From: a virus
Lineage: Duplodnaviria > Caudoviricetes
Virus record (IMG/VR): IMGVR_UViG_3300046820_001270
Location: 256,001-320,000 of that record
Length of the DNA stretch: 64,000 nt
Direction: 5' to 3' (one strand)
The position numbers and the translations under genes were made by a program. The notes under the pieces are model-generated. The model made no database searches and had not been told where the DNA came from. It saw nothing but the letters and a program-made list of their open reading frames with translations. Below, piece after piece: positions 1 to 64,000 of the stretch (its first letter is position 1; the number at the start of each line of letters is the position of its first letter).

Positions 1-1
1 C

Positions 2-1300
2 GCTACAAGTGTATCACCAACGGCAACCCCAGTTCCACCAACTAATACACCAACACCTACAGCAACAAATCCGGCTTGTGACATAACATATAATATTGTA
101 GATATTACACCAACACCGACGGCAACAAATCCGGCTTGTGATGTAACATATAACATTGTTGATACAACACCAACACCTACACCAACACCAATTCCACCAA
201 CAGGAACTCCTACACCAACACCGACATCAACTAATACACCAACGGCAACTGCGGTACCTTCACCGACTAATACACCAACCCCAACACCAACAAGTACTTC
301 TGTTCCGGCAACACCTACACCAACACCAACATCGGTACCGGACCCAACTGCGACACCTGTTCCACCGACACCTACACCAACAGATGTAAACACATGTAGT
401 GGTATACCATATACATTAACAAATACATGGGGAGCACCAACATCAGGTATTACGTTATGGGTATCAACTAGTGGAAGTACAGCATCAAATCAAGTTAATA
501 GATTGGCAATTTCACAACCATTATTTATAAATAAAATAGACAATAATGGTGTGGATAGAACATCGTACTTTGGTGCGATAACGGGAAATACATTTACTAT
601 GACAATATGTCAAAATGGAAATTCCGCAATTTATTCAGGTATAACCGGATCTCTTGCATATAATGGAACAAGTTATTTTCAGTTTGATGCGACTAAACTT
701 TCATTGGTACAAAGTTCTCCAGTTTCGGCGTTTACGTTTAATGAATTAGTTTATTTCGATATAACAGTGGGAGGTTCACCGGCACCAACATCTACGCCAA
801 CGGCAACAAGTGTACCACCAACTAATACACCAACTCCGACACCTACGGCAACTGAAGTACCCTCACCAACTAATACTCCAACCCCAACTGCTACCGACAT
901 ACCATCTACTCCAACACCGACACCAAGTTTATTATTTCAAGTAGTAAACAATACAACAAGTAGAACTATTACGGACATAAAAATTAGTGGTATTACACAA
1001 ACATTAACAAGTGGTTCATATCCAATTACCACAGGTCAACAAGCTGGTTCATTAACACATCCATCATTTGATGGTGTACCACCAAATATAATGATAGTAT
1101 ATGTTGGTGGGTCGGGTAATTTCGTATATAATATCAAACAAAACGGTTCAGTTGCGTGGAATTATGTTGGTGCTATGAGTGGAAACTTCATTGTACCTCC
1201 AATCACATTTGATAGTACTGATGAAATAATTCTTACAATAGAAAATTATGTTTCATCAACACCAACTCCAACACCAACTAATACGCCAACACCAAGTTAA
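2..1300 (+). CDS. Pro/Thr-repeat fibre-like or virion accessory protein, 5'-truncated by the window edge
   Basis: Frame 2 is open from base 2 to TAA at 1300 (ATSVSPTATPVPPTNTPTP...). The track's TTG start at 503 is internal. It contains PT tracts, two NPACD(I/V)TYNIVD repeats and globular segments. Confidence 0.8.
   Translation, partial: ATSVSPTATPVPPTNTPTPTATNPACDITYNIVDITPTPTATNPACDVTYNIVDTTPTPTPTPIPPTGTPTPTPTSTNTPTATAVPSPTNTPTPTPTSTSVPATPTPTPTSVPDPTATPVPPTPTPTDVNTCSGIPYTLTNTWGAPTSGITLWVSTSGSTASNQVNRLAISQPLFINKIDNNGVDRTSYFGAITGNTFTMTICQNGNSAIYSGITGSLAYNGTSYFQFDATKLSLVQSSPVSAFTFNELVYFDITVGGSPAPTSTPTATSVPPTNTPTPTPTATEVPSPTNTPTPTATDIPSTPTPTPSLLFQVVNNTTSRTITDIKISGITQTLTSGSYPITTGQQAGSLTHPSFDGVPPNIMIVYVGGSGNFVYNIKQNGSVAWNYVGAMSGNFIVPPITFDSTDEIILTIENYVSSTPTPTPTNTPTPS
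61..180 (+). repeat. 60-bp tandem repeat, 2 copies (ATNPACDxTYNIVDxTPTPT)
   Basis: Bases 61-120 and 121-180 align with few mismatches. Confidence 0.9.
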
Positions 1301-1314
1301 ACTATTTATAACAT

Positions 1315-1671
1315 ATGGAATTCTTTATAAGACAAGGGGCATCTGACCCAATATTAAAGATGAGAATGATTGACGACGGTAAAAACGATAAGTCATCATT
1401 CAATGAAATGTTAGCAAGTGGTACTACAATCACCTTTGAAATGTCTGATGTGACAACGGGAGAACCTATGGTATTAGGATCTGAATGTCTTTTAACCAAT
1501 AGAACAAAGAAATATAACTATACAACTGACGAATATTATATCACACATAGATTTACAACCGAACATACATCACAAGTAGGAAGATATGAGGGTAAAGTAA
1601 CAATTACGTTTGATAATGGTAATATCCTTATCCTACCCGTTAAAGAAAAACTTTACATCAATATTTTTTAA
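1315..1671 (+). CDS. BppU N-terminal-like (DUF2479-like) baseplate/fibre adaptor protein
   Basis: 118 aa, beta-rich, ending GRYEGKVTITFDNGNILILPVKEKLYINI, which resembles the BppU_N pattern G-x-Y-x-G-E/K...F-x-D/N-G...P...L-x-I. TATTTAT motif at 1303. Confidence 0.55.
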   Translation: MEFFIRQGASDPILKMRMIDDGKNDKSSFNEMLASGTTITFEMSDVTTGEPMVLGSECLLTNRTKKYNYTTDEYYITHRFTTEHTSQVGRYEGKVTITFDNGNILILPVKEKLYINIF

Positions 1672-1761
1672 TACCCCATTTTTTAATTATATTTATTAAT
1701 GTAAACAAGGCAAACTGTGGTTTTCCACAAGCTAATACGTCACATTAAAAAAATATAAAAC

Positions 1762-4659
1762 ATGAAAGAGGTTATCTCTCAGGAAGTTATTGAAGGCTTC
1801 CTCAATGGTGGCGACGATGAAATGTATATCGTTGGTGTCGAATACGACTATCCCACAAACACAATCTTTAAAATTATTCAAGACCCTGAACAAGGGAAAA
1901 TCGTTAAACCTGACACATTTACACCGTTCTTATGGGTAGGTGATTTGACGGGTATGAATTTCTACGGAGATTCAAAGTCAATGCAGAAAAAACGTATGGG
2001 TGAGTTTGGTATTCTAATTGAAAAGTTAGATACTCACGGCAATGAACGTTTAGAAAATGGTATGACCCATATTGTTAGAAGTATTAAATCTTATACGGAT
2101 TTAGTATCATTCTTTAGAATGGGTGGATTAAATCCTTGGGATGAAAAGTGTAGACATTTATTTACTATCTTAAACCCCGTAGAACAATATCTCATACAGA
2201 AGAAAAAAAGATTATTTAAAGGTATTGATGATTACGGTGGAGTAAACAGATTTGTATTCGATATTGAAACCACAGGTCTTGATCCTGAGACTTGTATTAT
2301 TATATTGATTGGAGTTAAGGACAATCGTGGTTTAAATGAAACAATTCCTGCATTTGGTGAAGACGGTGAAAAGAAATGTATTGAGAGATTTTTCCAATAT
2401 ATTAAAGACTTAAAACCAACCATTGTTGCGGGTTATAACTCAGCCTTCTTTGACTGGCCGTTTATATTAAAACGTGCTGAAATACTTGGTGTCGATGTTA
2501 ATGGTTTAACACAAATCTTTACAACGCAAGGAATGAAAGAGAAAGAAGGTATGTTAAAACTTGCTAATGAAATTGAACCATATAAACAACACGTTATATG
2601 GGGTTTTAATATTATTGATATTGCACATTCTGTAAGACGTGCTCAGGCAATCAATAGTGAAATTAAAAGTTGGGGATTAAAATATATTACAACGTATTTG
2701 GAAAAAGAAAAACCTAATCGTGTGTATGTAGATGGTGCAAAGATCTCTAAAATATATTTAGATAACGAAAGTTATTATGTAAATCCAAAGACAGGTGGTT
2801 ATAAACAAATTGGAGAACCCGGTACAGAAAATTTAACACAAAAATACCCCGGCAAGTTTGAGATATGGACAGGAAGAAAAATTGTGGAACAATATCTAGA
2901 TGATGACTTGTATGAAACTATGGTCGTAGATGATAGTTTCTCTCAATCAACATTTTTACTTTCTAAATTGGTTCCTACCACGTATGAAAGAATTGCAACA
3001 ATGGGGACTGCAACACTGTGGAAAATTATCATGTTAGCATGGTCATACGAACATAACTTAGCAATACCGGCAAAAGATGAGAAACGTGCATTCACAGGTG
3101 GATTATCTCGTTTATTAAATGTGGGTTACGCAAAGAACATTGTTAAGTTTGACTATTCATCACTCTATCCATCTATTCAATTAGTGTATGATGTGTTTCC
3201 TGATTGTGATGTTATGGGAGTACAGAAATCAATGTTAAAATACTTCCGTAATATTCGTATTAAATATAAAAACTTAGCCGGTGAATTAAAGAATAGTGAT
3301 CCTGTTATGTCTGAGGTATATGATCGTAAACAATTACCAATTAAGATTTTTATCAACGCATACTTTGGTTCATTATCAGCACCACATGTATTCCCTTGGG
3401 GAGAAATGAATTCAGGTGAAACTATTACCTGTATTGGTCGTCAGTGTTTACGTATGATGATTATGTTCTACATGAAGAAGGGTTATAAACCTCTTGTAAT
3501 GGATACGGATGGTGTGAACTTTGAAACACCTGAGAGTGCAAAAGATGCTGTGTATGTTGGTAAAGGATTAAATGAATTAGTAACCGAAGGAAAAGAATAT
3601 ACGGGTATTGAAGCACATACTGCGGAGTTCAACGATATATTCATGAGAGGTGAGATGGGTTTGGATATTGACTATGTTGCACCGGCTTGTATTAATGTTT
3701 CTCGTAAAAACTACATCATCAAAATGATGAAGAAAGGTAAAGAGAAAATTAAATTAACGGGTAATACAATTAAATCAAAAAAATTACAAACATATATTGT
3801 TGAGTTTTTAGATGAAGGATTAAAGTATTTGTTAAATGGTGATGGACATTCTTTTGTAGAATTATATTATGATTACGTAACAAAGATTTATGATAAAGAA
3901 ATTCCATTATCAAAGATTGCAAACAAAGCACGTGTTAAACAAAGTATTAATGAATACAAAAAGTATGTAACTAAAACTACTAAAGCTGGTTCATTAATGT
4001 CACGTCAAGCACATATGGAATTAATTATGAGAAGTGATTATCCCGCAGGTTTAGGAGATACAATTTACTATGTTAACAATGGTTCTAAAAAATCATCAGG
4101 TGATGTACAGAAAATTACTAAACCAACAAAGAAACAACAAGAAGAATTCACCGCAAAGAATGGTTATCCAATGCCAAATGATTTTATTGAAGTGAATTGT
4201 TACATGATTGACGAAAAAGAAATATTAAATAATCCCGATTTAAAAGGTGATTATAATGTTCCTCGTTATCTTAATAACTTTAACAAACGTGTTGAACCTT
4301 TATTAGTTGTTTTTAATCCGGCAATTAGAGAAGATATATTAATTGAAGATCCAAAAGATAGACAATACTTTACAAAAGCACAATGTGATCTTGTGAATGG
4401 TTTTCCATTAAAAGAAGAAGGTCAAGATAAGTTAGATGAGGTTATGACTTTATCTGATAGTGAAGTAATATTTTGGAATAGAGTTGGTCGTGATCCTTAC
4501 TTTATGTATATTGAAAATAGTTTAGAACTTGCTGACCAATATTGGGTGGAACATAATAGAAAAGTTGTTACACTCCAAGCTGATAGTATTAAATCTAATG
4601 AAGAAGAAATAATCGAGAATAATAATCACGATTATGCGTTTCATGCAATCGAAAGTTAG
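1762..4659 (+). CDS. polB: Family B DNA polymerase with 3'-5' exonuclease
   Basis: ExoI FDIET, ExoII YNSAFFD, ExoIII YLDDD, motif A DYSSLYPS, motif B KIFINAYFG, motif C MDTDG. Confidence 0.96.
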   Translation: MKEVISQEVIEGFLNGGDDEMYIVGVEYDYPTNTIFKIIQDPEQGKIVKPDTFTPFLWVGDLTGMNFYGDSKSMQKKRMGEFGILIEKLDTHGNERLENGMTHIVRSIKSYTDLVSFFRMGGLNPWDEKCRHLFTILNPVEQYLIQKKKRLFKGIDDYGGVNRFVFDIETTGLDPETCIIILIGVKDNRGLNETIPAFGEDGEKKCIERFFQYIKDLKPTIVAGYNSAFFDWPFILKRAEILGVDVNGLTQIFTTQGMKEKEGMLKLANEIEPYKQHVIWGFNIIDIAHSVRRAQAINSEIKSWGLKYITTYLEKEKPNRVYVDGAKISKIYLDNESYYVNPKTGGYKQIGEPGTENLTQKYPGKFEIWTGRKIVEQYLDDDLYETMVVDDSFSQSTFLLSKLVPTTYERIATMGTATLWKIIMLAWSYEHNLAIPAKDEKRAFTGGLSRLLNVGYAKNIVKFDYSSLYPSIQLVYDVFPDCDVMGVQKSMLKYFRNIRIKYKNLAGELKNSDPVMSEVYDRKQLPIKIFINAYFGSLSAPHVFPWGEMNSGETITCIGRQCLRMMIMFYMKKGYKPLVMDTDGVNFETPESAKDAVYVGKGLNELVTEGKEYTGIEAHTAEFNDIFMRGEMGLDIDYVAPACINVSRKNYIIKMMKKGKEKIKLTGNTIKSKKLQTYIVEFLDEGLKYLLNGDGHSFVELYYDYVTKIYDKEIPLSKIANKARVKQSINEYKKYVTKTTKAGSLMSRQAHMELIMRSDYPAGLGDTIYYVNNGSKKSSGDVQKITKPTKKQQEEFTAKNGYPMPNDFIEVNCYMIDEKEILNNPDLKGDYNVPRYLNNFNKRVEPLLVVFNPAIREDILIEDPKDRQYFTKAQCDLVNGFPLKEEGQDKLDEVMTLSDSEVIFWNRVGRDPYFMYIENSLELADQYWVEHNRKVVTLQADSIKSNEEEIIENNNHDYAFHAIES

Positions 4660-5771
4660 ATTACAATAATGGATGAAGGCATTGCTCTATACTTAAGTGC
4701 CTTATTAAGATTCTCCGCTTCGTTACCTTTCCTCTCAAGGATTTTATCGGGGCGGAGTCTTTCTAATCTAGCCATAAGTTCTTCCACTAATTTAGACTTC
4801 TCATCCTTACCTTCCGTAATTAAAGATTGGTAATCTAGTTTAACCTGACTATCGGGAACTTGTAAATCACCTGAGAATTTACCCCAAATACGACCTAATC
4901 CTTCCTTAGCATACGCAATCAAATATTTTCTAACCCAATTTTGTGCGGGTTTATTTAACGATTCCCACATCAATTGTTCAGTTTCAACATCTGAAGGTAA
5001 TTTAATAACATCTTTGTTGTTTTTTAAACAAGTATCTCTATCCATAGTATCGTAGTACCAATACCAAACGTTATAATTCTTTTGAGCTATTGCACCAAAA
5101 TCAAATTTACCACCGGGTACATTATACAAATGAATTAATTTTTTTCCTTCAGGTCCAGCTGTAATTCTATATGTTAAATCACCACCAATTAATCTATTTT
5201 TCATAGATCTATCTTGCATCCTTAATAATAAATCAAATGCTGGCATCATAAAATAAGAACCCGCATTACCCATTTGAGCGAAGCCACCCATACCACCAAT
5301 ACCCATACCACCAAGTCCACCAAATCCTGCCATAAACGGATCAACAAATGAATCGTTTAATTCTGCACGAGTAAACCATAATAATTCATTTATTTCACGA
5401 CCGGCGGGAATTTCATAAACTTGAGTTCCACCTGTAAGTGTAAAATAATCTTTTTTCAATTCCCAATCTCCCCCTGCTTGTAAACCTACAATTTTGGAAT
5501 ATGAGTGAGTATATTGTGTTTCGTAATCTAAACTTCTTGTTGTGAATGCTCTCGATAATGATTGTGTATCTATATCTAATCCAGCAAGTGCTGACCACTG
5601 AGATTCAATCAACCAATCACTAACGTATTGTTCGTATTCAGATAAAGCCAATTCCATGAAAGTATCCATTTGTTCTTCGGTAAGTTCAATACCACGAACT
5701 GGCATACCTAAAAGGTGAAATACTTGTGTATATAATTTATCCTTTTCTGCTGGTGAAATAATTTGAGACAT
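4656..5771 (-). CDS. Neck / head-completion protein (T4 gp13-like)
   Basis: N-terminus LGMPVRGIELTEEQMDTFMELALSEY matches the gp13 pattern LGxPvxxvElTxxQ. C-terminus WVRKYLIAYAKEGLGRIWGKF. Confidence 0.8.
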   Translation of the reverse strand: MSQIISPAEKDKLYTQVFHLLGMPVRGIELTEEQMDTFMELALSEYEQYVSDWLIESQWSALAGLDIDTQSLSRAFTTRSLDYETQYTHSYSKIVGLQAGGDWELKKDYFTLTGGTQVYEIPAGREINELLWFTRAELNDSFVDPFMAGFGGLGGMGIGGMGGFAQMGNAGSYFMMPAFDLLLRMQDRSMKNRLIGGDLTYRITAGPEGKKLIHLYNVPGGKFDFGAIAQKNYNVWYWYYDTMDRDTCLKNNKDVIKLPSDVETEQLMWESLNKPAQNWVRKYLIAYAKEGLGRIWGKFSGDLQVPDSQVKLDYQSLITEGKDEKSKLVEELMARLERLRPDKILERKGNEAENLNKALKYRAMPSSIIVI

Positions 5772-5809
5772 AATTTGATTTATTAATATAAATATCCTAT
5801 ATTTCTATT

Positions 5810-6013
5810 ATGAACGAGAAACTAAACGAATTATTCAGTATCTGTGGGATTAACGACTTCATATTCCACTTACAAAAAGAGGGAGAAACTAACTTTATAA
5901 ACTATACTTTAGACCCTAAAACTATTGTAGTGAATATTCCCGATATTGAAGATAAGGAGTTGGATCGGTTATTAACTGATAAAATTAAGGAATTAAAGGA
6001 GACTTTTAAGTAG
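5810..6013 (+). CDS. Small hypothetical protein (67 aa)
   Basis: ATG-started ORF filling the gap between two minus-strand genes, with normal composition. Confidence 0.6.
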   Translation: MNEKLNELFSICGINDFIFHLQKEGETNFINYTLDPKTIVVNIPDIEDKELDRLLTDKIKELKETFK

Positions 6014-7744
6014 GTCTTTACTGAAAGATTCCGAATATTCTCCGTCACCCATTACTTGGTCAATGACGTTCTTTTTCTTTTGTAAAATATTGTAAATTAC
6101 TTTTTCAATCGTATTCTCAAAAACGGGGTAATAAACCAATACACTATTCTTTTGTCCATAACGATATGCTCTATCTTCACCTTGTGAATGATCTGCCGGT
6201 ACAAATGATAAGTCATTCATAATAACAACTTCAGCGGCGGTTAAAGTAATACCAACACCGGCCGCCTTAATGTTACCGATGAATACTTTTATTTTATCTT
6301 CGTTTTGAAATCTATCAACCGCATCTTGTCTTTTATCTTTAGACATACGACCATCAAGTGTTACAGAATTCTTTTTATATTTGTCATGTAACATATCAAG
6401 TGTCATAGTGAAGTTAGTTAACACAATAACTTTCTTTCCTTGTTCTAAACATTTATCTATTAATTCACAAGTGTATGGAATTTTTTCATAAGAAATAAGT
6501 TGTCTAATTTTCATTAAACGATTTAATGTAACACTAATTGTTTCGTCATTTTTCTTATCATTCGTAATTCGTGTAAACTCTTCTAACTCTTCATCGTACA
6601 TTCTACTTGTAAGTTCTACAAATACGGGAGTGACAATCTTTTCTGGTAAGTCAAGAATATCAGTTTTCATTCTACGAAGAACATATGATTTAGTTCGTTC
6701 ACGAAGTTCATCTAAATTACTTGCACCGCTTGTATTCCATACCTTTCTATTACCGACTGTGAATTGATAACCTTTACAATATCTACGAACATATGATTGC
6801 CAATTTAATGTTAAAGGTGAATCGACAATTTTTAATAAGTTAAAATAGTTGATTGGTCTTGATGTCATTGGTGTTCCCGTTAATAACCACACTTTAGGGA
6901 TTTGTTCTAATACATCATTTAATAAACGTGTTCTATTTGCTGTAGTATTTGAAATATAATGTGCTTCATCTACAATTGCCAAATCAAACTTTTCATTTAC
7001 TAATAATTTATAATCATCACTATCTTCACTCTTATCCGTTGTATGATAGTTCTTAATAATATCATAATTGATAATATAAAAATCAAATGTAGATCCCCAC
7101 TTACGTCCTTCAACAATTAACACACGTCTATCTGAATAGTTTGCTATTTCTCTTTGCCAATTAATTTTTAATGAAGCAGGACAAACAATTAAAACTTTAT
7201 GAGCACCACTTTCTAATGCTCCAATAACCGCTGACGTAGTTTTACCCAAACCCATATCGTCAGCAAGAATAAACTTATCATTTGCCAATAATTTTTCAAT
7301 CGCCACTTTCTGATGTTCCATAGGTGGACGAACGTCATATGGACTATAATCAATAACTCTATTTAATTTCTTTTCCTCTTGAACGATTGCCGCCTTAGGT
7401 AACCACATTGCATGATTTTGTTGACGTTCAAATACTTTACCCCAAATATGATACGCCTTATCAGACTCACATAATAATTTCTCACACCATACTTTATCGG
7501 GTGGTGTTGGTAATAACATATCTTCCATTAATTTCTCACCAAACGTAGAGACGATATTGATATGTTTACGTGCGACTTTAGGTGTTGTATCTTTATACTT
7601 GATGACATACTCCGACTGTGGACGAGTTAACTTAAAGTTTTTAACTTCCACAAATTTGCGTTTGTATTCTAATAAAACATTATTAGATCCCTCATATTCA
7701 TTTAATATATCCCTTGCCTCAACCTCGGGTATTTTTCTTTCCAT
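5993..7744 (-). CDS. SNF2/SWI2-family helicase (HARP/SMARCAL1-like)
   Basis: Motif I LADDMGLGKT, Ia VCPASLKINW, II DEAH, III LTGTP, IV-VI LDGRM, AAGVGITLT, QGEDRAYRYGQ. Confidence 0.93.
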   Translation of the reverse strand: MERKIPEVEARDILNEYEGSNNVLLEYKRKFVEVKNFKLTRPQSEYVIKYKDTTPKVARKHINIVSTFGEKLMEDMLLPTPPDKVWCEKLLCESDKAYHIWGKVFERQQNHAMWLPKAAIVQEEKKLNRVIDYSPYDVRPPMEHQKVAIEKLLANDKFILADDMGLGKTTSAVIGALESGAHKVLIVCPASLKINWQREIANYSDRRVLIVEGRKWGSTFDFYIINYDIIKNYHTTDKSEDSDDYKLLVNEKFDLAIVDEAHYISNTTANRTRLLNDVLEQIPKVWLLTGTPMTSRPINYFNLLKIVDSPLTLNWQSYVRRYCKGYQFTVGNRKVWNTSGASNLDELRERTKSYVLRRMKTDILDLPEKIVTPVFVELTSRMYDEELEEFTRITNDKKNDETISVTLNRLMKIRQLISYEKIPYTCELIDKCLEQGKKVIVLTNFTMTLDMLHDKYKKNSVTLDGRMSKDKRQDAVDRFQNEDKIKVFIGNIKAAGVGITLTAAEVVIMNDLSFVPADHSQGEDRAYRYGQKNSVLVYYPVFENTIEKVIYNILQKKKNVIDQVMGDGEYSESFSKDLLKSLL

Positions 7745-7799
7745 CGTATTATATATAATATAACTAAATAGAATGTATTATTAAACTATTTATTAGGAT

Positions 7800-8312
7800 A
7801 TGAACAATAAACTACCAATTACTCGTTTAGGTAAATTCTTCTCTCAGGACGACTTTGATATCAATATCCAGATGGGTCAGGAGTATCTACACGGGGATTT
7901 GAATATGAAATTGGTCTTATATCGTGTTGATAGACAAAAGACCGATAATGACGACGTATACGCTGAGGCGGGTATGGACGAAATTAAGTTTTTTCCACCG
8001 GTTGAGTTTAATGCGTTGGTTAAGATTGAAGAACCTAAAAATTCTACTTACACCAAAGGTCTTATGAGATATAACGAACCAGGTAATTTAACATTATCAG
8101 TTTATATCACACATTTACAAGAATTAGGAGTTGATATTAGATACGGTGATTATATTGGTTATGCAGATTCGGAAGAAAAATTAAGATATTACACGGTAAC
8201 AAATGATGGTAGAGTAACGTCAGATAATAAACATAAAATGTTTGGGTACAAACCACACTACAGAACTGTAGTTTGTGCTCCAACACAGGAAGGAGAATTT
8301 AGAGGAGTTTAA
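7800..8312 (+). CDS. Head-closure / neck protein (T4 gp14-like)
   Basis: LVLYRVD...DDVYAE...KFFPPVEFNALV pattern, positioned between gp13-like and gp15-like genes. Confidence 0.6.
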   Translation: MNNKLPITRLGKFFSQDDFDINIQMGQEYLHGDLNMKLVLYRVDRQKTDNDDVYAEAGMDEIKFFPPVEFNALVKIEEPKNSTYTKGLMRYNEPGNLTLSVYITHLQELGVDIRYGDYIGYADSEEKLRYYTVTNDGRVTSDNKHKMFGYKPHYRTVVCAPTQEGEFRGV

Positions 8313-8313
8313 T

Positions 8314-9573
8314 ATGGGAATACCTAAAAGAAAAAACATGATTGATGTTTACGGTAGTAAGAATACTTACGAGGGTGAACATATAGGAAAAAGAAGACAA
8401 GAGTTATTGGATAGAATAACTAAGTCAGATTCTTTTTTACCTGATTCCATTTTACATGATGATTTGGACAGAGGTATGTTAGATTATGTTAAAAACACTT
8501 TTAAAGTTGTTTCTGACGGAACACAAATACCTGTTATTGATAAAATATTAACAATCCAAAGATGGGGTGAGTTTACCGCAAATTGGGAATTTTCAGATGG
8601 AGATGGAAATGTTAAATTACCTTTCATTGCAATTATTAGAAAACCCGACGCTCAATTTGGAACTAATCCATCAATTCAGAGAACTATTCCTGACAGACAT
8701 CAATTCCATTATGCGACAGTTCCAACTTGGGACGGTACATCTGTAGGTGCGGACATTTACAAAATACCACAACCAATACCGTGTGATATAACATATGATA
8801 TTACAATTGTTTGTAATAAGTTTAGAGATTTAAATAAGTTTAATAAGATTGTTTTACAGAATTTCTCATCTAGACAAGACTACACACAAGTTAAAGGACA
8901 TTATATACCAATCGTTTTAGACACAATTGAAGACAACACACCAATGGAAACTTTGGACGGTCGTAGATTTTATATTCAAAATTATAAATGTACGATGTTG
9001 GGATTTTTAATCGATAGTGATGAATTTGAGGTGAAACCAGCTATTAGTCGTTCTTTCATTGTTAATGAATCTTTAGGTGGAGCTACATTCAAGAAAAAGT
9101 ATATTAGTAAATCTATTGATATAGTTATATCGACAATTATTGCAGGGGATAATCAAACAACCTTTACGGTCGGTGAAAGTATTACAGTTTTATTTAATGT
9201 TGCGATAAACGGTATTGTACAAGAAAAAAATGTTCATTATAGACATTTAGGCGGAACATCTAATATAATATTTGATTTAGCTGGAACACCTGAACAAGGA
9301 GATATAATAACAGTTAGTTATTATAAAGGTAAGAATAATAAAATGTATGATCAATTCGGTCATGAATTAACGGTAGGTAGAGAAAGTTTTACCTTTAATG
9401 GTGTTAGTTTATCATTTGACCTTGACGAAAAGATAAGTTCAATTATTAGTATCACAACTAACGGATTGGTGGAGTACAATGACGAAGGGTACCAACTAAC
9501 AGGTAATAATCAAATTACTTTAACAAGTGCACCCGTAAACGGATCTAAAATAGATTTTGTTTATCTATATTAA
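8314..9573 (+). CDS. Tail terminator / sheath stabilizer (T4 gp15-like) with two C-terminal beta-sandwich domains
   Basis: PIPCDITYDITIVCNKFRDLNKFNKIVLQNFS resembles gp15 PVPYxxxxxLxI...DxxQIxEQIL. The ATG at 8314 directly after the upstream stop is the more plausible start than 8275. Confidence 0.7.
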   Translation: MGIPKRKNMIDVYGSKNTYEGEHIGKRRQELLDRITKSDSFLPDSILHDDLDRGMLDYVKNTFKVVSDGTQIPVIDKILTIQRWGEFTANWEFSDGDGNVKLPFIAIIRKPDAQFGTNPSIQRTIPDRHQFHYATVPTWDGTSVGADIYKIPQPIPCDITYDITIVCNKFRDLNKFNKIVLQNFSSRQDYTQVKGHYIPIVLDTIEDNTPMETLDGRRFYIQNYKCTMLGFLIDSDEFEVKPAISRSFIVNESLGGATFKKKYISKSIDIVISTIIAGDNQTTFTVGESITVLFNVAINGIVQEKNVHYRHLGGTSNIIFDLAGTPEQGDIITVSYYKGKNNKMYDQFGHELTVGRESFTFNGVSLSFDLDEKISSIISITTNGLVEYNDEGYQLTGNNQITLTSAPVNGSKIDFVYLY

Positions 9574-9728
9574 TCGTCCCCGTATATGTCCTTCTTTTTA
9601 GGTTTACAAAGTTCTTCTATATGTTTTTCTAAAACTTTATAGATTTTTAAACCATTCTTATCACAATAATTTTTTAACATTTCGTGATGTTTCTCACTTA
9701 TTTTAACATTTTTTTGAGTGTTTTCCAT
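9570..9728 (-). CDS. Ribbon-helix-helix (CopG/Arc/MetJ-like) DNA-binding protein, 52 aa, not in the ORF track
   Basis: MENTQKNVKISEKHHEMLKNYCDKNGLKIYKVLEKHIEELCKPKKKDIYGDD: alternating beta strand (NVKI), helix, G turn, helix. It has its own TATTTAT motif at 9746-9752 on the minus strand. Confidence 0.7.
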   Translation of the reverse strand: MENTQKNVKISEKHHEMLKNYCDKNGLKIYKVLEKHIEELCKPKKKDIYGDD

Positions 9729-9730
9729 AT

Positions 9731-9811
9731 AAAAGATATTAAAAGATAAATAACTATCTTTTTAATAAAAGTTGGGAAATCTTTGATAAAAACAAAGATA
9801 TTTATAAGATA
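9731..9811. promoter_or_regulatory. Divergent control region with repeated AAGATA boxes (candidate RHH operator)
   Basis: AAGATA at 9733, 9743, 9795 and 9806, with inverted TATCTT at 9755. The boxes overlap both TATTTAT motifs. Confidence 0.45.
9799..9805 (+). promoter_or_regulatory. TATTTAT putative late-promoter element (representative; 16 upstream copies are listed in findings)
   Basis: Recurs 4-66 nt upstream of 16 gene starts, always in the gene's orientation. Confidence 0.65.
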
Positions 9812-9843
9812 AGTAATAAAATTAATTAACCAAACAAAAATCA

Positions 9844-12753
9844 ATGGCAAGTAATAACAGAGTTTTCGTGTCTCCAGGTGTCTACACATCTGAACTCGAT
9901 TTAACATTTGTAGCACAGAGTGTAGGTGTTACAACATTAGGTTTAGCGGGTGAGACTTTAAAAGGTCCAGCTTTCGAACCTATTTTAATTTCTAATTTTG
10001 ACGACTTTAAATTGTATTTTGGTTCAACATCTCCTGAAAAATTTGGTGATGGTAATCCAAAATATGAATTAGGTTACGTAGCAAAATCGTATTTACAAGA
10101 ATCAAATCAATTGTTCGTAACAAGAGTATTAGGTCTTACAGGATATAAACCATATAAAACATTCGGTATAAAAACTATCGGTGGTGTTATTTTACAAGAA
10201 TATGTTAGTGGTTTTACCTTTGAGGTTAATACAGTGTCAAGTACTACTTTTGACAATACACCTCAAGTTTATGAAAAATTATTTGATAAACCGGCGTATG
10301 ATGGTAAAACAATTACCGAATATATTATTTCAAATTTTAGTGGTTTTACAAGTGCTGATGCCGGTAAATGGTTTGTTTTAGGTAAAATACCTGATGGAGA
10401 ATCATTACCAAGTGCCTCAAAAGAATTAGTTTCTCCATTAACTGGAAAATATAATTCTGAAAATTATAACACTAAAGAATGGTATAATACATTGTTTAAT
10501 TTATCAACACCAGGAGATACAACAACAGTAGATTCCGTTTATTCTTTTATATTTGAATTTATAAGTGAAAGTGGTTCTACTAGATTTGACGTTACAAGAT
10601 ATGAATATGATGCACAATTAGCCGAAGACTATCATAATGTGGTGGTTGCAGCTATTAGACCAAGAGGTGTTTATAGTGGTCAAACGTTAATTCATGAAGT
10701 TACTGGTAATACAAGTTTCACATTAACTGAAGTTTCAGGTAGTAATTTAAATTTCAATCCATTAGGTGAATTTACAATTAATGTAACAGGTTTCACAGAC
10801 GGAGCAAAAGAATTTACATGTACATTTGATACAACATCTTCAAAATATATTTCTAAAGTATTAGGAACAGAACCATTTGATAAAGATCGTGGTAATTATC
10901 CTGTTTATGTTCACGAAACATACCCTAATTACTTAATGGCAGCATATCAAAGAGGTTTAATTAGAGGTATCTCTATGGAAGCTTCTTATGAATTAGAAGG
11001 TAATAACTTCTTAGATTCTTGGGATACCACAATTTCACCAATGGTTGTATCTGAGGTTCGTGGTGGTAACGTTGCGGATTTATTCCAAGTTATCACAATA
11101 TCTGATGGAGAAGCTGCAAACTTCCAAGTTAAAGTTAATATTCAAAATATTAATTTAGAAACAATGGAATTTGATTTAGTAGTTCGTGATTTTAACGATA
11201 CTGATGATAATCAAGTTGCTTTAGAGAAATATTCAAGATGTTCAATGAATCCTGATATGCCAGGTTATGTGGCTAAGAAGATTGGTACATCTGATGGTGA
11301 ATATGCGTTAGTATCTAAGAGAATTATGTTAATGATGGCGGACGGTGCACCTGTAGATGCTGTACCTGCAGGATTTAAAGGTTTTGCGAATAACGAAGCT
11401 TTTGGATCTGATAACGATACTTTTGGTAATATTATCTACAAAACAAGATATAACGACGCGGGTGACGTTGAAACATATGACGTATCAGGTGCTCCGAATA
11501 TTGAATCAGGAGATAAAGTAAGAAAAGTAATGTTAGGTTTATCAAGTACATCTGGATTTGACCAAGATTTATTGAAATTTAAAGGTGCAAGTGGTACAAC
11601 TGAAACATTTGGTTTTCACTTGTCAACAAATGCTTCAACAATCCTTGATACAAACGGAAAACAAATTTTCCAAACTACATCATACGATTTAGAAGGTCAA
11701 ACAGAAGAAGACACAAACAAATTAACAAATATTAACTATCGTAAGTTCTCATTCGCAGTTTACGGTGGTAGAGACGGTTGGGATATCTATAGAACAACAA
11801 GAACAAATACAGACGCTTATATCTTTGGTAAAACAATCTATAAGTCAGGTCATACAGTAAACGGTGGTGTGTTTAGTTCAAATGTAGGTAATTCTGATTA
11901 TTATGCTTACTTACAGGCTATCAAAACATATGAAAACCCTGAGGCAATTGATATTAACGTATTTGCGACCCCTGGTATTAACTTCCAAGAACATAGTTCA
12001 TTAGTTAACCAAGCAATTGACATGATCGAATCTGATAGAGCGGATTCATTATATATTATGAACTCACCTAATATCACAGGTGCTACCGCAACTGATGAAA
12101 TAGTGTCTTCTTTAGATAATGCTTCAATAGATTCTAACTACTCAGCAACATATTGGCCTTGGATCCAAGTAAGAGATACAGATAACGCAACTCAATTATA
12201 TATCCCACCAACAGGTGAGGTAGTTAAGAACATTGCCTTAACTGACAATGTGTCTTATCCTTGGTTCGCAGTTGCGGGTTATAGTAGAGGTTTAGTAAAT
12301 GCGATTAAAGCGACTAAGAAATTGACTTTAGACGATAGAGATGTATTATATAAGAACAGAATTAACCCAATTGCAACATTCTCTGATACAGGTACCATTA
12401 TTTGGGGTAATAAAACATTACAAGTTAGAGAATCGGCTTTAGATAGAATCAACGTAAGAAGATTGTTATTAAGAGCAAGAAAGTTAATTTCGGCAGTTTC
12501 TGTGAGATTATTGTTTGAACAAAACGACGAACAAGTAAGAAACGAATTCTTAAGATTGGTAAATCCTATCTTGGATGCAATTAAGAAAGAAAGAGGTTTA
12601 TACGATTTCCGTGTAACAGTATCTAACGATCCTGAGGATATTGACGCAAACACAATGAGAGGTAAGATCTACATCAAACCAACTCGTTCTCTTGAATTCA
12701 TTGACGTAGAGTTCGTGATTACTCCAACAGGAGCTTCATTTGAAAATATCTAA
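9844..12753 (+). CDS. Contractile tail sheath protein (T4 gp18-like), 969 aa
   Basis: N-terminal SPGVYTSELD; C-terminal YWPW, PWFAVAG, NRINPI, WGNKT, RINVRRL, LFEQND. Confidence 0.95.
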   Translation: MASNNRVFVSPGVYTSELDLTFVAQSVGVTTLGLAGETLKGPAFEPILISNFDDFKLYFGSTSPEKFGDGNPKYELGYVAKSYLQESNQLFVTRVLGLTGYKPYKTFGIKTIGGVILQEYVSGFTFEVNTVSSTTFDNTPQVYEKLFDKPAYDGKTITEYIISNFSGFTSADAGKWFVLGKIPDGESLPSASKELVSPLTGKYNSENYNTKEWYNTLFNLSTPGDTTTVDSVYSFIFEFISESGSTRFDVTRYEYDAQLAEDYHNVVVAAIRPRGVYSGQTLIHEVTGNTSFTLTEVSGSNLNFNPLGEFTINVTGFTDGAKEFTCTFDTTSSKYISKVLGTEPFDKDRGNYPVYVHETYPNYLMAAYQRGLIRGISMEASYELEGNNFLDSWDTTISPMVVSEVRGGNVADLFQVITISDGEAANFQVKVNIQNINLETMEFDLVVRDFNDTDDNQVALEKYSRCSMNPDMPGYVAKKIGTSDGEYALVSKRIMLMMADGAPVDAVPAGFKGFANNEAFGSDNDTFGNIIYKTRYNDAGDVETYDVSGAPNIESGDKVRKVMLGLSSTSGFDQDLLKFKGASGTTETFGFHLSTNASTILDTNGKQIFQTTSYDLEGQTEEDTNKLTNINYRKFSFAVYGGRDGWDIYRTTRTNTDAYIFGKTIYKSGHTVNGGVFSSNVGNSDYYAYLQAIKTYENPEAIDINVFATPGINFQEHSSLVNQAIDMIESDRADSLYIMNSPNITGATATDEIVSSLDNASIDSNYSATYWPWIQVRDTDNATQLYIPPTGEVVKNIALTDNVSYPWFAVAGYSRGLVNAIKATKKLTLDDRDVLYKNRINPIATFSDTGTIIWGNKTLQVRESALDRINVRRLLLRARKLISAVSVRLLFEQNDEQVRNEFLRLVNPILDAIKKERGLYDFRVTVSNDPEDIDANTMRGKIYIKPTRSLEFIDVEFVITPTGASFENI

Positions 12754-12777
12754 TCTAAAAGGAGATATAAAAAGAAG

Positions 12778-12806
12778 AAGGGTATCAGAAATGGTACCCT
12801 TTTTTT
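12778..12806 (+). terminator. Rho-independent terminator after the sheath gene
   Basis: Stem aagggtatc / ggtaccctt (one G-U pair), 6-nt loop, followed by a T run. Confidence 0.75.
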
Positions 12807-12814
12807 ATGTGGAA

Positions 12815-12830
12815 TGCTCCACGTGGAACG
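12815..12830. other. parS-like palindrome TGCTCCACGTGGAACG
   Basis: 14/16 match to the chromosomal parS variant TGTTCCACGTGGAACA, with a perfect 10-bp core TCCACGTGGA. Intergenic. Confidence 0.5.
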
Positions 12831-12866
12831 TTTTATATAAAGAAAAAATAATTATACTTTACCCAG

Positions 12867-12893
12867 AATACTAGAACTAGATATTCTAGTATT
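12867..12893. repeat. 10-bp perfect inverted repeat in an AT-rich spacer
   Basis: aatactagaa (12867-12876) and ttctagtatt (12884-12893), 7-nt loop. Confidence 0.8.
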
Positions 12894-13082
12894 TATTAAG
12901 TATATATTATTTATTAAAGTAGAGTATTAAACTGGAACTATATACTGGGGCCTGTAAAAAACTACGAAAAATAATTGACATAAACAACCTTTTTGAGATA
13001 ATTAATTCAAAATAAAATTATTTTCCTTTTGGATATATTTATTAGAAAGTAAATAACTAACAAAATTTAACAAACACACAAT

Positions 13083-13571
13083 ATGGCCGATTTATTAATG
13101 AAAATGCCGACACCTTACGAACCAAAAAGGGTCAACCGATTTATCGTAAGATTTAACTCATCTTTGGGTATAAACGAATGGTACATATCTGCAGCTTCTA
13201 GACCAAGTGCTAAAATCAACTCAGTTGCAATTCCTTTCTTGAACACTTCAACATATGTTGCAGGTAGATTTGAATGGAACGAAATTAAAGTGACTTTTAG
13301 AGATCCAATTGGTCCTTCAGCATCACAAGCACTTATGGAATGGTTCCGTTTACATGCTGAATCAGTTACAGGTCGTATGGGATATGCTGCAGGTTATAAG
13401 AAAGATGTAGAATTGGAGATGTTAGATCCGACAGGAGTTGTGGTTGAAAAATGGTTATTAGAAAACTGTTTCTTAACTGACTTAAACTTTGGTGAATTAG
13501 ATTACAACAGAGATGAATTAGCTAATATCACATGTTCTTTGAGAATGGATAGATGTATTTTGATATACTAA
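13083..13571 (+). CDS. Tail tube protein (T4 gp19-like)
   Basis: 162 aa directly after the sheath gene; EPKRVNRF, GRFEWNEIKVTFRD, YKKDVELEMLDPTGVVVEKW, L-R-M-D-R-C. Confidence 0.92.
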   Translation: MADLLMKMPTPYEPKRVNRFIVRFNSSLGINEWYISAASRPSAKINSVAIPFLNTSTYVAGRFEWNEIKVTFRDPIGPSASQALMEWFRLHAESVTGRMGYAAGYKKDVELEMLDPTGVVVEKWLLENCFLTDLNFGELDYNRDELANITCSLRMDRCILIY

Positions 13572-13592
13572 TATTACAATTTTTCATATACG

Positions 13593-13630
13593 AAAACTGA
13601 TAGTTCAAAAGATTATCGGTTTTTCTTTTT
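13593..13630 (+). terminator. Rho-independent terminator after the tube gene
   Basis: Stem aaaactgatagt / attatcggtttt, loop tcaaaag, followed by a T-rich tail. Confidence 0.65.
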
Positions 13631-13674
13631 TAAAAACTTTACTTTAGACTAGTTATTAAGTAAATTATAGTATT

Positions 13675-14424
13675 ATGGAAGAAATGAGAATAGACCCAAC
13701 AATTGCGTATGATGTGGTAGAATTACCTAGTAGAGGTATTCATTATACAAACAAAAAAAAATCAGTAAGAGTGGCTTATTTAACAGCTTCAGATGAGAAT
13801 ATACTTTCATCTCCTAGTTTTTTAAATACAAATACTGTAATTCCTGAACTTTTAAGAAGAAAAATATTGGATAAAGATTTTTCTATTGAGGAACTTGTTG
13901 AAGAAGACAAACAGGCAATTTTAATATTTTTAAGAAACACATCTTTTGGATCTGAATATATGGTAACAACATATGATCCAAAAACAGATAAAGAATTTGA
14001 AGTAAAAGTTAATTTAGAAAGTTTAAAACTAAAAGATTTTAATTTAAATGAAGATTCTAATGGTGAGTATTCATATTATTTAGATAAAAGTAAAGTTGAT
14101 GTTACATTTAAATTTTTAACCAAAAAACAAGAAGATGAAATTGAAAAAATAAAAGAAAGTTGGAATGGTAATGGTGTGGCTCCTGTTATAACAAAACAAC
14201 TTGAAATGATGATAAAATCATTTGGTGGTGTAAGAGACGCTTTAAAAATTAGAAGTTTTATTGAATTAATGCCAATTAAAGATTCCCAAGATTTTAGAAA
14301 ATTTATACAAGATAATAAACCAGGGTTAGATTTAACCCAACAAGTAACAACCCCATCAGGAGATACAATCCAAGTTAATATTGGGTTTGGGGTAGAATTT
14401 TTTCGTCCTTTCTACGGATTATAA
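13675..14424 (+). CDS. Tail assembly chaperone / baseplate hub assembly protein (T4 gp26-like), short 'G' product
   Basis: VELPSRG...YLTASDENIL motif, located between tube and tape-measure genes, ends GVEFFRPFYGL. Confidence 0.75.
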   Translation: MEEMRIDPTIAYDVVELPSRGIHYTNKKKSVRVAYLTASDENILSSPSFLNTNTVIPELLRRKILDKDFSIEELVEEDKQAILIFLRNTSFGSEYMVTTYDPKTDKEFEVKVNLESLKLKDFNLNEDSNGEYSYYLDKSKVDVTFKFLTKKQEDEIEKIKESWNGNGVAPVITKQLEMMIKSFGGVRDALKIRSFIELMPIKDSQDFRKFIQDNKPGLDLTQQVTTPSGDTIQVNIGFGVEFFRPFYGL

Positions 14425-14554
14425 AAAAATACAATTAGATGAAATACTCTTTTTAGTTAAAAGAGGGTTTAGTTATGGTGATATCCTTACTATGCCAGTT
14501 TATTTACGAAGATATTATGTAGGGTATCTAATTGAATTAGAAAATGGTACATAG
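14396..14554 (+). CDS. Start-less 'T' extension of the tail chaperone, reached by programmed frameshift
   Basis: The +1 frame is open for 52 codons (NFFVLSTDYKKIQLDEILFLVKRGFSYGDILTMPVYLRRYYVGYLIELENGT) with no ATG/GTG/TTG before codon 33. It overlaps TTT_TTT_CGT_C at 14398-14407. Confidence 0.7.
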   Translation, partial: NFFVLSTDYKKIQLDEILFLVKRGFSYGDILTMPVYLRRYYVGYLIELENGT

Positions 14555-14568
14555 TTGTATTTATAGGT

Positions 14569-16452
14569 ATGCCTAATTATTCAAAAATTTTAAAAGAATC
14601 AAGAAACGCTCAAGAAGCCATTGATAAATGGAAAAGTCAAAACAATAGAGTAATTGACGGAGCAACTGAAGCGTCTTTTAGAAATGAACCGGCATCATCA
14701 TTTAAAGGAGGTAGTACTATGAGTAGTGGTGATGAAGAAGTATCGGGTACAATATCTAGTCCGTATGATGTTTTAAAAGCAGGTAGAGGTAGATCGACCA
14801 TATCTGAAATGAGTGGTCAATATAAAGTAAAAACAGATGACTTAGGTGGATTTAATGTTGAAATAGAAATATTAAAACAACTTAAAAGAGAATCTGATTT
14901 ACATACTGAGATTAATGAAAAAATGGGTATTACTGGAGAATTGTCCAGAGTATTCAGAGATACCTTATTAGATACGGTACCCAAGGCTGCATCACTTAAC
15001 TATGATATGGGGAATATCGCAGAAATGGTAACCCAATTATCGGCAAATACAGGTAAATTTAATTTAATCGCGGAAAGAACATTAGAACGTTCATTTGAAA
15101 CTGCTAGAGCATTCGGTTTAACATTACCTCAACTTGCGGATGCGATGAGTGAATTTGAAAAAGTTGGTTATGGTGCCTCAGATACACTTAAAAAAATTAA
15201 TAAAGCGGGAATTGATACACTTAGTCTTGGTTTAAATTCAAAAAAACTTACACAAGAATTAAAAGATAATATTGGTAAATTAAATGAATATGGATTCGCA
15301 AATGGAGTTGCTGGTTTAAATAGAATGGTACAAAAGGCAACAGAATTTAGAATGAATATAGCCGAATCATTCAAATTGGCGGATAAAGTAATGAATCCCG
15401 AAAGTGCAATTGAATTGACTGCAAATATGCAAATGTTAGGTGGTGCAATTGGTGACCTTAATGATCCACTTAAATTAATGTATATGGCAACTAATAATGT
15501 TGAAGGTTTACAAGACGCATTACATGGGGCGGCCGCTGGTTTAGCAACATACAATAAAGAACAAGGAAAATTTGAAATAGTAGGTGCTAATCTAAGAAGA
15601 GCAAAAGAAATGGCATCTCAATTAGGTATATCATACCAAGAATTTGCGAAAGGTGCGGTCGCGGCAAACGAAAGAATTGCTGCAGGTGAAGCGTTAGCCT
15701 CCAAAGGATTTAATATTAAAGATGACGAAAAAGAATTCTTAACCAACTTAGCACAAATGAAAGATGGTGAAATGCAAATCGTTATCCCAAAATCATTAGA
15801 AGATAGTTTAGGAAAAGAATTAGGAGGAGAAAAAGAAATTAAACTAAGTCAATTAACTAAAGATCAAATAGATAAGTTAGTACAATATCAAGAACAGTTA
15901 GAGAACAAAACCGCAGAAGAATTGGCTAGAGATATGTTCAATTCATCAAAGAACATAGAATTATATACACAACAAACGACATTAGCATTAACAAAATATG
16001 GTAAAGATATAACTTTAGGTAAAAATGAAAGACCTGACGGTCCTTTAGAGAGTTTATCTAGATTACAAGCTAAAGGAGGTAAACTTAAGGCGGATTTAAT
16101 ATCGAATAATCCTGAATTTTTAAAAAATCTTTTTGAAGAAACTTTTGGACAGGCTTTTCAAGGGACAAATGGTTTAATAAATGCGGTTAAAATGGGATTT
16201 AGTGGACTTACAATTGCGGGAGAATCTCTAGTTCAAAAATTAGAACAGTATATAAAAAATACTCCTAACGAGAAATATGATAAAAAGGTGAAAGAAGAAG
16301 AGAAATGGAATGAAAGTTCTAAAGTTAAAGATCGAAGAGTTACATTTAATAATAATCTTAAAATCACACATGTAGGATTAGGAGACGGTACGATAAGTGA
16401 TATCACCAAAACAGAAAAAGGGTATTTAACCGGTTATGATGATTGGGGATAA
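14569..16452 (+). CDS. Tape measure protein
   Basis: 627 aa, predicted helical and Ala/Gly/Leu/Lys-rich, in the canonical position after tube and chaperone genes. Confidence 0.75.
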   Translation: MPNYSKILKESRNAQEAIDKWKSQNNRVIDGATEASFRNEPASSFKGGSTMSSGDEEVSGTISSPYDVLKAGRGRSTISEMSGQYKVKTDDLGGFNVEIEILKQLKRESDLHTEINEKMGITGELSRVFRDTLLDTVPKAASLNYDMGNIAEMVTQLSANTGKFNLIAERTLERSFETARAFGLTLPQLADAMSEFEKVGYGASDTLKKINKAGIDTLSLGLNSKKLTQELKDNIGKLNEYGFANGVAGLNRMVQKATEFRMNIAESFKLADKVMNPESAIELTANMQMLGGAIGDLNDPLKLMYMATNNVEGLQDALHGAAAGLATYNKEQGKFEIVGANLRRAKEMASQLGISYQEFAKGAVAANERIAAGEALASKGFNIKDDEKEFLTNLAQMKDGEMQIVIPKSLEDSLGKELGGEKEIKLSQLTKDQIDKLVQYQEQLENKTAEELARDMFNSSKNIELYTQQTTLALTKYGKDITLGKNERPDGPLESLSRLQAKGGKLKADLISNNPEFLKNLFEETFGQAFQGTNGLINAVKMGFSGLTIAGESLVQKLEQYIKNTPNEKYDKKVKEEEKWNESSKVKDRRVTFNNNLKITHVGLGDGTISDITKTEKGYLTGYDDWG

Positions 16453-16502
16453 TATTACAATAAAAAAACCATATATTACCTATTTATAGTTAAAAGAATA
16501 TA

Positions 16503-19500
16503 ATGCCAAAATACCTAGATTTTGATGCTACTAAGGATTTTAGGGATAAAATGTTAAATAGGACATTAAATCCTGTTTATGGAAAAAGTCCGTCCCCTAA
16601 AACTTTTACAAGTTCTAACTATAGTATCCAAACTTTAGGAGATAGTCCAAATTTATTATTACCTCAAGTTGATGGTAATAGGTCAAATGATCTATTAATA
16701 CCACAAAAATCAAATGTTTTTAAACCAAATGAATATTTTGTTAAAGACAGTATTAATGATATACCTAGAAGAGCAAATTTAAATTTATATCCATATTTTA
16801 TCCAAAGTGACGATAATTTAATCGGTATAATGTTAACTAAAAACTACGATACCGAGTCTGAATTATTTAAATTTGCTGCAAATAATATAAGAACCAACCC
16901 ACAAGGTCCGGTTTTAGCGAGAATCAGTAAAAATCTTAATACCGCAATTAATGCAAAAAATAAAATAGGTGAGGCTTTAGGTGGTAATACAACTACATTG
17001 ATTAATATTATTAGAGGTAAACAACCTTTAATTGAGGGAAATGAAAGTATCACGGTATCAAGTAGTTTATTAGGTAAAGGATTTGATTTTTTACAGACAG
17101 TTGCAGGAACTCAATTACCTTTTAGTACAATACCAGGTGATTATTTAACAAATCCCCGTAATCCGATTAATATAAGACCGACTAATGTTTCTACAGGAAC
17201 AAAGGTTTGGCAAGATTTAACAGGGGTTTTAGGGTCAATAGTGGGTATTCAAAGAAGACCACTACCATCAAGAAAACCATCTGATATTTTGATTGAACAC
17301 ATGGGTGAATCATCAAAAAATAGATTATTTGATTTATTGAGTTTTTCTAAATACGCACCAAATTACACAACCACTGCGAGATCACAAATGTCCACCAATG
17401 TTGGTAGAATCCCAAGTCAATTTGCACAAGGAATTAAGAACGCATTAGGAATGGAGGCACCAAATAGTGGTGCATATATAGGTGATGATAGAGAAAATGA
17501 TGTAAAAAATGCCACCACAGATTTGTTTAGTGGAAGACCTGTAAGAAGTAGTTATTATCTTACATTAATGTTTGATAAAGTTGCTGCAGAATTATTTCAT
17601 AAAAATAGAGGTATTACTGAAAACGGACCAATTGGTGGTAATTTAACTTGGTTAAGTAAAAATGGAACAACAAAAGACATTAGTTTTCAATATATTAATG
17701 AAGACATATCGACAAAATATAATTTTAGAGAGGATTCTATTTTAAATATTACACAACAAATATTAGACTCAAAACCACAAAATGGTGGAGATGCTTTATC
17801 ACATATAGGTCACGTATTAGATCAAACAAGTAGATATTTTAAAGATGGTGATACATTAATTTCCAGAGGTTCAGGTGTACGTTATATGGATAACTCAGGT
17901 AAAGATATTGGTGTTGAATATGCTAGAGTATGGACAAAAGATAGACCTTATTTTACATATGGTGATACAATGCCATTATGGAAAGAAAGTGTAAAAAAAC
18001 CATATTATAATGGTGCAACAGGAGGTACAGGAGATACTACTAATAGTAAAAGTAATTTTTATAGAAGAACAGGTATTAGAAGATTTGATGGTAGTGTAAT
18101 GACAAATCCGTGGAATTTAAATATTGCACCAATGTCAGACGGAACTACAAATCCAGAATTTCCTGGATCATCTAATATAATTAAAAACCCAAAAGGGAAT
18201 GGATTTTACGCTAAAAAATATATGTTATCTATTGAAAATTTAGCATGGGCGGCGTCAACACTTCCGGGTTATACTGTAAATGATTTACCATTTTCAGAAA
18301 GAGGACCAAATGGAGGCCGTGTTATGTGGTTTCCACCATATGATTTGAAAGTGTCTGAACAAAATAGTGCAAAATGGGAACCAAATACATTTTTAGGTAG
18401 ACCAGAACCAATATATACATATCAAAATACAGAAAGAAATGGTAGCTTATCATTCAAAGTAATTGTCGATCACCCAAGTATATTAAATTTACTAATAAGA
18501 GAACATTTTAAATCTGTTAATGATGAAGATGTTGATAAATTTTTAAACGCATTTTTTGCAGGAGCAAAGGATATTGATTTTTATAGTTTAATCAGACAAT
18601 ATTCACATTTAGATTCGGACGATATAAAAATGATTCAAAATTATCTAAATGACGGTGGAAGTCCTTCAGATATAAAAAGACGTAAAACAGCAACATCATC
18701 ACCTACACAAGATAATCCAGGTGGAAGTGATAGTTTTGATGCAAATAAAGATAAGGTAAATGAAACATTAAATTTTTATTTTCTAAACGCCTTTCCTGAA
18801 GCCGGAGACGACTTATTTAAATCAAATATGTCATTTGATTTAGTAAGTAATGGTACAATTTTAGATACCAAAATTCAAGAAAAAAATAAACAATTATTAA
18901 GAGAGTCATTAAATAAAATTATAAACAGTACCGACACAAAAGATATTGAGGATAGAGAAAGTATTTTTAAAAGAAAAGATATTCCAAGTGATCAAACAGG
19001 TACCACAATAAATAAAAAAATAACAGAACTTGAAAATATTTTTACCGAATCAACCACATCAAATAGTAAACTAATAGATATATTAACAAAATTAAAGAAA
19101 GATTTAAAAGATGAAAATATTGAAGGAGATGTTGTTGTAAATGTTAGCTCATATACATCAAAGGCGGGAGAGGAAAATTTAAATTTTAACCTTTCATTTA
19201 GAAGATCACATTCTTTATTTTTATATCTTTTTAATAATATCAAAAAAGACGGTACTAATATAGATTTAAAAAAATGGACGTTTTCAAAATTAGAGTCTGA
19301 CGTACCGGCAAAAGGAAAAGAAAGATTTGTTATTGAAAAAGAATTTTCAATAAAAGAATTAGGTTATAATGGAGAAGGAAGTGTAATTTTCAGATCAAAC
19401 AATTTTGGTGCAGATAATAATTTACAATCAGGATATTGTAATACTACAAATTATAATGACATTTCTTTAACATATTATGCTCCGAGTTCATATGGGTGTA

Positions 19501-21296
19501 GATCTACAGAATTTATTATTGAGTATGCTAAATCTAAAAAAGAAGACAAAGCATCAAACGCCTCAGTAAAAAATTCATTAGGACCTACAGGTAATATACC
19601 AAGTAGTAATACAAAACCTCCAATAGATGTGATGAAAAGAATCATCATGAAGACTTTATCTGAACAGTATTACTTTAAAAAGTTGGAAGAGACTTCACCA
19701 ATGATTTACACATCATTAAAAGAAAAATTAAAATATTTTCATCCGGGTTTCCATTCAATGACACCTGAAGGATTAAACTCACGTTTAACATTTTTACAAC
19801 AATGTTTACGACCTGGTAATACAATACCGGTGAAAGGTTTATCAGACAATTCAGATATTAACGCAAGAAATACAACATTTGGACCACCACCTATTTGTGT
19901 TTTAAGAGTTGGAGATTTTTACAATTCAAAAGTTATTATAAAAGATCTTAATATACAATTTGAACAAAATGTATGGGATATGAACCCAGAAGGTATTGGT
20001 ATCCAACCAATGATTGCGGACGTAACAATGCAATTAAGTTTCTTAGGAGGACACGGTTTAGAAAAACCTGTAGAAAGATTACAGAATGCTTTGTCATCTA
20101 ATTTCTTTGCAAATACTGAAATGTATGATGAAAGATCTGAATCAACCAATACTAAAATGGGAGGTAAAGATAGTGAAGACTTTACAAGGGAATTTTTACA
20201 AAGTTTAAATGACACACTATTACCAATAACTGGTTTAAAAGATAGTAATGGAAAAGGATATACTGAAGGTCAATATATTGGTACAATTTCTCCTTCCGAT
20301 AAAACGATAGATTATACTACATTAATAAATGATGTATATAAAAGTGTGGAACCATATTTTACCACATACGAAAAAATGTACAATAGTTTAACAAAACAAT
20401 ATGGACATAAAATTGTGAATTTGATGGTTAATAAAACTGAAAGAACAAATAACAAATATGACATATATAGTTCTTCGGGAAATACAACACCAAATCAAGT
20501 TTTGTTATTTGGTAATTTTAAAGACACCTCACCTTTTTCAAAAACTATTGAGACATTAATTGTAAGATTTGAAGTATATCTAACACTCCAAAAAGAAAAC
20601 GAAAAGTACTCAGTTTTAAAATTATTAAAAATTGACGATGATATAACAGATGATCTTAAAGATTTTTATGAAGAAGGTCTTTATGATCATTTTAAGACAT
20701 TCTTTAAAGAAAAAGTTGGAGATTTTGCTTCATCTAAAATTGCAAAAGATTATGAAGATATAAGAAATAAATTAATTGTAAGTTTAGATAAATTAAATAC
20801 CGTTATTAAATATAATGCGGATTTTAAGATAGATAAAAATAAAATTTATAAATTAACAATTACAGGAGATACATCTGAAATGTATAGTGAATATAGTTCA
20901 TGTATGGATTTCATAAAAAGTAATGAACCTAAAATGTATAAAAAATTAGATACATCATTATCTAGTTCATTGGACGACGAAAAAATGAGGGATATTATCT
21001 ATACCGTTTTTTATAATGATTATACGAATGCGTTGGATAATATTGAAAATCAATTTGATACGGAAGATGAAGAAAGTTCTAAAATTGTAGATAAGATTAG
21101 AAGAAAATTAGGTAGAGATTTTTATGAAACTAAAGATATTAATATGGGATTTGGTAAGGTACCAACATTAAAAAATTCTAAAAAAGTGTCATTTGATTAC
21201 ACAGATGAAATATTAGATGAAAATGACGATATTAAAAAACTGTATTCTACACAATATAAACCATCGGACGATAAATTAAATTATTATAAAAAATGA
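16503..21296 (+). CDS. Large tube-initiator / baseplate protein (gp48/gp54-like domains) with an OmpA-C-like insertion
   Basis: Two tube-fold-like segments (WFPPYDLKVSE...LGRPEPIYTYQNTERNGSLSF and PPICVLRVGDFY...IIKDLNIQFE...QPMIADVTMQLSFLG). Between them lies VSSYTS...NFNLSFRRSHS. Confidence 0.6.
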   Translation: MPKYLDFDATKDFRDKMLNRTLNPVYGKSPSPKTFTSSNYSIQTLGDSPNLLLPQVDGNRSNDLLIPQKSNVFKPNEYFVKDSINDIPRRANLNLYPYFIQSDDNLIGIMLTKNYDTESELFKFAANNIRTNPQGPVLARISKNLNTAINAKNKIGEALGGNTTTLINIIRGKQPLIEGNESITVSSSLLGKGFDFLQTVAGTQLPFSTIPGDYLTNPRNPINIRPTNVSTGTKVWQDLTGVLGSIVGIQRRPLPSRKPSDILIEHMGESSKNRLFDLLSFSKYAPNYTTTARSQMSTNVGRIPSQFAQGIKNALGMEAPNSGAYIGDDRENDVKNATTDLFSGRPVRSSYYLTLMFDKVAAELFHKNRGITENGPIGGNLTWLSKNGTTKDISFQYINEDISTKYNFREDSILNITQQILDSKPQNGGDALSHIGHVLDQTSRYFKDGDTLISRGSGVRYMDNSGKDIGVEYARVWTKDRPYFTYGDTMPLWKESVKKPYYNGATGGTGDTTNSKSNFYRRTGIRRFDGSVMTNPWNLNIAPMSDGTTNPEFPGSSNIIKNPKGNGFYAKKYMLSIENLAWAASTLPGYTVNDLPFSERGPNGGRVMWFPPYDLKVSEQNSAKWEPNTFLGRPEPIYTYQNTERNGSLSFKVIVDHPSILNLLIREHFKSVNDEDVDKFLNAFFAGAKDIDFYSLIRQYSHLDSDDIKMIQNYLNDGGSPSDIKRRKTATSSPTQDNPGGSDSFDANKDKVNETLNFYFLNAFPEAGDDLFKSNMSFDLVSNGTILDTKIQEKNKQLLRESLNKIINSTDTKDIEDRESIFKRKDIPSDQTGTTINKKITELENIFTESTTSNSKLIDILTKLKKDLKDENIEGDVVVNVSSYTSKAGEENLNFNLSFRRSHSLFLYLFNNIKKDGTNIDLKKWTFSKLESDVPAKGKERFVIEKEFSIKELGYNGEGSVIFRSNNFGADNNLQSGYCNTTNYNDISLTYYAPSSYGCRSTEFIIEYAKSKKEDKASNASVKNSLGPTGNIPSSNTKPPIDVMKRIIMKTLSEQYYFKKLEETSPMIYTSLKEKLKYFHPGFHSMTPEGLNSRLTFLQQCLRPGNTIPVKGLSDNSDINARNTTFGPPPICVLRVGDFYNSKVIIKDLNIQFEQNVWDMNPEGIGIQPMIADVTMQLSFLGGHGLEKPVERLQNALSSNFFANTEMYDERSESTNTKMGGKDSEDFTREFLQSLNDTLLPITGLKDSNGKGYTEGQYIGTISPSDKTIDYTTLINDVYKSVEPYFTTYEKMYNSLTKQYGHKIVNLMVNKTERTNNKYDIYSSSGNTTPNQVLLFGNFKDTSPFSKTIETLIVRFEVYLTLQKENEKYSVLKLLKIDDDITDDLKDFYEEGLYDHFKTFFKEKVGDFASSKIAKDYEDIRNKLIVSLDKLNTVIKYNADFKIDKNKIYKLTITGDTSEMYSEYSSCMDFIKSNEPKMYKKLDTSLSSSLDDEKMRDIIYTVFYNDYTNALDNIENQFDTEDEESSKIVDKIRRKLGRDFYETKDINMGFGKVPTLKNSKKVSFDYTDEILDENDDIKKLYSTQYKPSDDKLNYYKK

Positions 21297-21619
21297 GTAG
21301 GGATTATTTCGACAGATATCAATTTTTCATAAATGATGGTAAATTTAGAATTGTACCGGGTATTGAAATGCCTATAAAAGGAACAGACAAATATATACAA
21401 TATAAAAAAGGTAGAGATAGATTGGATAAAATATCACAAGAATATTACGGTTCACCCACCTTTGGTTGGATTATTATGATGGCGAACCCGACTGCCGGTC
21501 TTTTGGAGTTTGACATTCCCGATAATTTCTTTTTAAGGATACCATATCCATTAATTAGCTCTTTACAAGATTATAAAAGAGGTGTAGAATTGTATAATCT
21601 ATATTATGGAGAACAATAA
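21293..21619 (+). CDS. LysM-like baseplate protein (T4 gp53 / P2 gpX-like)
   Basis: DRLDKISQEYYGSPTFGWIIMMANP...FDIP...LRIP. Confidence 0.85.
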   Translation: MSRDYFDRYQFFINDGKFRIVPGIEMPIKGTDKYIQYKKGRDRLDKISQEYYGSPTFGWIIMMANPTAGLLEFDIPDNFFLRIPYPLISSLQDYKRGVELYNLYYGEQ

Positions 21620-24600
21620 AATTACAAATACGGAAGATATACATGTTAAGGTCGATCAGAATAATTTAATTTATATTGACCCAAACTCAACTATTGATAG
21701 TCAAGGAAATATATCACCTAGAAATATAAAGGCAGAGAATTTAGTAATGTATGTTAATTTAGAGGCGGACATTATACCCAGATCTATTTTAGCGGCGGAT
21801 AATACAACAAACACATTAACTAGTATTGCAAAAGGAACATTAAATTTTTTAAAAAATAATGATGGAGGTGATTATGATACTTCTTGGACTAACTCTTTTT
21901 TAAACTCAGAAGAGAAAAAAAATGGTTCAGGAACACTCACAGGTGAATTTTTTCAATCAGATAAATCGGGACAAACATTTGGTATTGACAATATTACAAT
22001 TAATATAAAAGGATTTAATTCAATTCCTACAATTAATATTACATTTTTAGATGTGAGAGGTAAAACTTTATTTGAATCACCTGAAAATTCCCCATATAAG
22101 GCATTTTTTCACATCCCATGGCCAATATTTTATTTAACGGTTAAAGGATTTTATGGTAAAGCAATTAGATATAGATTACATATGGTTAAGTTTACAAGTA
22201 AATTTAATGAGTCAAATGGTAATTTTGAAGTTAATACATCTTTTGTTGGATCAACATATGCGTACTTATCTGACATTCCATTACAGGGAATTTTAAATGC
22301 ACCATATCTTTTTCCATATGAATCATCAAAAGTAACAGAAACAAATACAGGTACAAATAGAGAAAAGGAAACTGTAAAAAAATCAACTAAAGGATATGAA
22401 ATATTAAAAACAGTTTATAATGAATATAAACTTAAAGGACTTATAAAAGAAGATTTTCCGGTTAAAACATTAAAAGAGGTAATGACAATATCTAAAACAT
22501 TAGATACGTTATTAGAAAAACAAATTTTTGATCAAGTTGTAGATATGAGAATATTCGCGGGACTAAAACAATTCCAAGAAGATATTGATAAATTTGAGGA
22601 AGCAGTTATCGGATGGGGAAAATTAAATCTTGAATCTGAACCGGAACCATCTTTAACTCAATCAACAACAGACCCCAATAATCCAAAATTATTTTTTTTA
22701 GTTAAATCAAACCCAAGAACCGATAGGTCAAAAGGTATTGATGGGCCAGATGAAGATGGAACGTTTGAACATTTACTTAAATTTTATGGTGATAAAATTA
22801 GAGAAAGTCAATTATTAAGTGATGTTATTCAAAATCAAAAAATTAAACAAAACCCATTATTAAATAAAACCGGATCAAATTTTTCAACTAAATCTTTAGG
22901 TATCAGTAAAGTTGGTAATATGGAACTTTACATTGACGATAAAAATCACCCAAATAAATTTATTGGAATAGCAATTCAAAAACTATTAGATGATGTAAGA
23001 GAAATTCGTACAAAATTCGAACAACAAAGAGAAAAATTACAACGACAAGTTGAAATTAAAATGAATGAAATTGTTAGAGATAAAACTAAAGGTTTTGGTT
23101 TTGAACCTACAATTAGAAATATTTTTGCGGTTATTTTGGCAAATGCGGAGGTTTTAATACGTTTAATGAAAGATGTACATAAAAAGGCATTTGATCAAGC
23201 TGAAACTAGAAAAATGGTAGTTTCACGTTTTTCTAAAGAAAGTATGGGAGATTCAATTTACCCTTGGCCCGAATTAAAGGCCACAGTTAAAGGTAAAGAA
23301 AATACTATTATATATCCAGGAGATCCAGATTGGCAAGCATATTTAGGTTCTGAAAATGCACAAAGATGGCCTGAGGTTGCTTTTCTAGAAACATATATTG
23401 GTGTAACAACAAATAAAGTAGACCCTTTAGCGGAAAAAGAAGCATCCATTAATAAACTATCAAATACCATTCAAAATGATAGTGATATTAAAAAAATAAA
23501 AAAGATAAGTACCGCAAATGAAGTGGTTAATATATTACCATATGTTAATAAAAGTCCAGATTCTTTTATTTATGAATTATATGAAAGATCATTTCACTAT
23601 AGTGTAATTGAATCCTTTAATAAAACGGCAACATGGGAAAAATTAGCAGATTTAGAATTTGGTAATATACAAGAATCTGTTGAAGATGAAAACGGGTTAA
23701 GAAAATTACTAATACAAAATATAAAAGATAAAACAACATTAATATCTCAATTAGAAAAATTATCTCCTTTTGAAAAATATTCATACTATAAAGATAGTTT
23801 ACCTACTACGGATTATTTAAAATCTTTTTATGAACAATCATTTATTATTGAACAATACGTTTCATCTAATAGTGTTGACGATAAAAAGTTATACCAATTT
23901 TTAGATGAAGAATTACAAAATTTCACACCAGAAACTTATAGAAAAAACATTTATCCATATTCTTCAAATGTTTATTTAAATTATATTAGTACGGGTGTAA
24001 CATCTATAACCGATTCTTTATTGAATTGTAGAAATTTCTTAAGTGTTGACACAACACAAGGTTTAGTTTCTGGAGAAGTTAATCCATTATTTTGGTTAAA
24101 AAATGGAGTCACATCTAATTTGTTTTCTAAAAAATTTACATTAACTAATACTAAAGTTAATATTTTAAATACACCATTTTTTCATAGACAATTATTTTCG
24201 GATTTTAACACTATTGGAAGTTCAAGTGGAAAATACGCAGGTTCTGCTTATTTGTTATTAAATTCATTGGCCTTTACTGATTTAGATGAAATTAAAATTG
24301 GAACAACTAAAACAGATTCAAAACCATATACGTTTTTAACATCATCTTTATTTAAAGAAATAGGTTCTTCTCAGTATGTACCTTACCATTTAATTTTAAA
24401 ATGGGGGTCAATATACCACAGACACAAAAAATTCATTAAAGAAGGTGTAGATATTATTGGTGACGTATATGATGGTAATAGTTTAGTAAAAGAAGGTGCA
24501 GTTAAAACAGGTTCAACCGAAACATTAATTGGATTTCAAACAAATAAGTTAGACGGACGAACATTTTTTGATAATGGAAATGATTTAGTTTTTGAACCCG

Positions 24601-27521
24601 AAAATGGTACATACGTAAGTTACGAAGATCAAATTTTTGAACTTGACCCGATATTTGATCCTGGAATTACTTTTGTAGTTACGGGACATACCGACGTAGG
24701 AATACACCCTTATTATGATGATATATTTTATAATATCGTAAATGGAGAAAATTATTTTGATTTTGTAACTGGAAATACTACCGATTATTATAATAAAATA
24801 ACAGGAGGAACATTAAATTTAAAAAATGATGTTTTAGCATATAGTGGAGGTACATTATATTATTGGACACAATATGTTGATGATAGTAAAGTAAACAATA
24901 AAAAGAATACATTTACATTATTACCATCTACAGGAGATAATCTTTTTAAAGGTAAAAAACAATCATTAACAAATGTTAATGAAAATCCATTTTCAAACAA
25001 TTCGTTTGAAATAGAAGAACAAAATAATTTTAGAATAGTTTGGGACGATGAATTAATCAGTAGTAATTTTAGTGGGCAAACATTTGCATCACCTATAGAA
25101 CACACAACTACAATTTCGGGAAAATACGGAATTCAAAATATAACCGATAATTATAAAAAAGTTATGGATTTAATTGCTACATTTAATCCAACAATTTTAG
25201 ATGAATTTGAAAAATATTTTTTATTGTTTGCATCTGAAAAACTTAACTTAAGTGTTTCTGATAAACCTTTTAATGGAGTAGTATTAGATAAATTTCAAGA
25301 TTTATTAAAAGAAATAGTTACAGTACAAAAAGATGTAAAAAATTCTACATCTAACCAAATTTCTATTTTAAAAGAAAAACAAAAAACTAAATTAGAAGAT
25401 ATTAGTAAATTAATTTTATCAAATGATAATTTGATAAAAATTACAATAGGTAATCCTAAAGAATTTGATCCACATACGTTAATTGGTTTTATAGGTGTAG
25501 ATAAAAAAAATACATTTAAATACAACACATATAAAGGTGAATTTGATGGATCTCAGAGTGATGAAAATGTTGATTTAATAAATCTATATTTAGGACCTGA
25601 ACCCGAATACGGGGATTATCAGGATTTCTTTATAGATAATAACATAGAATTTAACGAGGAAAACGTACAAATTTTCAGACCATTAATTTATATATATGCC
25701 GGTTATAAAAATAGTAGTTTTTATAACACAACACCAAACTTTAAACAATATCTTAATGAGTCTATCTTTACCAAATCGGGAGGAGTTGATGAAAGATTAA
25801 ATACATTTTTACTTACATTAATACCTAAGTTTCAAAAAGAATTTAAAATTCAAGAAGACCCAACTAAAATTACATTTTTTGATGGATATAATAATAAACC
25901 ATTAAAAGTTGAATTGTATAATTTCTTTAAATCCATGAACGATAAATGGATTGCCGGTAATTCAATTGGTCAAAGATCGTTGTTAGAAGAATTTTTATTT
26001 TTAGATAGGGCCAATAAAGATATTGGAAATGATTATTATTTTGATTTAACAAGGTTAACCAATATGGGAGACCCTAAAAATTCAAAACAAAGTTTATATG
26101 GTGCTTTATCAATTTTACTACAAGGAACGGGATTTGATATGAGGGCATTACCGGCTTATATTAATTTTTATGGAAATACTTTTTCTAAAAATCCTAAATT
26201 AGTACCATCAAAAAGAATTGCACAAAATCTATTTGGAACATTTTTAGATGTCGATTATCAAGAGTCTCTACCAAAAATTGTAATTCAATATGTTGGTAAG
26301 AATTCGACAAGACCTGAGATGGAGAAAAAAGGTAAATTTAAATTTAGTGACGATAGTTTTAATGTTGGTAATGTTAATAATAATCCACTTATGGTTACTT
26401 TACCTAAAGTATTTAAAACAGGCGATTTAACAAAGTCTAACAAAGTAGTTGCATTTGAAGTAAGTTTTGGTGACCAAAACCAAAGTATTTTTAAAGGAAT
26501 ACAATTAGATCAAGCTTCAATTAAAAATACAAGTGAATCTTTTTATGTATTAGAAAACTTAGCAAGATCCGAATCGGGTTCGTCATCACATAATGTTGAT
26601 ATCGGTTTATATGATTATTATAGACAGGCCTCTTATACTTGTGATGTCACATGTATGGGAAATGTTATGATACAACCAACAATGTATTTTTACCTTAAAA
26701 ACGTACCAATGTTTAAGGGAACGTATTGGATTAGTGAGGTAGCACATTCAATTAAAAGTGGATCGATAACGACTACATTCAAAGGATCAAGAATACCGTA
26801 TACGGCTCTTCCTGATTTAAAAGATTCATTTATGTCAAGTTATCGTACATTATTTGATAAATTACAACAAAAGGCAGTTAATAGAGTTAATGGTGCGGAT
26901 AAGGTTACAGAAACAAGTAAGACCATAACAAATCAAAACGGTGAAAAATTCACATTTGATATGGGAGATTTAAAAAAATCACCTTCTGGTGAAAAACTTG
27001 TCGAGGGAGATGCTTCATTTACACCTCAAGCGGGTATTCCATTTAACGGATATGCAGATTTTAGATATATTACTAAAGTCAAATATCCTAATGAAAATAG
27101 TCTTTGGTTAAGAGCAATTGTGGCTAGAATGGGTGAGAAGAAATATCCAATAAAAGATGAAGTTGTCATGTCAGTAGTTTCATCAAATAGTAAAATCATA
27201 ACAAGTCCTAAATTTACGTGGAAACAAGCGTCTGAATTTACAAACGATTATTATTTTTATGCAACAAAATTCTTATTTGATAAAGTACCCGCATCAAAAG
27301 TTACAACGTTAACCTCAACGTTTTTTAATCCAGCAAATAATGTAACAATTATAGTTCCACCAAAATATGAATTAAATGATAAAACCACAACTCCTATTGA
27401 ATTCTCAGGTCCAATTGATATAATAAGAGATGAGGAACCATATGGTATGGTATTATCTTCTAAGTTAATGTTAGACTTAGGTTTACAAGATGGTGATATT
27501 GTTTACTTCAATGTTGGATAA
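21606..27521 (+). CDS. Very large baseplate hub protein (gp27/gpD-like)
   Basis: N-terminal FGIDNITINI...INITFLDVRG. C-terminal YTCDVTCMGNVMIQPTMYFYL...FKGTYWISEVAHSI...TTFKGSR typical of hub OB/beta-barrel ends. Follows the LysM gene. Confidence 0.65.
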   Translation: MENNKITNTEDIHVKVDQNNLIYIDPNSTIDSQGNISPRNIKAENLVMYVNLEADIIPRSILAADNTTNTLTSIAKGTLNFLKNNDGGDYDTSWTNSFLNSEEKKNGSGTLTGEFFQSDKSGQTFGIDNITINIKGFNSIPTINITFLDVRGKTLFESPENSPYKAFFHIPWPIFYLTVKGFYGKAIRYRLHMVKFTSKFNESNGNFEVNTSFVGSTYAYLSDIPLQGILNAPYLFPYESSKVTETNTGTNREKETVKKSTKGYEILKTVYNEYKLKGLIKEDFPVKTLKEVMTISKTLDTLLEKQIFDQVVDMRIFAGLKQFQEDIDKFEEAVIGWGKLNLESEPEPSLTQSTTDPNNPKLFFLVKSNPRTDRSKGIDGPDEDGTFEHLLKFYGDKIRESQLLSDVIQNQKIKQNPLLNKTGSNFSTKSLGISKVGNMELYIDDKNHPNKFIGIAIQKLLDDVREIRTKFEQQREKLQRQVEIKMNEIVRDKTKGFGFEPTIRNIFAVILANAEVLIRLMKDVHKKAFDQAETRKMVVSRFSKESMGDSIYPWPELKATVKGKENTIIYPGDPDWQAYLGSENAQRWPEVAFLETYIGVTTNKVDPLAEKEASINKLSNTIQNDSDIKKIKKISTANEVVNILPYVNKSPDSFIYELYERSFHYSVIESFNKTATWEKLADLEFGNIQESVEDENGLRKLLIQNIKDKTTLISQLEKLSPFEKYSYYKDSLPTTDYLKSFYEQSFIIEQYVSSNSVDDKKLYQFLDEELQNFTPETYRKNIYPYSSNVYLNYISTGVTSITDSLLNCRNFLSVDTTQGLVSGEVNPLFWLKNGVTSNLFSKKFTLTNTKVNILNTPFFHRQLFSDFNTIGSSSGKYAGSAYLLLNSLAFTDLDEIKIGTTKTDSKPYTFLTSSLFKEIGSSQYVPYHLILKWGSIYHRHKKFIKEGVDIIGDVYDGNSLVKEGAVKTGSTETLIGFQTNKLDGRTFFDNGNDLVFEPENGTYVSYEDQIFELDPIFDPGITFVVTGHTDVGIHPYYDDIFYNIVNGENYFDFVTGNTTDYYNKITGGTLNLKNDVLAYSGGTLYYWTQYVDDSKVNNKKNTFTLLPSTGDNLFKGKKQSLTNVNENPFSNNSFEIEEQNNFRIVWDDELISSNFSGQTFASPIEHTTTISGKYGIQNITDNYKKVMDLIATFNPTILDEFEKYFLLFASEKLNLSVSDKPFNGVVLDKFQDLLKEIVTVQKDVKNSTSNQISILKEKQKTKLEDISKLILSNDNLIKITIGNPKEFDPHTLIGFIGVDKKNTFKYNTYKGEFDGSQSDENVDLINLYLGPEPEYGDYQDFFIDNNIEFNEENVQIFRPLIYIYAGYKNSSFYNTTPNFKQYLNESIFTKSGGVDERLNTFLLTLIPKFQKEFKIQEDPTKITFFDGYNNKPLKVELYNFFKSMNDKWIAGNSIGQRSLLEEFLFLDRANKDIGNDYYFDLTRLTNMGDPKNSKQSLYGALSILLQGTGFDMRALPAYINFYGNTFSKNPKLVPSKRIAQNLFGTFLDVDYQESLPKIVIQYVGKNSTRPEMEKKGKFKFSDDSFNVGNVNNNPLMVTLPKVFKTGDLTKSNKVVAFEVSFGDQNQSIFKGIQLDQASIKNTSESFYVLENLARSESGSSSHNVDIGLYDYYRQASYTCDVTCMGNVMIQPTMYFYLKNVPMFKGTYWISEVAHSIKSGSITTTFKGSRIPYTALPDLKDSFMSSYRTLFDKLQQKAVNRVNGADKVTETSKTITNQNGEKFTFDMGDLKKSPSGEKLVEGDASFTPQAGIPFNGYADFRYITKVKYPNENSLWLRAIVARMGEKKYPIKDEVVMSVVSSNSKIITSPKFTWKQASEFTNDYYFYATKFLFDKVPASKVTTLTSTFFNPANNVTIIVPPKYELNDKTTTPIEFSGPIDIIRDEEPYGMVLSSKLMLDLGLQDGDIVYFNVG

Positions 27522-27561
27522 TAACTAAACTTGGGATATTTATATTAATAAAACAAATATT

Positions 27562-27765
27562 ATGGAAAATAATAGATTAAATAATACCATGGATCAGTTT
27601 TTAAACCCTAAAAAAGTTAAAAACGTATCTAATGATGGTATGGAAAGAGAAGAATGTGATTTGGTAACGGGAGAATGTTACACAATCAGAGAAAAAGACG
27701 GAATCGTTGAAAGAATAAATAAAAAATACGTTACAAACGACGGAAGACAATTATTACAAGATTAA
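27562..27765 (+). CDS. Small hypothetical protein (67 aa)
   Basis: ATG-started ORF preceded by TATTTAT at 27537. Confidence 0.7.
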   Translation: MENNRLNNTMDQFLNPKKVKNVSNDGMEREECDLVTGECYTIREKDGIVERINKKYVTNDGRQLLQD

Positions 27766-27769
27766 TACT

Positions 27770-28471
27770 ATGTTAGAGAAAAAATTATTAGAAGAAGTAA
27801 AACGTTTTAATTCCATCAATAAGTATGGTAAGAAAATGATTATGGAGCAAGACGCTCCTCCTGAAGCGCCAGCTGAAGATCCATTAGGAGACGTTCCTCC
27901 TCCACCTCCAGCAGGTGGTGACGCACCAACAGACGTTCCTCCTCCACCTCCAGCAGGTGGTGATGCACCAATGGGTGACGTTCCTCCCCCACCTTCAGCA
28001 GGTGGTGATATGGACACACCTCCAATGGGAGATGCAATGGGTGGTGATACTGAAGAAATTGATATTACAGATTTAGTTAATATGACTAAGAATATCAAAA
28101 ACGATCTTGAAAGTAATAAACAAGACAATTCTGCAGTTATAAATAAAATGGACGATGTATTCACTAAATTGAATGACTTAGAAGGTAAATTGGCTCAAAT
28201 GGACCAAGTTATGGCTAAGATCGATCAATTGGGTGCGACGGTTGAGGCTAATAGACCTAAAACTGAAGTTGAGAAATTAGAAATGAGATCTTTAGATTCA
28301 TATCCATTTAACGAAAAACCACAAGAGTTTTTTTCACACAAACAAAGTGAAATGAGAGCGAGTGGTAAGAATGAGTATGTCTTAACAAAGGACGATGTTG
28401 AAAATTATCCGGTTGACCAAATAAGATCATCATTTAACCAAGAAGACCAAAAAGATGAATATAGCTTCTAA
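27770..28471 (+). CDS. Acidic Pro-rich / coiled-coil protein, possible prohead core or internal protein
   Basis: LLEEVKRF...IMEQ N-terminus, three DVPPPP(P)xAGGD repeats, heptad region LNDLEGKLAQMDQVMAKIDQL. Confidence 0.7.
   Translation: MLEKKLLEEVKRFNSINKYGKKMIMEQDAPPEAPAEDPLGDVPPPPPAGGDAPTDVPPPPPAGGDAPMGDVPPPPSAGGDMDTPPMGDAMGGDTEEIDITDLVNMTKNIKNDLESNKQDNSAVINKMDDVFTKLNDLEGKLAQMDQVMAKIDQLGATVEANRPKTEVEKLEMRSLDSYPFNEKPQEFFSHKQSEMRASGKNEYVLTKDDVENYPVDQIRSSFNQEDQKDEYSF
27888..28010 (+). repeat. Three imperfect copies of gacgttcctcctccacctccagcaggtggtga
   Basis: The repeats encode DVPPPPPAGGD and are directly visible. Confidence 0.85.
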
Positions 28472-28826
28472 AATAAAGTTCCTTATGGAACTTCAGGCTC
28501 AAGTTAAGATTAACCATTGGCAAACCAAGGGTTATGCAAGACATAAAGCTTTCGATGAACTTTACGGAGGTTTAGTTGACTTAACTGATACATTTGCAGA
28601 GGCTGCGATGGGTAAGTACGGTAGATTTACATTGGAGAATGACGATAAAACATTAAACATTGTGAATTTAACCGAATTAGATTTAAAAGAGATGTTACAA
28701 ACATCTAAAGAGGCTTTAATTCAATGGTCAAGTGAGTTCGATTCGACAGATACGGATATAATGAATATACGTGATGAGATTTTGGGATTATTAAATAAAA
28801 TAACATATCTATTAACATTAGATTAA
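28455..28826 (+). CDS. Ferritin-like / Dps-like four-helix protein (DUF5856-like)
   Basis: HWQT..YARHKAFDELY..L..LTD.FAE resembles the Dps signature HW...H...DE.Y......D..AE. Confidence 0.6.
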   Translation: MNIASKIKFLMELQAQVKINHWQTKGYARHKAFDELYGGLVDLTDTFAEAAMGKYGRFTLENDDKTLNIVNLTELDLKEMLQTSKEALIQWSSEFDSTDTDIMNIRDEILGLLNKITYLLTLD

Positions 28827-28842
28827 AATAAAAAAATAAGAA

Positions 28843-29076
28843 ATGGCAATAACAAACGCATCGACAAGACGTACAACTTCGGTTAATGCATTTACAGGAT
28901 TAACATATGTTGATACAATAATAGGTACTGCAGCAAGTAACGGACTTTTTTCTGTTGTAGTGGAAGGTAATTATATTGATGATACAATCACAGGATCAAT
29001 AGTAAGTGCTGGATATGTAGTAAAAAAGAAATTTGACGATATGGGAACTTACCCAAGATATACCATAAATTGGTAA
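28843..29076 (+). CDS. Hypothetical protein (77 aa)
   Basis: ORF with an A-rich leader, followed by a terminator. Confidence 0.65.
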   Translation: MAITNASTRRTTSVNAFTGLTYVDTIIGTAASNGLFSVVVEGNYIDDTITGSIVSAGYVVKKKFDDMGTYPRYTINW

Positions 29077-29101
29077 TCTAAAAATACTTTAAAAATAATT
29101 G

Positions 29102-29130
29102 AACCCAGATTTTATAGTCTGGGTTTTTTT
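29102..29130 (+). terminator. Rho-independent terminator
   Basis: Stem aacccaga / tctgggtt followed by a T run. Confidence 0.75.
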
Positions 29131-29176
29131 ATGTATATTTTAGTATAAATGATTTTATAATTTAAATTTTAATTCT

Positions 29177-30019
29177 ATGAGTACATTTGATGCAGTACTT
29201 GCACAGTACGAGAAAAACAAAAACGCCACAGGTGGCAACAACAACAAGATATCCTCTGAGGATAGATTAAAACGTTATTTCACAACCGTATTACAAAAAG
29301 GTTCTAAGGGTGAAGAAAGACGTATCCGTATTTTACCTACAAAAGATGGTTCTTCACCATTCGTAGAGGTAAAGTTTCACGAAGTTCAAGTGGACGGAAA
29401 ATGGGTAAAATTATATGACCCAGCACAAGAAGGAAAACGTTCTCCATTAAATGAGGTTTACGAAGGATTGATGATGAGTGGTGTGGATTCTGACAAAGAA
29501 TTGGCACGTAACTATCGTTCTCGTAAGTTTTATATCGTTAAAGTGATCGATCGTGATCATGAAGCGGATGGAGTTAAATTTTGGAGATTTAAACATAATC
29601 ACAAAGGTGATGGTGTTATTGATAAAATCTTCCCAATCTTCCGTAACAAAGGAGATGTTACCAATCCTGAAAATGGTCGTGATTTAATCTTGTCTTTAGC
29701 CTTAACAAAGGCGGGTACAGGTAAAGAGTACACAGTTATCAATTCAGTATTAAACGATGATCCAAGTCCACTACATACTGACGCAGACGTCGCAAAAACG
29801 TGGTTAGATGATGAGTTAACTTGGTCTGATGTTTACTCTAAGAAAGGTGAAGATTATTTAGAAATGGTTGCAAGAGGTGAAGTTCCACGTTGGGACACAG
29901 CAAGTAGCAAATGGGTTTCTAATTTGACAACAGAAGAAACTATCGGAGCGGTGAAGACTTCTACTCCTGTTGTTGATCCACAAGACGATGCAGATGTAGA
30001 TGGTGATTTACCATTCTAA
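29177..30019 (+). CDS. Single-stranded DNA-binding protein (T4 gp32-like)
   Basis: RIRILP...PF....HEV; KFYIVKVIDRD; GVKFWRF; GRDL; acidic tail DDADVDGDLPF; first gene of the recombination/replication cluster. Confidence 0.82.
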   Translation: MSTFDAVLAQYEKNKNATGGNNNKISSEDRLKRYFTTVLQKGSKGEERRIRILPTKDGSSPFVEVKFHEVQVDGKWVKLYDPAQEGKRSPLNEVYEGLMMSGVDSDKELARNYRSRKFYIVKVIDRDHEADGVKFWRFKHNHKGDGVIDKIFPIFRNKGDVTNPENGRDLILSLALTKAGTGKEYTVINSVLNDDPSPLHTDADVAKTWLDDELTWSDVYSKKGEDYLEMVARGEVPRWDTASSKWVSNLTTEETIGAVKTSTPVVDPQDDADVDGDLPF

Positions 30020-30073
30020 TTATTAACGGAGGGGTGGAGATAACGTCAGAAACCCCATTTTTAAAAACAAATT

Positions 30074-31054
30074 ATGGCAGGTATTAAAAAAACAGACTTT
30101 TCGGCAATTAAGAAGAAATTCTCTAAAGAAGCCGAGTACAAACCAGATCGTTTCTTCGATTTGGGTAATGCCTTCTTGGATGCATGTGGTATTCCGGGTC
30201 CTGCAATGGGTCACATCAATATGTTATTAGGACATAGCGATACGGGTAAAACAACCGCACTTGTAAAGTCGGCGGTAGATGCTCAAAAGAAAGGTGTTGT
30301 TCCTGTGTTTATTATTACTGAACAAAAATGGAGTTGGGATCATGCTGAATTAATGGGTTTTGATAGAAACGGAGATTATCTTTTCAATAGTGATTTTGAA
30401 TATATCGAACAAATTACAGAATATATCAATGAACTATTAGACGCACAAGAGAAAGGAGATTTACCTCACGATTTATTAATCTTATGGGATTCAGTAGGTT
30501 CAGTTCCATGTAAAATGACTTACGATGGTAAAGGTGGTAAACAACACAATGCGTCGGTTTTAGCTGACAAAATTGGAATGGGTATCAACCAACGTATTTC
30601 AGGTTCAAGAAGAACAGATAAACCTTATACGAACTCTTTAATCATTGTTAACCAACCTTGGGTAGAATTACCTGACAATCCTTTCGGACAACCGAAAATT
30701 AAAGCAAAAGGTGGAGAAGCAATTTGGTTAAACTCAAGTATCGTATTCTTATTTGGTAATCAAAAAGGAGCGGGAACAACGAAAATCTCTATCACAAAAG
30801 ATAAGAGAAAAGTAAAAATTGCAACAAGAACAAAAATCTCTATCATGAAAAACCACATCAATGGTTTGGGATATGAAGACGGACGTATCTTGGTTACATC
30901 ACACGGATTTATGCCAGGTAGAGAAGATTCTGAAGAGAAGAAATCTATCGAGGATTATAAAAAAGAAAGTGGTGATTACATCAGTAAGATGTTAGGTGTT
31001 AATGTTACAGACATCACAGACGTAGAAGTTGTAACAGAAGAAAGTGATCTTTAA
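30074..31054 (+). CDS. recA: RecA/UvsX-like recombinase
   Basis: Walker A GHSDTGKT, Walker B LILWDSVG, IIVNQ, GGEAIW, KNHING. Confidence 0.9.
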   Translation: MAGIKKTDFSAIKKKFSKEAEYKPDRFFDLGNAFLDACGIPGPAMGHINMLLGHSDTGKTTALVKSAVDAQKKGVVPVFIITEQKWSWDHAELMGFDRNGDYLFNSDFEYIEQITEYINELLDAQEKGDLPHDLLILWDSVGSVPCKMTYDGKGGKQHNASVLADKIGMGINQRISGSRRTDKPYTNSLIIVNQPWVELPDNPFGQPKIKAKGGEAIWLNSSIVFLFGNQKGAGTTKISITKDKRKVKIATRTKISIMKNHINGLGYEDGRILVTSHGFMPGREDSEEKKSIEDYKKESGDYISKMLGVNVTDITDVEVVTEESDL

Positions 31055-31063
31055 ATTTAACAA

Positions 31064-32098
31064 ATGTCGGTTTTACTTGTTGATGGGGATAATCTATTAA
31101 CTATTGGTTATTACGGAGCGAAGAATGTGTTTTACAAGGGAACTCACATCGGTGGTATCTACCACTTTCTAAACACCCTAAGAAGATCTTTTGAGGAATA
31201 CCAATTAGACAAGATTGTTGTTTTTTGGGACGGACTTGAGGGTTCACAAACCAGAAGAAAGATATATTCTCACTACAAGGAAAATAGAAGACAAAGAGTT
31301 AGAACAGAAGAAGATTTACAATCTTACTTATATCAGAGAGATAGAATTAAACAATATCTTGAAGAACTATATGTAAGACAAGGGGAATTTGAGTATTGTG
31401 AGACTGATGACAACATCGCTTACTATACTCAAAACTCACCCGAAGAAAGAAAAATTATTTATTCATCAGACGGGGATTTAACTCAACTCGTTTCAGAAAA
31501 CACACAAGTTTACAATCCTTCACACAGGAAATTATATTCACAGAACGATATAATCATTTACGATCACGAAGAAATCCTCATAGAGAATGTTCGTTTGGTT
31601 AAAATGATATGTGGAGACTCATCAGATAACATTGCGGGAATAAGAGGAATGGGACTTAAAAGATTATTGTCTTTGATCCCTGAACTAAGAAATCAACCAA
31701 TTACAGTTGATCAGGTTAAAGATAGATGTAACATATTATTTGAACAAGACAAACACAATAAGTTAATTGCTAATTTATTGACAGGTGTTACAAAACACGG
31801 AGTACTTGGTGAGGAATTCTTCGACGTAAACCAAAGGATAGTAAGTTTGGACGAACCGTTTTTAACAACTGAAGCAAAAGAGACAATAGACCTACTGATT
31901 AGTGAACCATTAGACCAAGAGGGTAGATCATATAAAAACGCGATGAAGATGATGCAAGAAGACGGACTCTTCAACGTACTACCAAAATCGGAAGATGCTT
32001 GGATAAATTTTTTAAATCCTTTTCTAAGATTAACAAGAAAAGAAAAAAATATAAACAACAATATAAAAAAAACAATTAAAGTAAGACCTTATGAGTAG
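31064..32098 (+). CDS. 5'-3' exonuclease / flap endonuclease (T4 RNase H, PolI N-terminal-like)
   Basis: DGDNLL, VVFWDG, ETDD, SSDGDLTQL, GDSSDNIAGIRGMGLK. Confidence 0.92.
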   Translation: MSVLLVDGDNLLTIGYYGAKNVFYKGTHIGGIYHFLNTLRRSFEEYQLDKIVVFWDGLEGSQTRRKIYSHYKENRRQRVRTEEDLQSYLYQRDRIKQYLEELYVRQGEFEYCETDDNIAYYTQNSPEERKIIYSSDGDLTQLVSENTQVYNPSHRKLYSQNDIIIYDHEEILIENVRLVKMICGDSSDNIAGIRGMGLKRLLSLIPELRNQPITVDQVKDRCNILFEQDKHNKLIANLLTGVTKHGVLGEEFFDVNQRIVSLDEPFLTTEAKETIDLLISEPLDQEGRSYKNAMKMMQEDGLFNVLPKSEDAWINFLNPFLRLTRKEKNINNNIKKTIKVRPYE

Positions 32099-32549
32099 AG
32101 ATTACCAAAACCAAGACAACATAACAAAATTTGAATTTTTGTTGTCATTAGAAGGACATATCGTATGTCAAAGATTTTTTAACGTTAGAGATCATGTTGA
32201 TCAGGCTAGACGTTCTATGGATCTTCACTATTATGTAAAAAATATTTGTGAGGATTTTATGGAAGATTTGAAAATAAAAAGTTCCAACTACCTATGTGAG
32301 AATCAAAACTATATTCTTCATTCGGAGGTTGTGGACGAGTCGGCAATTTCAGAAAAAGAGTATTTTTTGTTGGAAATTAAGTTAGGTGAGGATGTATTTA
32401 TTCAAAGACAATTCCCCGCATATCTTTACCATCCAAAGGCAAGATACACGGTGGATATCCGTCCAAGATTGAAGATAATTTTGTCAGATTTAACAGACAT
32501 TTTGTCTTCGGAAGAATTGGAAACAAGTTATTTAGGATACGAATTATAA
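32091..32549 (+). CDS. Hypothetical protein in the replication operon (152 aa)
   Basis: Overlaps the upstream stop; no motif recognised. Confidence 0.7.
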   Translation: MSRDYQNQDNITKFEFLLSLEGHIVCQRFFNVRDHVDQARRSMDLHYYVKNICEDFMEDLKIKSSNYLCENQNYILHSEVVDESAISEKEYFLLEIKLGEDVFIQRQFPAYLYHPKARYTVDIRPRLKIILSDLTDILSSEELETSYLGYEL

Positions 32550-32574
32550 GAAAAAACAATATATAATAAACACT

Positions 32575-33951
32575 ATGGAAGAAAGGAATTTTGGGTATTT
32601 GGGATTTTCGTTTCAACAGTCCCTTATCAAAGCAATTATTGAAGATAAGAAGTACGGAGAAACAATTATTGATGTATTAGAGAGTAAGTTTTTTGATAAT
32701 AACTCATTTAGATTTATTATGGAAAACACAAAGGAGTTGTATAAGAATTACAACAAAATCCCTGATTACAATACATTGGCACAGAAAATCATGGCAGAAG
32801 GTGGGAACAAAGATTCATCTAAAATTCACGTAGATACATTAGAAGCAATTAAAAATAATGAGTCTCAAATTGAATATGTAAAAGACACAGCACTTAATTT
32901 CTGTAAACAACAAAACTTGAAAAGAGAGTTGAAAAGTGTACAGAGCATTATTGAAAGTGGTGAGTTTGAGGCTTACAATAAGATTGAGGAAATCATTCAA
33001 AAAGCATTACAAGTTGGTATTTCCAATGATGAAGCAACGGATGTGTTCCATGATATCGACGGAGCATTAGAAAAGGACTTTAGACACCCATTACCGACAG
33101 GTATTGTGGGAATCGACAACTTACTTAAGGGTGGGTTAGGAATCGGAGAATTGGGGGTTGTATTAGCTCCTACTGGTACTGGTAAGACTACCTTACTTAC
33201 TAAGTTTGCTAACACCGCATATAACTTAGGTTATAACGTTGTACAAATTTTCTTTGAGGACAATCCAGGTAATATTAAAAGAAAACACTATACGATTTGG
33301 ACTGAAATTGCTCCTGACTCTCAACCTGAATTTAAGGATGAAGTTAAAGCTAAAGTAGAAGAGGCTCAAGCTAAATCTAAAGGTAGTTTGAAGTTATTAA
33401 AATTGGCAAGTGATAATGTTACTGTTTCTGAAATTAAAAATAAAATCAGAAAGATGAACTCAGAGGGTGGAAAAAAAGTAGACCTATTGGTATTAGATTA
33501 TGTTGATTGTGTATCAACTGATAAATCAACTAATGGTGAAGAATGGAAAGGTGAAGGTTCTGTAATGAGAAGTTTAGAGTCTATGACATCTGAATTTCAA
33601 ATGGCAATATGGACCGCAACACAAGGTAATCGTGAATCAATTTCATCAGAAGTTGTAACAGGAGACCAAATGGGAGGTTCAATTAAGAAAGCACAAATTG
33701 CTCACGTTATATTATCTATTGGTAAAACATTAGAACAAAAAGAACATAATTTGGCAACACTTACGTTATTAAAATCACGTATAGGTAGAGATGGTGTTGT
33801 TTTCCAAAACTGTAAATTCAATAACGAGTTCCTCCTTATTGATACAGAGTCTCAAAATACTTTATTGGGACATGAAGAGCAAAAGGTTCAAATAAACGCT
33901 AACAGAGCCGCCGAGGCGTTTAAGAGGAGACAACAAGTGGCGAGTAAGTAA
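32575..33951 (+). CDS. dnaB: Replicative DnaB-like helicase (T4 gp41-like)
   Basis: Walker A APTGTGKT, IFFED, VLDYVD, WTATQGNR, KSRIG. Confidence 0.92.
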   Translation: MEERNFGYLGFSFQQSLIKAIIEDKKYGETIIDVLESKFFDNNSFRFIMENTKELYKNYNKIPDYNTLAQKIMAEGGNKDSSKIHVDTLEAIKNNESQIEYVKDTALNFCKQQNLKRELKSVQSIIESGEFEAYNKIEEIIQKALQVGISNDEATDVFHDIDGALEKDFRHPLPTGIVGIDNLLKGGLGIGELGVVLAPTGTGKTTLLTKFANTAYNLGYNVVQIFFEDNPGNIKRKHYTIWTEIAPDSQPEFKDEVKAKVEEAQAKSKGSLKLLKLASDNVTVSEIKNKIRKMNSEGGKKVDLLVLDYVDCVSTDKSTNGEEWKGEGSVMRSLESMTSEFQMAIWTATQGNRESISSEVVTGDQMGGSIKKAQIAHVILSIGKTLEQKEHNLATLTLLKSRIGRDGVVFQNCKFNNEFLLIDTESQNTLLGHEEQKVQINANRAAEAFKRRQQVASK

Positions 33952-33982
33952 TTAATAAACACAAAAAATAAAGAGAACACAA

Positions 33983-36244
33983 ATGCAGAAAGGTAAAAAA
34001 TTTCTGAGTGACTTGAAGTTACACTCAGATTATTTTAAATGGAAAGAAGATGAACAAAGGTACGAAACATGGGAAGACGCATGTGAGAACATAATTGACG
34101 GACACAGAAAAAAATATGTGGATTATGATGAGGCAATTGAACCATATTTACAATCTGCCGTTGAAAGTATGAAAGATCAAGCTGTATTAGCTTCACAAAG
34201 AAACTTACAATACAGACATGAACAAATCATGAAACATAACACGAGAATGTTTAACTGTACATCAGGACACATTGCTCGTAATAGAGTATTCCAAGAGATT
34301 TTCTATTTGGCATTATCTGGTTGTGGATTCGGAGGTGGATTATTAATCCCTTTCGTAAACAATTTAAGTAGAATCCAAAAGAGAACTTTAGGAACTAAAA
34401 CTTTTTATATTGAAGATTCAATTGAAGGTTGGGCAAATGCGTTAGGTGTATTATTATCATCTTATTTTGTTGATGAGCAACCATTTCCTGAATATGCTGG
34501 ATATGAAGTTAAATTAGATTATTCTTTAATTCGTGAGAAAGGTGCGTTCATTAGTGGTGGTTTTAAAGCACCTGGTCCTGAAGGTTTAAAACAATCTTTA
34601 GAAAAAATTGAAACGTTAATTGAAAAGTGGATTACAACAGAAGGAGATAAAATTCGTCCTATCTTGGCGTTTGACATTATTTGTCATTCGGCAGATGCTG
34701 TATTATCAGGTGGAGTTAGACGTTCAGCGTTAAACATGATTGTAGATCCTAATGATGATGAGATGATCCACGCTAAGACTGGTAATTGGAGAATGGAAAA
34801 CCCACAAAGAGGTAGAAGTAATAACTCAGTTTTATTATTAAGAAGTGAAGTTAAAAAAGAACAATTTAATTACTTAGTACAATTAAACGATGGAGCAAAT
34901 GATATTGGTTTTGTATTTGCCAATAGCTGGTTTGATATGTTTAACCCATGTTTTGAGATTTTAAAAATCCCTGTATTAGATACAATTGATTTTGGTAAAA
35001 TCAAATATGATGAAGTTGATCAATATGTTAAAGACAACAAATCTAAGTTTGGTATTCAAGGTTGTAACTTAACTGAAATCAACGCAGAGAAGGCAACAAC
35101 AAAAGAAAAGTTTTTAAAGGCTTGTAAAGACGCATCTTTCTTAGGTACATTACAAGCAGGTTATACTAACTTCCCTTATTTAGGTGAAACAAGTAAGGCA
35201 ATCTTCGAAAGAGAGGCTTTATTAGGTGTTAGTATTACCGGTTGGATGAATAACCCTAAATTATTTAATGCCGAATTATTAGAAGAAGGTGCACAAGTTG
35301 TAAAAGATGCTAATAAAGAATTAGCCGCAGTAATTGGTATTAATCAAGCAGCAAGAACTACATGTGTAAAACCATCAGGTAATGCCTCAGTTGTATTAGG
35401 AACTGCGTCAGGTATTCATCCTGAACACTCTGAAAAGTATTTCCGTATTATGCAATTGAACAAAGAAAGTAATACAGCAAAATGGTTAGAAGAAAATATG
35501 GCATTCTTATTAGAGGAAAGTGTATGGTCTTCAACTAAGTCAGATTACGTTGTATTTGTTCCTGTTGAAAATCCAAAAGTTGGTTTATTCAAAAAAGATA
35601 TGAAAGGTATTAAACACCTTGAATTAATTAAATTGGTTCAACAACATTGGGTAAATGCGGGTACCAATCCTGAATTATGTGCTTACATGCCTGTTAATCA
35701 TAATACGTCTTGTACGGTTATTATTGATGACAAAGATGCAATTGTTGACTACATTTGGGAACAAAGAGATTTCTTCACCGCAGTTAGTTTCATGTCAGAC
35801 TACGGAGACAAAGACTTCAATCAAGCACCGTTTACATCTGTATTAAATTTGGATGAAATTGTGGAAACATATGGTAAAGGTTCAATTTTAGCTTCAGGGT
35901 TAATTATTGATGGATTACATTATTTCCAAAATAACCTATGGTTAGCAACAGATACTTTATTAGACGATTCAATCCAAGTTACCGGAACAAGAGAACAAGT
36001 ATTATTAAAGAAATATTGGTTGTCAAGAGCGAAGAAATTTGCAAAGAATTATTTCAAGGGTGATTTGAAGAGGATGGTTTATTGTTTAAAAGACGTACAC
36101 TTATTCTATAAGTGGGAAACCATCACTCGTCAATTTAAAGAAGTTGATTTTGGTACCATTTTAGATAAACCACAATACAAGAACATTTCCGATTATGCGG
36201 CACAGGCTTGTAGTGGAGCACAATGTGATGTAACAAGTATCTAA
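33983..36244 (+). CDS. nrdJ: Class II (adenosylcobalamin-dependent) monomeric ribonucleotide reductase (RTPR type)
   Basis: FNC, GGVRRSA, NPCFE, CNLTEIN, TCVKPSG, AVSF...QAPF, C-terminal CSGAQC. No class I Tyr-Tyr pair and no beta-subunit gene nearby. Confidence 0.85.
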   Translation: MQKGKKFLSDLKLHSDYFKWKEDEQRYETWEDACENIIDGHRKKYVDYDEAIEPYLQSAVESMKDQAVLASQRNLQYRHEQIMKHNTRMFNCTSGHIARNRVFQEIFYLALSGCGFGGGLLIPFVNNLSRIQKRTLGTKTFYIEDSIEGWANALGVLLSSYFVDEQPFPEYAGYEVKLDYSLIREKGAFISGGFKAPGPEGLKQSLEKIETLIEKWITTEGDKIRPILAFDIICHSADAVLSGGVRRSALNMIVDPNDDEMIHAKTGNWRMENPQRGRSNNSVLLLRSEVKKEQFNYLVQLNDGANDIGFVFANSWFDMFNPCFEILKIPVLDTIDFGKIKYDEVDQYVKDNKSKFGIQGCNLTEINAEKATTKEKFLKACKDASFLGTLQAGYTNFPYLGETSKAIFEREALLGVSITGWMNNPKLFNAELLEEGAQVVKDANKELAAVIGINQAARTTCVKPSGNASVVLGTASGIHPEHSEKYFRIMQLNKESNTAKWLEENMAFLLEESVWSSTKSDYVVFVPVENPKVGLFKKDMKGIKHLELIKLVQQHWVNAGTNPELCAYMPVNHNTSCTVIIDDKDAIVDYIWEQRDFFTAVSFMSDYGDKDFNQAPFTSVLNLDEIVETYGKGSILASGLIIDGLHYFQNNLWLATDTLLDDSIQVTGTREQVLLKKYWLSRAKKFAKNYFKGDLKRMVYCLKDVHLFYKWETITRQFKEVDFGTILDKPQYKNISDYAAQACSGAQCDVTSI

Positions 36245-36417
36245 TGAAATTGGAGGAAGGAGTGGATTATTATATAGATGAGAAGTCGGGACTTATGGTC
36301 CTGACTTCTTTCTTTTTACAGAAGAGAGGGTATTGTTGTTCCAACGGGTGTGCAAATTGTCCGTATGACCCACCTCACATTATTAAAGGAAATTCAAAAT
36401 TAAAAGAGGATACATAA
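36244..36417 (+). CDS. DUF5522-like small Cys-rich protein (57 aa), not in the ORF track
   Basis: MKLEEGVDYYIDEKSGLMVLTSFFLQKRGYCCSNGCANCPYDPPHIIKGNSKLKEDT. The start overlaps the RNR stop (TAATG). Confidence 0.75.
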   Translation: MKLEEGVDYYIDEKSGLMVLTSFFLQKRGYCCSNGCANCPYDPPHIIKGNSKLKEDT

Positions 36418-36447
36418 CCATTTTGTGTTTGTTTATATTTATTGAAT

Positions 36448-36900
36448 ATGGCAGTAACATACGGTATCGATTATCCATTTAGAGACAGTCCTAAGGGAGA
36501 TTATTTGAATATGACAGAAATCCCCGAAAAAGAGATTAGAGCTAATCTAATACACCTTATTTTAACAAAGAAAGGTAGTAGGTATTATTTACCTGATTTC
36601 GGGACCAGAATATATGAGTATATTTTTGATCAAAATGATTTTGTGACATATAATTTAATTGAAGAAGAAATAAGAGAAGGTGTAAAGAAATTTATACCAA
36701 ATTTAGAAATAAACAATATATCTATTATGTCAGCGGAAGATGACCCAAATGAAAATAGAAGTATTTCACAAGATGAAGATCAAAGACTTTTTAGAGTTTC
36801 TGAATCGTCCAACAAACCTTACACTGCAGTTGTAAAAATAGAGTACAGTGTAAATAACGGATCATTCTCAACGTCCGATTTTATAATTTTAAACATATAA
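36448..36900 (+). CDS. Baseplate wedge subunit (T4 gp25 / GPW-like)
   Basis: IRANLIHLILTKKGSRYYLPDFGTRIYEYIFD. The ATG at 36448 is preferred over the TTG at 36442. Confidence 0.9.
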   Translation: MAVTYGIDYPFRDSPKGDYLNMTEIPEKEIRANLIHLILTKKGSRYYLPDFGTRIYEYIFDQNDFVTYNLIEEEIREGVKKFIPNLEINNISIMSAEDDPNENRSISQDEDQRLFRVSESSNKPYTAVVKIEYSVNNGSFSTSDFIILNI

Positions 36901-36901
36901 G

Positions 36902-38734
36902 ATGAGTAAACAAATATCATACGCAACAAGGGATTTTCAAGGATTAAGAAACGAATTAGTTAATTTAACTAAAGATTATTATCCTGACTTAGTTAAAAAC
37001 TTTAACGACGCATCAATTTATTCTGTATTATTGGATATTAACGCTGCGGTTGCCGATAATCTACACTTTCACATTGATAGGGTTTGGCAAGAAACAATGT
37101 TGGATTTTGCACAACAAAAACAATCATTGTTTCATATTGCTAAAACATATGGTTTAAGATTACCAGGAGTAAGACCTTCAGTTGCTTTATGTGATTTTTC
37201 AATTACGGTACCAACACAAGGAGATAAAGAAGATGTAAGATATTTGGGATTATTAAAAGGTGGTGCACAAGTTTCAGGTGGAGGACAAATATTTGAAACT
37301 ATCGACGATATCGATTTTTCAATTCCTTTTAATAAAAAAGGAGAACCGAACAGATTAAAAATACCAAATTTTGATGCAAATAATAAAGTTGCATCTTACA
37401 CTATTACAAAAAGAGAACCTGTTGTTAATGGTATAACTAAAATTTATAGAAGAGTTATTAATCAAATTGATCAAAAACCATTTTTAAAATTATATTTACC
37501 TGAACAGAATGTTTTAGGTGTTACATCTGTTATTCATAAGGACGGTACTAATTTTGGTAGTAATCCAACATCAAGTGAATTTAATAACGTTACTAATAAA
37601 TGGTATGAAGTTAAGTCATTAATGCAGGATAAAGTCTTCATTCCAGACCCAACTGCGGTTTCAGATAAAGATAATTTTACCGCGGGAACTTTTATTGATG
37701 TTAGTAATAAATTTGTTACGGAATATACACCAGAGGGTTATTTTTCATTAACTTTTGGATCAGGTACAGTTAATCCATTGGATAATTTGGATAACTATAT
37801 GACGGGACAATTAAAAGTTAATTTAGCTAGTTACCTTAATAATCTATCGTTAGGAACAACACCAAAACTTAACACTACTTTATTTGTAAAATATCGTGTT
37901 GGTGGAGGTAAAGATAGTAATTTAGGGGTAAATGTTATCACTAACGTTGATGATGTTGAATTTATAGTATCAGGACCGGTTTCAGCATTTAATACACAAA
38001 CAATAAATTCATTAAGAGTAAATAATGTTACACCTGCGGTTGGTGGTGCTGACGCTCCAACTATAGAAGAAATACGTAATATGGTTTCTTATAACTTTGC
38101 AGCACAAAATAGAGCGGTTACTCTAAACGATTATAAATCGTTGATTGAGACAATGCCGTCAACATACGGTGCTCCGGCAAAAGTTAATGTAATGGAAGAA
38201 GATAATAAGATTAGAGTTAAATTATTATCATATGACGATAAAGGTAATTTAACTGATACAGTTTCTAATACATTGAAAAACAATATATTATCTTATCTTT
38301 CAGAATATAAAATGATTAATGATTATATTGATATTGTAAGTGGAGAAGTGATTGACATGGGTTTACAAATTGATTTAAACATTGATAAAAATACCAATCA
38401 AACAGACATTATACAAACAGTAATCGAAGACGTTATTACATATTTTGATTATACTAAACGTAAAATGGGGGATCCATTATTTGTTGGAGCATTAAATAAA
38501 ATTATAGGTGGTGTTTCTGGAGTTGTAAATGTAATCGAAACTAGAGTTTATAATAAAATAGGAGGTGAATATTCATCTGCTCAAGTATCACAAGCGTATA
38601 AAGATAATACAACTAAAGAAATAGGTCAGTCCGATAATATCATCTTTATGAAGTCAAATCAAATTTTCCAAATTAGATTCCCAAATAAGGATATTCAGGT
38701 AAGGGTTAAAACATTAGGAACGGCTACATTTTAA
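36902..38734 (+). CDS. Baseplate wedge subunit (T4 gp6 / baseplate J-like)
   Basis: YATRDFQGLRNEL, FGSG, YRVGGG..SN, GGADAPTIEEIR, QNRAVTLNDY. Confidence 0.9.
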   Translation: MSKQISYATRDFQGLRNELVNLTKDYYPDLVKNFNDASIYSVLLDINAAVADNLHFHIDRVWQETMLDFAQQKQSLFHIAKTYGLRLPGVRPSVALCDFSITVPTQGDKEDVRYLGLLKGGAQVSGGGQIFETIDDIDFSIPFNKKGEPNRLKIPNFDANNKVASYTITKREPVVNGITKIYRRVINQIDQKPFLKLYLPEQNVLGVTSVIHKDGTNFGSNPTSSEFNNVTNKWYEVKSLMQDKVFIPDPTAVSDKDNFTAGTFIDVSNKFVTEYTPEGYFSLTFGSGTVNPLDNLDNYMTGQLKVNLASYLNNLSLGTTPKLNTTLFVKYRVGGGKDSNLGVNVITNVDDVEFIVSGPVSAFNTQTINSLRVNNVTPAVGGADAPTIEEIRNMVSYNFAAQNRAVTLNDYKSLIETMPSTYGAPAKVNVMEEDNKIRVKLLSYDDKGNLTDTVSNTLKNNILSYLSEYKMINDYIDIVSGEVIDMGLQIDLNIDKNTNQTDIIQTVIEDVITYFDYTKRKMGDPLFVGALNKIIGGVSGVVNVIETRVYNKIGGEYSSAQVSQAYKDNTTKEIGQSDNIIFMKSNQIFQIRFPNKDIQVRVKTLGTATF

Positions 38735-38788
38735 ATGTTTTTTTAGTTATAATAATAGAAAATCACATAGTTTCTATTTATTATAAGA

Positions 38789-41700
38789 ATGATGCAAAAA
38801 CATAGAATTTCAACCAATTTAGGAGTCGATCAAAAAATTACAGTCGAATTAAAACAAGATTTCGATGTATTGGAGATTTTATCTCTTAAATTCTCTCAAT
38901 CAGATATATATACATCTATATGTTCAGACTATGGTGTTGTTTGTGGTAGAGTTACCGCCAATAATGGTTTTGGTCTTGGTAATGCTCGTGTTTCTATTTT
39001 CATACCTTTATCTGCAGAAGATGAAGAAGATCCTGTAATATCAAAATTATATCCATACAAAGAGGTTACAGATAAAGATGATAACAATTACAGATACAAT
39101 TTATTACCAAAAAGACAACAACATGGTGGCCACGCTCCCACAGGTACATTCCCTGATCAAAGCGAAATTTTAGGGAGAGAAGAGGTTTTAGAGGTTTATG
39201 AGAAATATTATAAATTTACGGTAAAAACAAATGGTGCGGGTGATTTTATGATATGGGGAGTTCCGATCGGAAACCAAACCGTACACGTTGATGTAGATTT
39301 ATCAGATATCGGATGTTTTTCATTAAGACCAAATGATTTCCAAAGAATGGGAATTGGTTTGGATCAATTTAAAAATAAATATAGTTTTAAATCTTCAGAG
39401 GATATTGATTCATTACCTCAAATAGCAACATTTGATAGAGTTATAGAAGTTTATCCTTTTTGGGGAAACGAAGATTTATGTGAAATTGGTATCTCAAGAA
39501 CTGATTTTGATTTATCAGATAAAGGAATTAATATATTACCGAGAGCATATCTAATAGGAGGAACTTACACCGATAGTGCTAAAAATGCAATTAATAAAAA
39601 TTGTACCCCAAGAAAGAAAATGGGTAGAAAATGTGATTTAGTTGTAAAATCAGCAAAGGTTGAGGCTATAAGATTTAGTCAAATTAAAGATGAATATAAT
39701 AGACCATATTTACAATATCTTAATTTTGATGAAGATGTTCCAGATGATGGAGGGTTTGTAATACCAATTGTAATGAACATGGATTTTGTTATTACAAATG
39801 AGTTTGGGGAAAATGAAATCACAAATGATCCAAATAAAGGTATCGCAACGTCAGGTTGTTATAGATTTAGATTTAACATAAATGATCAAGGATTAGAAAG
39901 GGCTAGACAAAACGCCGATTACTTAATACCAAACGTAAGAGAATATGGGCATTTTAAAACTCCATCGGACCAAACTAGTGAATGGTTAATTAAAGATGAA
40001 TCATATGCGTTTTCAACAAATTATAACGATTATTGGCCAGATGCTTTACCATTAATTTTAAATAACGAAGACGGACAGTTTTATCCAAAAGATTATTTTT
40101 ATAGATTTAGTTATAATAAAGTTTACACGGTGTCGTCTTTTCAAGGATCAACACAAGCACAAACGGGATCATTTGGTTTCGGAAATAATAGATATTTGGG
40201 GTTAAAAGATTTAGCACCTGGAGAAGAAGAAGATTGTACTGATAACCTAACCCCACCTGTAAATTTTGGTACTAAAAATTATACTTTTCCACTTTTAATT
40301 GCTGACATATTGTTATTGTTAGAATATCTTTTTAATTTTATCACTTTATTATTTTTTAATTCAGCATCAAGATTATTACACGAAACTGCAGATTGGGCTT
40401 TAGATCGAGGTTGGCCAATGGCACGTCTTGGTAAGTATCTAAAAAAATTGGCATATAATTTACAAGATAGTGGACAAAAAGGGTTAGGTCTTATAACTTA
40501 TCCTGAATGTGATGAATGTTCGGCTGGAGAATTTGGAGCAACTAGCAATTTTACCGAAAAAAGAATTAAATTTTGTAGAGTAGGTACTGTAAAATTAATT
40601 AAATCACAAGTAGGTCAGGGAGGTAGTTTAGAAGCACATGATATTAGTTTCTCCACTTCTTTTTTAAAGGGAGCATGTATTGCATATAACCAACAAAATA
40701 ATATTATTCCAAGTGGAGGGTTCGGTGGATTTAGACCGGTACAACAAAATTATTATTTAAATGACACCTACATTGAATTAACAAAAACAAACACGGAGGG
40801 GGGTTCATATTTTTGGGAAGAAACACTTATCGATATTAGTTGGGATTTAGGTTATTTAGGATCTGGAGGAGTTAACTCAACGATACAACATTTCAGAGAT
40901 GGTACAGGCGAATATTCCGCAGAAACAGGTTGGTTTTATCCTGGCATTTATTATAAATATTATGATGAGGATGGTGTTGATTGGTCAAGTGGAGGACCGT
41001 CACAAGGTATAGTGAATGTTGCATTAGAAAGTGGTTGTGATATATATGATTCACCTTATAATGAAGCTTTAGTAAACAGATATTATACATCTGAAACAGG
41101 AGATAGATCACCAATTTTACCTTCAGCTTACAATCCAAATACAATGGATTTAGTTGGTGCAAATTTAACAGATGATGGAAAATTTAAATTAATAAAACAA
41201 TATAGTGATAAATCTTATTCACCATTCACACCATCAGGTCAATCAGAATTTAAAGATGGTATGTTTTACGTTGTCCCCGGATCTCAAACAAACGCAAGAT
41301 TATTAGGTATTTTAAAAGAACACCGTATTAGAAAAAGAGTTGGTAAATTATTTTGTGGAGGAATTGTTAGTTATTCATATATAGATAACTGGTTATCAGG
41401 TTCTTTATATTTTTATCAGTTTAAAGCTAAGAGAGTGTTTAAAATGGTAGAAAGTGCAATTAGATATTGTAGAGAAACTGTAAGATTTGTAACGGCAAAT
41501 AAAGTAAATAGATTTTATTATAGATCAACACCAATATTAACGGGAACAACCGTAGGATTTGTCGGTAAAGTTGAAAATAACGGACTTACTCGAAGATTAG
41601 GTCACCCAACCACATTTGTAGATTTAGGACCTAGAGATGAGTTTATTAAAGAAATATGTATAGATAAATCATTAGATCCTAACTGTTCAATATCAAGAAA

Positions 41701-42769
41701 TATTGGCCCTACATCATATAAAAATTTTGGTGAATTAATGGGTCTCGCAATTAACTATAGACTCGACACTTCAAATAACGACTATAGTATTAATAATTTT
41801 TTTGATAACACAGGGTTTAAAAATAATGGATTTCAACAAGTATTAGGTGGTGATATGTTACAATTAATTTCTATCAATAGTGAAGTGGGAATTGAAGAAT
41901 TTGATTTACAAAGTCCAAAGTATTTGGGTTATTCATATCAGTATTTAGATCCTGATTTATATCCTGATGTGTTTAAGAAAACAGGTATCGATGGAAACCA
42001 ATATTGGGGACCCGTACCTATTACTTTTGAATTAGATGATTCAGGGGAAAGAGTTAGACTTTGTTTAAACGAACCTGGTAGATTGGGTTGGGATTCCAAT
42101 ACATATGGTTCATCACAAACAGTTCCATTTTATTTATGGGATAAGAAAGGTTATGGATTTGGTGGAACATCAGAAGCAACCGCAGATAACCAATCTTGGG
42201 ATTATATGAATGTGGAATTACAACCATTACAAGGTATGACTAAGGCCTACGATTACTATGGTCAAAATGATGATGACTCAGATAAGTATATGTTATTACC
42301 TATGACAAATAATTTTAGTGGATTAACAATAACTAATATGAATGTCACAGGTGTTGAAATTGAATTTGATGATATAATAACGGGAATAACCTCTGGAACC
42401 ACAATTGAAATAGGACCAACAACAGGTAATACATTATATAACGGAGAATATCCTGGTTATACAATTTTAATGGTAGATACGGGAACATTAGAAGAACCTC
42501 TTACAGGTAGATTATATGTTAGAATTGGACCGGCAATGGGCAATAGTATTCATTTAGGTAGAACAATAACAAATGGATTTTATAAAATGAGCTGGACTCC
42601 AAATATGGATTTCATGATATTACCTAAAAAAGATTATTACTCAACCACGACAAAACAAATTTTGTCAACACCGTTCCAATTTTATTTCGGATTGAAAGCC
42701 GGTAAAACCGGACTTGATAAATTTATAGACCAATTTGGTCCAAAGGGAGCGTTCCCATCAGCTGAATAA
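38789..42769 (+). CDS. Large baseplate-associated structural protein
   Basis: 1326 aa after gp6; N-terminal beta-sandwich (GVVCGRVTANNGFGLGNARVSIFIP); TATTTAT upstream. Confidence 0.6.
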   Translation: MMQKHRISTNLGVDQKITVELKQDFDVLEILSLKFSQSDIYTSICSDYGVVCGRVTANNGFGLGNARVSIFIPLSAEDEEDPVISKLYPYKEVTDKDDNNYRYNLLPKRQQHGGHAPTGTFPDQSEILGREEVLEVYEKYYKFTVKTNGAGDFMIWGVPIGNQTVHVDVDLSDIGCFSLRPNDFQRMGIGLDQFKNKYSFKSSEDIDSLPQIATFDRVIEVYPFWGNEDLCEIGISRTDFDLSDKGINILPRAYLIGGTYTDSAKNAINKNCTPRKKMGRKCDLVVKSAKVEAIRFSQIKDEYNRPYLQYLNFDEDVPDDGGFVIPIVMNMDFVITNEFGENEITNDPNKGIATSGCYRFRFNINDQGLERARQNADYLIPNVREYGHFKTPSDQTSEWLIKDESYAFSTNYNDYWPDALPLILNNEDGQFYPKDYFYRFSYNKVYTVSSFQGSTQAQTGSFGFGNNRYLGLKDLAPGEEEDCTDNLTPPVNFGTKNYTFPLLIADILLLLEYLFNFITLLFFNSASRLLHETADWALDRGWPMARLGKYLKKLAYNLQDSGQKGLGLITYPECDECSAGEFGATSNFTEKRIKFCRVGTVKLIKSQVGQGGSLEAHDISFSTSFLKGACIAYNQQNNIIPSGGFGGFRPVQQNYYLNDTYIELTKTNTEGGSYFWEETLIDISWDLGYLGSGGVNSTIQHFRDGTGEYSAETGWFYPGIYYKYYDEDGVDWSSGGPSQGIVNVALESGCDIYDSPYNEALVNRYYTSETGDRSPILPSAYNPNTMDLVGANLTDDGKFKLIKQYSDKSYSPFTPSGQSEFKDGMFYVVPGSQTNARLLGILKEHRIRKRVGKLFCGGIVSYSYIDNWLSGSLYFYQFKAKRVFKMVESAIRYCRETVRFVTANKVNRFYYRSTPILTGTTVGFVGKVENNGLTRRLGHPTTFVDLGPRDEFIKEICIDKSLDPNCSISRNIGPTSYKNFGELMGLAINYRLDTSNNDYSINNFFDNTGFKNNGFQQVLGGDMLQLISINSEVGIEEFDLQSPKYLGYSYQYLDPDLYPDVFKKTGIDGNQYWGPVPITFELDDSGERVRLCLNEPGRLGWDSNTYGSSQTVPFYLWDKKGYGFGGTSEATADNQSWDYMNVELQPLQGMTKAYDYYGQNDDDSDKYMLLPMTNNFSGLTITNMNVTGVEIEFDDIITGITSGTTIEIGPTTGNTLYNGEYPGYTILMVDTGTLEEPLTGRLYVRIGPAMGNSIHLGRTITNGFYKMSWTPNMDFMILPKKDYYSTTTKQILSTPFQFYFGLKAGKTGLDKFIDQFGPKGAFPSAE

Positions 42770-44661
42770 TGAAAAAGAAAGAAATATTATTACCTACTGA
42801 AAGGTATTTTAAGGCGGAAGAACAGGATCTTAATTTAAATATAAAATTAGAGAATGATGAAACTTTATTAAGAGAAGGTGATAAAGATATTGTTTTAAAT
42901 TTAGCTGAATTATATAACGAAGAAAGAAACAAAAGTGCTAATTATAAAATATTTGGTAAAATAAAAATGGTATTTAGAAATATGTATTCCGGATATACCG
43001 ATTATACGCCACTATTAAAGAATTTTTATTTAGTAAATGACGGGACATCAGAAAATACCGCCGATAGTACTATTGGATTTGTTCCATATAACGAATTTGC
43101 ATTTCATAGGAATGATGTTAAAAGAGAAGTTTCCACACCTAAATCAGGATCAATAATAGGTATCCCTAATAACGTACCTAGTGTTACAATACCATCTGGT
43201 AATAGATTTACAGGACATACGTCAACAACAGTAATGGAAGCCCCGTATAAAAATTGGAATCTTTATTTAAGTTATGTTTATACAGGACAAACGGATTTCC
43301 CAATGAAATATACATTATCAGGGGACACTAATGGTAATAAAACATATTCATTTAACTCTGGAGACGGAATACCATTTAGAGTTACCGATGACGGTGGAAA
43401 TTATTACACTTTAACATCACCAGTGGAACATGGATTTAGTCAAGGTGAGTATATTATATTATCAGGAGGAACTTATACAACATATTCAGGAATTACAACA
43501 GGTAAGACATTTTATACAATTCCAATAACAAAAGATACTGAAATATATAGAATTTTTTATATTGATAATGTCGGTAACGAAATATATGATTCAGAAAAAT
43601 ACGTAATTAATATTTTAAAAAGTGAATTTACATCGGGAACAACATTAAGTTCTGTAGTGTTAGGTAGGAGGTGTAAAAACATTAATGATATAACAGGAAC
43701 AACATCCCAATATTATGTACACAAACATAAAACATTATCAACAATCAATGATTATATTTTAGATAAAGTTGGTTTTGAAAATACAATATGGGAAGATGAA
43801 AGAAAAATTTTATTTGAAAATACTTTACAAGAAAATGACATTCTAGTAGAAAGAAATAGACAAGAAACTTTATTGTTTGATTTTAAAAATAATTTTACAT
43901 TATCAGGAATAACAAATAATTTGGGATACACACCAACTGAGGTATATGCTAGTATTATTTTTAAAAATGAAAATGGATTTTTTACTTACCCACCAAAAGT
44001 AGGTTATAAATTTAATTTTCATAATGATTGGATGGATAATCAATTTAGTGGTTCAACATCAAACGAAACAACAATATCAACAAGAACATTTACAGGAAAT
44101 ACTTCAGGATTTACATTTATAGGTGGACAAGTGACTGGTTTAACAAAGGGAACAGTTTTAACCGGTGCATTTGTGGAATATAATAGAGGTGAAATTAAAG
44201 AAAGAATTATTAGTGAAACATATCATAAATTTTCACATAGAAAAACAACAGGAGACGGAAAAAGGTTTTTTGACCATTCCCAAGATCAATCAAGTTTTTA
44301 TTCTGGTGCAACAGCATCTAATCCGGTAGGATATTATTATCAACCACATCATAGAATTAAACTAAGAGAATTATCACCTTACATTGAAAGTTCAAAATTA
44401 GATTCAACACAACCACAAACTTTAATTGATTTACCTGAAAATACCATTTTTGACAATGCGGAAAAACTTTGGAAATGGAGAGATCTTTATGATCACGGAT
44501 TTATTGATCAAGAAGGAAATGGAACAAATTTTCCATTTATGAATAATTCACATTATGTTATGAAAAATATTAATTTTTATTTAAGAAATGAAAATTCATA
44601 TATAAATAAAAACGATGAGTTAATTGGATTTAATAATTATAGAAATAAAACTAACTGTTAA
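42769..44661 (+). CDS. Baseplate/tail-associated structural protein
   Basis: 630 aa, translationally coupled (TAATG) within the wedge cluster; 15 [ST]GxT motifs. Confidence 0.55.
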   Translation: MKKKEILLPTERYFKAEEQDLNLNIKLENDETLLREGDKDIVLNLAELYNEERNKSANYKIFGKIKMVFRNMYSGYTDYTPLLKNFYLVNDGTSENTADSTIGFVPYNEFAFHRNDVKREVSTPKSGSIIGIPNNVPSVTIPSGNRFTGHTSTTVMEAPYKNWNLYLSYVYTGQTDFPMKYTLSGDTNGNKTYSFNSGDGIPFRVTDDGGNYYTLTSPVEHGFSQGEYIILSGGTYTTYSGITTGKTFYTIPITKDTEIYRIFYIDNVGNEIYDSEKYVINILKSEFTSGTTLSSVVLGRRCKNINDITGTTSQYYVHKHKTLSTINDYILDKVGFENTIWEDERKILFENTLQENDILVERNRQETLLFDFKNNFTLSGITNNLGYTPTEVYASIIFKNENGFFTYPPKVGYKFNFHNDWMDNQFSGSTSNETTISTRTFTGNTSGFTFIGGQVTGLTKGTVLTGAFVEYNRGEIKERIISETYHKFSHRKTTGDGKRFFDHSQDQSSFYSGATASNPVGYYYQPHHRIKLRELSPYIESSKLDSTQPQTLIDLPENTIFDNAEKLWKWRDLYDHGFIDQEGNGTNFPFMNNSHYVMKNINFYLRNENSYINKNDELIGFNNYRNKTNC

Positions 44662-47252
44662 TGGAGATATTAAAAAATAACACTAATTTAAATGTTGTTA
44701 TTAATACTGAACAAAATTTTAGGACTGATTTAGGTTGGCAGGAAAACTTTGCAGATTTTGAAAAGGAAGTTTTAGAAGACATTGTTAATCCGGCAAAGAA
44801 TTATGAAACAGTTAGATACATTCACAGACCTTATACAAGTACAACTGAATTATTACAATGTGATATTTGGTTTAGTTTTTATTTTATTAGCGGATCAACA
44901 TACGTACAAGATTATTATTCGGACAATGTACAAATAACAACAAGAGAGAATGAACTAATGTTGAGACAATCAACAGAAAGTTTCTTTAGATTAGAATTTT
45001 ATAAAACACCCGGTACTGTAACTAATGGAGTACTAACATGCGATCCCCCAACAAGACAAAATAGAAGATTTGTTAATAGTAAAAATCTTTCTTTACCATT
45101 AGGTGAAAAGTTTTTTTATGAACCAGAAAATTCAGGTTATTATATTCATTTACCAATTTTTACAGGATCAAATTATAGGAATAAAGAAAATATGTATTTG
45201 TTTTGGTTTGATGATGAAAGTGTATTAGAAGATAGTAATTTAAGTGGAACAACAACTTTGGATAGATATATTTTTACAAAAAACGTTACAGGAAACACTT
45301 CATTTTTATTTGTTAACGAATTCAATCAAATAATTCAAGTTTTATTAACGGGAAATACACCAACGATATTATCGGGAACAACAGGTCAAACATTTGATAT
45401 TTCAGGTGTTAATTATTATGTGGAAAAAAGAAGTGACGGATCACCGTACTATCACGGAATGAATACATTCTTTATGACCGCAAAATTCTTTAATGGTAAA
45501 GATGGTAGTATTTTAGATTTTACTAATTCAGGATTTACTACAGGTCATACTGTAAATGAATCTTCGGATATGTACTATCAAGTTGATTTTGATAATTATG
45601 AAAGAACATATCAAATATACAAATATAGTGGAGGTACAAAAGGAAGTAGAGTTGGAACTAGTAATACAAGTTTAACAAATACAATTGAATTTTACGAAAA
45701 GGGAGGTGCAATTAAAATGACACCATTACCAACCGCAACAACACCTATAGGAACAACACCCACCCCAACACCTACCCCAACACCTACACCGGCGGCCGTT
45801 CAATATTGGTATCATTTAAAAAGATGTGACGCAAATGTGGTTGAATATTCTATTAGATATAATCTTAATACTTTTACAATTGGACAAATAGTATATGGTC
45901 ACGACACACATTATTACTATACTGTAACAGGCAGTACTGCAACAACAAGCACAAATCCAGGTTCGTCAAATATATTAATTGACACTACAACATTTACTAG
46001 ATGTGAAGATACACCATATTATGTACAGACAAGATCTAAAATAACATTGGCGGATATACCATTTTATTCTGGTTTAACATCAACAGATCTTATAAATAAA
46101 GTTTGTAACAAAACAATTGGCCAAATTACTGAAGGTACTGCAACTTCTTTAGATGTATGGGTAGATGATGATCCATATGTATTTGGTACAACATATACGG
46201 CATATTTATCAAGTACAGGAAATACAATATATGTGGGAGGCAACAGACATTATGGAGTAATTGAAAATAATATTATAACTTCAATTTTATTTATTTCTAG
46301 TAATAATTCAGAAAATAATTTATATGCGTGGAAAGCGTGTGGAGAACCATTTAATGAAGATGACTGTTTTGTTTATGTAAATAACACTGCGTATACTTCT
46401 TTAGTAGATTATAAAGATTGTTTTACACAAACATGGAATTATTCATTTCCTGTTCCACCATATACTGGAGTTTGTGCGGCGTACGGAACAGTCACGGTTA
46501 TAAGTGGTGCGGATTTAATGAAGACAGAAAATAGTTGTGGACCAACACCTACACCAACACCATCTAGTACTCCAACACCAACACCTACACCAACACCATC
46601 TAGTACTTCCACACCGACACCAACACCTACACCAACAAGTGACGGATCTACATCAACTCCAACACCTACCGCAACACCCACACCAACACCTAGCCCAACA
46701 TCTAATTGTGTAACATCTGTACAATTTGAGGTTGATTTGGGAGGTCAAGTTAGATATGTGGATTGTTGTGGTAATACACTATATCCCAATTTCGGTATTG
46801 GACCACAAGTAATAAACGATTGTATTCAAATTGATTCATTATTTAGTACAAGTGCGAGTATTACGGACGTATCTTATGGATCAACGCCTTGTAGTTGTGT
46901 GTCAACCCCAACCTCAACACCAACTAGTACACCAACAGTAACATCATTACCATATACGGTAACAGGAACGTATAATACCCAAGGAACTGTAAATGGGGTT
47001 GCAAATGGAACTTTAACCGTAAATAGTGGAACTGTTACGGTTACATTTGAAGTGTTTTCAGGAGTATGTTCAGGATGTTCAAATACTGGTTATTTAACAG
47101 AAGGTGCGAGTTTAACAATAACTTCGACAAATACACAATTTCCAAAAATAGAATCACAATCATTTAGTAAAGGAGTTGGGGTTCATGATTTTACAATAAC
47201 AAGTAGTCCTGATAGCGACAGTCAAAAATATGCTAGATTAACTTTCTCATAA
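44661..47252 (+). CDS. Structural protein with PT linkers and Cys-rich modules
   Basis: Globular N-terminal half, then PT tracts separating Cys-bounded modules. Confidence 0.6.
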   Translation: MEILKNNTNLNVVINTEQNFRTDLGWQENFADFEKEVLEDIVNPAKNYETVRYIHRPYTSTTELLQCDIWFSFYFISGSTYVQDYYSDNVQITTRENELMLRQSTESFFRLEFYKTPGTVTNGVLTCDPPTRQNRRFVNSKNLSLPLGEKFFYEPENSGYYIHLPIFTGSNYRNKENMYLFWFDDESVLEDSNLSGTTTLDRYIFTKNVTGNTSFLFVNEFNQIIQVLLTGNTPTILSGTTGQTFDISGVNYYVEKRSDGSPYYHGMNTFFMTAKFFNGKDGSILDFTNSGFTTGHTVNESSDMYYQVDFDNYERTYQIYKYSGGTKGSRVGTSNTSLTNTIEFYEKGGAIKMTPLPTATTPIGTTPTPTPTPTPTPAAVQYWYHLKRCDANVVEYSIRYNLNTFTIGQIVYGHDTHYYYTVTGSTATTSTNPGSSNILIDTTTFTRCEDTPYYVQTRSKITLADIPFYSGLTSTDLINKVCNKTIGQITEGTATSLDVWVDDDPYVFGTTYTAYLSSTGNTIYVGGNRHYGVIENNIITSILFISSNNSENNLYAWKACGEPFNEDDCFVYVNNTAYTSLVDYKDCFTQTWNYSFPVPPYTGVCAAYGTVTVISGADLMKTENSCGPTPTPTPSSTPTPTPTPTPSSTSTPTPTPTPTSDGSTSTPTPTATPTPTPSPTSNCVTSVQFEVDLGGQVRYVDCCGNTLYPNFGIGPQVINDCIQIDSLFSTSASITDVSYGSTPCSCVSTPTSTPTSTPTVTSLPYTVTGTYNTQGTVNGVANGTLTVNSGTVTVTFEVFSGVCSGCSNTGYLTEGASLTITSTNTQFPKIESQSFSKGVGVHDFTITSSPDSDSQKYARLTFS
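46695..46935 (+). repeat. Dispersed repeat copy A (6-Cys module cassette)
   Basis: About 90% identical (23 mismatches in 241 nt plus a 3-nt indel, hand alignment) to 60994-61237. Confidence 0.92.
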
Positions 47253-47255
47253 TAT

Positions 47256-48638
47256 ATGAAAAGAAACGAATATAAAATATTAAAAAGAGAAATACCTGAT
47301 GTGAATTTACATTCACTTACAGGACAATATTGGTTTGAATATAGTAATCAATGGTTATCTTGGGTTACAGGATCACTTCGTATTCCTGGTATGACACCTG
47401 AAACAGGTAGTTTAGTACACGATATTAGATGGTATTCAGGTATAACATATAATTTAGATGATACGTTATTTTATAGTGGTAAAACATATATTTCATTAAA
47501 AGATAGTAATTTAAATCATATTCCATCTGACGTAAGTAGTTCATATTGGAATGAAATTGAACAAAGAGCAATAAACAATACACAAGGAAAATATTATAAA
47601 TGGAATGGTAATTCGTGGGTTCTATATACAGGTCCTTTAGGATATGATTACGTTATACCAATTGCTCTTGAGGCAGACGCCGATGAAATGGGAGTGTTTT
47701 CTTCTTTTGATGGTTTTATTGAACAGGTGGAACAAATTGTAAATTTTTCTTATAAACAAAGTGAATCTACAATTACAGTATATGGTACAATGAATCCTGA
47801 TAAATTAAGAAAAATAGTAGATCAGAGTTTTACAATTAATTGGGGAGACGGAACTACAGGTTCTTTAGGTGTTAATAGTGGAGTTCTTTATAGTAATTTT
47901 CCATCTACAACACATACATATACCACAAGTGGACAACATTTAATAACAATAACGTTAGACTCCCCTTGGTCAAAACAAAAAACACAAAAAATAGTTACCA
48001 CACCCCAGAATATTACGGTATCAAATCCAATGGGAACATTTACAGGATTTACAATCCCAAGTGACGGATCTAATTTAAATTATTTAAATGATTATGAATA
48101 CGCCACAGGTTATACTGCAACACCGTCAAAACCATTTAAATTCATGGCCATCGGTCAAAGTAAAATTGGTGATTTTAAAAGATATGGTGAAACTGTACCC
48201 CGCGGAGTTGATTCAGGTTCATTAACTGACGGAACAAAGTATACAGGTTATACCGTAAATGGGTTATATTATATGGACAGAGAAGACGGTTTCACACAAA
48301 TAACGGGAAGTGTATCGAATTATAGATTCGGACCAACAAGTGGTTATACATATGAAATTAGTGGAGATACTATTAATACCATACCGTATTTAACTACAAG
48401 TGGAAATACAACTGAATTTGAAACCGAATATGATGTGATAAACTACATCACTCAACATAGATTAACAAGAAACGAACATTTCATTGGGTTTATCGATGAT
48501 CCAACCGTTTATTCTGACGTTTTTGTGGAGAGAGGCCGACAGGGAGTGATGGAAGTTAACTTAAGATTGGGGGAAATTGACAATATGAGTGAATTAGATA
48601 TCTACGGAAATGGATATTTTAAGGTAAGAAAACAATAA
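47256..48638 (+). CDS. Structural protein with a CBM5/12-like module and a PKD-like domain
   Basis: WYSGITYNLDDTLFYSGKTYISL...SYW (47430-47549) and FTINWGDG...HTY...G.HLITI. Confidence 0.55.
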   Translation: MKRNEYKILKREIPDVNLHSLTGQYWFEYSNQWLSWVTGSLRIPGMTPETGSLVHDIRWYSGITYNLDDTLFYSGKTYISLKDSNLNHIPSDVSSSYWNEIEQRAINNTQGKYYKWNGNSWVLYTGPLGYDYVIPIALEADADEMGVFSSFDGFIEQVEQIVNFSYKQSESTITVYGTMNPDKLRKIVDQSFTINWGDGTTGSLGVNSGVLYSNFPSTTHTYTTSGQHLITITLDSPWSKQKTQKIVTTPQNITVSNPMGTFTGFTIPSDGSNLNYLNDYEYATGYTATPSKPFKFMAIGQSKIGDFKRYGETVPRGVDSGSLTDGTKYTGYTVNGLYYMDREDGFTQITGSVSNYRFGPTSGYTYEISGDTINTIPYLTTSGNTTEFETEYDVINYITQHRLTRNEHFIGFIDDPTVYSDVFVERGRQGVMEVNLRLGEIDNMSELDIYGNGYFKVRKQ

Positions 48639-48662
48639 AAATTATATTTATAATAAAAGTTT

Positions 48663-49583
48663 ATGGCAGTAGGATCATACGGAATAGTTAGACCAGCAGA
48701 TGTATCACCAGATGACGTAGAAATTCTATATCATTATGCGGCCGATAGAGTCGCAACAACGGGAGTTACACTAAAAAAATTAACATCAAATCAGGTTTTA
48801 ACACCAATTTTACATACGGGAACAACAACTACAGATACGGCAGCAGTTGGAACTGAGATATTGGGAGGTTTATATAATTTACAATTAAACGCTACTGATT
48901 TTAGTGAATTAGGTATATATACACTTTATATAAGACCAAAACAATTAAGAACAACCGTTATGGATTGTGGTGTTTTAGCATCGTTACCATCAGTTAGAGG
49001 AGTTGTTGTGGATTTATCAAACGTTCCATCTGCCGATAGAAATAAGTTTACACCACAAGGTTTAGTTGGTTATAGAATTGAATATATTAATCCAAATGAT
49101 AATAAGAAATTACCTAACTTTTATAAGATAGTAACGTCTTCTTTCTTTTGTACTCCTGTAACGGCAAACTTAAATACAACAACACAAAAATCTGTAAGAT
49201 ACCAATATAGTGAAGGAGCTACAAACTTTATGTTTTTAACGGTAACACCGTCTTCAGCACCTTCAAACAAACCAAATACGGTTCCATTTATTGGTAGTCC
49301 AGGTCAAAAGATCATTTTATCAAACACATATGTTAATCCAACAACAATTGAGATTGATATGGTTGAACATGATGCATCGACACTTGCAAATGCTCTTTAC
49401 GGTAATCAAACTAAGGCGGTTGCACCGGGTATATACACAATCTACGATAAAGAAAATAACATATACAGACAATATAATTTATTCGAGATCAAAGACGACT
49501 TTAATGAAACTCTTTATGAGGTTAGAGAAAAGCGTACTGATATTGATGAAACTTTAAACTTTGACACAATTACTAATATCTAA
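48663..49583 (+). CDS. Baseplate-associated structural protein
   Basis: 306 aa in the wedge cluster with TATTTAT upstream; no family recognised with confidence. Confidence 0.55.
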
Positions 49584-52500
49584 TGGCAAAATATAAAGTT
49601 CCGAGTCAAGCTGCGAGTGGTGCTGATACATTCAGTGATAATCTAGTTGGTAATCAGATTACCAATGGTACCAGTCAATTGACTAATACTAACTTTGCAT
49701 TAGATAGTGAAGTAACATATAGGGACACCAAAAATTTTAAAACAAATCCATTTTCAGATTTTTTAACTTTAGATGATTTAAAAAAAGAAACTGACACATT
49801 ATCTACAGATGAGATTGCAAAAAGAAAAAAAGAAATTAAGTTTAAAGGTTCTAAAAGCGATGCAGGTAAATCTTTATTTGGTTCATTAAAAAATAGATTA
49901 GGAATCTCTACAAAAAATATTATTACAAATTTCCCCGCGGGAGTTTTAATCGATTCAAAAAGTTATACTAGTGTAAGTGGATTTACGGCAACAAACATAG
50001 AATATAATAAGTTAAACAACACAACACAATTTGATGTTGAATATGGTATGTTATATAATCCATTTGGTGTTATAATGATAAAACCAAATAGTAAAGATGT
50101 AATTAAGTCCACCAACCCAATAAGAGATTATTATAGTTCATTTAAAAAATATGTAATATCACTAAGTAATGTATCATATGATATTATATCATATACACAA
50201 CCAAATAGTGATAATATAATTAAATTAAGAGTAAGTGGTAAACCGTTTACCGAATCTACATATTCATTAGATATTTTAATTAAACCAAACGATGGAGTTG
50301 TTGAAGAATTCTATAATGGATTAGATGATTTAGAAGAATCATTATTAAATAGAGAAACCTCACCAATCTATACTGCGAGTTTTAAAGTACCGAGAGATAG
50401 TTTTGATAAAAGTAAAACAGAATTAATATCGGTTAATTATACTTGGCCAACTTCGGATAAAGATAATTGGAATATTAAAATTGCGGGATTGGAATACGAT
50501 ACGTATTTAACTAATTTAAGTAATATTGCAGATGAGATTGATGATTATAAGTCTAATTTATTTGTAAGATTTTTAACATCACCCCAATTATTTGAATTCG
50601 ATAGCCCTGATCAAAAGGCGGAAGCCATATTTCAATTATATGGTCAATCATTTGATAAGGTAAAAAAATATATTGATAACATCGCTCACATGAGAAATGT
50701 AAGTTACGATGGAATTAATAACATACCCGATGTATTGTTAAAGAATTTAGCCAACACATTGGGTCTTGACACGGTTAATTTAATTGATGAAAAAGGATTA
50801 GACGAATTATTATATACAAAAACATCACAACAATATTCTGGTTTAACTTCAGGTAAGTCATTAATTGATGCTGAATTTGAATTCTATAGAAGATTATTAG
50901 TAAACTTAGCTCACATCTATAAATCAAAAGGTACTAGACAATCATTAGAATTTTTCTTAAGATTCTTAGGTGCACCTGACCCAATGATTAAAATAAATCA
51001 GTATGTTTATAAGGTTACCTCATTACCAAAAACAACTAATTTATATAATTCTATTTATAATGCCGTTGCCGGTATAATAACAATGAAAACTGGTGTGTTC
51101 TTACCAACAGGAGGAACTATAGATGGAGTTGTTTATCCATATTACTCATATTATACGGGATCAACAACAGGTAGTACGTTATTAACTATGGATAATTATC
51201 CAGTTGATTTAACAACTTTATTACCAAAAGGAATTACAGGATCAACAGATTATTTTTTTCAAAAAGGTTCAGGTTGGTATGATAATACCACTAATCACAA
51301 ATCACCAATGGTGATTGATACTGATTTATCTAGTGGTACTACAATAGACGGTAATTTTGTATTAACAGGTAGAACAAAAACTGCGGTAACTAAAAATAGT
51401 GTTCGCACATACGGAGAAGATTATTTTGATGTATATAGAACATTACCTGGTTTAGATTTAGGATTTGGTTTAGAAAGTGTAATAGATAATAATCAAACAG
51501 AATTAGTAAGTGATACATCGGGTTTAATATTAAACCGTAAAAATATTCAAGTTTACTTATCATCAGCTCAGGCTATTGATTATGACATATATCGTAAATC
51601 AAGAGATTTAGAATTAACATTTGGTACTAATAGTTTATTACCACAAACAGGTGTAACATTTGCGGAATATGTAAACAAAGTTTTACATGATCAAGTTAAG
51701 AATTCACACACGATAAAATATAAGAAAAATTATATTACCTTAGAAGACATTTATCGTGACTACATTACACATACCGATTTTACACCATACACATTTCCTG
51801 ATGTGAATACATTCATTGAAAAAATGAGTCCGTATTGGACTAGCGTCGTAGATCAAATTATCCCATCGACAACATTATGGACAGGTGGTAATCTTATTGA
51901 AAATAATATTTTTGCTAGACCAAAGTATCAATATAAATTTGGGTGTCAACCAAAAGAATTTACTGAAGAACTATATCCAAATTTTGAATTGGCAATTGAA
52001 GAGGATTTAGAAACACTATTAGGTGAAGAAAATAATTTAAGAGGATTAATTGATTTAACGGGTATGACTTACTATCCCGTTATTGAAATTGATGGAACAA
52101 CATACGGAGGTAATACTTACCAAGGAGGTATTCATAAAATTGTTATTAGTGGAAATACAAACACATCTAATACTGCAAAATTATATAACACATGGACTTT
52201 AACAGGATGTACTTCAAACGTTAGTTTCCCATTAATATGTGACTATAAAGATTATGTAAAACCTGACATTGTTAAAATTAAAGAGTTATGGAAAAGTTCA
52301 TTAACAAACTTAATTAATTCAATTAATACAGGAACAACAATATACTCTGCGGGTTATGAAAATTATACACCATATTTAAACGCAACGAGTGGTACCACTC
52401 GATCAACACAAACAAGACCAAAATTAAATTATACATATTTTACGGATATTGACGGAATTGAAAAAATTAAATTTACCTCATTAAAATACGGAGCACACGA

Positions 52501-55500
52501 TTGTTCAGTTAATGAATATTTTTCATATAGATTCTATTCAATACCAAACGTTAAATCAACCTCATATTTAGATATTGATTTTTCAGTTAAGTGTGATGTA
52601 TTCGACGAGAACACAGAATTATGTGAATTAGTGGGAGATGTTATTGTAAAAATAACAGGGGCAACAAACATAGGAGTACAAAAAAATGGAATAACAGGAT
52701 ATCCTGTATTTGTTCATTATAATTGTGAAACATTACAACAAAATTTAAATAACCCAAGTATTGTTATTAAACCGACAAACGAAGATGTTTGTACTTTAAT
52801 TATTACAGGTGTCACTGAAGTTGATGATATTGATTTAATTTTTACGGATGCGGCAAATAGTGAAATGAAAGTTAAGGTACAAGGATTACAAGTCAAAGCA
52901 ATACATGATCCTTTAGTAAGAAGTCATTTCCAAGAGTTTAGTGTGTCATCATATAAAGATGTTGAAACAACATCAGTCTTAATAGACACTCAATATGGTG
53001 TAACCTTTTGTGATAACTACACAGGATGGACAATCACACCAAAAATACAAACAAGAAGTTCATTTAACTATGGATTAAAAGATAATACAACAGTATTAGT
53101 GTATAGTGGTGCAACAAAAATTAAAAAATTAGTAAGTAATTTATCTGTTGGAGATGAATTAGTTTGTTTAACATACAACTCACCCGAATCATTCTCATAT
53201 CAAACATATTTGGACGGTAAGAATAATAATGATTACTCATTTACATATACTGAAGTTTCAAAAAAGATTACAGATATCGACTGTTTAGGTTCTGTTAAAA
53301 AAAGTGTCATTGTTGCAAGACCATCTAATGGAAATTCAAATGGAACTAATGACGAAACTTTTGAAGTATTACCAACTACAAGATTAAGAATATTCACAAA
53401 TAAAGATGTGAATGAAAATACTTTAGAAGTTTCCGAACTTAAAAGTCATCAATTTGTTAATAGATTACCTGAACATATTCAAGTAAAATCAAATGAATAT
53501 ATTGAACCATGTTGTGATCATAAACCAGATCCATATTTAACAGGTGATTATATAATTAATCAAGACGGTGAGTTATTGGAAGTTATTAGTGTTGATTTAA
53601 ATTATTGTGATTTAAGTTTATATAGAAATATTAATGTAAGCGGAACAACACCATCAGATTTAATTTTATTTAACGGTACAAATAGTACACAAATTTTATT
53701 ACAACATAAGTATCAACAATTTATTGAAGTTGATTTTGAACAACAACAATATTATACGGATTCTGAAAACTGTCCAACAACACCGACAATTGCAAGTTTA
53801 GAAAGAAATTATGGTGTAGTTTGTGATAGTACACCAATAGTCCCTTGTGGAACAGTTTATACAATACCAACTCCATTACCATCACCAACACCTACTTCAA
53901 CAGTTACACCAACCGCAACACCTACTCCTACAACGAGCCCAACACCTACACCTACACCAACTAGTACACCAACTCCAACTGGAACACCAACTCCTACACC
54001 GACACCTACACCGACAGGTTCTAGTACACCAACTCCTACACCAACAGGAACCCCAACTCCAACACCTAGTTCAACTCCAATTTGTGGATTTGGTGTGGAC
54101 GTGAATATTATTACAGCAACACCTACACCAACACCTAGTTCAACTCCAATTTGTGGATTTGATGTAGATATTAATGTAATTACCGCAACACCAACACCTA
54201 CACCATCAGGAACACCTAGTTGTTTATTTGATGTTGATGTGAACATATTAACAGCAACCCCTACCCCTACACCTAGCCCAACAACTGATTGTAGTTTTGG
54301 TGTTGATGTGAACATATTAACAGCAACCCCTACCCCTACACCTAGCCCAACTCCAACACCAACTAGTACACTTAATTGTGTATTTGATGTTGATACAATT
54401 ATAATAACAGCAACCCCAACACCAACACCTAGTCCAACTAGTACACCTATAGTGCCAACGGCAACACCTAATTGTGCGTTCGATGTTGATGTGAACATAA
54501 TAACCGCCACACCAACTCCTACACCAACACCAACTAGTACACCTATAATACCAACACCAACTAGTACACTTATAGTACCAACAGCAACACCTAATTGTGC
54601 GTTCGATGTCGAAGTAGATATTATTTCTGCAACACCGATACCTACTAGCACCTCAATAGTACCAACCGCAACCCCAACTAGTACACCAATAGTACCAACT
54701 GCAACACCAACATCAACTAGTACTTCAACACCTACCCCGACACCAACTCCTACACCAACTAGTACATCTATACCACCAACCGCAACACCTAACTGTGTGT
54801 TCGATGTTGATGTGAACATTGTTACCGCAACTCCAACTCCAACTAGTACACCTATACCACCTACCCCAACATCAACACCGACACCAACACCGACACCAAC
54901 ACCAACACCAACACCAACTAGTACGCCAACCCCAACACCGACTAGTACACCTGTACCACCAACACCAACATCAACACCTGTACCACCAACACCAACATCA
55001 ACACCAACATTCCCTGATTGTGTAACGAGAGTTACCTTTGATGTCGATAGTCCTGGTGATGTTAGTTACGTAGATTGTTGTGGAGTTGGAAAAGTTGTTA
55101 CTTTTGGTGGAACAGGTTTGGAAGTAATAATTGATTGTATACAATACGGAACATTAATAGGAGCGGGAGCACTTATATCATTTGTTGTTTATAGTAATAC
55201 ATCTTGTAGTTGCCCACCAACTCCAACACCAACCCCAACTCCTACACCAACACCAACTAGTACACCTATACCACCAACTAGTACACCAACTAGTACGCCG
55301 GTATTATATTCACATAGTTTAGGTTTTGTACAAGGAGCATTTGAAGATCGTTATGGTCCGGCGGCATGTTCAGATTACGTATTTAGTCCAACAACATATT
55401 ATTCTAATTGTTCGACGTTGTCAAATGGTTGTTATTTATATTCAAATAATTCAGGATCACCAGTAAGTCAATCAGGTTGGTTCTCCAACGGTAGTTCCTA

Positions 55501-56407
55501 TTGGGTATTAGATGGACCGGGTTTACCAATAAGAGCACAAGCACCTTGTCCAACAACGACCCCAACTAGTACACCTATACCACCTACCCCAACATCAACA
55601 CCGGTACCACCAACATCAACACCAACACCTATACCACCGACTAGTACTCCAATACCACCAACGCCTGTACCAGCAACTTCATTTACGGCATATATTAGTG
55701 TAGATGATGGATCAGGATCAGGAGCCAACGCATGTAATGGGGGAAATTTCAGTTCATATTTTGCATATCAATTTAATGGATTTTATGGAACAATGTGTGA
55801 TGCTAATAGTTATATTGAAGGTGCTATTATTCAAGCAGAAATTGATCCAAACGGGTATTTTTGGTTAAGTGAAGGATCAGGACAATCAAGATACTTTAGA
55901 AAATACGGTTCAACAAATAGAGCATATCCACAAGAGGGTTGTGTAAACTGTCCAACACCGGTACCACCAACATCAACACCAGTACCACCAACATCGACAC
56001 CTGTACCACCAACATCAACACCGGTACCTGATCCAACATCAACACCGGTACCTGATCCAACATCAACACCGGTACCTGATCCAACATCAACACCGGTACC
56101 AGCACCAACACCAACACCTGGAACATCATATACATATCGATTAGGACCATCATACACATTGGCAAGCCAAGCATGTACAAATTTCGGTATGGATTTGTAT
56201 ACTGAAGTCTTCGCAGCAACGAATGAAATAACTGAGGTACAACAATTCTTCACAGATTCTGGTCTAACAGCATTATATTTAGGAGAGAATGAAACTCACG
56301 CATTTCAATTAATGGATGGAGCTTTTCCAATTGGTATCTCATATTCAGGAAGAATTTCATACACAGGACAGGTATCGGATAGAACATTCTGTGCGGAACA
56401 ACCTTAA
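49583..56407 (+). CDS. Giant baseplate wedge / fibre protein (gp7 / P2 gpI-like N-terminal part plus about 850 aa PT-linked modular tail)
   Basis: [29 protein letters not shown] is the KGT motif of gpI/gp7-type wedge proteins. The C-terminal third is PT repeats and Cys modules. Confidence 0.65.
54083..54830 (+). repeat. Eight copies of C-x-F-(D/G)-V-(D/E)-(V/I/T)-x-(I/V) separated by PT linkers
   Basis: [80 protein letters not shown]. Confidence 0.92.
56011..56100 (+). repeat. Perfect 24-bp tandem repeat, 3.75 copies (TSTPVPDP)
   Basis: aacatcaacaccggtacctgatcc three times plus an 18-nt partial copy. Confidence 0.95.
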
Positions 56408-56456
56408 TAAAAAATAAAACAAAATAAACAGATATTTATAAAAAGAAACAAATAAT

Positions 56457-57020
56457 ATGACAATAACATTTACATTAACATCTGGATCATCAACAACATC
56501 TGCAGGTCCATTTAACATTTCAGGAACAACAAACGGAGGTGCATTAAATGGTGTATCAATAGCGACAGGAGTAACCAAAGCACAATTATTAGCGGGACAT
56601 ATAGTAACAAATGTTACACCTGAAAACATAACAGGTGGAACAATTGCAAGTACAGGAATTGCTTGTCCTTCATCAACAACAAATTGGTACGTTACACCAC
56701 CACCAACACCAACAGCAACTGCTGGTGTAGTAACATCATATTCATATCAATTAGGACCATCACACACAAATGCAACTTTAGCTTGTAGTGGTATTAATGG
56801 TGGTCAGGGAGAGATTGCAGATTTCTTAACCGAAGTATATGCTGCGACAGATCAACCAGGTGATGTGACACAATTCTTTACCGATGCTGGTTTAACAAGT
56901 GGTTACGGTGGAGAGAGTGAAATTCACGGATATTTCAGAACTGGAGGTCTTCAAGATTATACAGGACGAGTTTCACCAAGTGGTTTTGTAACAGAAAGAA
57001 ATCCTTGTATTGCTCCATAA
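56457..57020 (+). CDS. Small two-domain fibre/decoration protein sharing its C-terminal module with the upstream giant protein
   Basis: The TSYSYQLGPS...TEVYAAT...QFFTDAGLT...GR.S..G.V..R..C module is homologous to 56122-56407. Confidence 0.65.
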   Translation: MTITFTLTSGSSTTSAGPFNISGTTNGGALNGVSIATGVTKAQLLAGHIVTNVTPENITGGTIASTGIACPSSTTNWYVTPPPTPTATAGVVTSYSYQLGPSHTNATLACSGINGGQGEIADFLTEVYAATDQPGDVTQFFTDAGLTSGYGGESEIHGYFRTGGLQDYTGRVSPSGFVTERNPCIAP

Positions 57021-57044
57021 AATTAAAAAATACATAACAATATT

Positions 57045-57072
57045 AAAACCCCTTTATTATGAGGGGTTTTTT
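57045..57072 (+). terminator. Rho-independent terminator
   Basis: Stem aaaacccctt / gaggggtttt, loop tattat, followed by a T run. Confidence 0.8.
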
Positions 57073-57105
57073 ATTTAAATTCCATATAATACTATTTATA
57101 GAGAT

Positions 57106-59304
57106 ATGGGTTTAAATATTAGATTACATAACATAAATTTAAAGAATAACTTTAAATTATCATATAGAATTGGTAATACCTCAGGGGATGTTAATACAAT
57201 AAACTCAGGTTATACCAATTACACTATTGGTGCAACCTTGAGTGGAAATACAGTCTACCCCTCAAGTGATGTGAGAGATTACGAAACAAACCCAATTATT
57301 TTTACTGGTGCAACATTCAATACACAATATTGGTTTAAATTTTTAGATCAAACAACAGGTTTATATACAATTGAAAATATTAACACACACGAAAGTAAGT
57401 ATTATGAGTGTTATGATAAGATAGATTTTTATGTTACCGTAACAGGAGATATTTGTGATACACCTTTAAATGGTGATGTATTTAACCCAACAATTACATT
57501 ATATGATTATTTAAATGATACCGGTTATTACGGTAACCATTCATCGATGACGGGATCGACAGGTTCAGTTTATAACGTATATACAGGAAATACATCAGAT
57601 ATTAATGGAACTTCAACAGGATTAATTAAATCGGGAGCAACAACAAATCAAAGTAATGGAATTATACATTCATTTAATTATACGGTAAATTACCCACCAA
57701 CATTACCAATGCAACCATTATATGTTTTTGTTGAACATATGGACGGAAGTGTATGGAATGGTAATAACACAAACCCAAAAAAACAAGGAGGTTTTGAAGT
57801 GAAAAGAGTAAGAATGGAAAATATATTTGATTATGTTAGTACTAATGAAACTCAAACACCATTACCAACTAGTACTCTAATGGCAACACCAACTAGCACA
57901 CCAATATCACCAACCGCAACACCAACTAGTACTCCTATTATATCAACTAGTACACCAACACCTACACCAACTAGTACCCCTATAACACCAACTAGTACAC
58001 CAATTATACCAACTAGCACACCTATAACACCAACTAGTACTCCTATAATACCTACTAGTACACCTATAACACCAACTAGTACACCTGTTTCAACAACTAA
58101 ATTTATTGTTAAAAAATGTGCAGGTAGCGGTGGAGATGGTGTAACAAGTTATAAAGTCCAAATTGCACCAAATGCAACACTAAATAAATCTTATACATTA
58201 TATGGTGGAGTGGGAGTACCTGCAGATATGGATGGTTATAATTGTTGGTATGTTGAAAGTACTGTAACTGATACCACATCACCTGATTATACTTTAAATT
58301 ATCATGCGGAATATAACGATTGTGGAAGTTGTAGTTCAGTTTCATTACTAGTTTATTCGGGTAATTCATTACCAAACGTATGTGCATCAACAACCGAAAT
58401 AACAGTTTATTATAGAGGCACATTAGGTGTCGATACGATTTTATATACTACATCAAATCTTTCAGATGAAGTGGAAACTCCAGGTTATTATAAATCGGTA
58501 AATAATGGAGATATTTACCACGTAGGTGTTGCTGGTCAATATCCATATATACCATCACCAGGAGATGGTTGGATTACTGACATTCAACTTTGTCCAACAC
58601 CAACTCCAACACCTATTCCATCTTATACATTTAATTTATATGTAAGTGAAACAAGTGGCGCAGTTGCTTGTGCTGGAGGTGACACACCCGCAGGTTCTTA
58701 TCATCAATTTGTAATAACAGGTAATACAACTAATTTCTGTACATCAACATCATTTACTTGTGATTTTATAACATCATATGATCTTTATCAATTTTGGGTT
58801 AGTGATGGAACTAATTCAAGAAGTTTAACAAGAAATGGTGGTCAAGGTATTGAAACAGCATCACCTGATGGTGCTTGTTCTGTATGTGGATCAACTCCAA
58901 CTCCTACACCGACTAGTACACCTACTCCAACCCCAACAGCAACACCTTCATTACCGGCCGGAGTTTTAGGTTTTGGATCTTCAGATAGTAATTACCAACA
59001 ATGTGACGGACTTAATAACTATGAGTATAATAGAACATACTATGTTGATTTTACAAGTGCAAGAAGTATGGGTGGATATGTTGTTGTTTATTTAAATGAT
59101 AATTCAAACATACAATTACCATTTAATCAAAGTGCCACCTCTGCATCTTTAACCGTTTCATGTGGATGTGGGTCAGACTGTGCAAGTATAGAATATGTAA
59201 TGAATGTAATATATATCACACCAACCCAAACACCAGAACCATTATTACCTACATCTACACCAACTGAAGGAGGTGGAGGAGAGGTTCCACTTGAACCAAC
59301 ATAA
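57106..59304 (+). CDS. Modular PT-linked Cys-rich fibre/adhesin-like protein
   Basis: N-terminal beta domain, then four Cys-bounded modules separated by PT tracts. Confidence 0.65.
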   Translation: MGLNIRLHNINLKNNFKLSYRIGNTSGDVNTINSGYTNYTIGATLSGNTVYPSSDVRDYETNPIIFTGATFNTQYWFKFLDQTTGLYTIENINTHESKYYECYDKIDFYVTVTGDICDTPLNGDVFNPTITLYDYLNDTGYYGNHSSMTGSTGSVYNVYTGNTSDINGTSTGLIKSGATTNQSNGIIHSFNYTVNYPPTLPMQPLYVFVEHMDGSVWNGNNTNPKKQGGFEVKRVRMENIFDYVSTNETQTPLPTSTLMATPTSTPISPTATPTSTPIISTSTPTPTPTSTPITPTSTPIIPTSTPITPTSTPIIPTSTPITPTSTPVSTTKFIVKKCAGSGGDGVTSYKVQIAPNATLNKSYTLYGGVGVPADMDGYNCWYVESTVTDTTSPDYTLNYHAEYNDCGSCSSVSLLVYSGNSLPNVCASTTEITVYYRGTLGVDTILYTTSNLSDEVETPGYYKSVNNGDIYHVGVAGQYPYIPSPGDGWITDIQLCPTPTPTPIPSYTFNLYVSETSGAVACAGGDTPAGSYHQFVITGNTTNFCTSTSFTCDFITSYDLYQFWVSDGTNSRSLTRNGGQGIETASPDGACSVCGSTPTPTPTSTPTPTPTATPSLPAGVLGFGSSDSNYQQCDGLNNYEYNRTYYVDFTSARSMGGYVVVYLNDNSNIQLPFNQSATSASLTVSCGCGSDCASIEYVMNVIYITPTQTPEPLLPTSTPTEGGGGEVPLEPT

Positions 59305-59320
59305 AAATATTAAATAAAAA

Positions 59321-60592
59321 ATGAGTAAAGGAATAAAAATAGATTTTGGTAATGGAGGTTTCACTTATGATGTTTACACATCATTAAGTAGAACGTCTTG
59401 GAGTGATATACCATATATTTCTGGATTTACGGGTCAAACTTTAACAATTAATACTGATTTATTAGGTTATACGGGTATTACGGATACTGTTTTATATGTA
59501 AAAACAACTTGTCCTCATTGTAAACCACAAATAGTAAAAGTAAAATTAGAACCGGAACCAATATCATTAACAGGATCTACTGTAAATGGTACGTGTGAAA
59601 ATTGTGGTGATATCGATGAACCAGAATGTAACGGTGCAATTACTTTATATGTTTGTGGTGGAGTTAGACCATTTACATATCAATGGTCAGGAGCGACTAA
59701 AAGTGGTAAAGTTATCACATCAACAACAAAAGATTTAGGATATTTGGAGGAAGGTAATTATAATGTAATAGTTTCCGATAGTTATGGAATAACAGGAACA
59801 ACAGGTTTTACTATTGATGTAGCACCTTGTAATCCACCGATAAATTTAACAGCGGTAGCACCTATCATTTCAACCCCAACACCAACACCTACACCTAGTC
59901 CAACACCTACACCTACCAATACATCAACCCCTACCCCAACACCTAGTCCAACACCAACACCTACACCTACCGCCACAGATAATGACGGAAGTATTTTATT
60001 AGTCTCTAGTTCATCTAGATCTTCGGCTTGTAATGAATATGAAACAGGTACAAAAGTTAAATATTGGGTTATGGATGGTGGAGGATTACAAACGGGTAAT
60101 GTCTTGTGTCAAAATAATAACTGTTCAACTAAAGCACTAAATGGTTTTTATTCTGACGGTACAAATTATTATGAAGTAGGATATGGAGGAACAGGTGAAA
60201 TAATTAGTCAGGGACTATGTAGTGCTCTTGGTAATACAACAATCGGTTTAAGTAGTTCCGCAACATGTAGAACCGTTGGTTCTTGTAACGATAACGCTAC
60301 TTGTGGTGTTAGAATACCAATATTATTTAATAATGGAAGACCAAGTGCAACACAAATATTTGTCACAGTAACATCATCACAAAGTGGTGCAAGTGTTTCT
60401 ATATATAACGATTTCGGAGATAATGCTACTGGTTGTTTTCTTATTTATACTGAAAATAGTGGTTCTGGAACTATAGCGTTCACTTTAACACTTAAAACTT
60501 CCCCTGGAAATGAATATATATGTGATAGTGGTCTAATAAATTTATCACATAATAATGGGGGACAACCTTGGAGTATGTTAAATGACTGTTAA
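59321..60592 (+). CDS. Modular fibre/adhesin-like protein with an SprB-type repeat
   Basis: CNGAITLYVCGGVRPFTYQWSG...DLGYLEEGNYNVIVSDSYG matches the SprB repeat pattern C.G.I...V.GG..PY.Y.WS...L..L..G.Y.V.V.D..G. Confidence 0.65.
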   Translation: MSKGIKIDFGNGGFTYDVYTSLSRTSWSDIPYISGFTGQTLTINTDLLGYTGITDTVLYVKTTCPHCKPQIVKVKLEPEPISLTGSTVNGTCENCGDIDEPECNGAITLYVCGGVRPFTYQWSGATKSGKVITSTTKDLGYLEEGNYNVIVSDSYGITGTTGFTIDVAPCNPPINLTAVAPIISTPTPTPTPSPTPTPTNTSTPTPTPSPTPTPTPTATDNDGSILLVSSSSRSSACNEYETGTKVKYWVMDGGGLQTGNVLCQNNNCSTKALNGFYSDGTNYYEVGYGGTGEIISQGLCSALGNTTIGLSSSATCRTVGSCNDNATCGVRIPILFNNGRPSATQIFVTVTSSQSGASVSIYNDFGDNATGCFLIYTENSGSGTIAFTLTLKTSPGNEYICDSGLINLSHNNGGQPWSMLNDC

Positions 60593-60615
60593 AAATAGTA
60601 AAATAAAAATATAAA

Positions 60616-62118
60616 ATGGCACAAACATTAACAATATCGTGGGGAGCACCTAATAATGATAATTCACCACAACAAGTGACGGGTTATACTTTAAGTTATA
60701 AAAAGACAAGTGAAAATGTTTACACAAAAATAACGGGAATTTTAAGTGGAACCACAAGTTATGTTTTAGGTGGATTAGATGGAGGAACAAACTATGATAT
60801 TTGTGTACAATCAAATTGTACCCCAAGTTGTGTTAGTGAAAAAGTGTGCACTACAAAAACAACAAACGCAGACCCAACCCCAACACCAACTAGTACTTCC
60901 ACACCGACACCAACACCTACACCAACCCCTACAGCCACTAGTACACCAACTCCAACTCCAACCCCAACCGCAACACAAACACCAACTCCAACTCCAACAT
61001 CTAATTGTGTAACATCTGTACAATTTGAGGTAGTTAGTGGAGGTGATGTTAGGTATATAGATTGTTGTGGTAATACACTATATCCTCCCAATTTCGGTAT
61101 TGGACCACAAGTAATAAACGATTGTATTCAAAATGGTTCATTATTCGCAGTTGGTGCAAGTATTACGGATATATCTTATGGATCAACGCCTTGTAGTTGT
61201 GTGTCAACCCCAACCTCAACACCAACTAGTACACCAATACCACCAACCGCAACACCATTTGCGACAATATTAAATAACGTTTATGTTAGTGATCCATTAA
61301 CTAGTACTCCAACCGAACAAGATTTAACTTTAGCAATAGAAGACGCTTGTGAGGGTAATAGTAATATTAATACATTCTTAGGTGGTCCTGCAACGATGAC
61401 AGTATACGGTTCCAGTATTTGTGATGCGTCCGCTATGTTTGATCCAAGTACAATTATTCAGCAAGATGTGACATCAGGAGGAATTATTATTTTAAGACAA
61501 TTAATTAATAATTTTGGTGGAAGTGGAGGAAATAAATTATGGTACAGAAAATTCCAAAGATCTGTAGGTGTAAATGTTAATATGTATACACCTATTGGTG
61601 GTTGTTTAGAGTGTGGAGTACCAACCCCAACAGCAACCGTACCGCCACAAATTACAGTTAATATTTACGGAAGACAAAATATTCCATATAATGCCGTATC
61701 AAATAATTTACAATTAGTTTACCAAACATATAGTTCAACTTTAGGCCCACTTAATCATACATCATCAGGTGTACAAAAATCATTAATAGAAGGAGAAACC
61801 TTCTTAGTAAGTCCAAATGTAGATGCTGGCGGTTATTTGAATTTAGGTTTGTATTTAAGGGAGACAAATGGTGCATGTGATTATCTTGAGGTTAATGTAA
61901 ATGTATTTGTCGCCGGTGCTTATTTAACAAGTAGATTTACTGACTCTACAGGTTCATTATTAAGCGATTCTGGATGTGGTTTAGAAGGATCATTGAATGG
62001 AGTAGGTATACCGGTAAGTCAAGCAATAGATGTATATATTAGCCCAACAGCGACAGGTGTGTGTTTTGGATCTGCTCTTACTCCACCAGGGTTAGAGTGT
62101 TTAACAACCAATGAATAA
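60616..62118 (+). CDS. Modular fibre/adhesin-like protein with an N-terminal fibronectin type III domain
   Basis: LTISWGAP...VTGYTLSYK...TSYVLGGLDGGTNYDICVQS is the FN3 W-x-x-P / Y / L-x-P/G-x-T-x-Y pattern. Confidence 0.7.
   Translation: MAQTLTISWGAPNNDNSPQQVTGYTLSYKKTSENVYTKITGILSGTTSYVLGGLDGGTNYDICVQSNCTPSCVSEKVCTTKTTNADPTPTPTSTSTPTPTPTPTPTATSTPTPTPTPTATQTPTPTPTSNCVTSVQFEVVSGGDVRYIDCCGNTLYPPNFGIGPQVINDCIQNGSLFAVGASITDISYGSTPCSCVSTPTSTPTSTPIPPTATPFATILNNVYVSDPLTSTPTEQDLTLAIEDACEGNSNINTFLGGPATMTVYGSSICDASAMFDPSTIIQQDVTSGGIIILRQLINNFGGSGGNKLWYRKFQRSVGVNVNMYTPIGGCLECGVPTPTATVPPQITVNIYGRQNIPYNAVSNNLQLVYQTYSSTLGPLNHTSSGVQKSLIEGETFLVSPNVDAGGYLNLGLYLRETNGACDYLEVNVNVFVAGAYLTSRFTDSTGSLLSDSGCGLEGSLNGVGIPVSQAIDVYISPTATGVCFGSALTPPGLECLTTNE
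60994..61237 (+). repeat. Dispersed repeat copy B (6-Cys module cassette)
   Basis: About 90% identical to 46695-46935. Confidence 0.92.
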
Positions 62119-62143
62119 AATAAAATAAAGATATTTATAACAT

Positions 62144-64000
62144 ATGAGTTTTTTAAATAGTAGTAATTCAGAATTTTTATCGGCAAGAATAACCTCAAGA
62201 GGTAGAAATGCCATTGCAAAGGGTAATTTCAATATTGAATATTTCCAAGTTGGAGATTCTGAATTTGACTATAATTTACCTTTTACAGCATTAACAGGAA
62301 CCACTAATCACCAAAAAGTGTTTACACCTTTTGAAAATGAAAGTGGAGTAAAATACCCTTTTTCATTAGATAGTTCCTTATCAACAACATACGGTAATCC
62401 AATTTTAAACAATTCAATTACACCAATACGTAATGTTATGGGACCTGCGGGGTTTGTTTCTGATTATAAAACATTAGATGATGTAACAATTGCTTGTCCT
62501 GTTGAAAAAGTATATTATTCGGCAATAACAGGAACAAATACTTTTATTTTCACACATACAAGTAATGAGGTTGATTATTTAAATAAAGTTAATCAATTCC
62601 AAAACGCGGAATATGTTACATTGGTTACCGATCAATTTGGAGGAACTAATTTACCTATAATAACTGGTAACAGTAATAGTTTTATCTATAAAAAAGTAGA
62701 TTTTAATATTGTAACGGGAATAACAACAGGATCGACAACCGGTTATACAATAACATTAACATTGGATAGAAGTACCCCTATATTAACAGGATTAACAGGA
62801 TACGCACAAGTAGTCCGAAATAAATGTGAAATTGAGTATCCATTATCAAATGAAGTATCTCCTGTTTGTTCACCTGAACCATATGATCCAATGGGACAAT
62901 TAAATCCATGGACATTGAATGTTGTTTGGGGACAAAAACCAATTGGTGGTGATTACAATGGAACAGACGAAAGTCTATCTGGTTATACAAGTAATCAATT
63001 TATTTCTACTAAAAATTATTTAGGTTATACAACAACAGGACAAACGTTTTCTAATTTTACAGGTGGAACAATAACAGGTACCACATTTAAAAATTCATTC
63101 AATGAGTTAATTGAAGTTTTACCAACAGAACAAAGAGTTATTGCAATTATTCATTATTCTGAATTAGGTGATTTAAGAAATGACCCTGAAAGATTTTTTA
63201 AATATGATGATTACATTAGTAGTAAAACAGGTATAACAGGAGATGATTTATCTGTTATAACAAATGAAGATGGTGATGATATTAGTGATACTGATTATTT
63301 TGAAATTTATATTCCTTTCATTTACTATCATAGAAATACAACAGATACATTTGGTGCGAAATTTACAATGGATACAATTGACTATTATGTTAAACCAGTT
63401 TCAGGAACAACAGGTTCTAGATTTGAATTAAAGTTTAGATATTTGTTAGATGAACAAAATAATAAAGTAGGTAAAGTATTTGTCAACAATAAGATTGTAG
63501 TATTTGATGATCAAGAATTGGTTGCAATTTTAGATTACAGATCAAATAGAAGATATACATTACCTTCACCAAAATTAGGATTAACACCAAGTGATGGTGT
63601 TGCGGAACATTCAATGTTACCGACAACAGGTATGACAGCTTGGGTTACATATATGTTTGCCAATACAAGTGGAGATACTTTAAATTCATTACCTTGTAAT
63701 TATTTTAACAAAATATCAAGTAACACTATCCCATCACAAATTACAATGAAGTTTAGTGGAAATTCATTTTCTAATATGTCAACATCATTGTCGGGAGTAA
63801 AAGACGGTTTTGTTGCAAATAAGTTCTATGCGTTAATTCAAACAGGAACAACACCATCTCCAAATCAATGGAAGAAAATTGATATAACATCTCAAATACC
63901 TGGTTACACAACAGGTTATATTAATCCAACAGGATTAACAGGTGTTTCATTTACGATTAATTATTCAGGATATACAGGTGGAACTTATTTTGATTTTGAA
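62144..64000 (+). CDS. Large structural (tail/baseplate-associated) protein, 3'-truncated by the window edge, not in the ORF track
   Basis: ATG at 62144 after TATTTAT at 62132; the frame is open for 619 codons to the edge (MSFLNSSNSEFLSARITSRGRNAIAKGNFNIEYFQVGDSEFDY...). Confidence 0.8.
   Translation, partial: MSFLNSSNSEFLSARITSRGRNAIAKGNFNIEYFQVGDSEFDYNLPFTALTGTTNHQKVFTPFENESGVKYPFSLDSSLSTTYGNPILNNSITPIRNVMGPAGFVSDYKTLDDVTIACPVEKVYYSAITGTNTFIFTHTSNEVDYLNKVNQFQNAEYVTLVTDQFGGTNLPIITGNSNSFIYKKVDFNIVTGITTGSTTGYTITLTLDRSTPILTGLTGYAQVVRNKCEIEYPLSNEVSPVCSPEPYDPMGQLNPWTLNVVWGQKPIGGDYNGTDESLSGYTSNQFISTKNYLGYTTTGQTFSNFTGGTITGTTFKNSFNELIEVLPTEQRVIAIIHYSELGDLRNDPERFFKYDDYISSKTGITGDDLSVITNEDGDDISDTDYFEIYIPFIYYHRNTTDTFGAKFTMDTIDYYVKPVSGTTGSRFELKFRYLLDEQNNKVGKVFVNNKIVVFDDQELVAILDYRSNRRYTLPSPKLGLTPSDGVAEHSMLPTTGMTAWVTYMFANTSGDTLNSLPCNYFNKISSNTIPSQITMKFSGNSFSNMSTSLSGVKDGFVANKFYALIQTGTTPSPNQWKKIDITSQIPGYTTGYINPTGLTGVSFTINYSGYTGGTYFDFE

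Follow-up and report, generated by a model that had tools for sequence, protein, structure and literature searches.

A short Ser/Thr-Gly-x-Thr motif is enriched in the outer tail proteins of a lineage of freshwater jumbo phages and may be a glycosylation signal

In an uncultured lake phage with a 334-kb genome, the proteins of the outer tail, baseplate and fibres carry a short motif, hydrophobic-[Ser/Thr]-Gly-x-Thr, about 5–15 times more often than expected by chance, and an excess of the motif is also found in hundreds of relatives. We analysed a 64,000-nucleotide stretch of this genome (hereafter the window), in which 15 virion ORFs (13,289 aa) together contain 125 copies of the core tetrapeptide [ST]-G-x-T, compared with 25.2 ± 4.6 in global shuffles and 23.7 and 26.1 when residues were shuffled within blocks of 30 and 15, respectively (z ~21 with every shuffle). 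The enrichment is confirmed as an observation, having survived the composition-matched shuffling, global and local, that had been set beforehand as its test. We tentatively read the motif, from sequence patterns, as an acceptor or recognition signal of the O-glycosylation type that would be read by phage enzymes, a reading that holds a little under half of our confidence. If it is true, hydrophobic-[Ser/Thr]-Gly-x-Thr would be an undescribed signal for the phage's own conserved sugar-adding enzymes; our literature search found no published description of an [ST]-G-x-T virion motif, in line with the original prediction. The carriers in the window and the internal controls are as follows (motif counts are observed against expected).

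9844..12753, + strand: tail sheath (Pfam Phage_sheath_1, 680–859, and Phage_sheath_1C, 864–960); 9 motifs against 1.18 (p<0.0005)
13083..13571, + strand: tail tube, internal control; 0 motifs in 162 aa
14569..16452, + strand: tape measure-like protein, so identified in the original prediction, internal control; 1 motif against 0.45
16503..21296, + strand: 1597-aa tail/baseplate protein; 5 motifs against 1.26 (p=0.01)
21606..27521, + strand: 1971-aa protein, called the hub in the original prediction; 8 motifs against 1.45 (p<0.0005)
36902..38734, + strand: gp6-like inner baseplate wedge (PHROG 219/6, baseplate wedge), motif-free control; 0 motifs in 610 aa
38789..42769, + strand: 1326-aa baseplate protein, downstream of the wedge; 5 motifs against 1.19
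42769..44661, + strand: 630-aa peripheral baseplate protein, the densest carrier; 15 motifs against 0.94
44661..47252, + strand: 863-aa fibre-like protein with Pro-Thr linkers; 12 motifs against 2.57
47256..48638, + strand: 460-aa fibre/baseplate protein; 8 motifs against 0.93
49583..56407, + strand: 2274-aa fibre protein; 20 motifs against 4.93, an expectation inflated by Pro-Thr linkers
57106..59304, + strand: 732-aa fibre-like protein; 7 motifs against 2.64 (p=0.015)
59321..60592, + strand: 423-aa Cys-containing fibre module protein; 7 motifs against 1.69 (p=0.0025)
62144..64000, + strand: fibre protein cut by the window end (619 aa), the second densest carrier, with tandem motifs; 17 motifs against 1.37

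The hand counts behind the original prediction were all reproduced, both for the sheath, the putative hub and the 630-, 619-, 460- and 732-aa proteins, as listed, and for its controls (RNR, 0 in 753 aa; DnaB, 1 in 458; PolB, 2 in 965; tube, 0 in 162; tape measure, 1 in 627), as was its statement that 15 of the 20 [ST]G dipeptides in the 630-aa protein are followed by xT. Composition predicts 0.9–1.4 motifs per 600 aa, in agreement with the one or two estimated earlier. The sheath sites (residues 122, 166, 243, 278, 287, 315, 583, 668 and 745) lie mostly in a clade-specific N-terminal insertion; as claimed, six are N-terminal, none falls in the last 224 aa, and six sites of the putative hub cluster at residues 968–1156 (24.5–25.1 kb in the window). 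Searches of Pfam and PHROG gave no match for this protein or for the 1597-aa protein. Equally as predicted, there is no excess in the tube, the tape measure or the replication proteins, and the inner wedge has none either.

Conservation of the motif extends to 160 related IMG/VR loci. Summed over orthologs, the 630-aa protein has 938 motifs against 60 expected (80 orthologs, from a family of 595 representatives), the 1326-aa protein 477 against 110 (80 orthologs) and the 460-aa protein 448 against 85 (60 orthologs); the gp6-like wedge has 4 against 29 in 71 orthologs. In the collinear relative G001, the orthologs of the putative hub and of the truncated fibre at 62144..64000 (692 aa in G001) carry 10 motifs against 1.5 and 18 against 1.53, respectively. 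In two complete relatives, G001 and G002, the latter with direct terminal repeats and the strongest enrichment (12-fold), the excess is confined to 8–9 ORFs for tail, baseplate and fibre proteins; all other proteins together match expectation (106 motifs against 102 in G001, 44 against 31 in G002), and non-virion phage proteins show no overall avoidance of the motif. The sheaths of G001 and G002 have 7 motifs each, at partly different positions. The original prediction had assigned the enrichment to surface proteins, and this holds for the outer tail, but the major capsid protein of G001 is marginal (3 motifs against 0.6) and a separate group of exposed long fibres rich in Gly, Ser and Thr, at 226–245 kb in G001, is not enriched (5–11 observed, 4–13 expected). 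Exposure alone therefore does not predict the motif.

The excess is lineage-specific. The virion proteins of T4 show none (17 motifs against 11.7), nor do LR756508, Flavobacterium phage immuto and Microcystis phage Mel-JY01, all three of which share a gp6-like wedge at 25–28% identity; the sheath has 3 motifs in LR756508 and 0 in Mel-JY01. The motif-bearing lineage spans a large super-clade of jumbo phages from fresh water, whose presumed hosts are Bacteroidota.

The enrichment is also specific to this arrangement of residues. Eleven permuted or near-miss control patterns (T.G[ST], [ST].GT, G[ST].T, [ST]G..T, [ST]G.S, AG.T, NG.T, DG.T, [ST]A.T, [ST]N.T and [ST]S.T) all occur near expectation in the 15 virion ORFs, and [ST]GT. 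is at most marginally in excess (35 against 25, z ~2). When every gapped word of three residues was scanned without bias, TG.T and SG.T ranked top once (Pro-Thr)n linker words were excluded. Among 123 sites no pair shared at least 9 of 20 flanking residues, Ser and Thr at position 0 are encoded by unrelated codons, and codon usage within the motif equals the background; unrelated flanks and ordinary codon usage indicate selection on the protein, rather than duplication or a DNA signal. Motif number is maintained while positions turn over: in 79 orthologs the sites, 11.9 on average, are spread over 57 alignment columns, and parsimony requires 230 changes for the motif compared with 17–87 for control patterns. 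Ser and Thr are freely exchanged at position 0 of orthologs, Thr(+3) is more conserved than other Thr (0.59 versus 0.39), and x is variable (0.40). In our reading, selection keeps the motif at high copy in loops of the outer tail proteins, which comprise the insertion in the sheath, the periphery of the hub, the peripheral baseplate and the fibres attached to the baseplate.

Selection on the protein might also act on a structural loop motif that has no reader, in which Ser/Thr caps a strand end, Gly provides the turn and the following element begins at Thr, as a preferred folding or stability block of the lineage's beta-rich tail proteins. We consider this unlikely, though a serious contender. 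Every carrier is beta-rich, and position –1 is hydrophobic at 64% of sites in the window and likewise in distant clades; a hydrophobic –1, a small +1 and Thr at +3 are also expected of a strand-exit turn, which counts against the acceptor reading. Hot positions recur in distant homologs, and the site at window residue 74 is ancient, being found in 20 of 77 distant homologs with the consensus NxxxGxT. In a confident AF2 model of the 630-aa protein (pLDDT 86.3), which is not a beta-helix and for which Foldseek found no match in the PDB, all 15 sites lie in loops, those at 172, 232, 442 and 446 being placed exactly at strand ends or hairpins. The modelled placement is nonetheless heterogeneous: the sites occur 0–68 residues after the preceding strand, some in hairpins, others in long flexible loops and one in a short-helix turn that directly precedes a strand. 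Coil is predicted for 13 of the 15 motif Gly, and 14 of the 15 Thr(+3) are likewise coil rather than strand starts. Conservation is lower for the Gly of the motif (0.62) than for Gly elsewhere (0.72), and orthologs can have Pro, Lys, Asp, Gln or Leu in its place; model and alignment together thus suggest neither the uniform secondary-structure position nor the indispensable Gly of a single conserved beta-turn. The motif also occurs in unrelated proteins (sheath insertion, hub and fibres), and homologous folds in outgroup phages and T4 lack the excess. Finally, the residue at +1 differs between clades with the same folds: [ST]G.T and [ST]A.T are enriched 6.3-fold and 1.07-fold in the window clade, whereas distant clades accept Gly or Ala (3.8-fold and 4.05-fold). 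The beta-turn alternative raised in the original prediction is accordingly weakened by varied loop geometry in the model, outgroup homologs without the motif and a clade-specific +1 residue.

Specificity, loop location, selection on copy number and drift between clades would suit any reader, not only an enzyme. The loops might be non-covalent docking or ligand sites, recognized by a chaperone or by a protein for decoration or assembly, or might form small nests that bind anions or carbohydrates and would aid adhesion of the tail to polymers on the host surface; we regard this as improbable. An analogue exists in the T-G-x-T loop of flavodoxins, which binds FMN phosphate. That loop is written T/S-x-T-G-x-T (PMC7084853), and at position –2 of our sites Ser occurs as often as in the background and the enriched residues do not include Thr, so we rejected a loop of the flavodoxin type. 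Tandem and overlapping copies at a spacing of 3–4 would be odd for a folded binding nest, a freely chosen Ser or Thr at 0 followed by an obligatory Thr at +3 is the pattern more usual for an acceptor with its determinant, and our analysis identified no candidate docking partner. A different covalent mark (phosphorylation, acylation or nucleotidylation) added by another clade-core enzyme would draw on the same reader-type evidence and on the hydroxyl residue required at position 0. We give it little chance, since three conserved glycosyltransferases that have no evident DNA-modification partner are simpler candidates.

Under the glycosylation reading, a post-translational mark would be added in the host cytoplasm by phage enzymes, O-glycosylation of Ser/Thr at position 0 being the favoured form and three glycosyltransferases core to the super-clade the candidate enzymes; we infer the attachment itself, the accepting residue and the enzyme reading the motif. 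The three are a 259-aa GT-A/GT2 protein (PF00535), a 351-aa GT-B next to it and a 407-aa protein that is GT-B-like. They lie 7.6–13.8 kb upstream of the window in its own contig, are all present in 8 of 8 motif-bearing genomes tested and are absent from the three motif-free outgroups tested. This makes a link with the motif plausible, by a single phylogenetic contrast that many other clade-specific genes share. The original prediction had allowed for a host or a phage transferase. A host transferase is unlikely, given that virion assembly is cytoplasmic and that the known O-glycosylation system of Bacteroidota works in the periplasm; a phage transferase is plausible, with three candidates just upstream. 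The Bacteroidota system, from the presumed host phylum, likewise has a three- to four-residue Ser/Thr sequon, D-(S/T)-(A/I/L/V/M/T), with Asp at –1. The motif differs from it, as had been stated, in its hydrophobic –1, and D[ST][ALVIMT] is if anything depleted (38 against 56 expected).

The three glycosyltransferases have early-type neighbours (dUTPase, PhoH and a sigma-like gene) and could act on DNA, host envelope precursors or other targets. That their job is hmC-DNA glucosylation of the T4 type is made less likely by the lack of any ThyA/hydroxymethylase-family gene in three of four near-complete genomes. Among solved structures, the 351-aa GT-B is closest to AmGGT (8xsg; E 5.6e-6, a weak similarity of 29 bits), whose Agt homologs extend glucose already on peptides, in the cytoplasm (PMC12159676). 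The NGT/Agt system of Pasteurellaceae adhesins is also cytoplasmic but starts on Asn in N-x-S/T (PMC12159676), and N[^P][ST] shows no enrichment in the same virion proteins (177 against 181 expected).

Virion glycosylation by phage-encoded glycosyltransferases has a precedent in mycobacteriophages (Freeman et al., 2023, Cell Host Microbe, via PMC12619734). In the account given in PMC12619734, the proposal is that these enzymes decorate virion proteins of the phage that encodes them, inside the cytoplasm and ahead of release, as we suggest here; the glycans sit on the C-termini of capsid and tail-tube subunits, and that account defines no short sequon. The window phage differs in having a four-residue loop motif on sheath, baseplate and fibres, with none in the tube and a marginal capsid. 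Its genome does encode glycosyltransferases, which are candidates for such a role. Freshwater jumbo phages with predicted Bacteroidota hosts have been described as 'Moraphages' (Perez-Hernandez et al., 2025, PMC12619734). They are likewise large and aquatic, with predicted Flavobacteriia hosts, a likeness of description that does not imply membership of the window phage, and their core genome includes four putative glycosyltransferase orthogroups without assigned function; their description makes no mention of a virion-protein motif (PMC12619734).

The motif might instead be the acceptor of phage TibC/Aah-type heptosyltransferases (BAHT) from a variable sugar island, which we think very unlikely. 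G001 has two TIGR04414 matches (284 and 264 bits; curated cut-off 200) with GT9 and TibC_1st domains, and the system on TibA and AIDA-I is similar in that many Ser before small residues are hyper-O-glycosylated in the cytoplasm, in beta-rich adhesin loops, TibC modifying Ser before Gly-Gly or Ala-Ala in beta-helix loops (PMC4358343). TibC, however, modifies Ser, not Thr, and has no Thr at +3 (PMC4358343), whereas our motif takes Ser or Thr at 0 (Thr at 69 of 124 sites, 56%) and Thr at +3. BAHT genes are absent from G002, from G004 (93% complete) and from the partial genomes G003, G005 and G006, and no protein of the island (262–300 kb in G001) has a homolog in G002, yet G002 is the most enriched genome. 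A collagen-like fibre beside the BAHT gene would be a more natural substrate, and it has 1 motif against 4.9 expected. We rejected BAHT as the general reader because complete relatives, notably G002, retain the motif without it; it could still act on some sites.

One further ORF, outside the region covered by the original prediction, is mildly motif-enriched.

2..1300, + strand: 604-aa Thr-rich protein (3′ part), of an unmatched family; 5 motifs against 1.8 in the window part

At full length in its own contig this protein has 6 motifs against 2.55, and its G001 ortholog has 8 against 0.84.

Every hand count of [ST]-G-x-T (Ser or Thr at position 0, Gly at +1, any residue at +2, and Thr at +3) in the original prediction was reproduced. 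In 15 virion ORFs of the window (13,289 aa), the motif occurs 125 times, compared with 25.2 ± 4.6 times in shuffles that kept the composition of each protein. Block shuffles of the same ORFs gave expectations of 23.7 (30-residue blocks) and 26.1 (15-residue blocks), with z about 21. The predicted enrichment thus survived both global and local shuffling, and the persistence of the excess under block shuffles indicates that it is not due to local patches rich in Thr, Ser, or Gly. Other patterns counted in these 15 ORFs occurred at expectation: the motif in reverse, versions with shifted gaps, and versions with Ser instead of Thr at +3, with Ala, Asn, or Asp at position 0, or with Ala, Asn, or Ser at +1. 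The control pattern [ST]GT. was at best marginally over-represented (35 vs. 25 expected, z about 2). Together, the shuffles and control patterns rule out chance or composition as the cause. Thr, with a frequency of about 12%, occupies +3 after 46% of [ST]G dipeptides, and when every three-residue gapped word was ranked without prior selection, TG.T and SG.T came out at the top once the words of (Pro-Thr)n linkers were set aside. These linkers (window 44661-62118) dominate the word statistics of the fibre genes (P-T-x-T, 196 vs. 16; T-P-T, 174 vs. 16); they also raise the expected [ST]G.T counts, so the enrichment in those ORFs is understated.

The residue preceding the motif is hydrophobic at 64% of sites, twice the background of 32%, and almost any residue is tolerated at x. 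No pair among 123 sites tested shares at least 9 of 20 flanking residues, which rules out duplicated or reused modules as the source of the excess. Position 0 is encoded by AGT, TCN, and ACN, and codon usage at the motif tracks background. This use of several unrelated codons at background-like frequencies rules out a DNA-level signal and indicates that selection acts on the protein.

The window lies on a 334,429 bp metagenomic contig (JGI 3300043419, Ga0451736_0000008; window base 1 is record base 289,711). It encodes a T4-type sheath (Pfam Phage_sheath_1/1C), tube, tape measure, large hub proteins, a gp6-like baseplate wedge matching PHROG 219/6, PolB, and further replication genes (SSB, UvsX-like, exonuclease, DnaB, and RNR). 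Pfam and PHROG searches returned no family match for its large baseplate and fibre genes, and no close phage has been deposited, the best sheath matches being only 31-37% identical. A collinear relative, the IMG/VR contig 3300042391_000634 (G001, 335.6 kb), has core proteins 90-97% identical to those of the window. We put together this genome and a second complete relative, G002 (310.5 kb, with direct terminal repeats), from fetched pieces.

Proteome-wide, the excess in G001 and G002 was restricted to the tail/baseplate/fibre module, in which all of the significantly enriched ORFs, only 8-9 per genome, are located. The other ORFs summed to 106 motifs vs. 102 expected in G001 and 44 vs. 31 in G002. 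The claim that internal proteins lack the motif was also borne out, as the tube and tape measure proteins and the gp6-like wedge either contain no motif or have it at background frequency. The broader claim, that surface proteins are enriched, held for the tail/baseplate/fibre ORFs but was at most marginal for the G001 major capsid protein (3 motifs vs. 0.6 expected) and did not carry over to a second set of fibres in G001, five long Gly/Ser/Thr-rich proteins (226-245 kb) with 5-11 motifs observed vs. 4-13 expected. A collagen-like fibre adjoining the G001 heptosyltransferase gene has 1 motif vs. 4.9 expected. Exposure alone does not fully predict where the motif is placed.

Orthologs of the gp6-like wedge (window 36902-38734, plus strand) contain 4 motifs vs. 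29 expected in relatives of the window (L001-L080) and 6 vs. 44 in distant clades (L203-L282), with depletion spanning 0.14-0.46 of expectation. A few neighbouring families that are not exposed likewise fall far below their composition-predicted counts. This depletion is suggestive of avoidance; as it rests on few protein families, we kept it out of the evidence.

The excess extends well beyond the closest relatives. All 80 IMG/VR loci carrying orthologs (46-84% identity) of the 630-aa peripheral baseplate protein, the densest carrier (window 42769-44661, plus strand), show it, at 2-12x in structural ORFs, and the orthologs themselves contain 938 motifs vs. 60 expected. A profile search of 1.84 billion representatives yielded 595 members of this family; its full-length members at 21-32% identity average 1.6 sites each vs. 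0.37 expected, and in 80 IMG/VR loci from these distant clades the large ORFs nearby show 2-6x enrichment (1,892 observed vs. 500 expected). Virion proteins of T4 show no excess (17 vs. 11.7), nor do the baseplate/fibre genes of three outgroups whose gp6-like wedges are homologous, at 25-28% identity: the uncultured LR756508, Flavobacterium phage immuto, and Microcystis phage Mel-JY01. The sheaths of LR756508 and Mel-JY01 contain 3 and 0 sites, respectively, vs. 9 in the window. T4 and these outgroups with a homologous wedge rule out a generic feature of T4-like tail proteins. Judged by these sequence comparisons, the excess is lineage-specific yet widespread within the super-clade, and absent from T4 and the three outgroups tested.

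For the 630-aa protein, AF2 with 89 diverse homologs gave a model with mean pLDDT 86.3 and pTM 0.85; an initial run with 28 close orthologs (pLDDT 46) was not relied on past a first look. A Foldseek search of the PDB found no fold match for the model, and the family may represent an undescribed baseplate fold. In the model, all 15 sites are in loops or strand-loop junctions, with Thr(+3) in coil at 14 of 15 and the motif Gly at 13 of 15. Their predicted geometry varies widely: there are two hairpins, sites 442 and 446 share one loop, sites 289, 379, 427, 456, and 512 lie in well-ordered long loops, sites 148, 240, and 244 lie in low-confidence loops that are probably flexible, and site 309 is at a short-helix turn directly preceding a strand.

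Among 79 aligned orthologs, the 630-aa protein averages 11.9 sites distributed over 57 columns, about 23 of which are 'hot', being occupied in 15-94% of sequences. We judged turnover on columns of intermediate occupancy and on parsimony against control patterns, leaving out low-frequency columns because chance background could yield them. On the tree, the motif required 230 state changes vs. 17-87 for nine control patterns. Ser and Thr interchange freely at position 0 of hot columns, and where the motif is missing these columns hold near-variants (NGxT, SGxS) as well as unrelated residues (NPxQ, TQxP, VLxG). The sheath behaves in the same way, with 9 sites in the window and 7 each in G001 and G002 at partly different positions. 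Between sequence pairs that are 40-60% identical, conservation is 0.59 at Thr(+3) vs. 0.39 for other Thr and 0.69 for the position-0 hydroxyl class vs. 0.52 for other Ser/Thr, whereas the motif Gly (0.62) is below other Gly (0.72) and x (0.40) is below the overall value (0.55). The sequence around the sites therefore evolves fast, and selection acts on the residues that define the motif and not on a structural glycine.

The motif is thus a real feature of the proteins, located in loops and specific to this lineage, and selection maintains its copy number while positions turn over. This pattern fits a short linear motif read by something better than it fits a single structural turn. The clades also differ at +1. 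In the window clade, [ST]A.T is not enriched (214 vs. 199) and [ST]G.T is enriched 6.3x, whereas in distant clades the two forms are enriched 4.05x and 3.8x, respectively, both being in excess in 65 of 65 loci with enough sequence. Distant members of the 630-aa family itself show the same (123 vs. 28 for [ST]G.T, 50 vs. 10.7 for [ST]A.T). Because the proteins are homologous, a constraint imposed by the fold would be expected to act alike in all clades; a reader with drifted specificity would explain the difference. Given the turnover of the sites and the clade difference, we consider a purely structural loop preference unlikely, while still a serious contender. A non-covalent docking or ligand site would equally be a short linear motif with a reader, and we regard this as improbable; another kind of covalent mark seems a slimmer prospect still. 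Our tentative preference is for an O-glycosylation-type acceptor read by glycosyltransferases that are part of the core genome.

One candidate reader was the TibC/Aah-type heptosyltransferase family (BAHT). Two G001 genes exceed the curated TIGR04414 cut-off; they encode the TibC-like heptosyltransferases of a variable 38-kb island (L096-L098, record 262-300 kb), which also contains a GT4-FkbM fusion, radical-SAM and carbamoyltransferase genes, and a collagen-like fibre with an S74 chaperone. BAHT was not found in G002 (complete), G004 (93% complete), or three partial genomes, and the island proteins have no homolog in G002, whose motif enrichment is the strongest (12x). G002 and G004, which keep the motif without the enzyme, rule out BAHT and the sugar island as the general reader. 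TibC accepts Ser only (PMC4358343), unlike the motif, where position 0 is Thr at 56% of sites. That BAHT reads the motif is accordingly very improbable.

The original prediction also proposed a search for glycosyltransferases co-distributed with the motif, and three were found across the super-clade:

Own contig, record 275,871-282,127 (7.6-13.8 kb upstream of the window): three glycosyltransferases, between dUTPase, PhoH, and a sigma-like gene.

These are a 259-aa GT2 (PF00535), an adjoining 351-aa GT-B, whose Atlas neighbours bear Glycos_transf_1, and a 407-aa GT-B-like enzyme. All three occur in G001-G003 and in five distant-clade contigs at 41-55% identity, making them better conserved than the baseplate protein, and none was found in the three motif-free outgroups tested, which provides one phylogenetic contrast. 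The 351-aa GT-B has no match among 50,697 deposited phage records, and in IMG/VR it matched only relatives with at least 68% identity; P0010 alone as query found nothing in IMG/VR. The nearest solved relative of the 351-aa enzyme is AmGGT (8xsg, E 5.6e-6), whose Agt homologs extend glucose on glycopeptides. This relationship is consistent with protein glycosylation, although one phylogenetic contrast and weak homology are not proof. No gene of the ThyA/hydroxymethylase family is present in three of four near-complete genomes, and this speaks against the enzymes having a role in T4-style hmC-DNA glucosylation. The ThyA-family gene was present in one of the four genomes examined (G001, G002, and G007 vs. 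G004, L283).

We propose, as a possibility we rate somewhat below even, that the whole freshwater jumbo-phage super-clade (hosts presumed to be Bacteroidota) has an O-glycosylation code of its own. Its sequon, hydrophobic-[S/T]-[G or G/A]-x-T, would sit in surface loops and be read in the cytoplasm by the conserved three-enzyme set; sheath, baseplate, and fibres would thereby be sugar-coated, and sequon specificity would have drifted between clades (G only vs. G/A) along with the enzymes. The original prediction knew of no description of the motif, and literature searches found no published account of it. A 2025 paper on freshwater 'moraphages' describes four core glycosyltransferase orthogroups of unknown function (PMC12619734). 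If a sequon, the motif would be the first acceptor code to be defined for phage virion glycosylation, would give a job to the core glycosyltransferases, of unknown function, of a large and abundant lake-phage group (PMC12619734), and would make sugar-coated virion surfaces predictable from sequence alone. Were the tail coated with glycans, this would have consequences for host recognition and for resistance to proteases and grazing, as well as for the interpretation of fibre structure predictions, and a short, portable cytoplasmic O-glycosylation tag with matching enzymes would serve glyco-engineering. If instead structural or a docking site, it would still be an unusually strong lineage-specific short linear motif needing explanation.

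Two further features of the region concern its gene content. Just upstream of and into the window (L285:4495-9986 of the own contig) are three plus-strand genes encoding a 594-aa protein, a 529-aa collagen-repeat protein, and a 604-aa protein ending at window 1300; the same place in G001 has only two ORFs, one of 289 aa and one of 519 aa that is orthologous to the gene for the 604-aa protein, which makes the stretch from the early block to PolB a variable spot. Near the other end of the window, a 423-aa protein (59321-60592) has Cys-bounded segments that may resemble the SprB/PKD-like repeats of Bacteroidota gliding adhesins, and the ORF at 60616-62118 contains an fn3 domain (Pfam).

Follow-up and report, generated by a model that had tools for sequence, protein, structure and literature searches.

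Frameshifting in tail assembly chaperone genes is textbook knowledge. Among +1 signals, UUU_CGN is the motif of the amalgaviruses, and the bacterial prfB site CUU_UGA is autoregulatory, depends on a stop codon and has a Shine-Dalgarno element upstream. Work by Schwartz and Curran from 1997, listed in PMC3789692, is said to have identified UUU followed by a pyrimidine as a +1 shift-prone context in E. coli. The lambda proteins gpG and gpGT exemplify the frameshift that is conserved in tail assembly chaperone genes (Levin 1993; Xu, Hendrix and Duda 2004; reviewed in PMC5009743), and a +1 shift was judged "very likely" for the tail chaperone of the haloarchaeal myovirus HSTV-2 (PMC5009743). Influenza A PA-X is made by a +1 shift at UCC_UUU_CGU, for which no stimulators are known (Firth 2012, cited in PMC5009743). 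UUU-UGG was proposed as the site that yields a YopN-TyeA hybrid in Yersinia, and the hybrid persisted after the site was mutated (PMC3789692).

Here we describe a phage gene that we read, with a probability of about 0.8, as a two-form tail chaperone of the lambda G/GT type whose long form is made by a programmed +1 ribosomal frameshift on UUU_Y. As in lambda, the gene lies between the tube and the presumed tape measure genes, normal decoding would give a short product and a shift close to the 3' end a longer one, the second open reading frame (ORF2) opens without a start codon, and the arrangement is conserved despite sequence divergence. Unlike lambda, the shift would be +1 and not -1, and the site is UUU_Y and not an X_XXY_YYZ heptamer, the signature of -1 slippery sites. 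The first reading frame (ORF1) is also about twice the size of gpG and falls in the Pfam family PF12322; no sequence similarity of this system to gpG or gpT was found. In its working the window system would resemble G/GT, as a variant that differs in direction. HSTV-2 shares the proposal of a +1 shift in a myovirus tail chaperone gene, but its host is archaeal.

Programmed +1 shifts that occur at a sense A-site codon, and for which no stimulator is obvious, are rarely seen in bacteria and their phages. No report of a frameshift in PF12322 genes was found in the literature on gp26/PF12322 frameshifting, PA5oct, DUF6760 and PRFect, or in the sequence records. New here are the +1 direction at the PF12322 Phe-Phe codons, the UUU_Y rule and the control provided by paralogs.

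Gene order and anatomy of the overlapping frames

The window, i.e. the whole 64-kb stretch of DNA that was analysed, derives from a freshwater metagenome, and near-identical sequence was also present in other lake studies. A giant phage is a plausible source, because relatives sit on contigs of up to 335-347 kb. No tRNA genes were found in the window, and a megablast of its positions 12000-17000 against phage records gave no match. The genes around the putative shift site are as follows.

9844-12753, + strand: tail sheath gene, 969 aa (Pfam Phage_sheath_1 and Phage_sheath_1C; phrog_23 tail sheath, E 3.5e-61)
13083-13571, + strand: tail tube gene, 162 aa (phrog_4542 tail tube, E 1e-27; Pfam Phage_T4_gp19 at 27.9 bits, slightly below the cut-off of 28.2)
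13675-14424, + strand: ORF1, gp26-like chaperone, short form, 249 aa, ending in GVEFFRPFYGL and a stop (PF12322 T4_baseplate; phrog_150 baseplate hub)
14398-14409, + strand: putative shift site TTT TTT CGT CCT (junction census of 162 loci and 86 representatives)
14405-14554, + strand: ORF2, +1 frame, 49-residue C-terminal extension (VLSTDYKK...ELENGT and a stop), with a homologous +1 ORF in relatives
14569-16452, + strand: putative tape measure gene, 627 aa, assigned by position only

The initial annotation had placed a chaperone gene between the tube and tape measure genes. The tube gene is indeed directly upstream of ORF1, both in the window and in 71 representative loci, but the tape measure was assigned from its place in the gene order. 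The 627-aa ORF matched nothing in Pfam or PHROG and showed no similarity to the tape measure of Flavobacterium phage immuto; the records of phages immuto, HSE3 and LIS04 name the gene at this place as tape measure.

Re-reading the sequence returned the 3' end of ORF1 as first described, GTA(14392) GAA TTT(14398) TTT(14401) CGT(14404) CCT TTC TAC GGA TTA TAA(14422), with the stop ending at 14424. The +1 frame is closed by a TAG at 14393-14395, opens at 14396 and runs for 52 codons to the TAG at 14552-14554, again as described, and the -1 frame, which had been said to stop early, is closed about 11 codons beyond the T-run. The description of ORF2 as having no start codon holds up to codon 33, where the only ATG, GTG or TTG of the open frame in the window is found: an ATG at 14492, past most of the conserved part. 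When TTTC was decoded as one step, the proposed 292-aa fusion with the junction GVEFFVLSTDY was reproduced; the expected junction peptide of the long form is ...GVEFFVLSTDYK.

ORF1 matched PF12322 (T4_baseplate) with 29.1 bits, above the gathering cut-off of 24.5, and is a member of that family, in agreement with its earlier description as gp26-like. The match to phrog_150 ended at profile position 233 of 282 for ORF1 and at position 266 for the fusion, and rose from 39 to 45 bits.

The fusion was modelled with AlphaFold2 from a 70-row alignment (pLDDT 93.6, pTM 0.88). It was predicted as a compact single unit in which both the junction and the extension are confident. The extension, previously proposed to be a helical tail, was predicted as three helices (residues 247-262, 267-271 and 275-291; pLDDT 84-97) packed on the ORF1 body; this packing leans on the only four of the 70 alignment rows that link ORF1 to ORF2. 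The best structural matches of the core domain were tail assembly chaperones (HK97 2ob9 and YqbN 3klu), with modest Z scores. Foldseek searches of the PDB with the whole fusion and with the core domain gave nothing significant, and the ORF1 profile found nothing among PDB sequences. A complex prediction of the tube protein with the ORF2 module scored 0.00, which has no bearing either way. The predicted structure, the gene order and the proposed two-product design together lend support to a putative G/GT-like chaperone role.

Conservation of the overlap and selection on its nucleotides

A protein-guided scan of IMG/VR returned 80 loci at 69-87% identity, here called the window clade. All of its loci that reach the site have an ORF1 of 249 codons and a homologous ORF2 in the +1 frame, and the junction reads GAR TTT TTT CGY CCT, with TTC TTT CGY in four loci instead. 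A profile scan added 80 further loci, at 43-70% identity to the type of Mel-JY01 and immuto; here too ORF2 is in the +1 frame at all loci that reach the site, mostly at TTT TTT TGG CCT. The same arrangement occurs in two cultured phages, Microcystis phage Mel-JY01 and Flavobacterium phage immuto, and in the uncultured LR756508. Over both identity groups and the isolates, an F-[FL]-x-P junction with a homologous +1 ORF2 was found in 162 of 162 loci. Many of these are close relatives, and independent events are fewer than the counts suggest. Chance cannot plausibly account for an arrangement that all 162 related loci retain.

An open +1 frame at the same motif was also found in Bacillus phages HSE3 and SP-15, Streptococcus phage GXN1, Listeria phage LIS04 and Rhodothermus phage RM378. 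Homology of ORF2 was supported for HSE3 alone among these five (95%); in RM378 the ORF2 profile gave 0.9%, which leaves homology unproven, and the tube gene is not upstream. The records of Mel-JY01, immuto, HSE3, SP-15, LIS04, GXN1 and RM378 contain no joined CDS, and the long product was missed by annotation in every one of them.

The substitution pattern of ORF2 is that of a coding sequence. Downstream of the ORF1 stop its dN/dS is 0.11 in the window clade, as compared with 0.17 for ORF1, and in the wider group both values are 0.29, which indicates that ORF2 is under purifying selection. Within the overlap, the +1 peptide FF[GTVAS]L..[DE]Y is conserved and begins at the FF motif inside ORF1. 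The 0-frame residues past the conserved Pro are variable in the wider group, with pairwise identities of 0.14-0.17 and tails of unequal length. The open +1 frame upstream of the site contains no ATG, GTG or TTG in 78 of the 162 loci and some start in the other 84, and the first +1 start downstream lies at least 18 codons in at 128 of 162. These patterns mark ORF2 as a coding sequence that is probably translated from the junction onward. Nine of 41 ORF2 sequences matched Pfam DUF6760 (best E 1.6e-5); singly, the members reached 16-21 bits against a cut-off of 27, below membership, and the window's own ORF2 did not match.

Loci below 90% identity to each other gave 86 representatives for a census of the junction. 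The second motif position is TTT in 83 of 83 Phe codons, although TTT and TTC stand at 713:224 elsewhere in ORF1. The codon that follows is TGG in 57 representatives, CGY in 18, TAC in nine and TTC in two, and its first base is always a pyrimidine. As amino acids, W, R, Y and F have little in common; their codons share the pyrimidine start. The three representatives without TTT at the second position read TTT CTT TGG or TTT CTA TTC, and in these a +1 re-pairing would be UUU_C to UUC, or CUU_U to UUU. Arg after the motif is always CGY, while 76% of the Arg codons in the window are AGA and 0.7% are CGC. CGY follows TTT in 80 of 80 window-clade loci, and the third positions of the second TTT and of CCT are fully conserved (identity 1.0). 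Conservation of TTT-TTT-CGN together with the overlapping ORF had been named as a check by the initial annotation: the ORF is universal among the 162 loci, and CGY follows in 18 of the 86 representatives. Across the family, the census points to UUU followed by a pyrimidine as the rule, of which UUU_CGY is one flavour.

In the junction of LIS04 (L169:3700-3729), GAG TTT TTT AGT, it is a purine that follows the second TTT. In this phage a +1 re-pairing is possible only on the first TTT (UUU_U), an exception to the pyrimidine rule at the second position.

Codon usage in the rest of the window was also examined. Among its 19,446 codons, in-frame TTT-CGY occurs once, at the shift site, and TTC-CGT five times; with the site excluded, avoidance of TTT-CGY is supported at p 5e-4. 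In all long ORFs of the window the TTT fraction is 0.67 before pyrimidine-starting codons versus 0.84 otherwise (Fisher p 3e-8), and the under-use of TTT relative to TTC is strongest before codons starting with C. This depletion fits a shift-prone UUU_Y, and a general context bias may contribute to it.

The motif had been called PA-X-like. The likeness extends to a P-site UUU followed by CGU or CGC in the window clade and the Firmicute phages HSE3 and GXN1 (in the window TTT CGT, 14401-14406), to the G-C pair that tRNA-Phe would gain on UUC, and to the lack of an apparent stimulatory structure. It does not extend to the UCC of the E site, in whose place there is GAR or UUY (TTT in the window, TTC in variants), or to CGN, which is not required family-wide (TGG, TAC or TTC in 68 of 86 representatives), and translation here is bacterial. 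With the bacterial UUU-pyrimidine sites the family shares its invariant feature in the 86 representatives, UUU plus a pyrimidine, and UUU_UGG, the site proposed for YopN-TyeA, is the commonest form in the relatives; those cases are, however, error sites or unconfirmed. The prfB-like CUU_U re-pairing is available in immuto and in the locus L157, but unlike in prfB the A site holds a sense codon, and a Shine-Dalgarno-like element 3 nt upstream is missing.

A proposed +1 slip on UUU_Y and its alternatives

In the mechanism that we propose, a tail or baseplate-hub assembly chaperone of the T4 gp26/gp51 family (PF12322) would be made in two forms from one gene. Most ribosomes would translate ORF1 to the TAA and release the 249-aa short form. 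A fraction would shift by +1 while peptidyl-tRNA-Phe is on UUU (14401-14403) and the A site holds the minor codon CGU; the tRNA would re-pair with UUC (14402-14404), and decoding would resume at GUC 14405. The 292-aa long form would thereby gain 49 residues, predicted to fold into a small helical module that packs on the chaperone body. Judged by the lambda pair gpG/gpGT, both forms may act jointly on the tape measure in tail assembly. What the sequences show is the anatomy and how well it is conserved, selection on ORF2 and on the shift-site nucleotides, and in-frame long forms that occur naturally. That the shift is ribosomal and +1 in direction, how efficient it would be, and what the extension would do are what we infer.

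The +1 slip of tRNA-Phe from TTT to TTC, which the initial annotation favoured, is supported at the sequence level by the conserved +1 ORF, which is under purifying selection and start-less in most relatives, by the invariant TTT_Y and the natural fusions described below, and a slip from UUU to UUY is compatible with every junction variant. RNA folds around the site were no better than those of shuffled sequences. No Shine-Dalgarno-like element was found at short spacing; 8 nt separate the sole G-run (14389-14392) from the P-site codon.

Four other explanations were considered. ORF2 might be translated separately, with initiation at a non-canonical codon or with reinitiation once the ORF1 stop has been reached, so that a small protein of its own and no fusion is made. 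Gene callers give an ORF of 56-134 aa in most metagenomes, a small ORF is annotated at this place in HSE3 and SP-15, and the upstream starts at 84 of the 162 loci could serve such translation. We nevertheless consider it unlikely: the window offers no ATG, GTG or TTG before codon 33, conservation of the +1 peptide begins at the FF motif, within ORF1, and in-frame fusions occur naturally. The nucleotides of the slip site are, moreover, lost exactly where a separate long paralog is present, and the fusion is predicted to fold as a single unit.

A -2 shift, raised earlier alongside the +1 slip, reaches the same frame. In it, tRNA-Phe would move back two bases on the T-run and give ...EFFFVL..., one residue longer than the +1 product. 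TTT-to-TTT re-pairing would be perfect in the window (GAA TTT TTT CGT) and at the T7 sites of most relatives, but it fails at TTC TTT CGY (HSE3, GXN1 and four window-clade loci, including the L026 type), at TTT CTT TGG (immuto, L157) and at TTT CTA TTC (LR756508). All of these variants keep the +1 ORF and would still permit re-pairing in the +1 direction (UUU_C to UUC, or CUU_U to UUU). The invariant pyrimidine after UUU is a requirement of +1 shifting. These variants disfavour the -2 slip and make it very unlikely.

We regard as highly improbable that RNA polymerase slips on the T-run and drops one U in some transcripts, the long form then being read from edited mRNA. The homopolymer is six T long in the window (T6) and seven in most relatives (T7), and runs of this length are short for productive transcriptional slippage. 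Lineages in which the run is interrupted (TTCTTTC, TTTCTTT, TTTCTATTC) keep the arrangement, and weak evidence comes from a metatranscriptome contig of one relative that spans the site with no indel.

An assembly or sequencing indel, or a pseudogene, can practically be dismissed as the cause of the frame break even though homopolymer runs are error-prone, since the same frame relation holds in 162 loci from many samples and in cultured phages, no indel is present at the T-run in contigs from three lake studies that are independent of each other, and the best 120 protein matches to ORF1 are every one exactly 249 aa. The count of matching contigs is highest at 14377-14413. Relatives that carry ORF2 with its own start or in frame, as after a sequencing indel, had been named as evidence against recoding; ORF2 is in the +1 frame at 162 of 162 loci.

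Short and long PF12322 forms in other phages

The +1 reading of the window gene gains from lineages in which the two forms are encoded apart. The ORF2 profile was searched against 1.84 billion representative proteins and found 1347 clusters, nearly all of them short separate ORFs of 56-134 aa, as gene callers list them. Among the best 150 of the 1347 clusters, four were in-frame PF12322+ORF2 proteins of 308-313 aa. The lineages that were examined (L166-L168) carry a short PF12322 paralog immediately upstream of the in-frame long form. These tandem pairs are:

L166:603-2356: tandem PF12322 pair
L167:4139-5927: tandem PF12322 pair
L168:2890-4678: tandem PF12322 pair

The short paralogs end in NFFWPGLNE or SFFWPSLGEIN, directly before the stop, and so retain the residues FFWP. 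Their codons are AAC TTC TTT TGG CCC, with the +1 frame shut after three codons, or AGT TTC TTC TGG CCA; the T-run is broken and there is no +1 extension. As the T-run has decayed and the peptide was kept in lineages with a separate gene for the long form, the T-run would serve recoding and both forms would be needed. Among the sequence comparisons, these paralog lineages provide the strongest argument for a recoding role of the T-run.

T4 resembles the lineages with separate short and long paralogs. The end of ORF1 aligns with that of T4 gp26, ...KEFFELL before the stop, and shares its EFF motif. T4 gene 26 is followed by no overlapping ORF; the ATG of gene 25 overlaps its stop, and gp26 has no extension. 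On PF12322, T4 gp26 scores 215.6 bits and T4 gp51 (gene 51, L084:4480-5229) 177.5 bits, and by the latter score gp51 is a paralog of gp26. The family covers residues 1-201 of gp51, which are followed by a C-terminal tail of 48 residues. T4 genes 26 and 51 are thus consistent with a short and a long form as two genes; unlike the window gene, they are not beside the tube gene. Homology of ORF2 to gp51 was unsupported in hhalign (0.3% for the whole protein, 0.4% for the tail); the alignment with the tail places KSNYSLNSISKMIPAERGF opposite KRGFSYGDILTMPVYLRRY, without statistical support, and the long-form alignment gave no useful match to gp51.

In two giant phages the PF12322 gene also ends at an FF motif, which is AGT TTT TTC AGA in Pseudomonas phage PA5oct (L173:3777-4010) and GTT TTT TTT TCC in Ralstonia phage RsoM2USA (L172:3708-3980). 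The long open frame that follows PF12322 is in both cases the -1 frame, on classic -1 slippery runs. Against these -1 ORFs the ORF2 profile gave 2% for PA5oct and 11% for RsoM2USA (E 0.003), and homology is unproven.

The Phe-Phe pair at the PF12322 end may be an ancient recoding site, at which the direction was switched between lineages or recoding was replaced by duplication, probably in T4 as well, with UUU_Y as a structure-free, deeply conserved bacterial +1 signal; we consider this broader view about as likely as not. If it is true, UUU_Y is the +1 signal of phages that form a highly abundant group in freshwater and the sea, and T4 is no longer an exception to the G/GT rule. The two-form reading would place the gp26/gp51 family, whose members have long been labelled "baseplate hub" proteins with an ill-defined role, among the tail assembly chaperones that need short and long forms. 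The hundreds of natural variants (UUU_CGY, UUU_UGG, UUU_UAC, CUU_U and losses) offer a ready mutational series for the forward slip of tRNA-Phe.

In the window, the presumed tape measure gene is followed by two very large ORFs, 16503-21296 (1597 aa) and 21606-27521 (1971 aa). Between them, an ORF of 108 aa (21293-21619) showed weak matches to gp53-like baseplate wedge proteins (phrog_7145, E 8e-7). The region 16503-27521 is probably a baseplate module.
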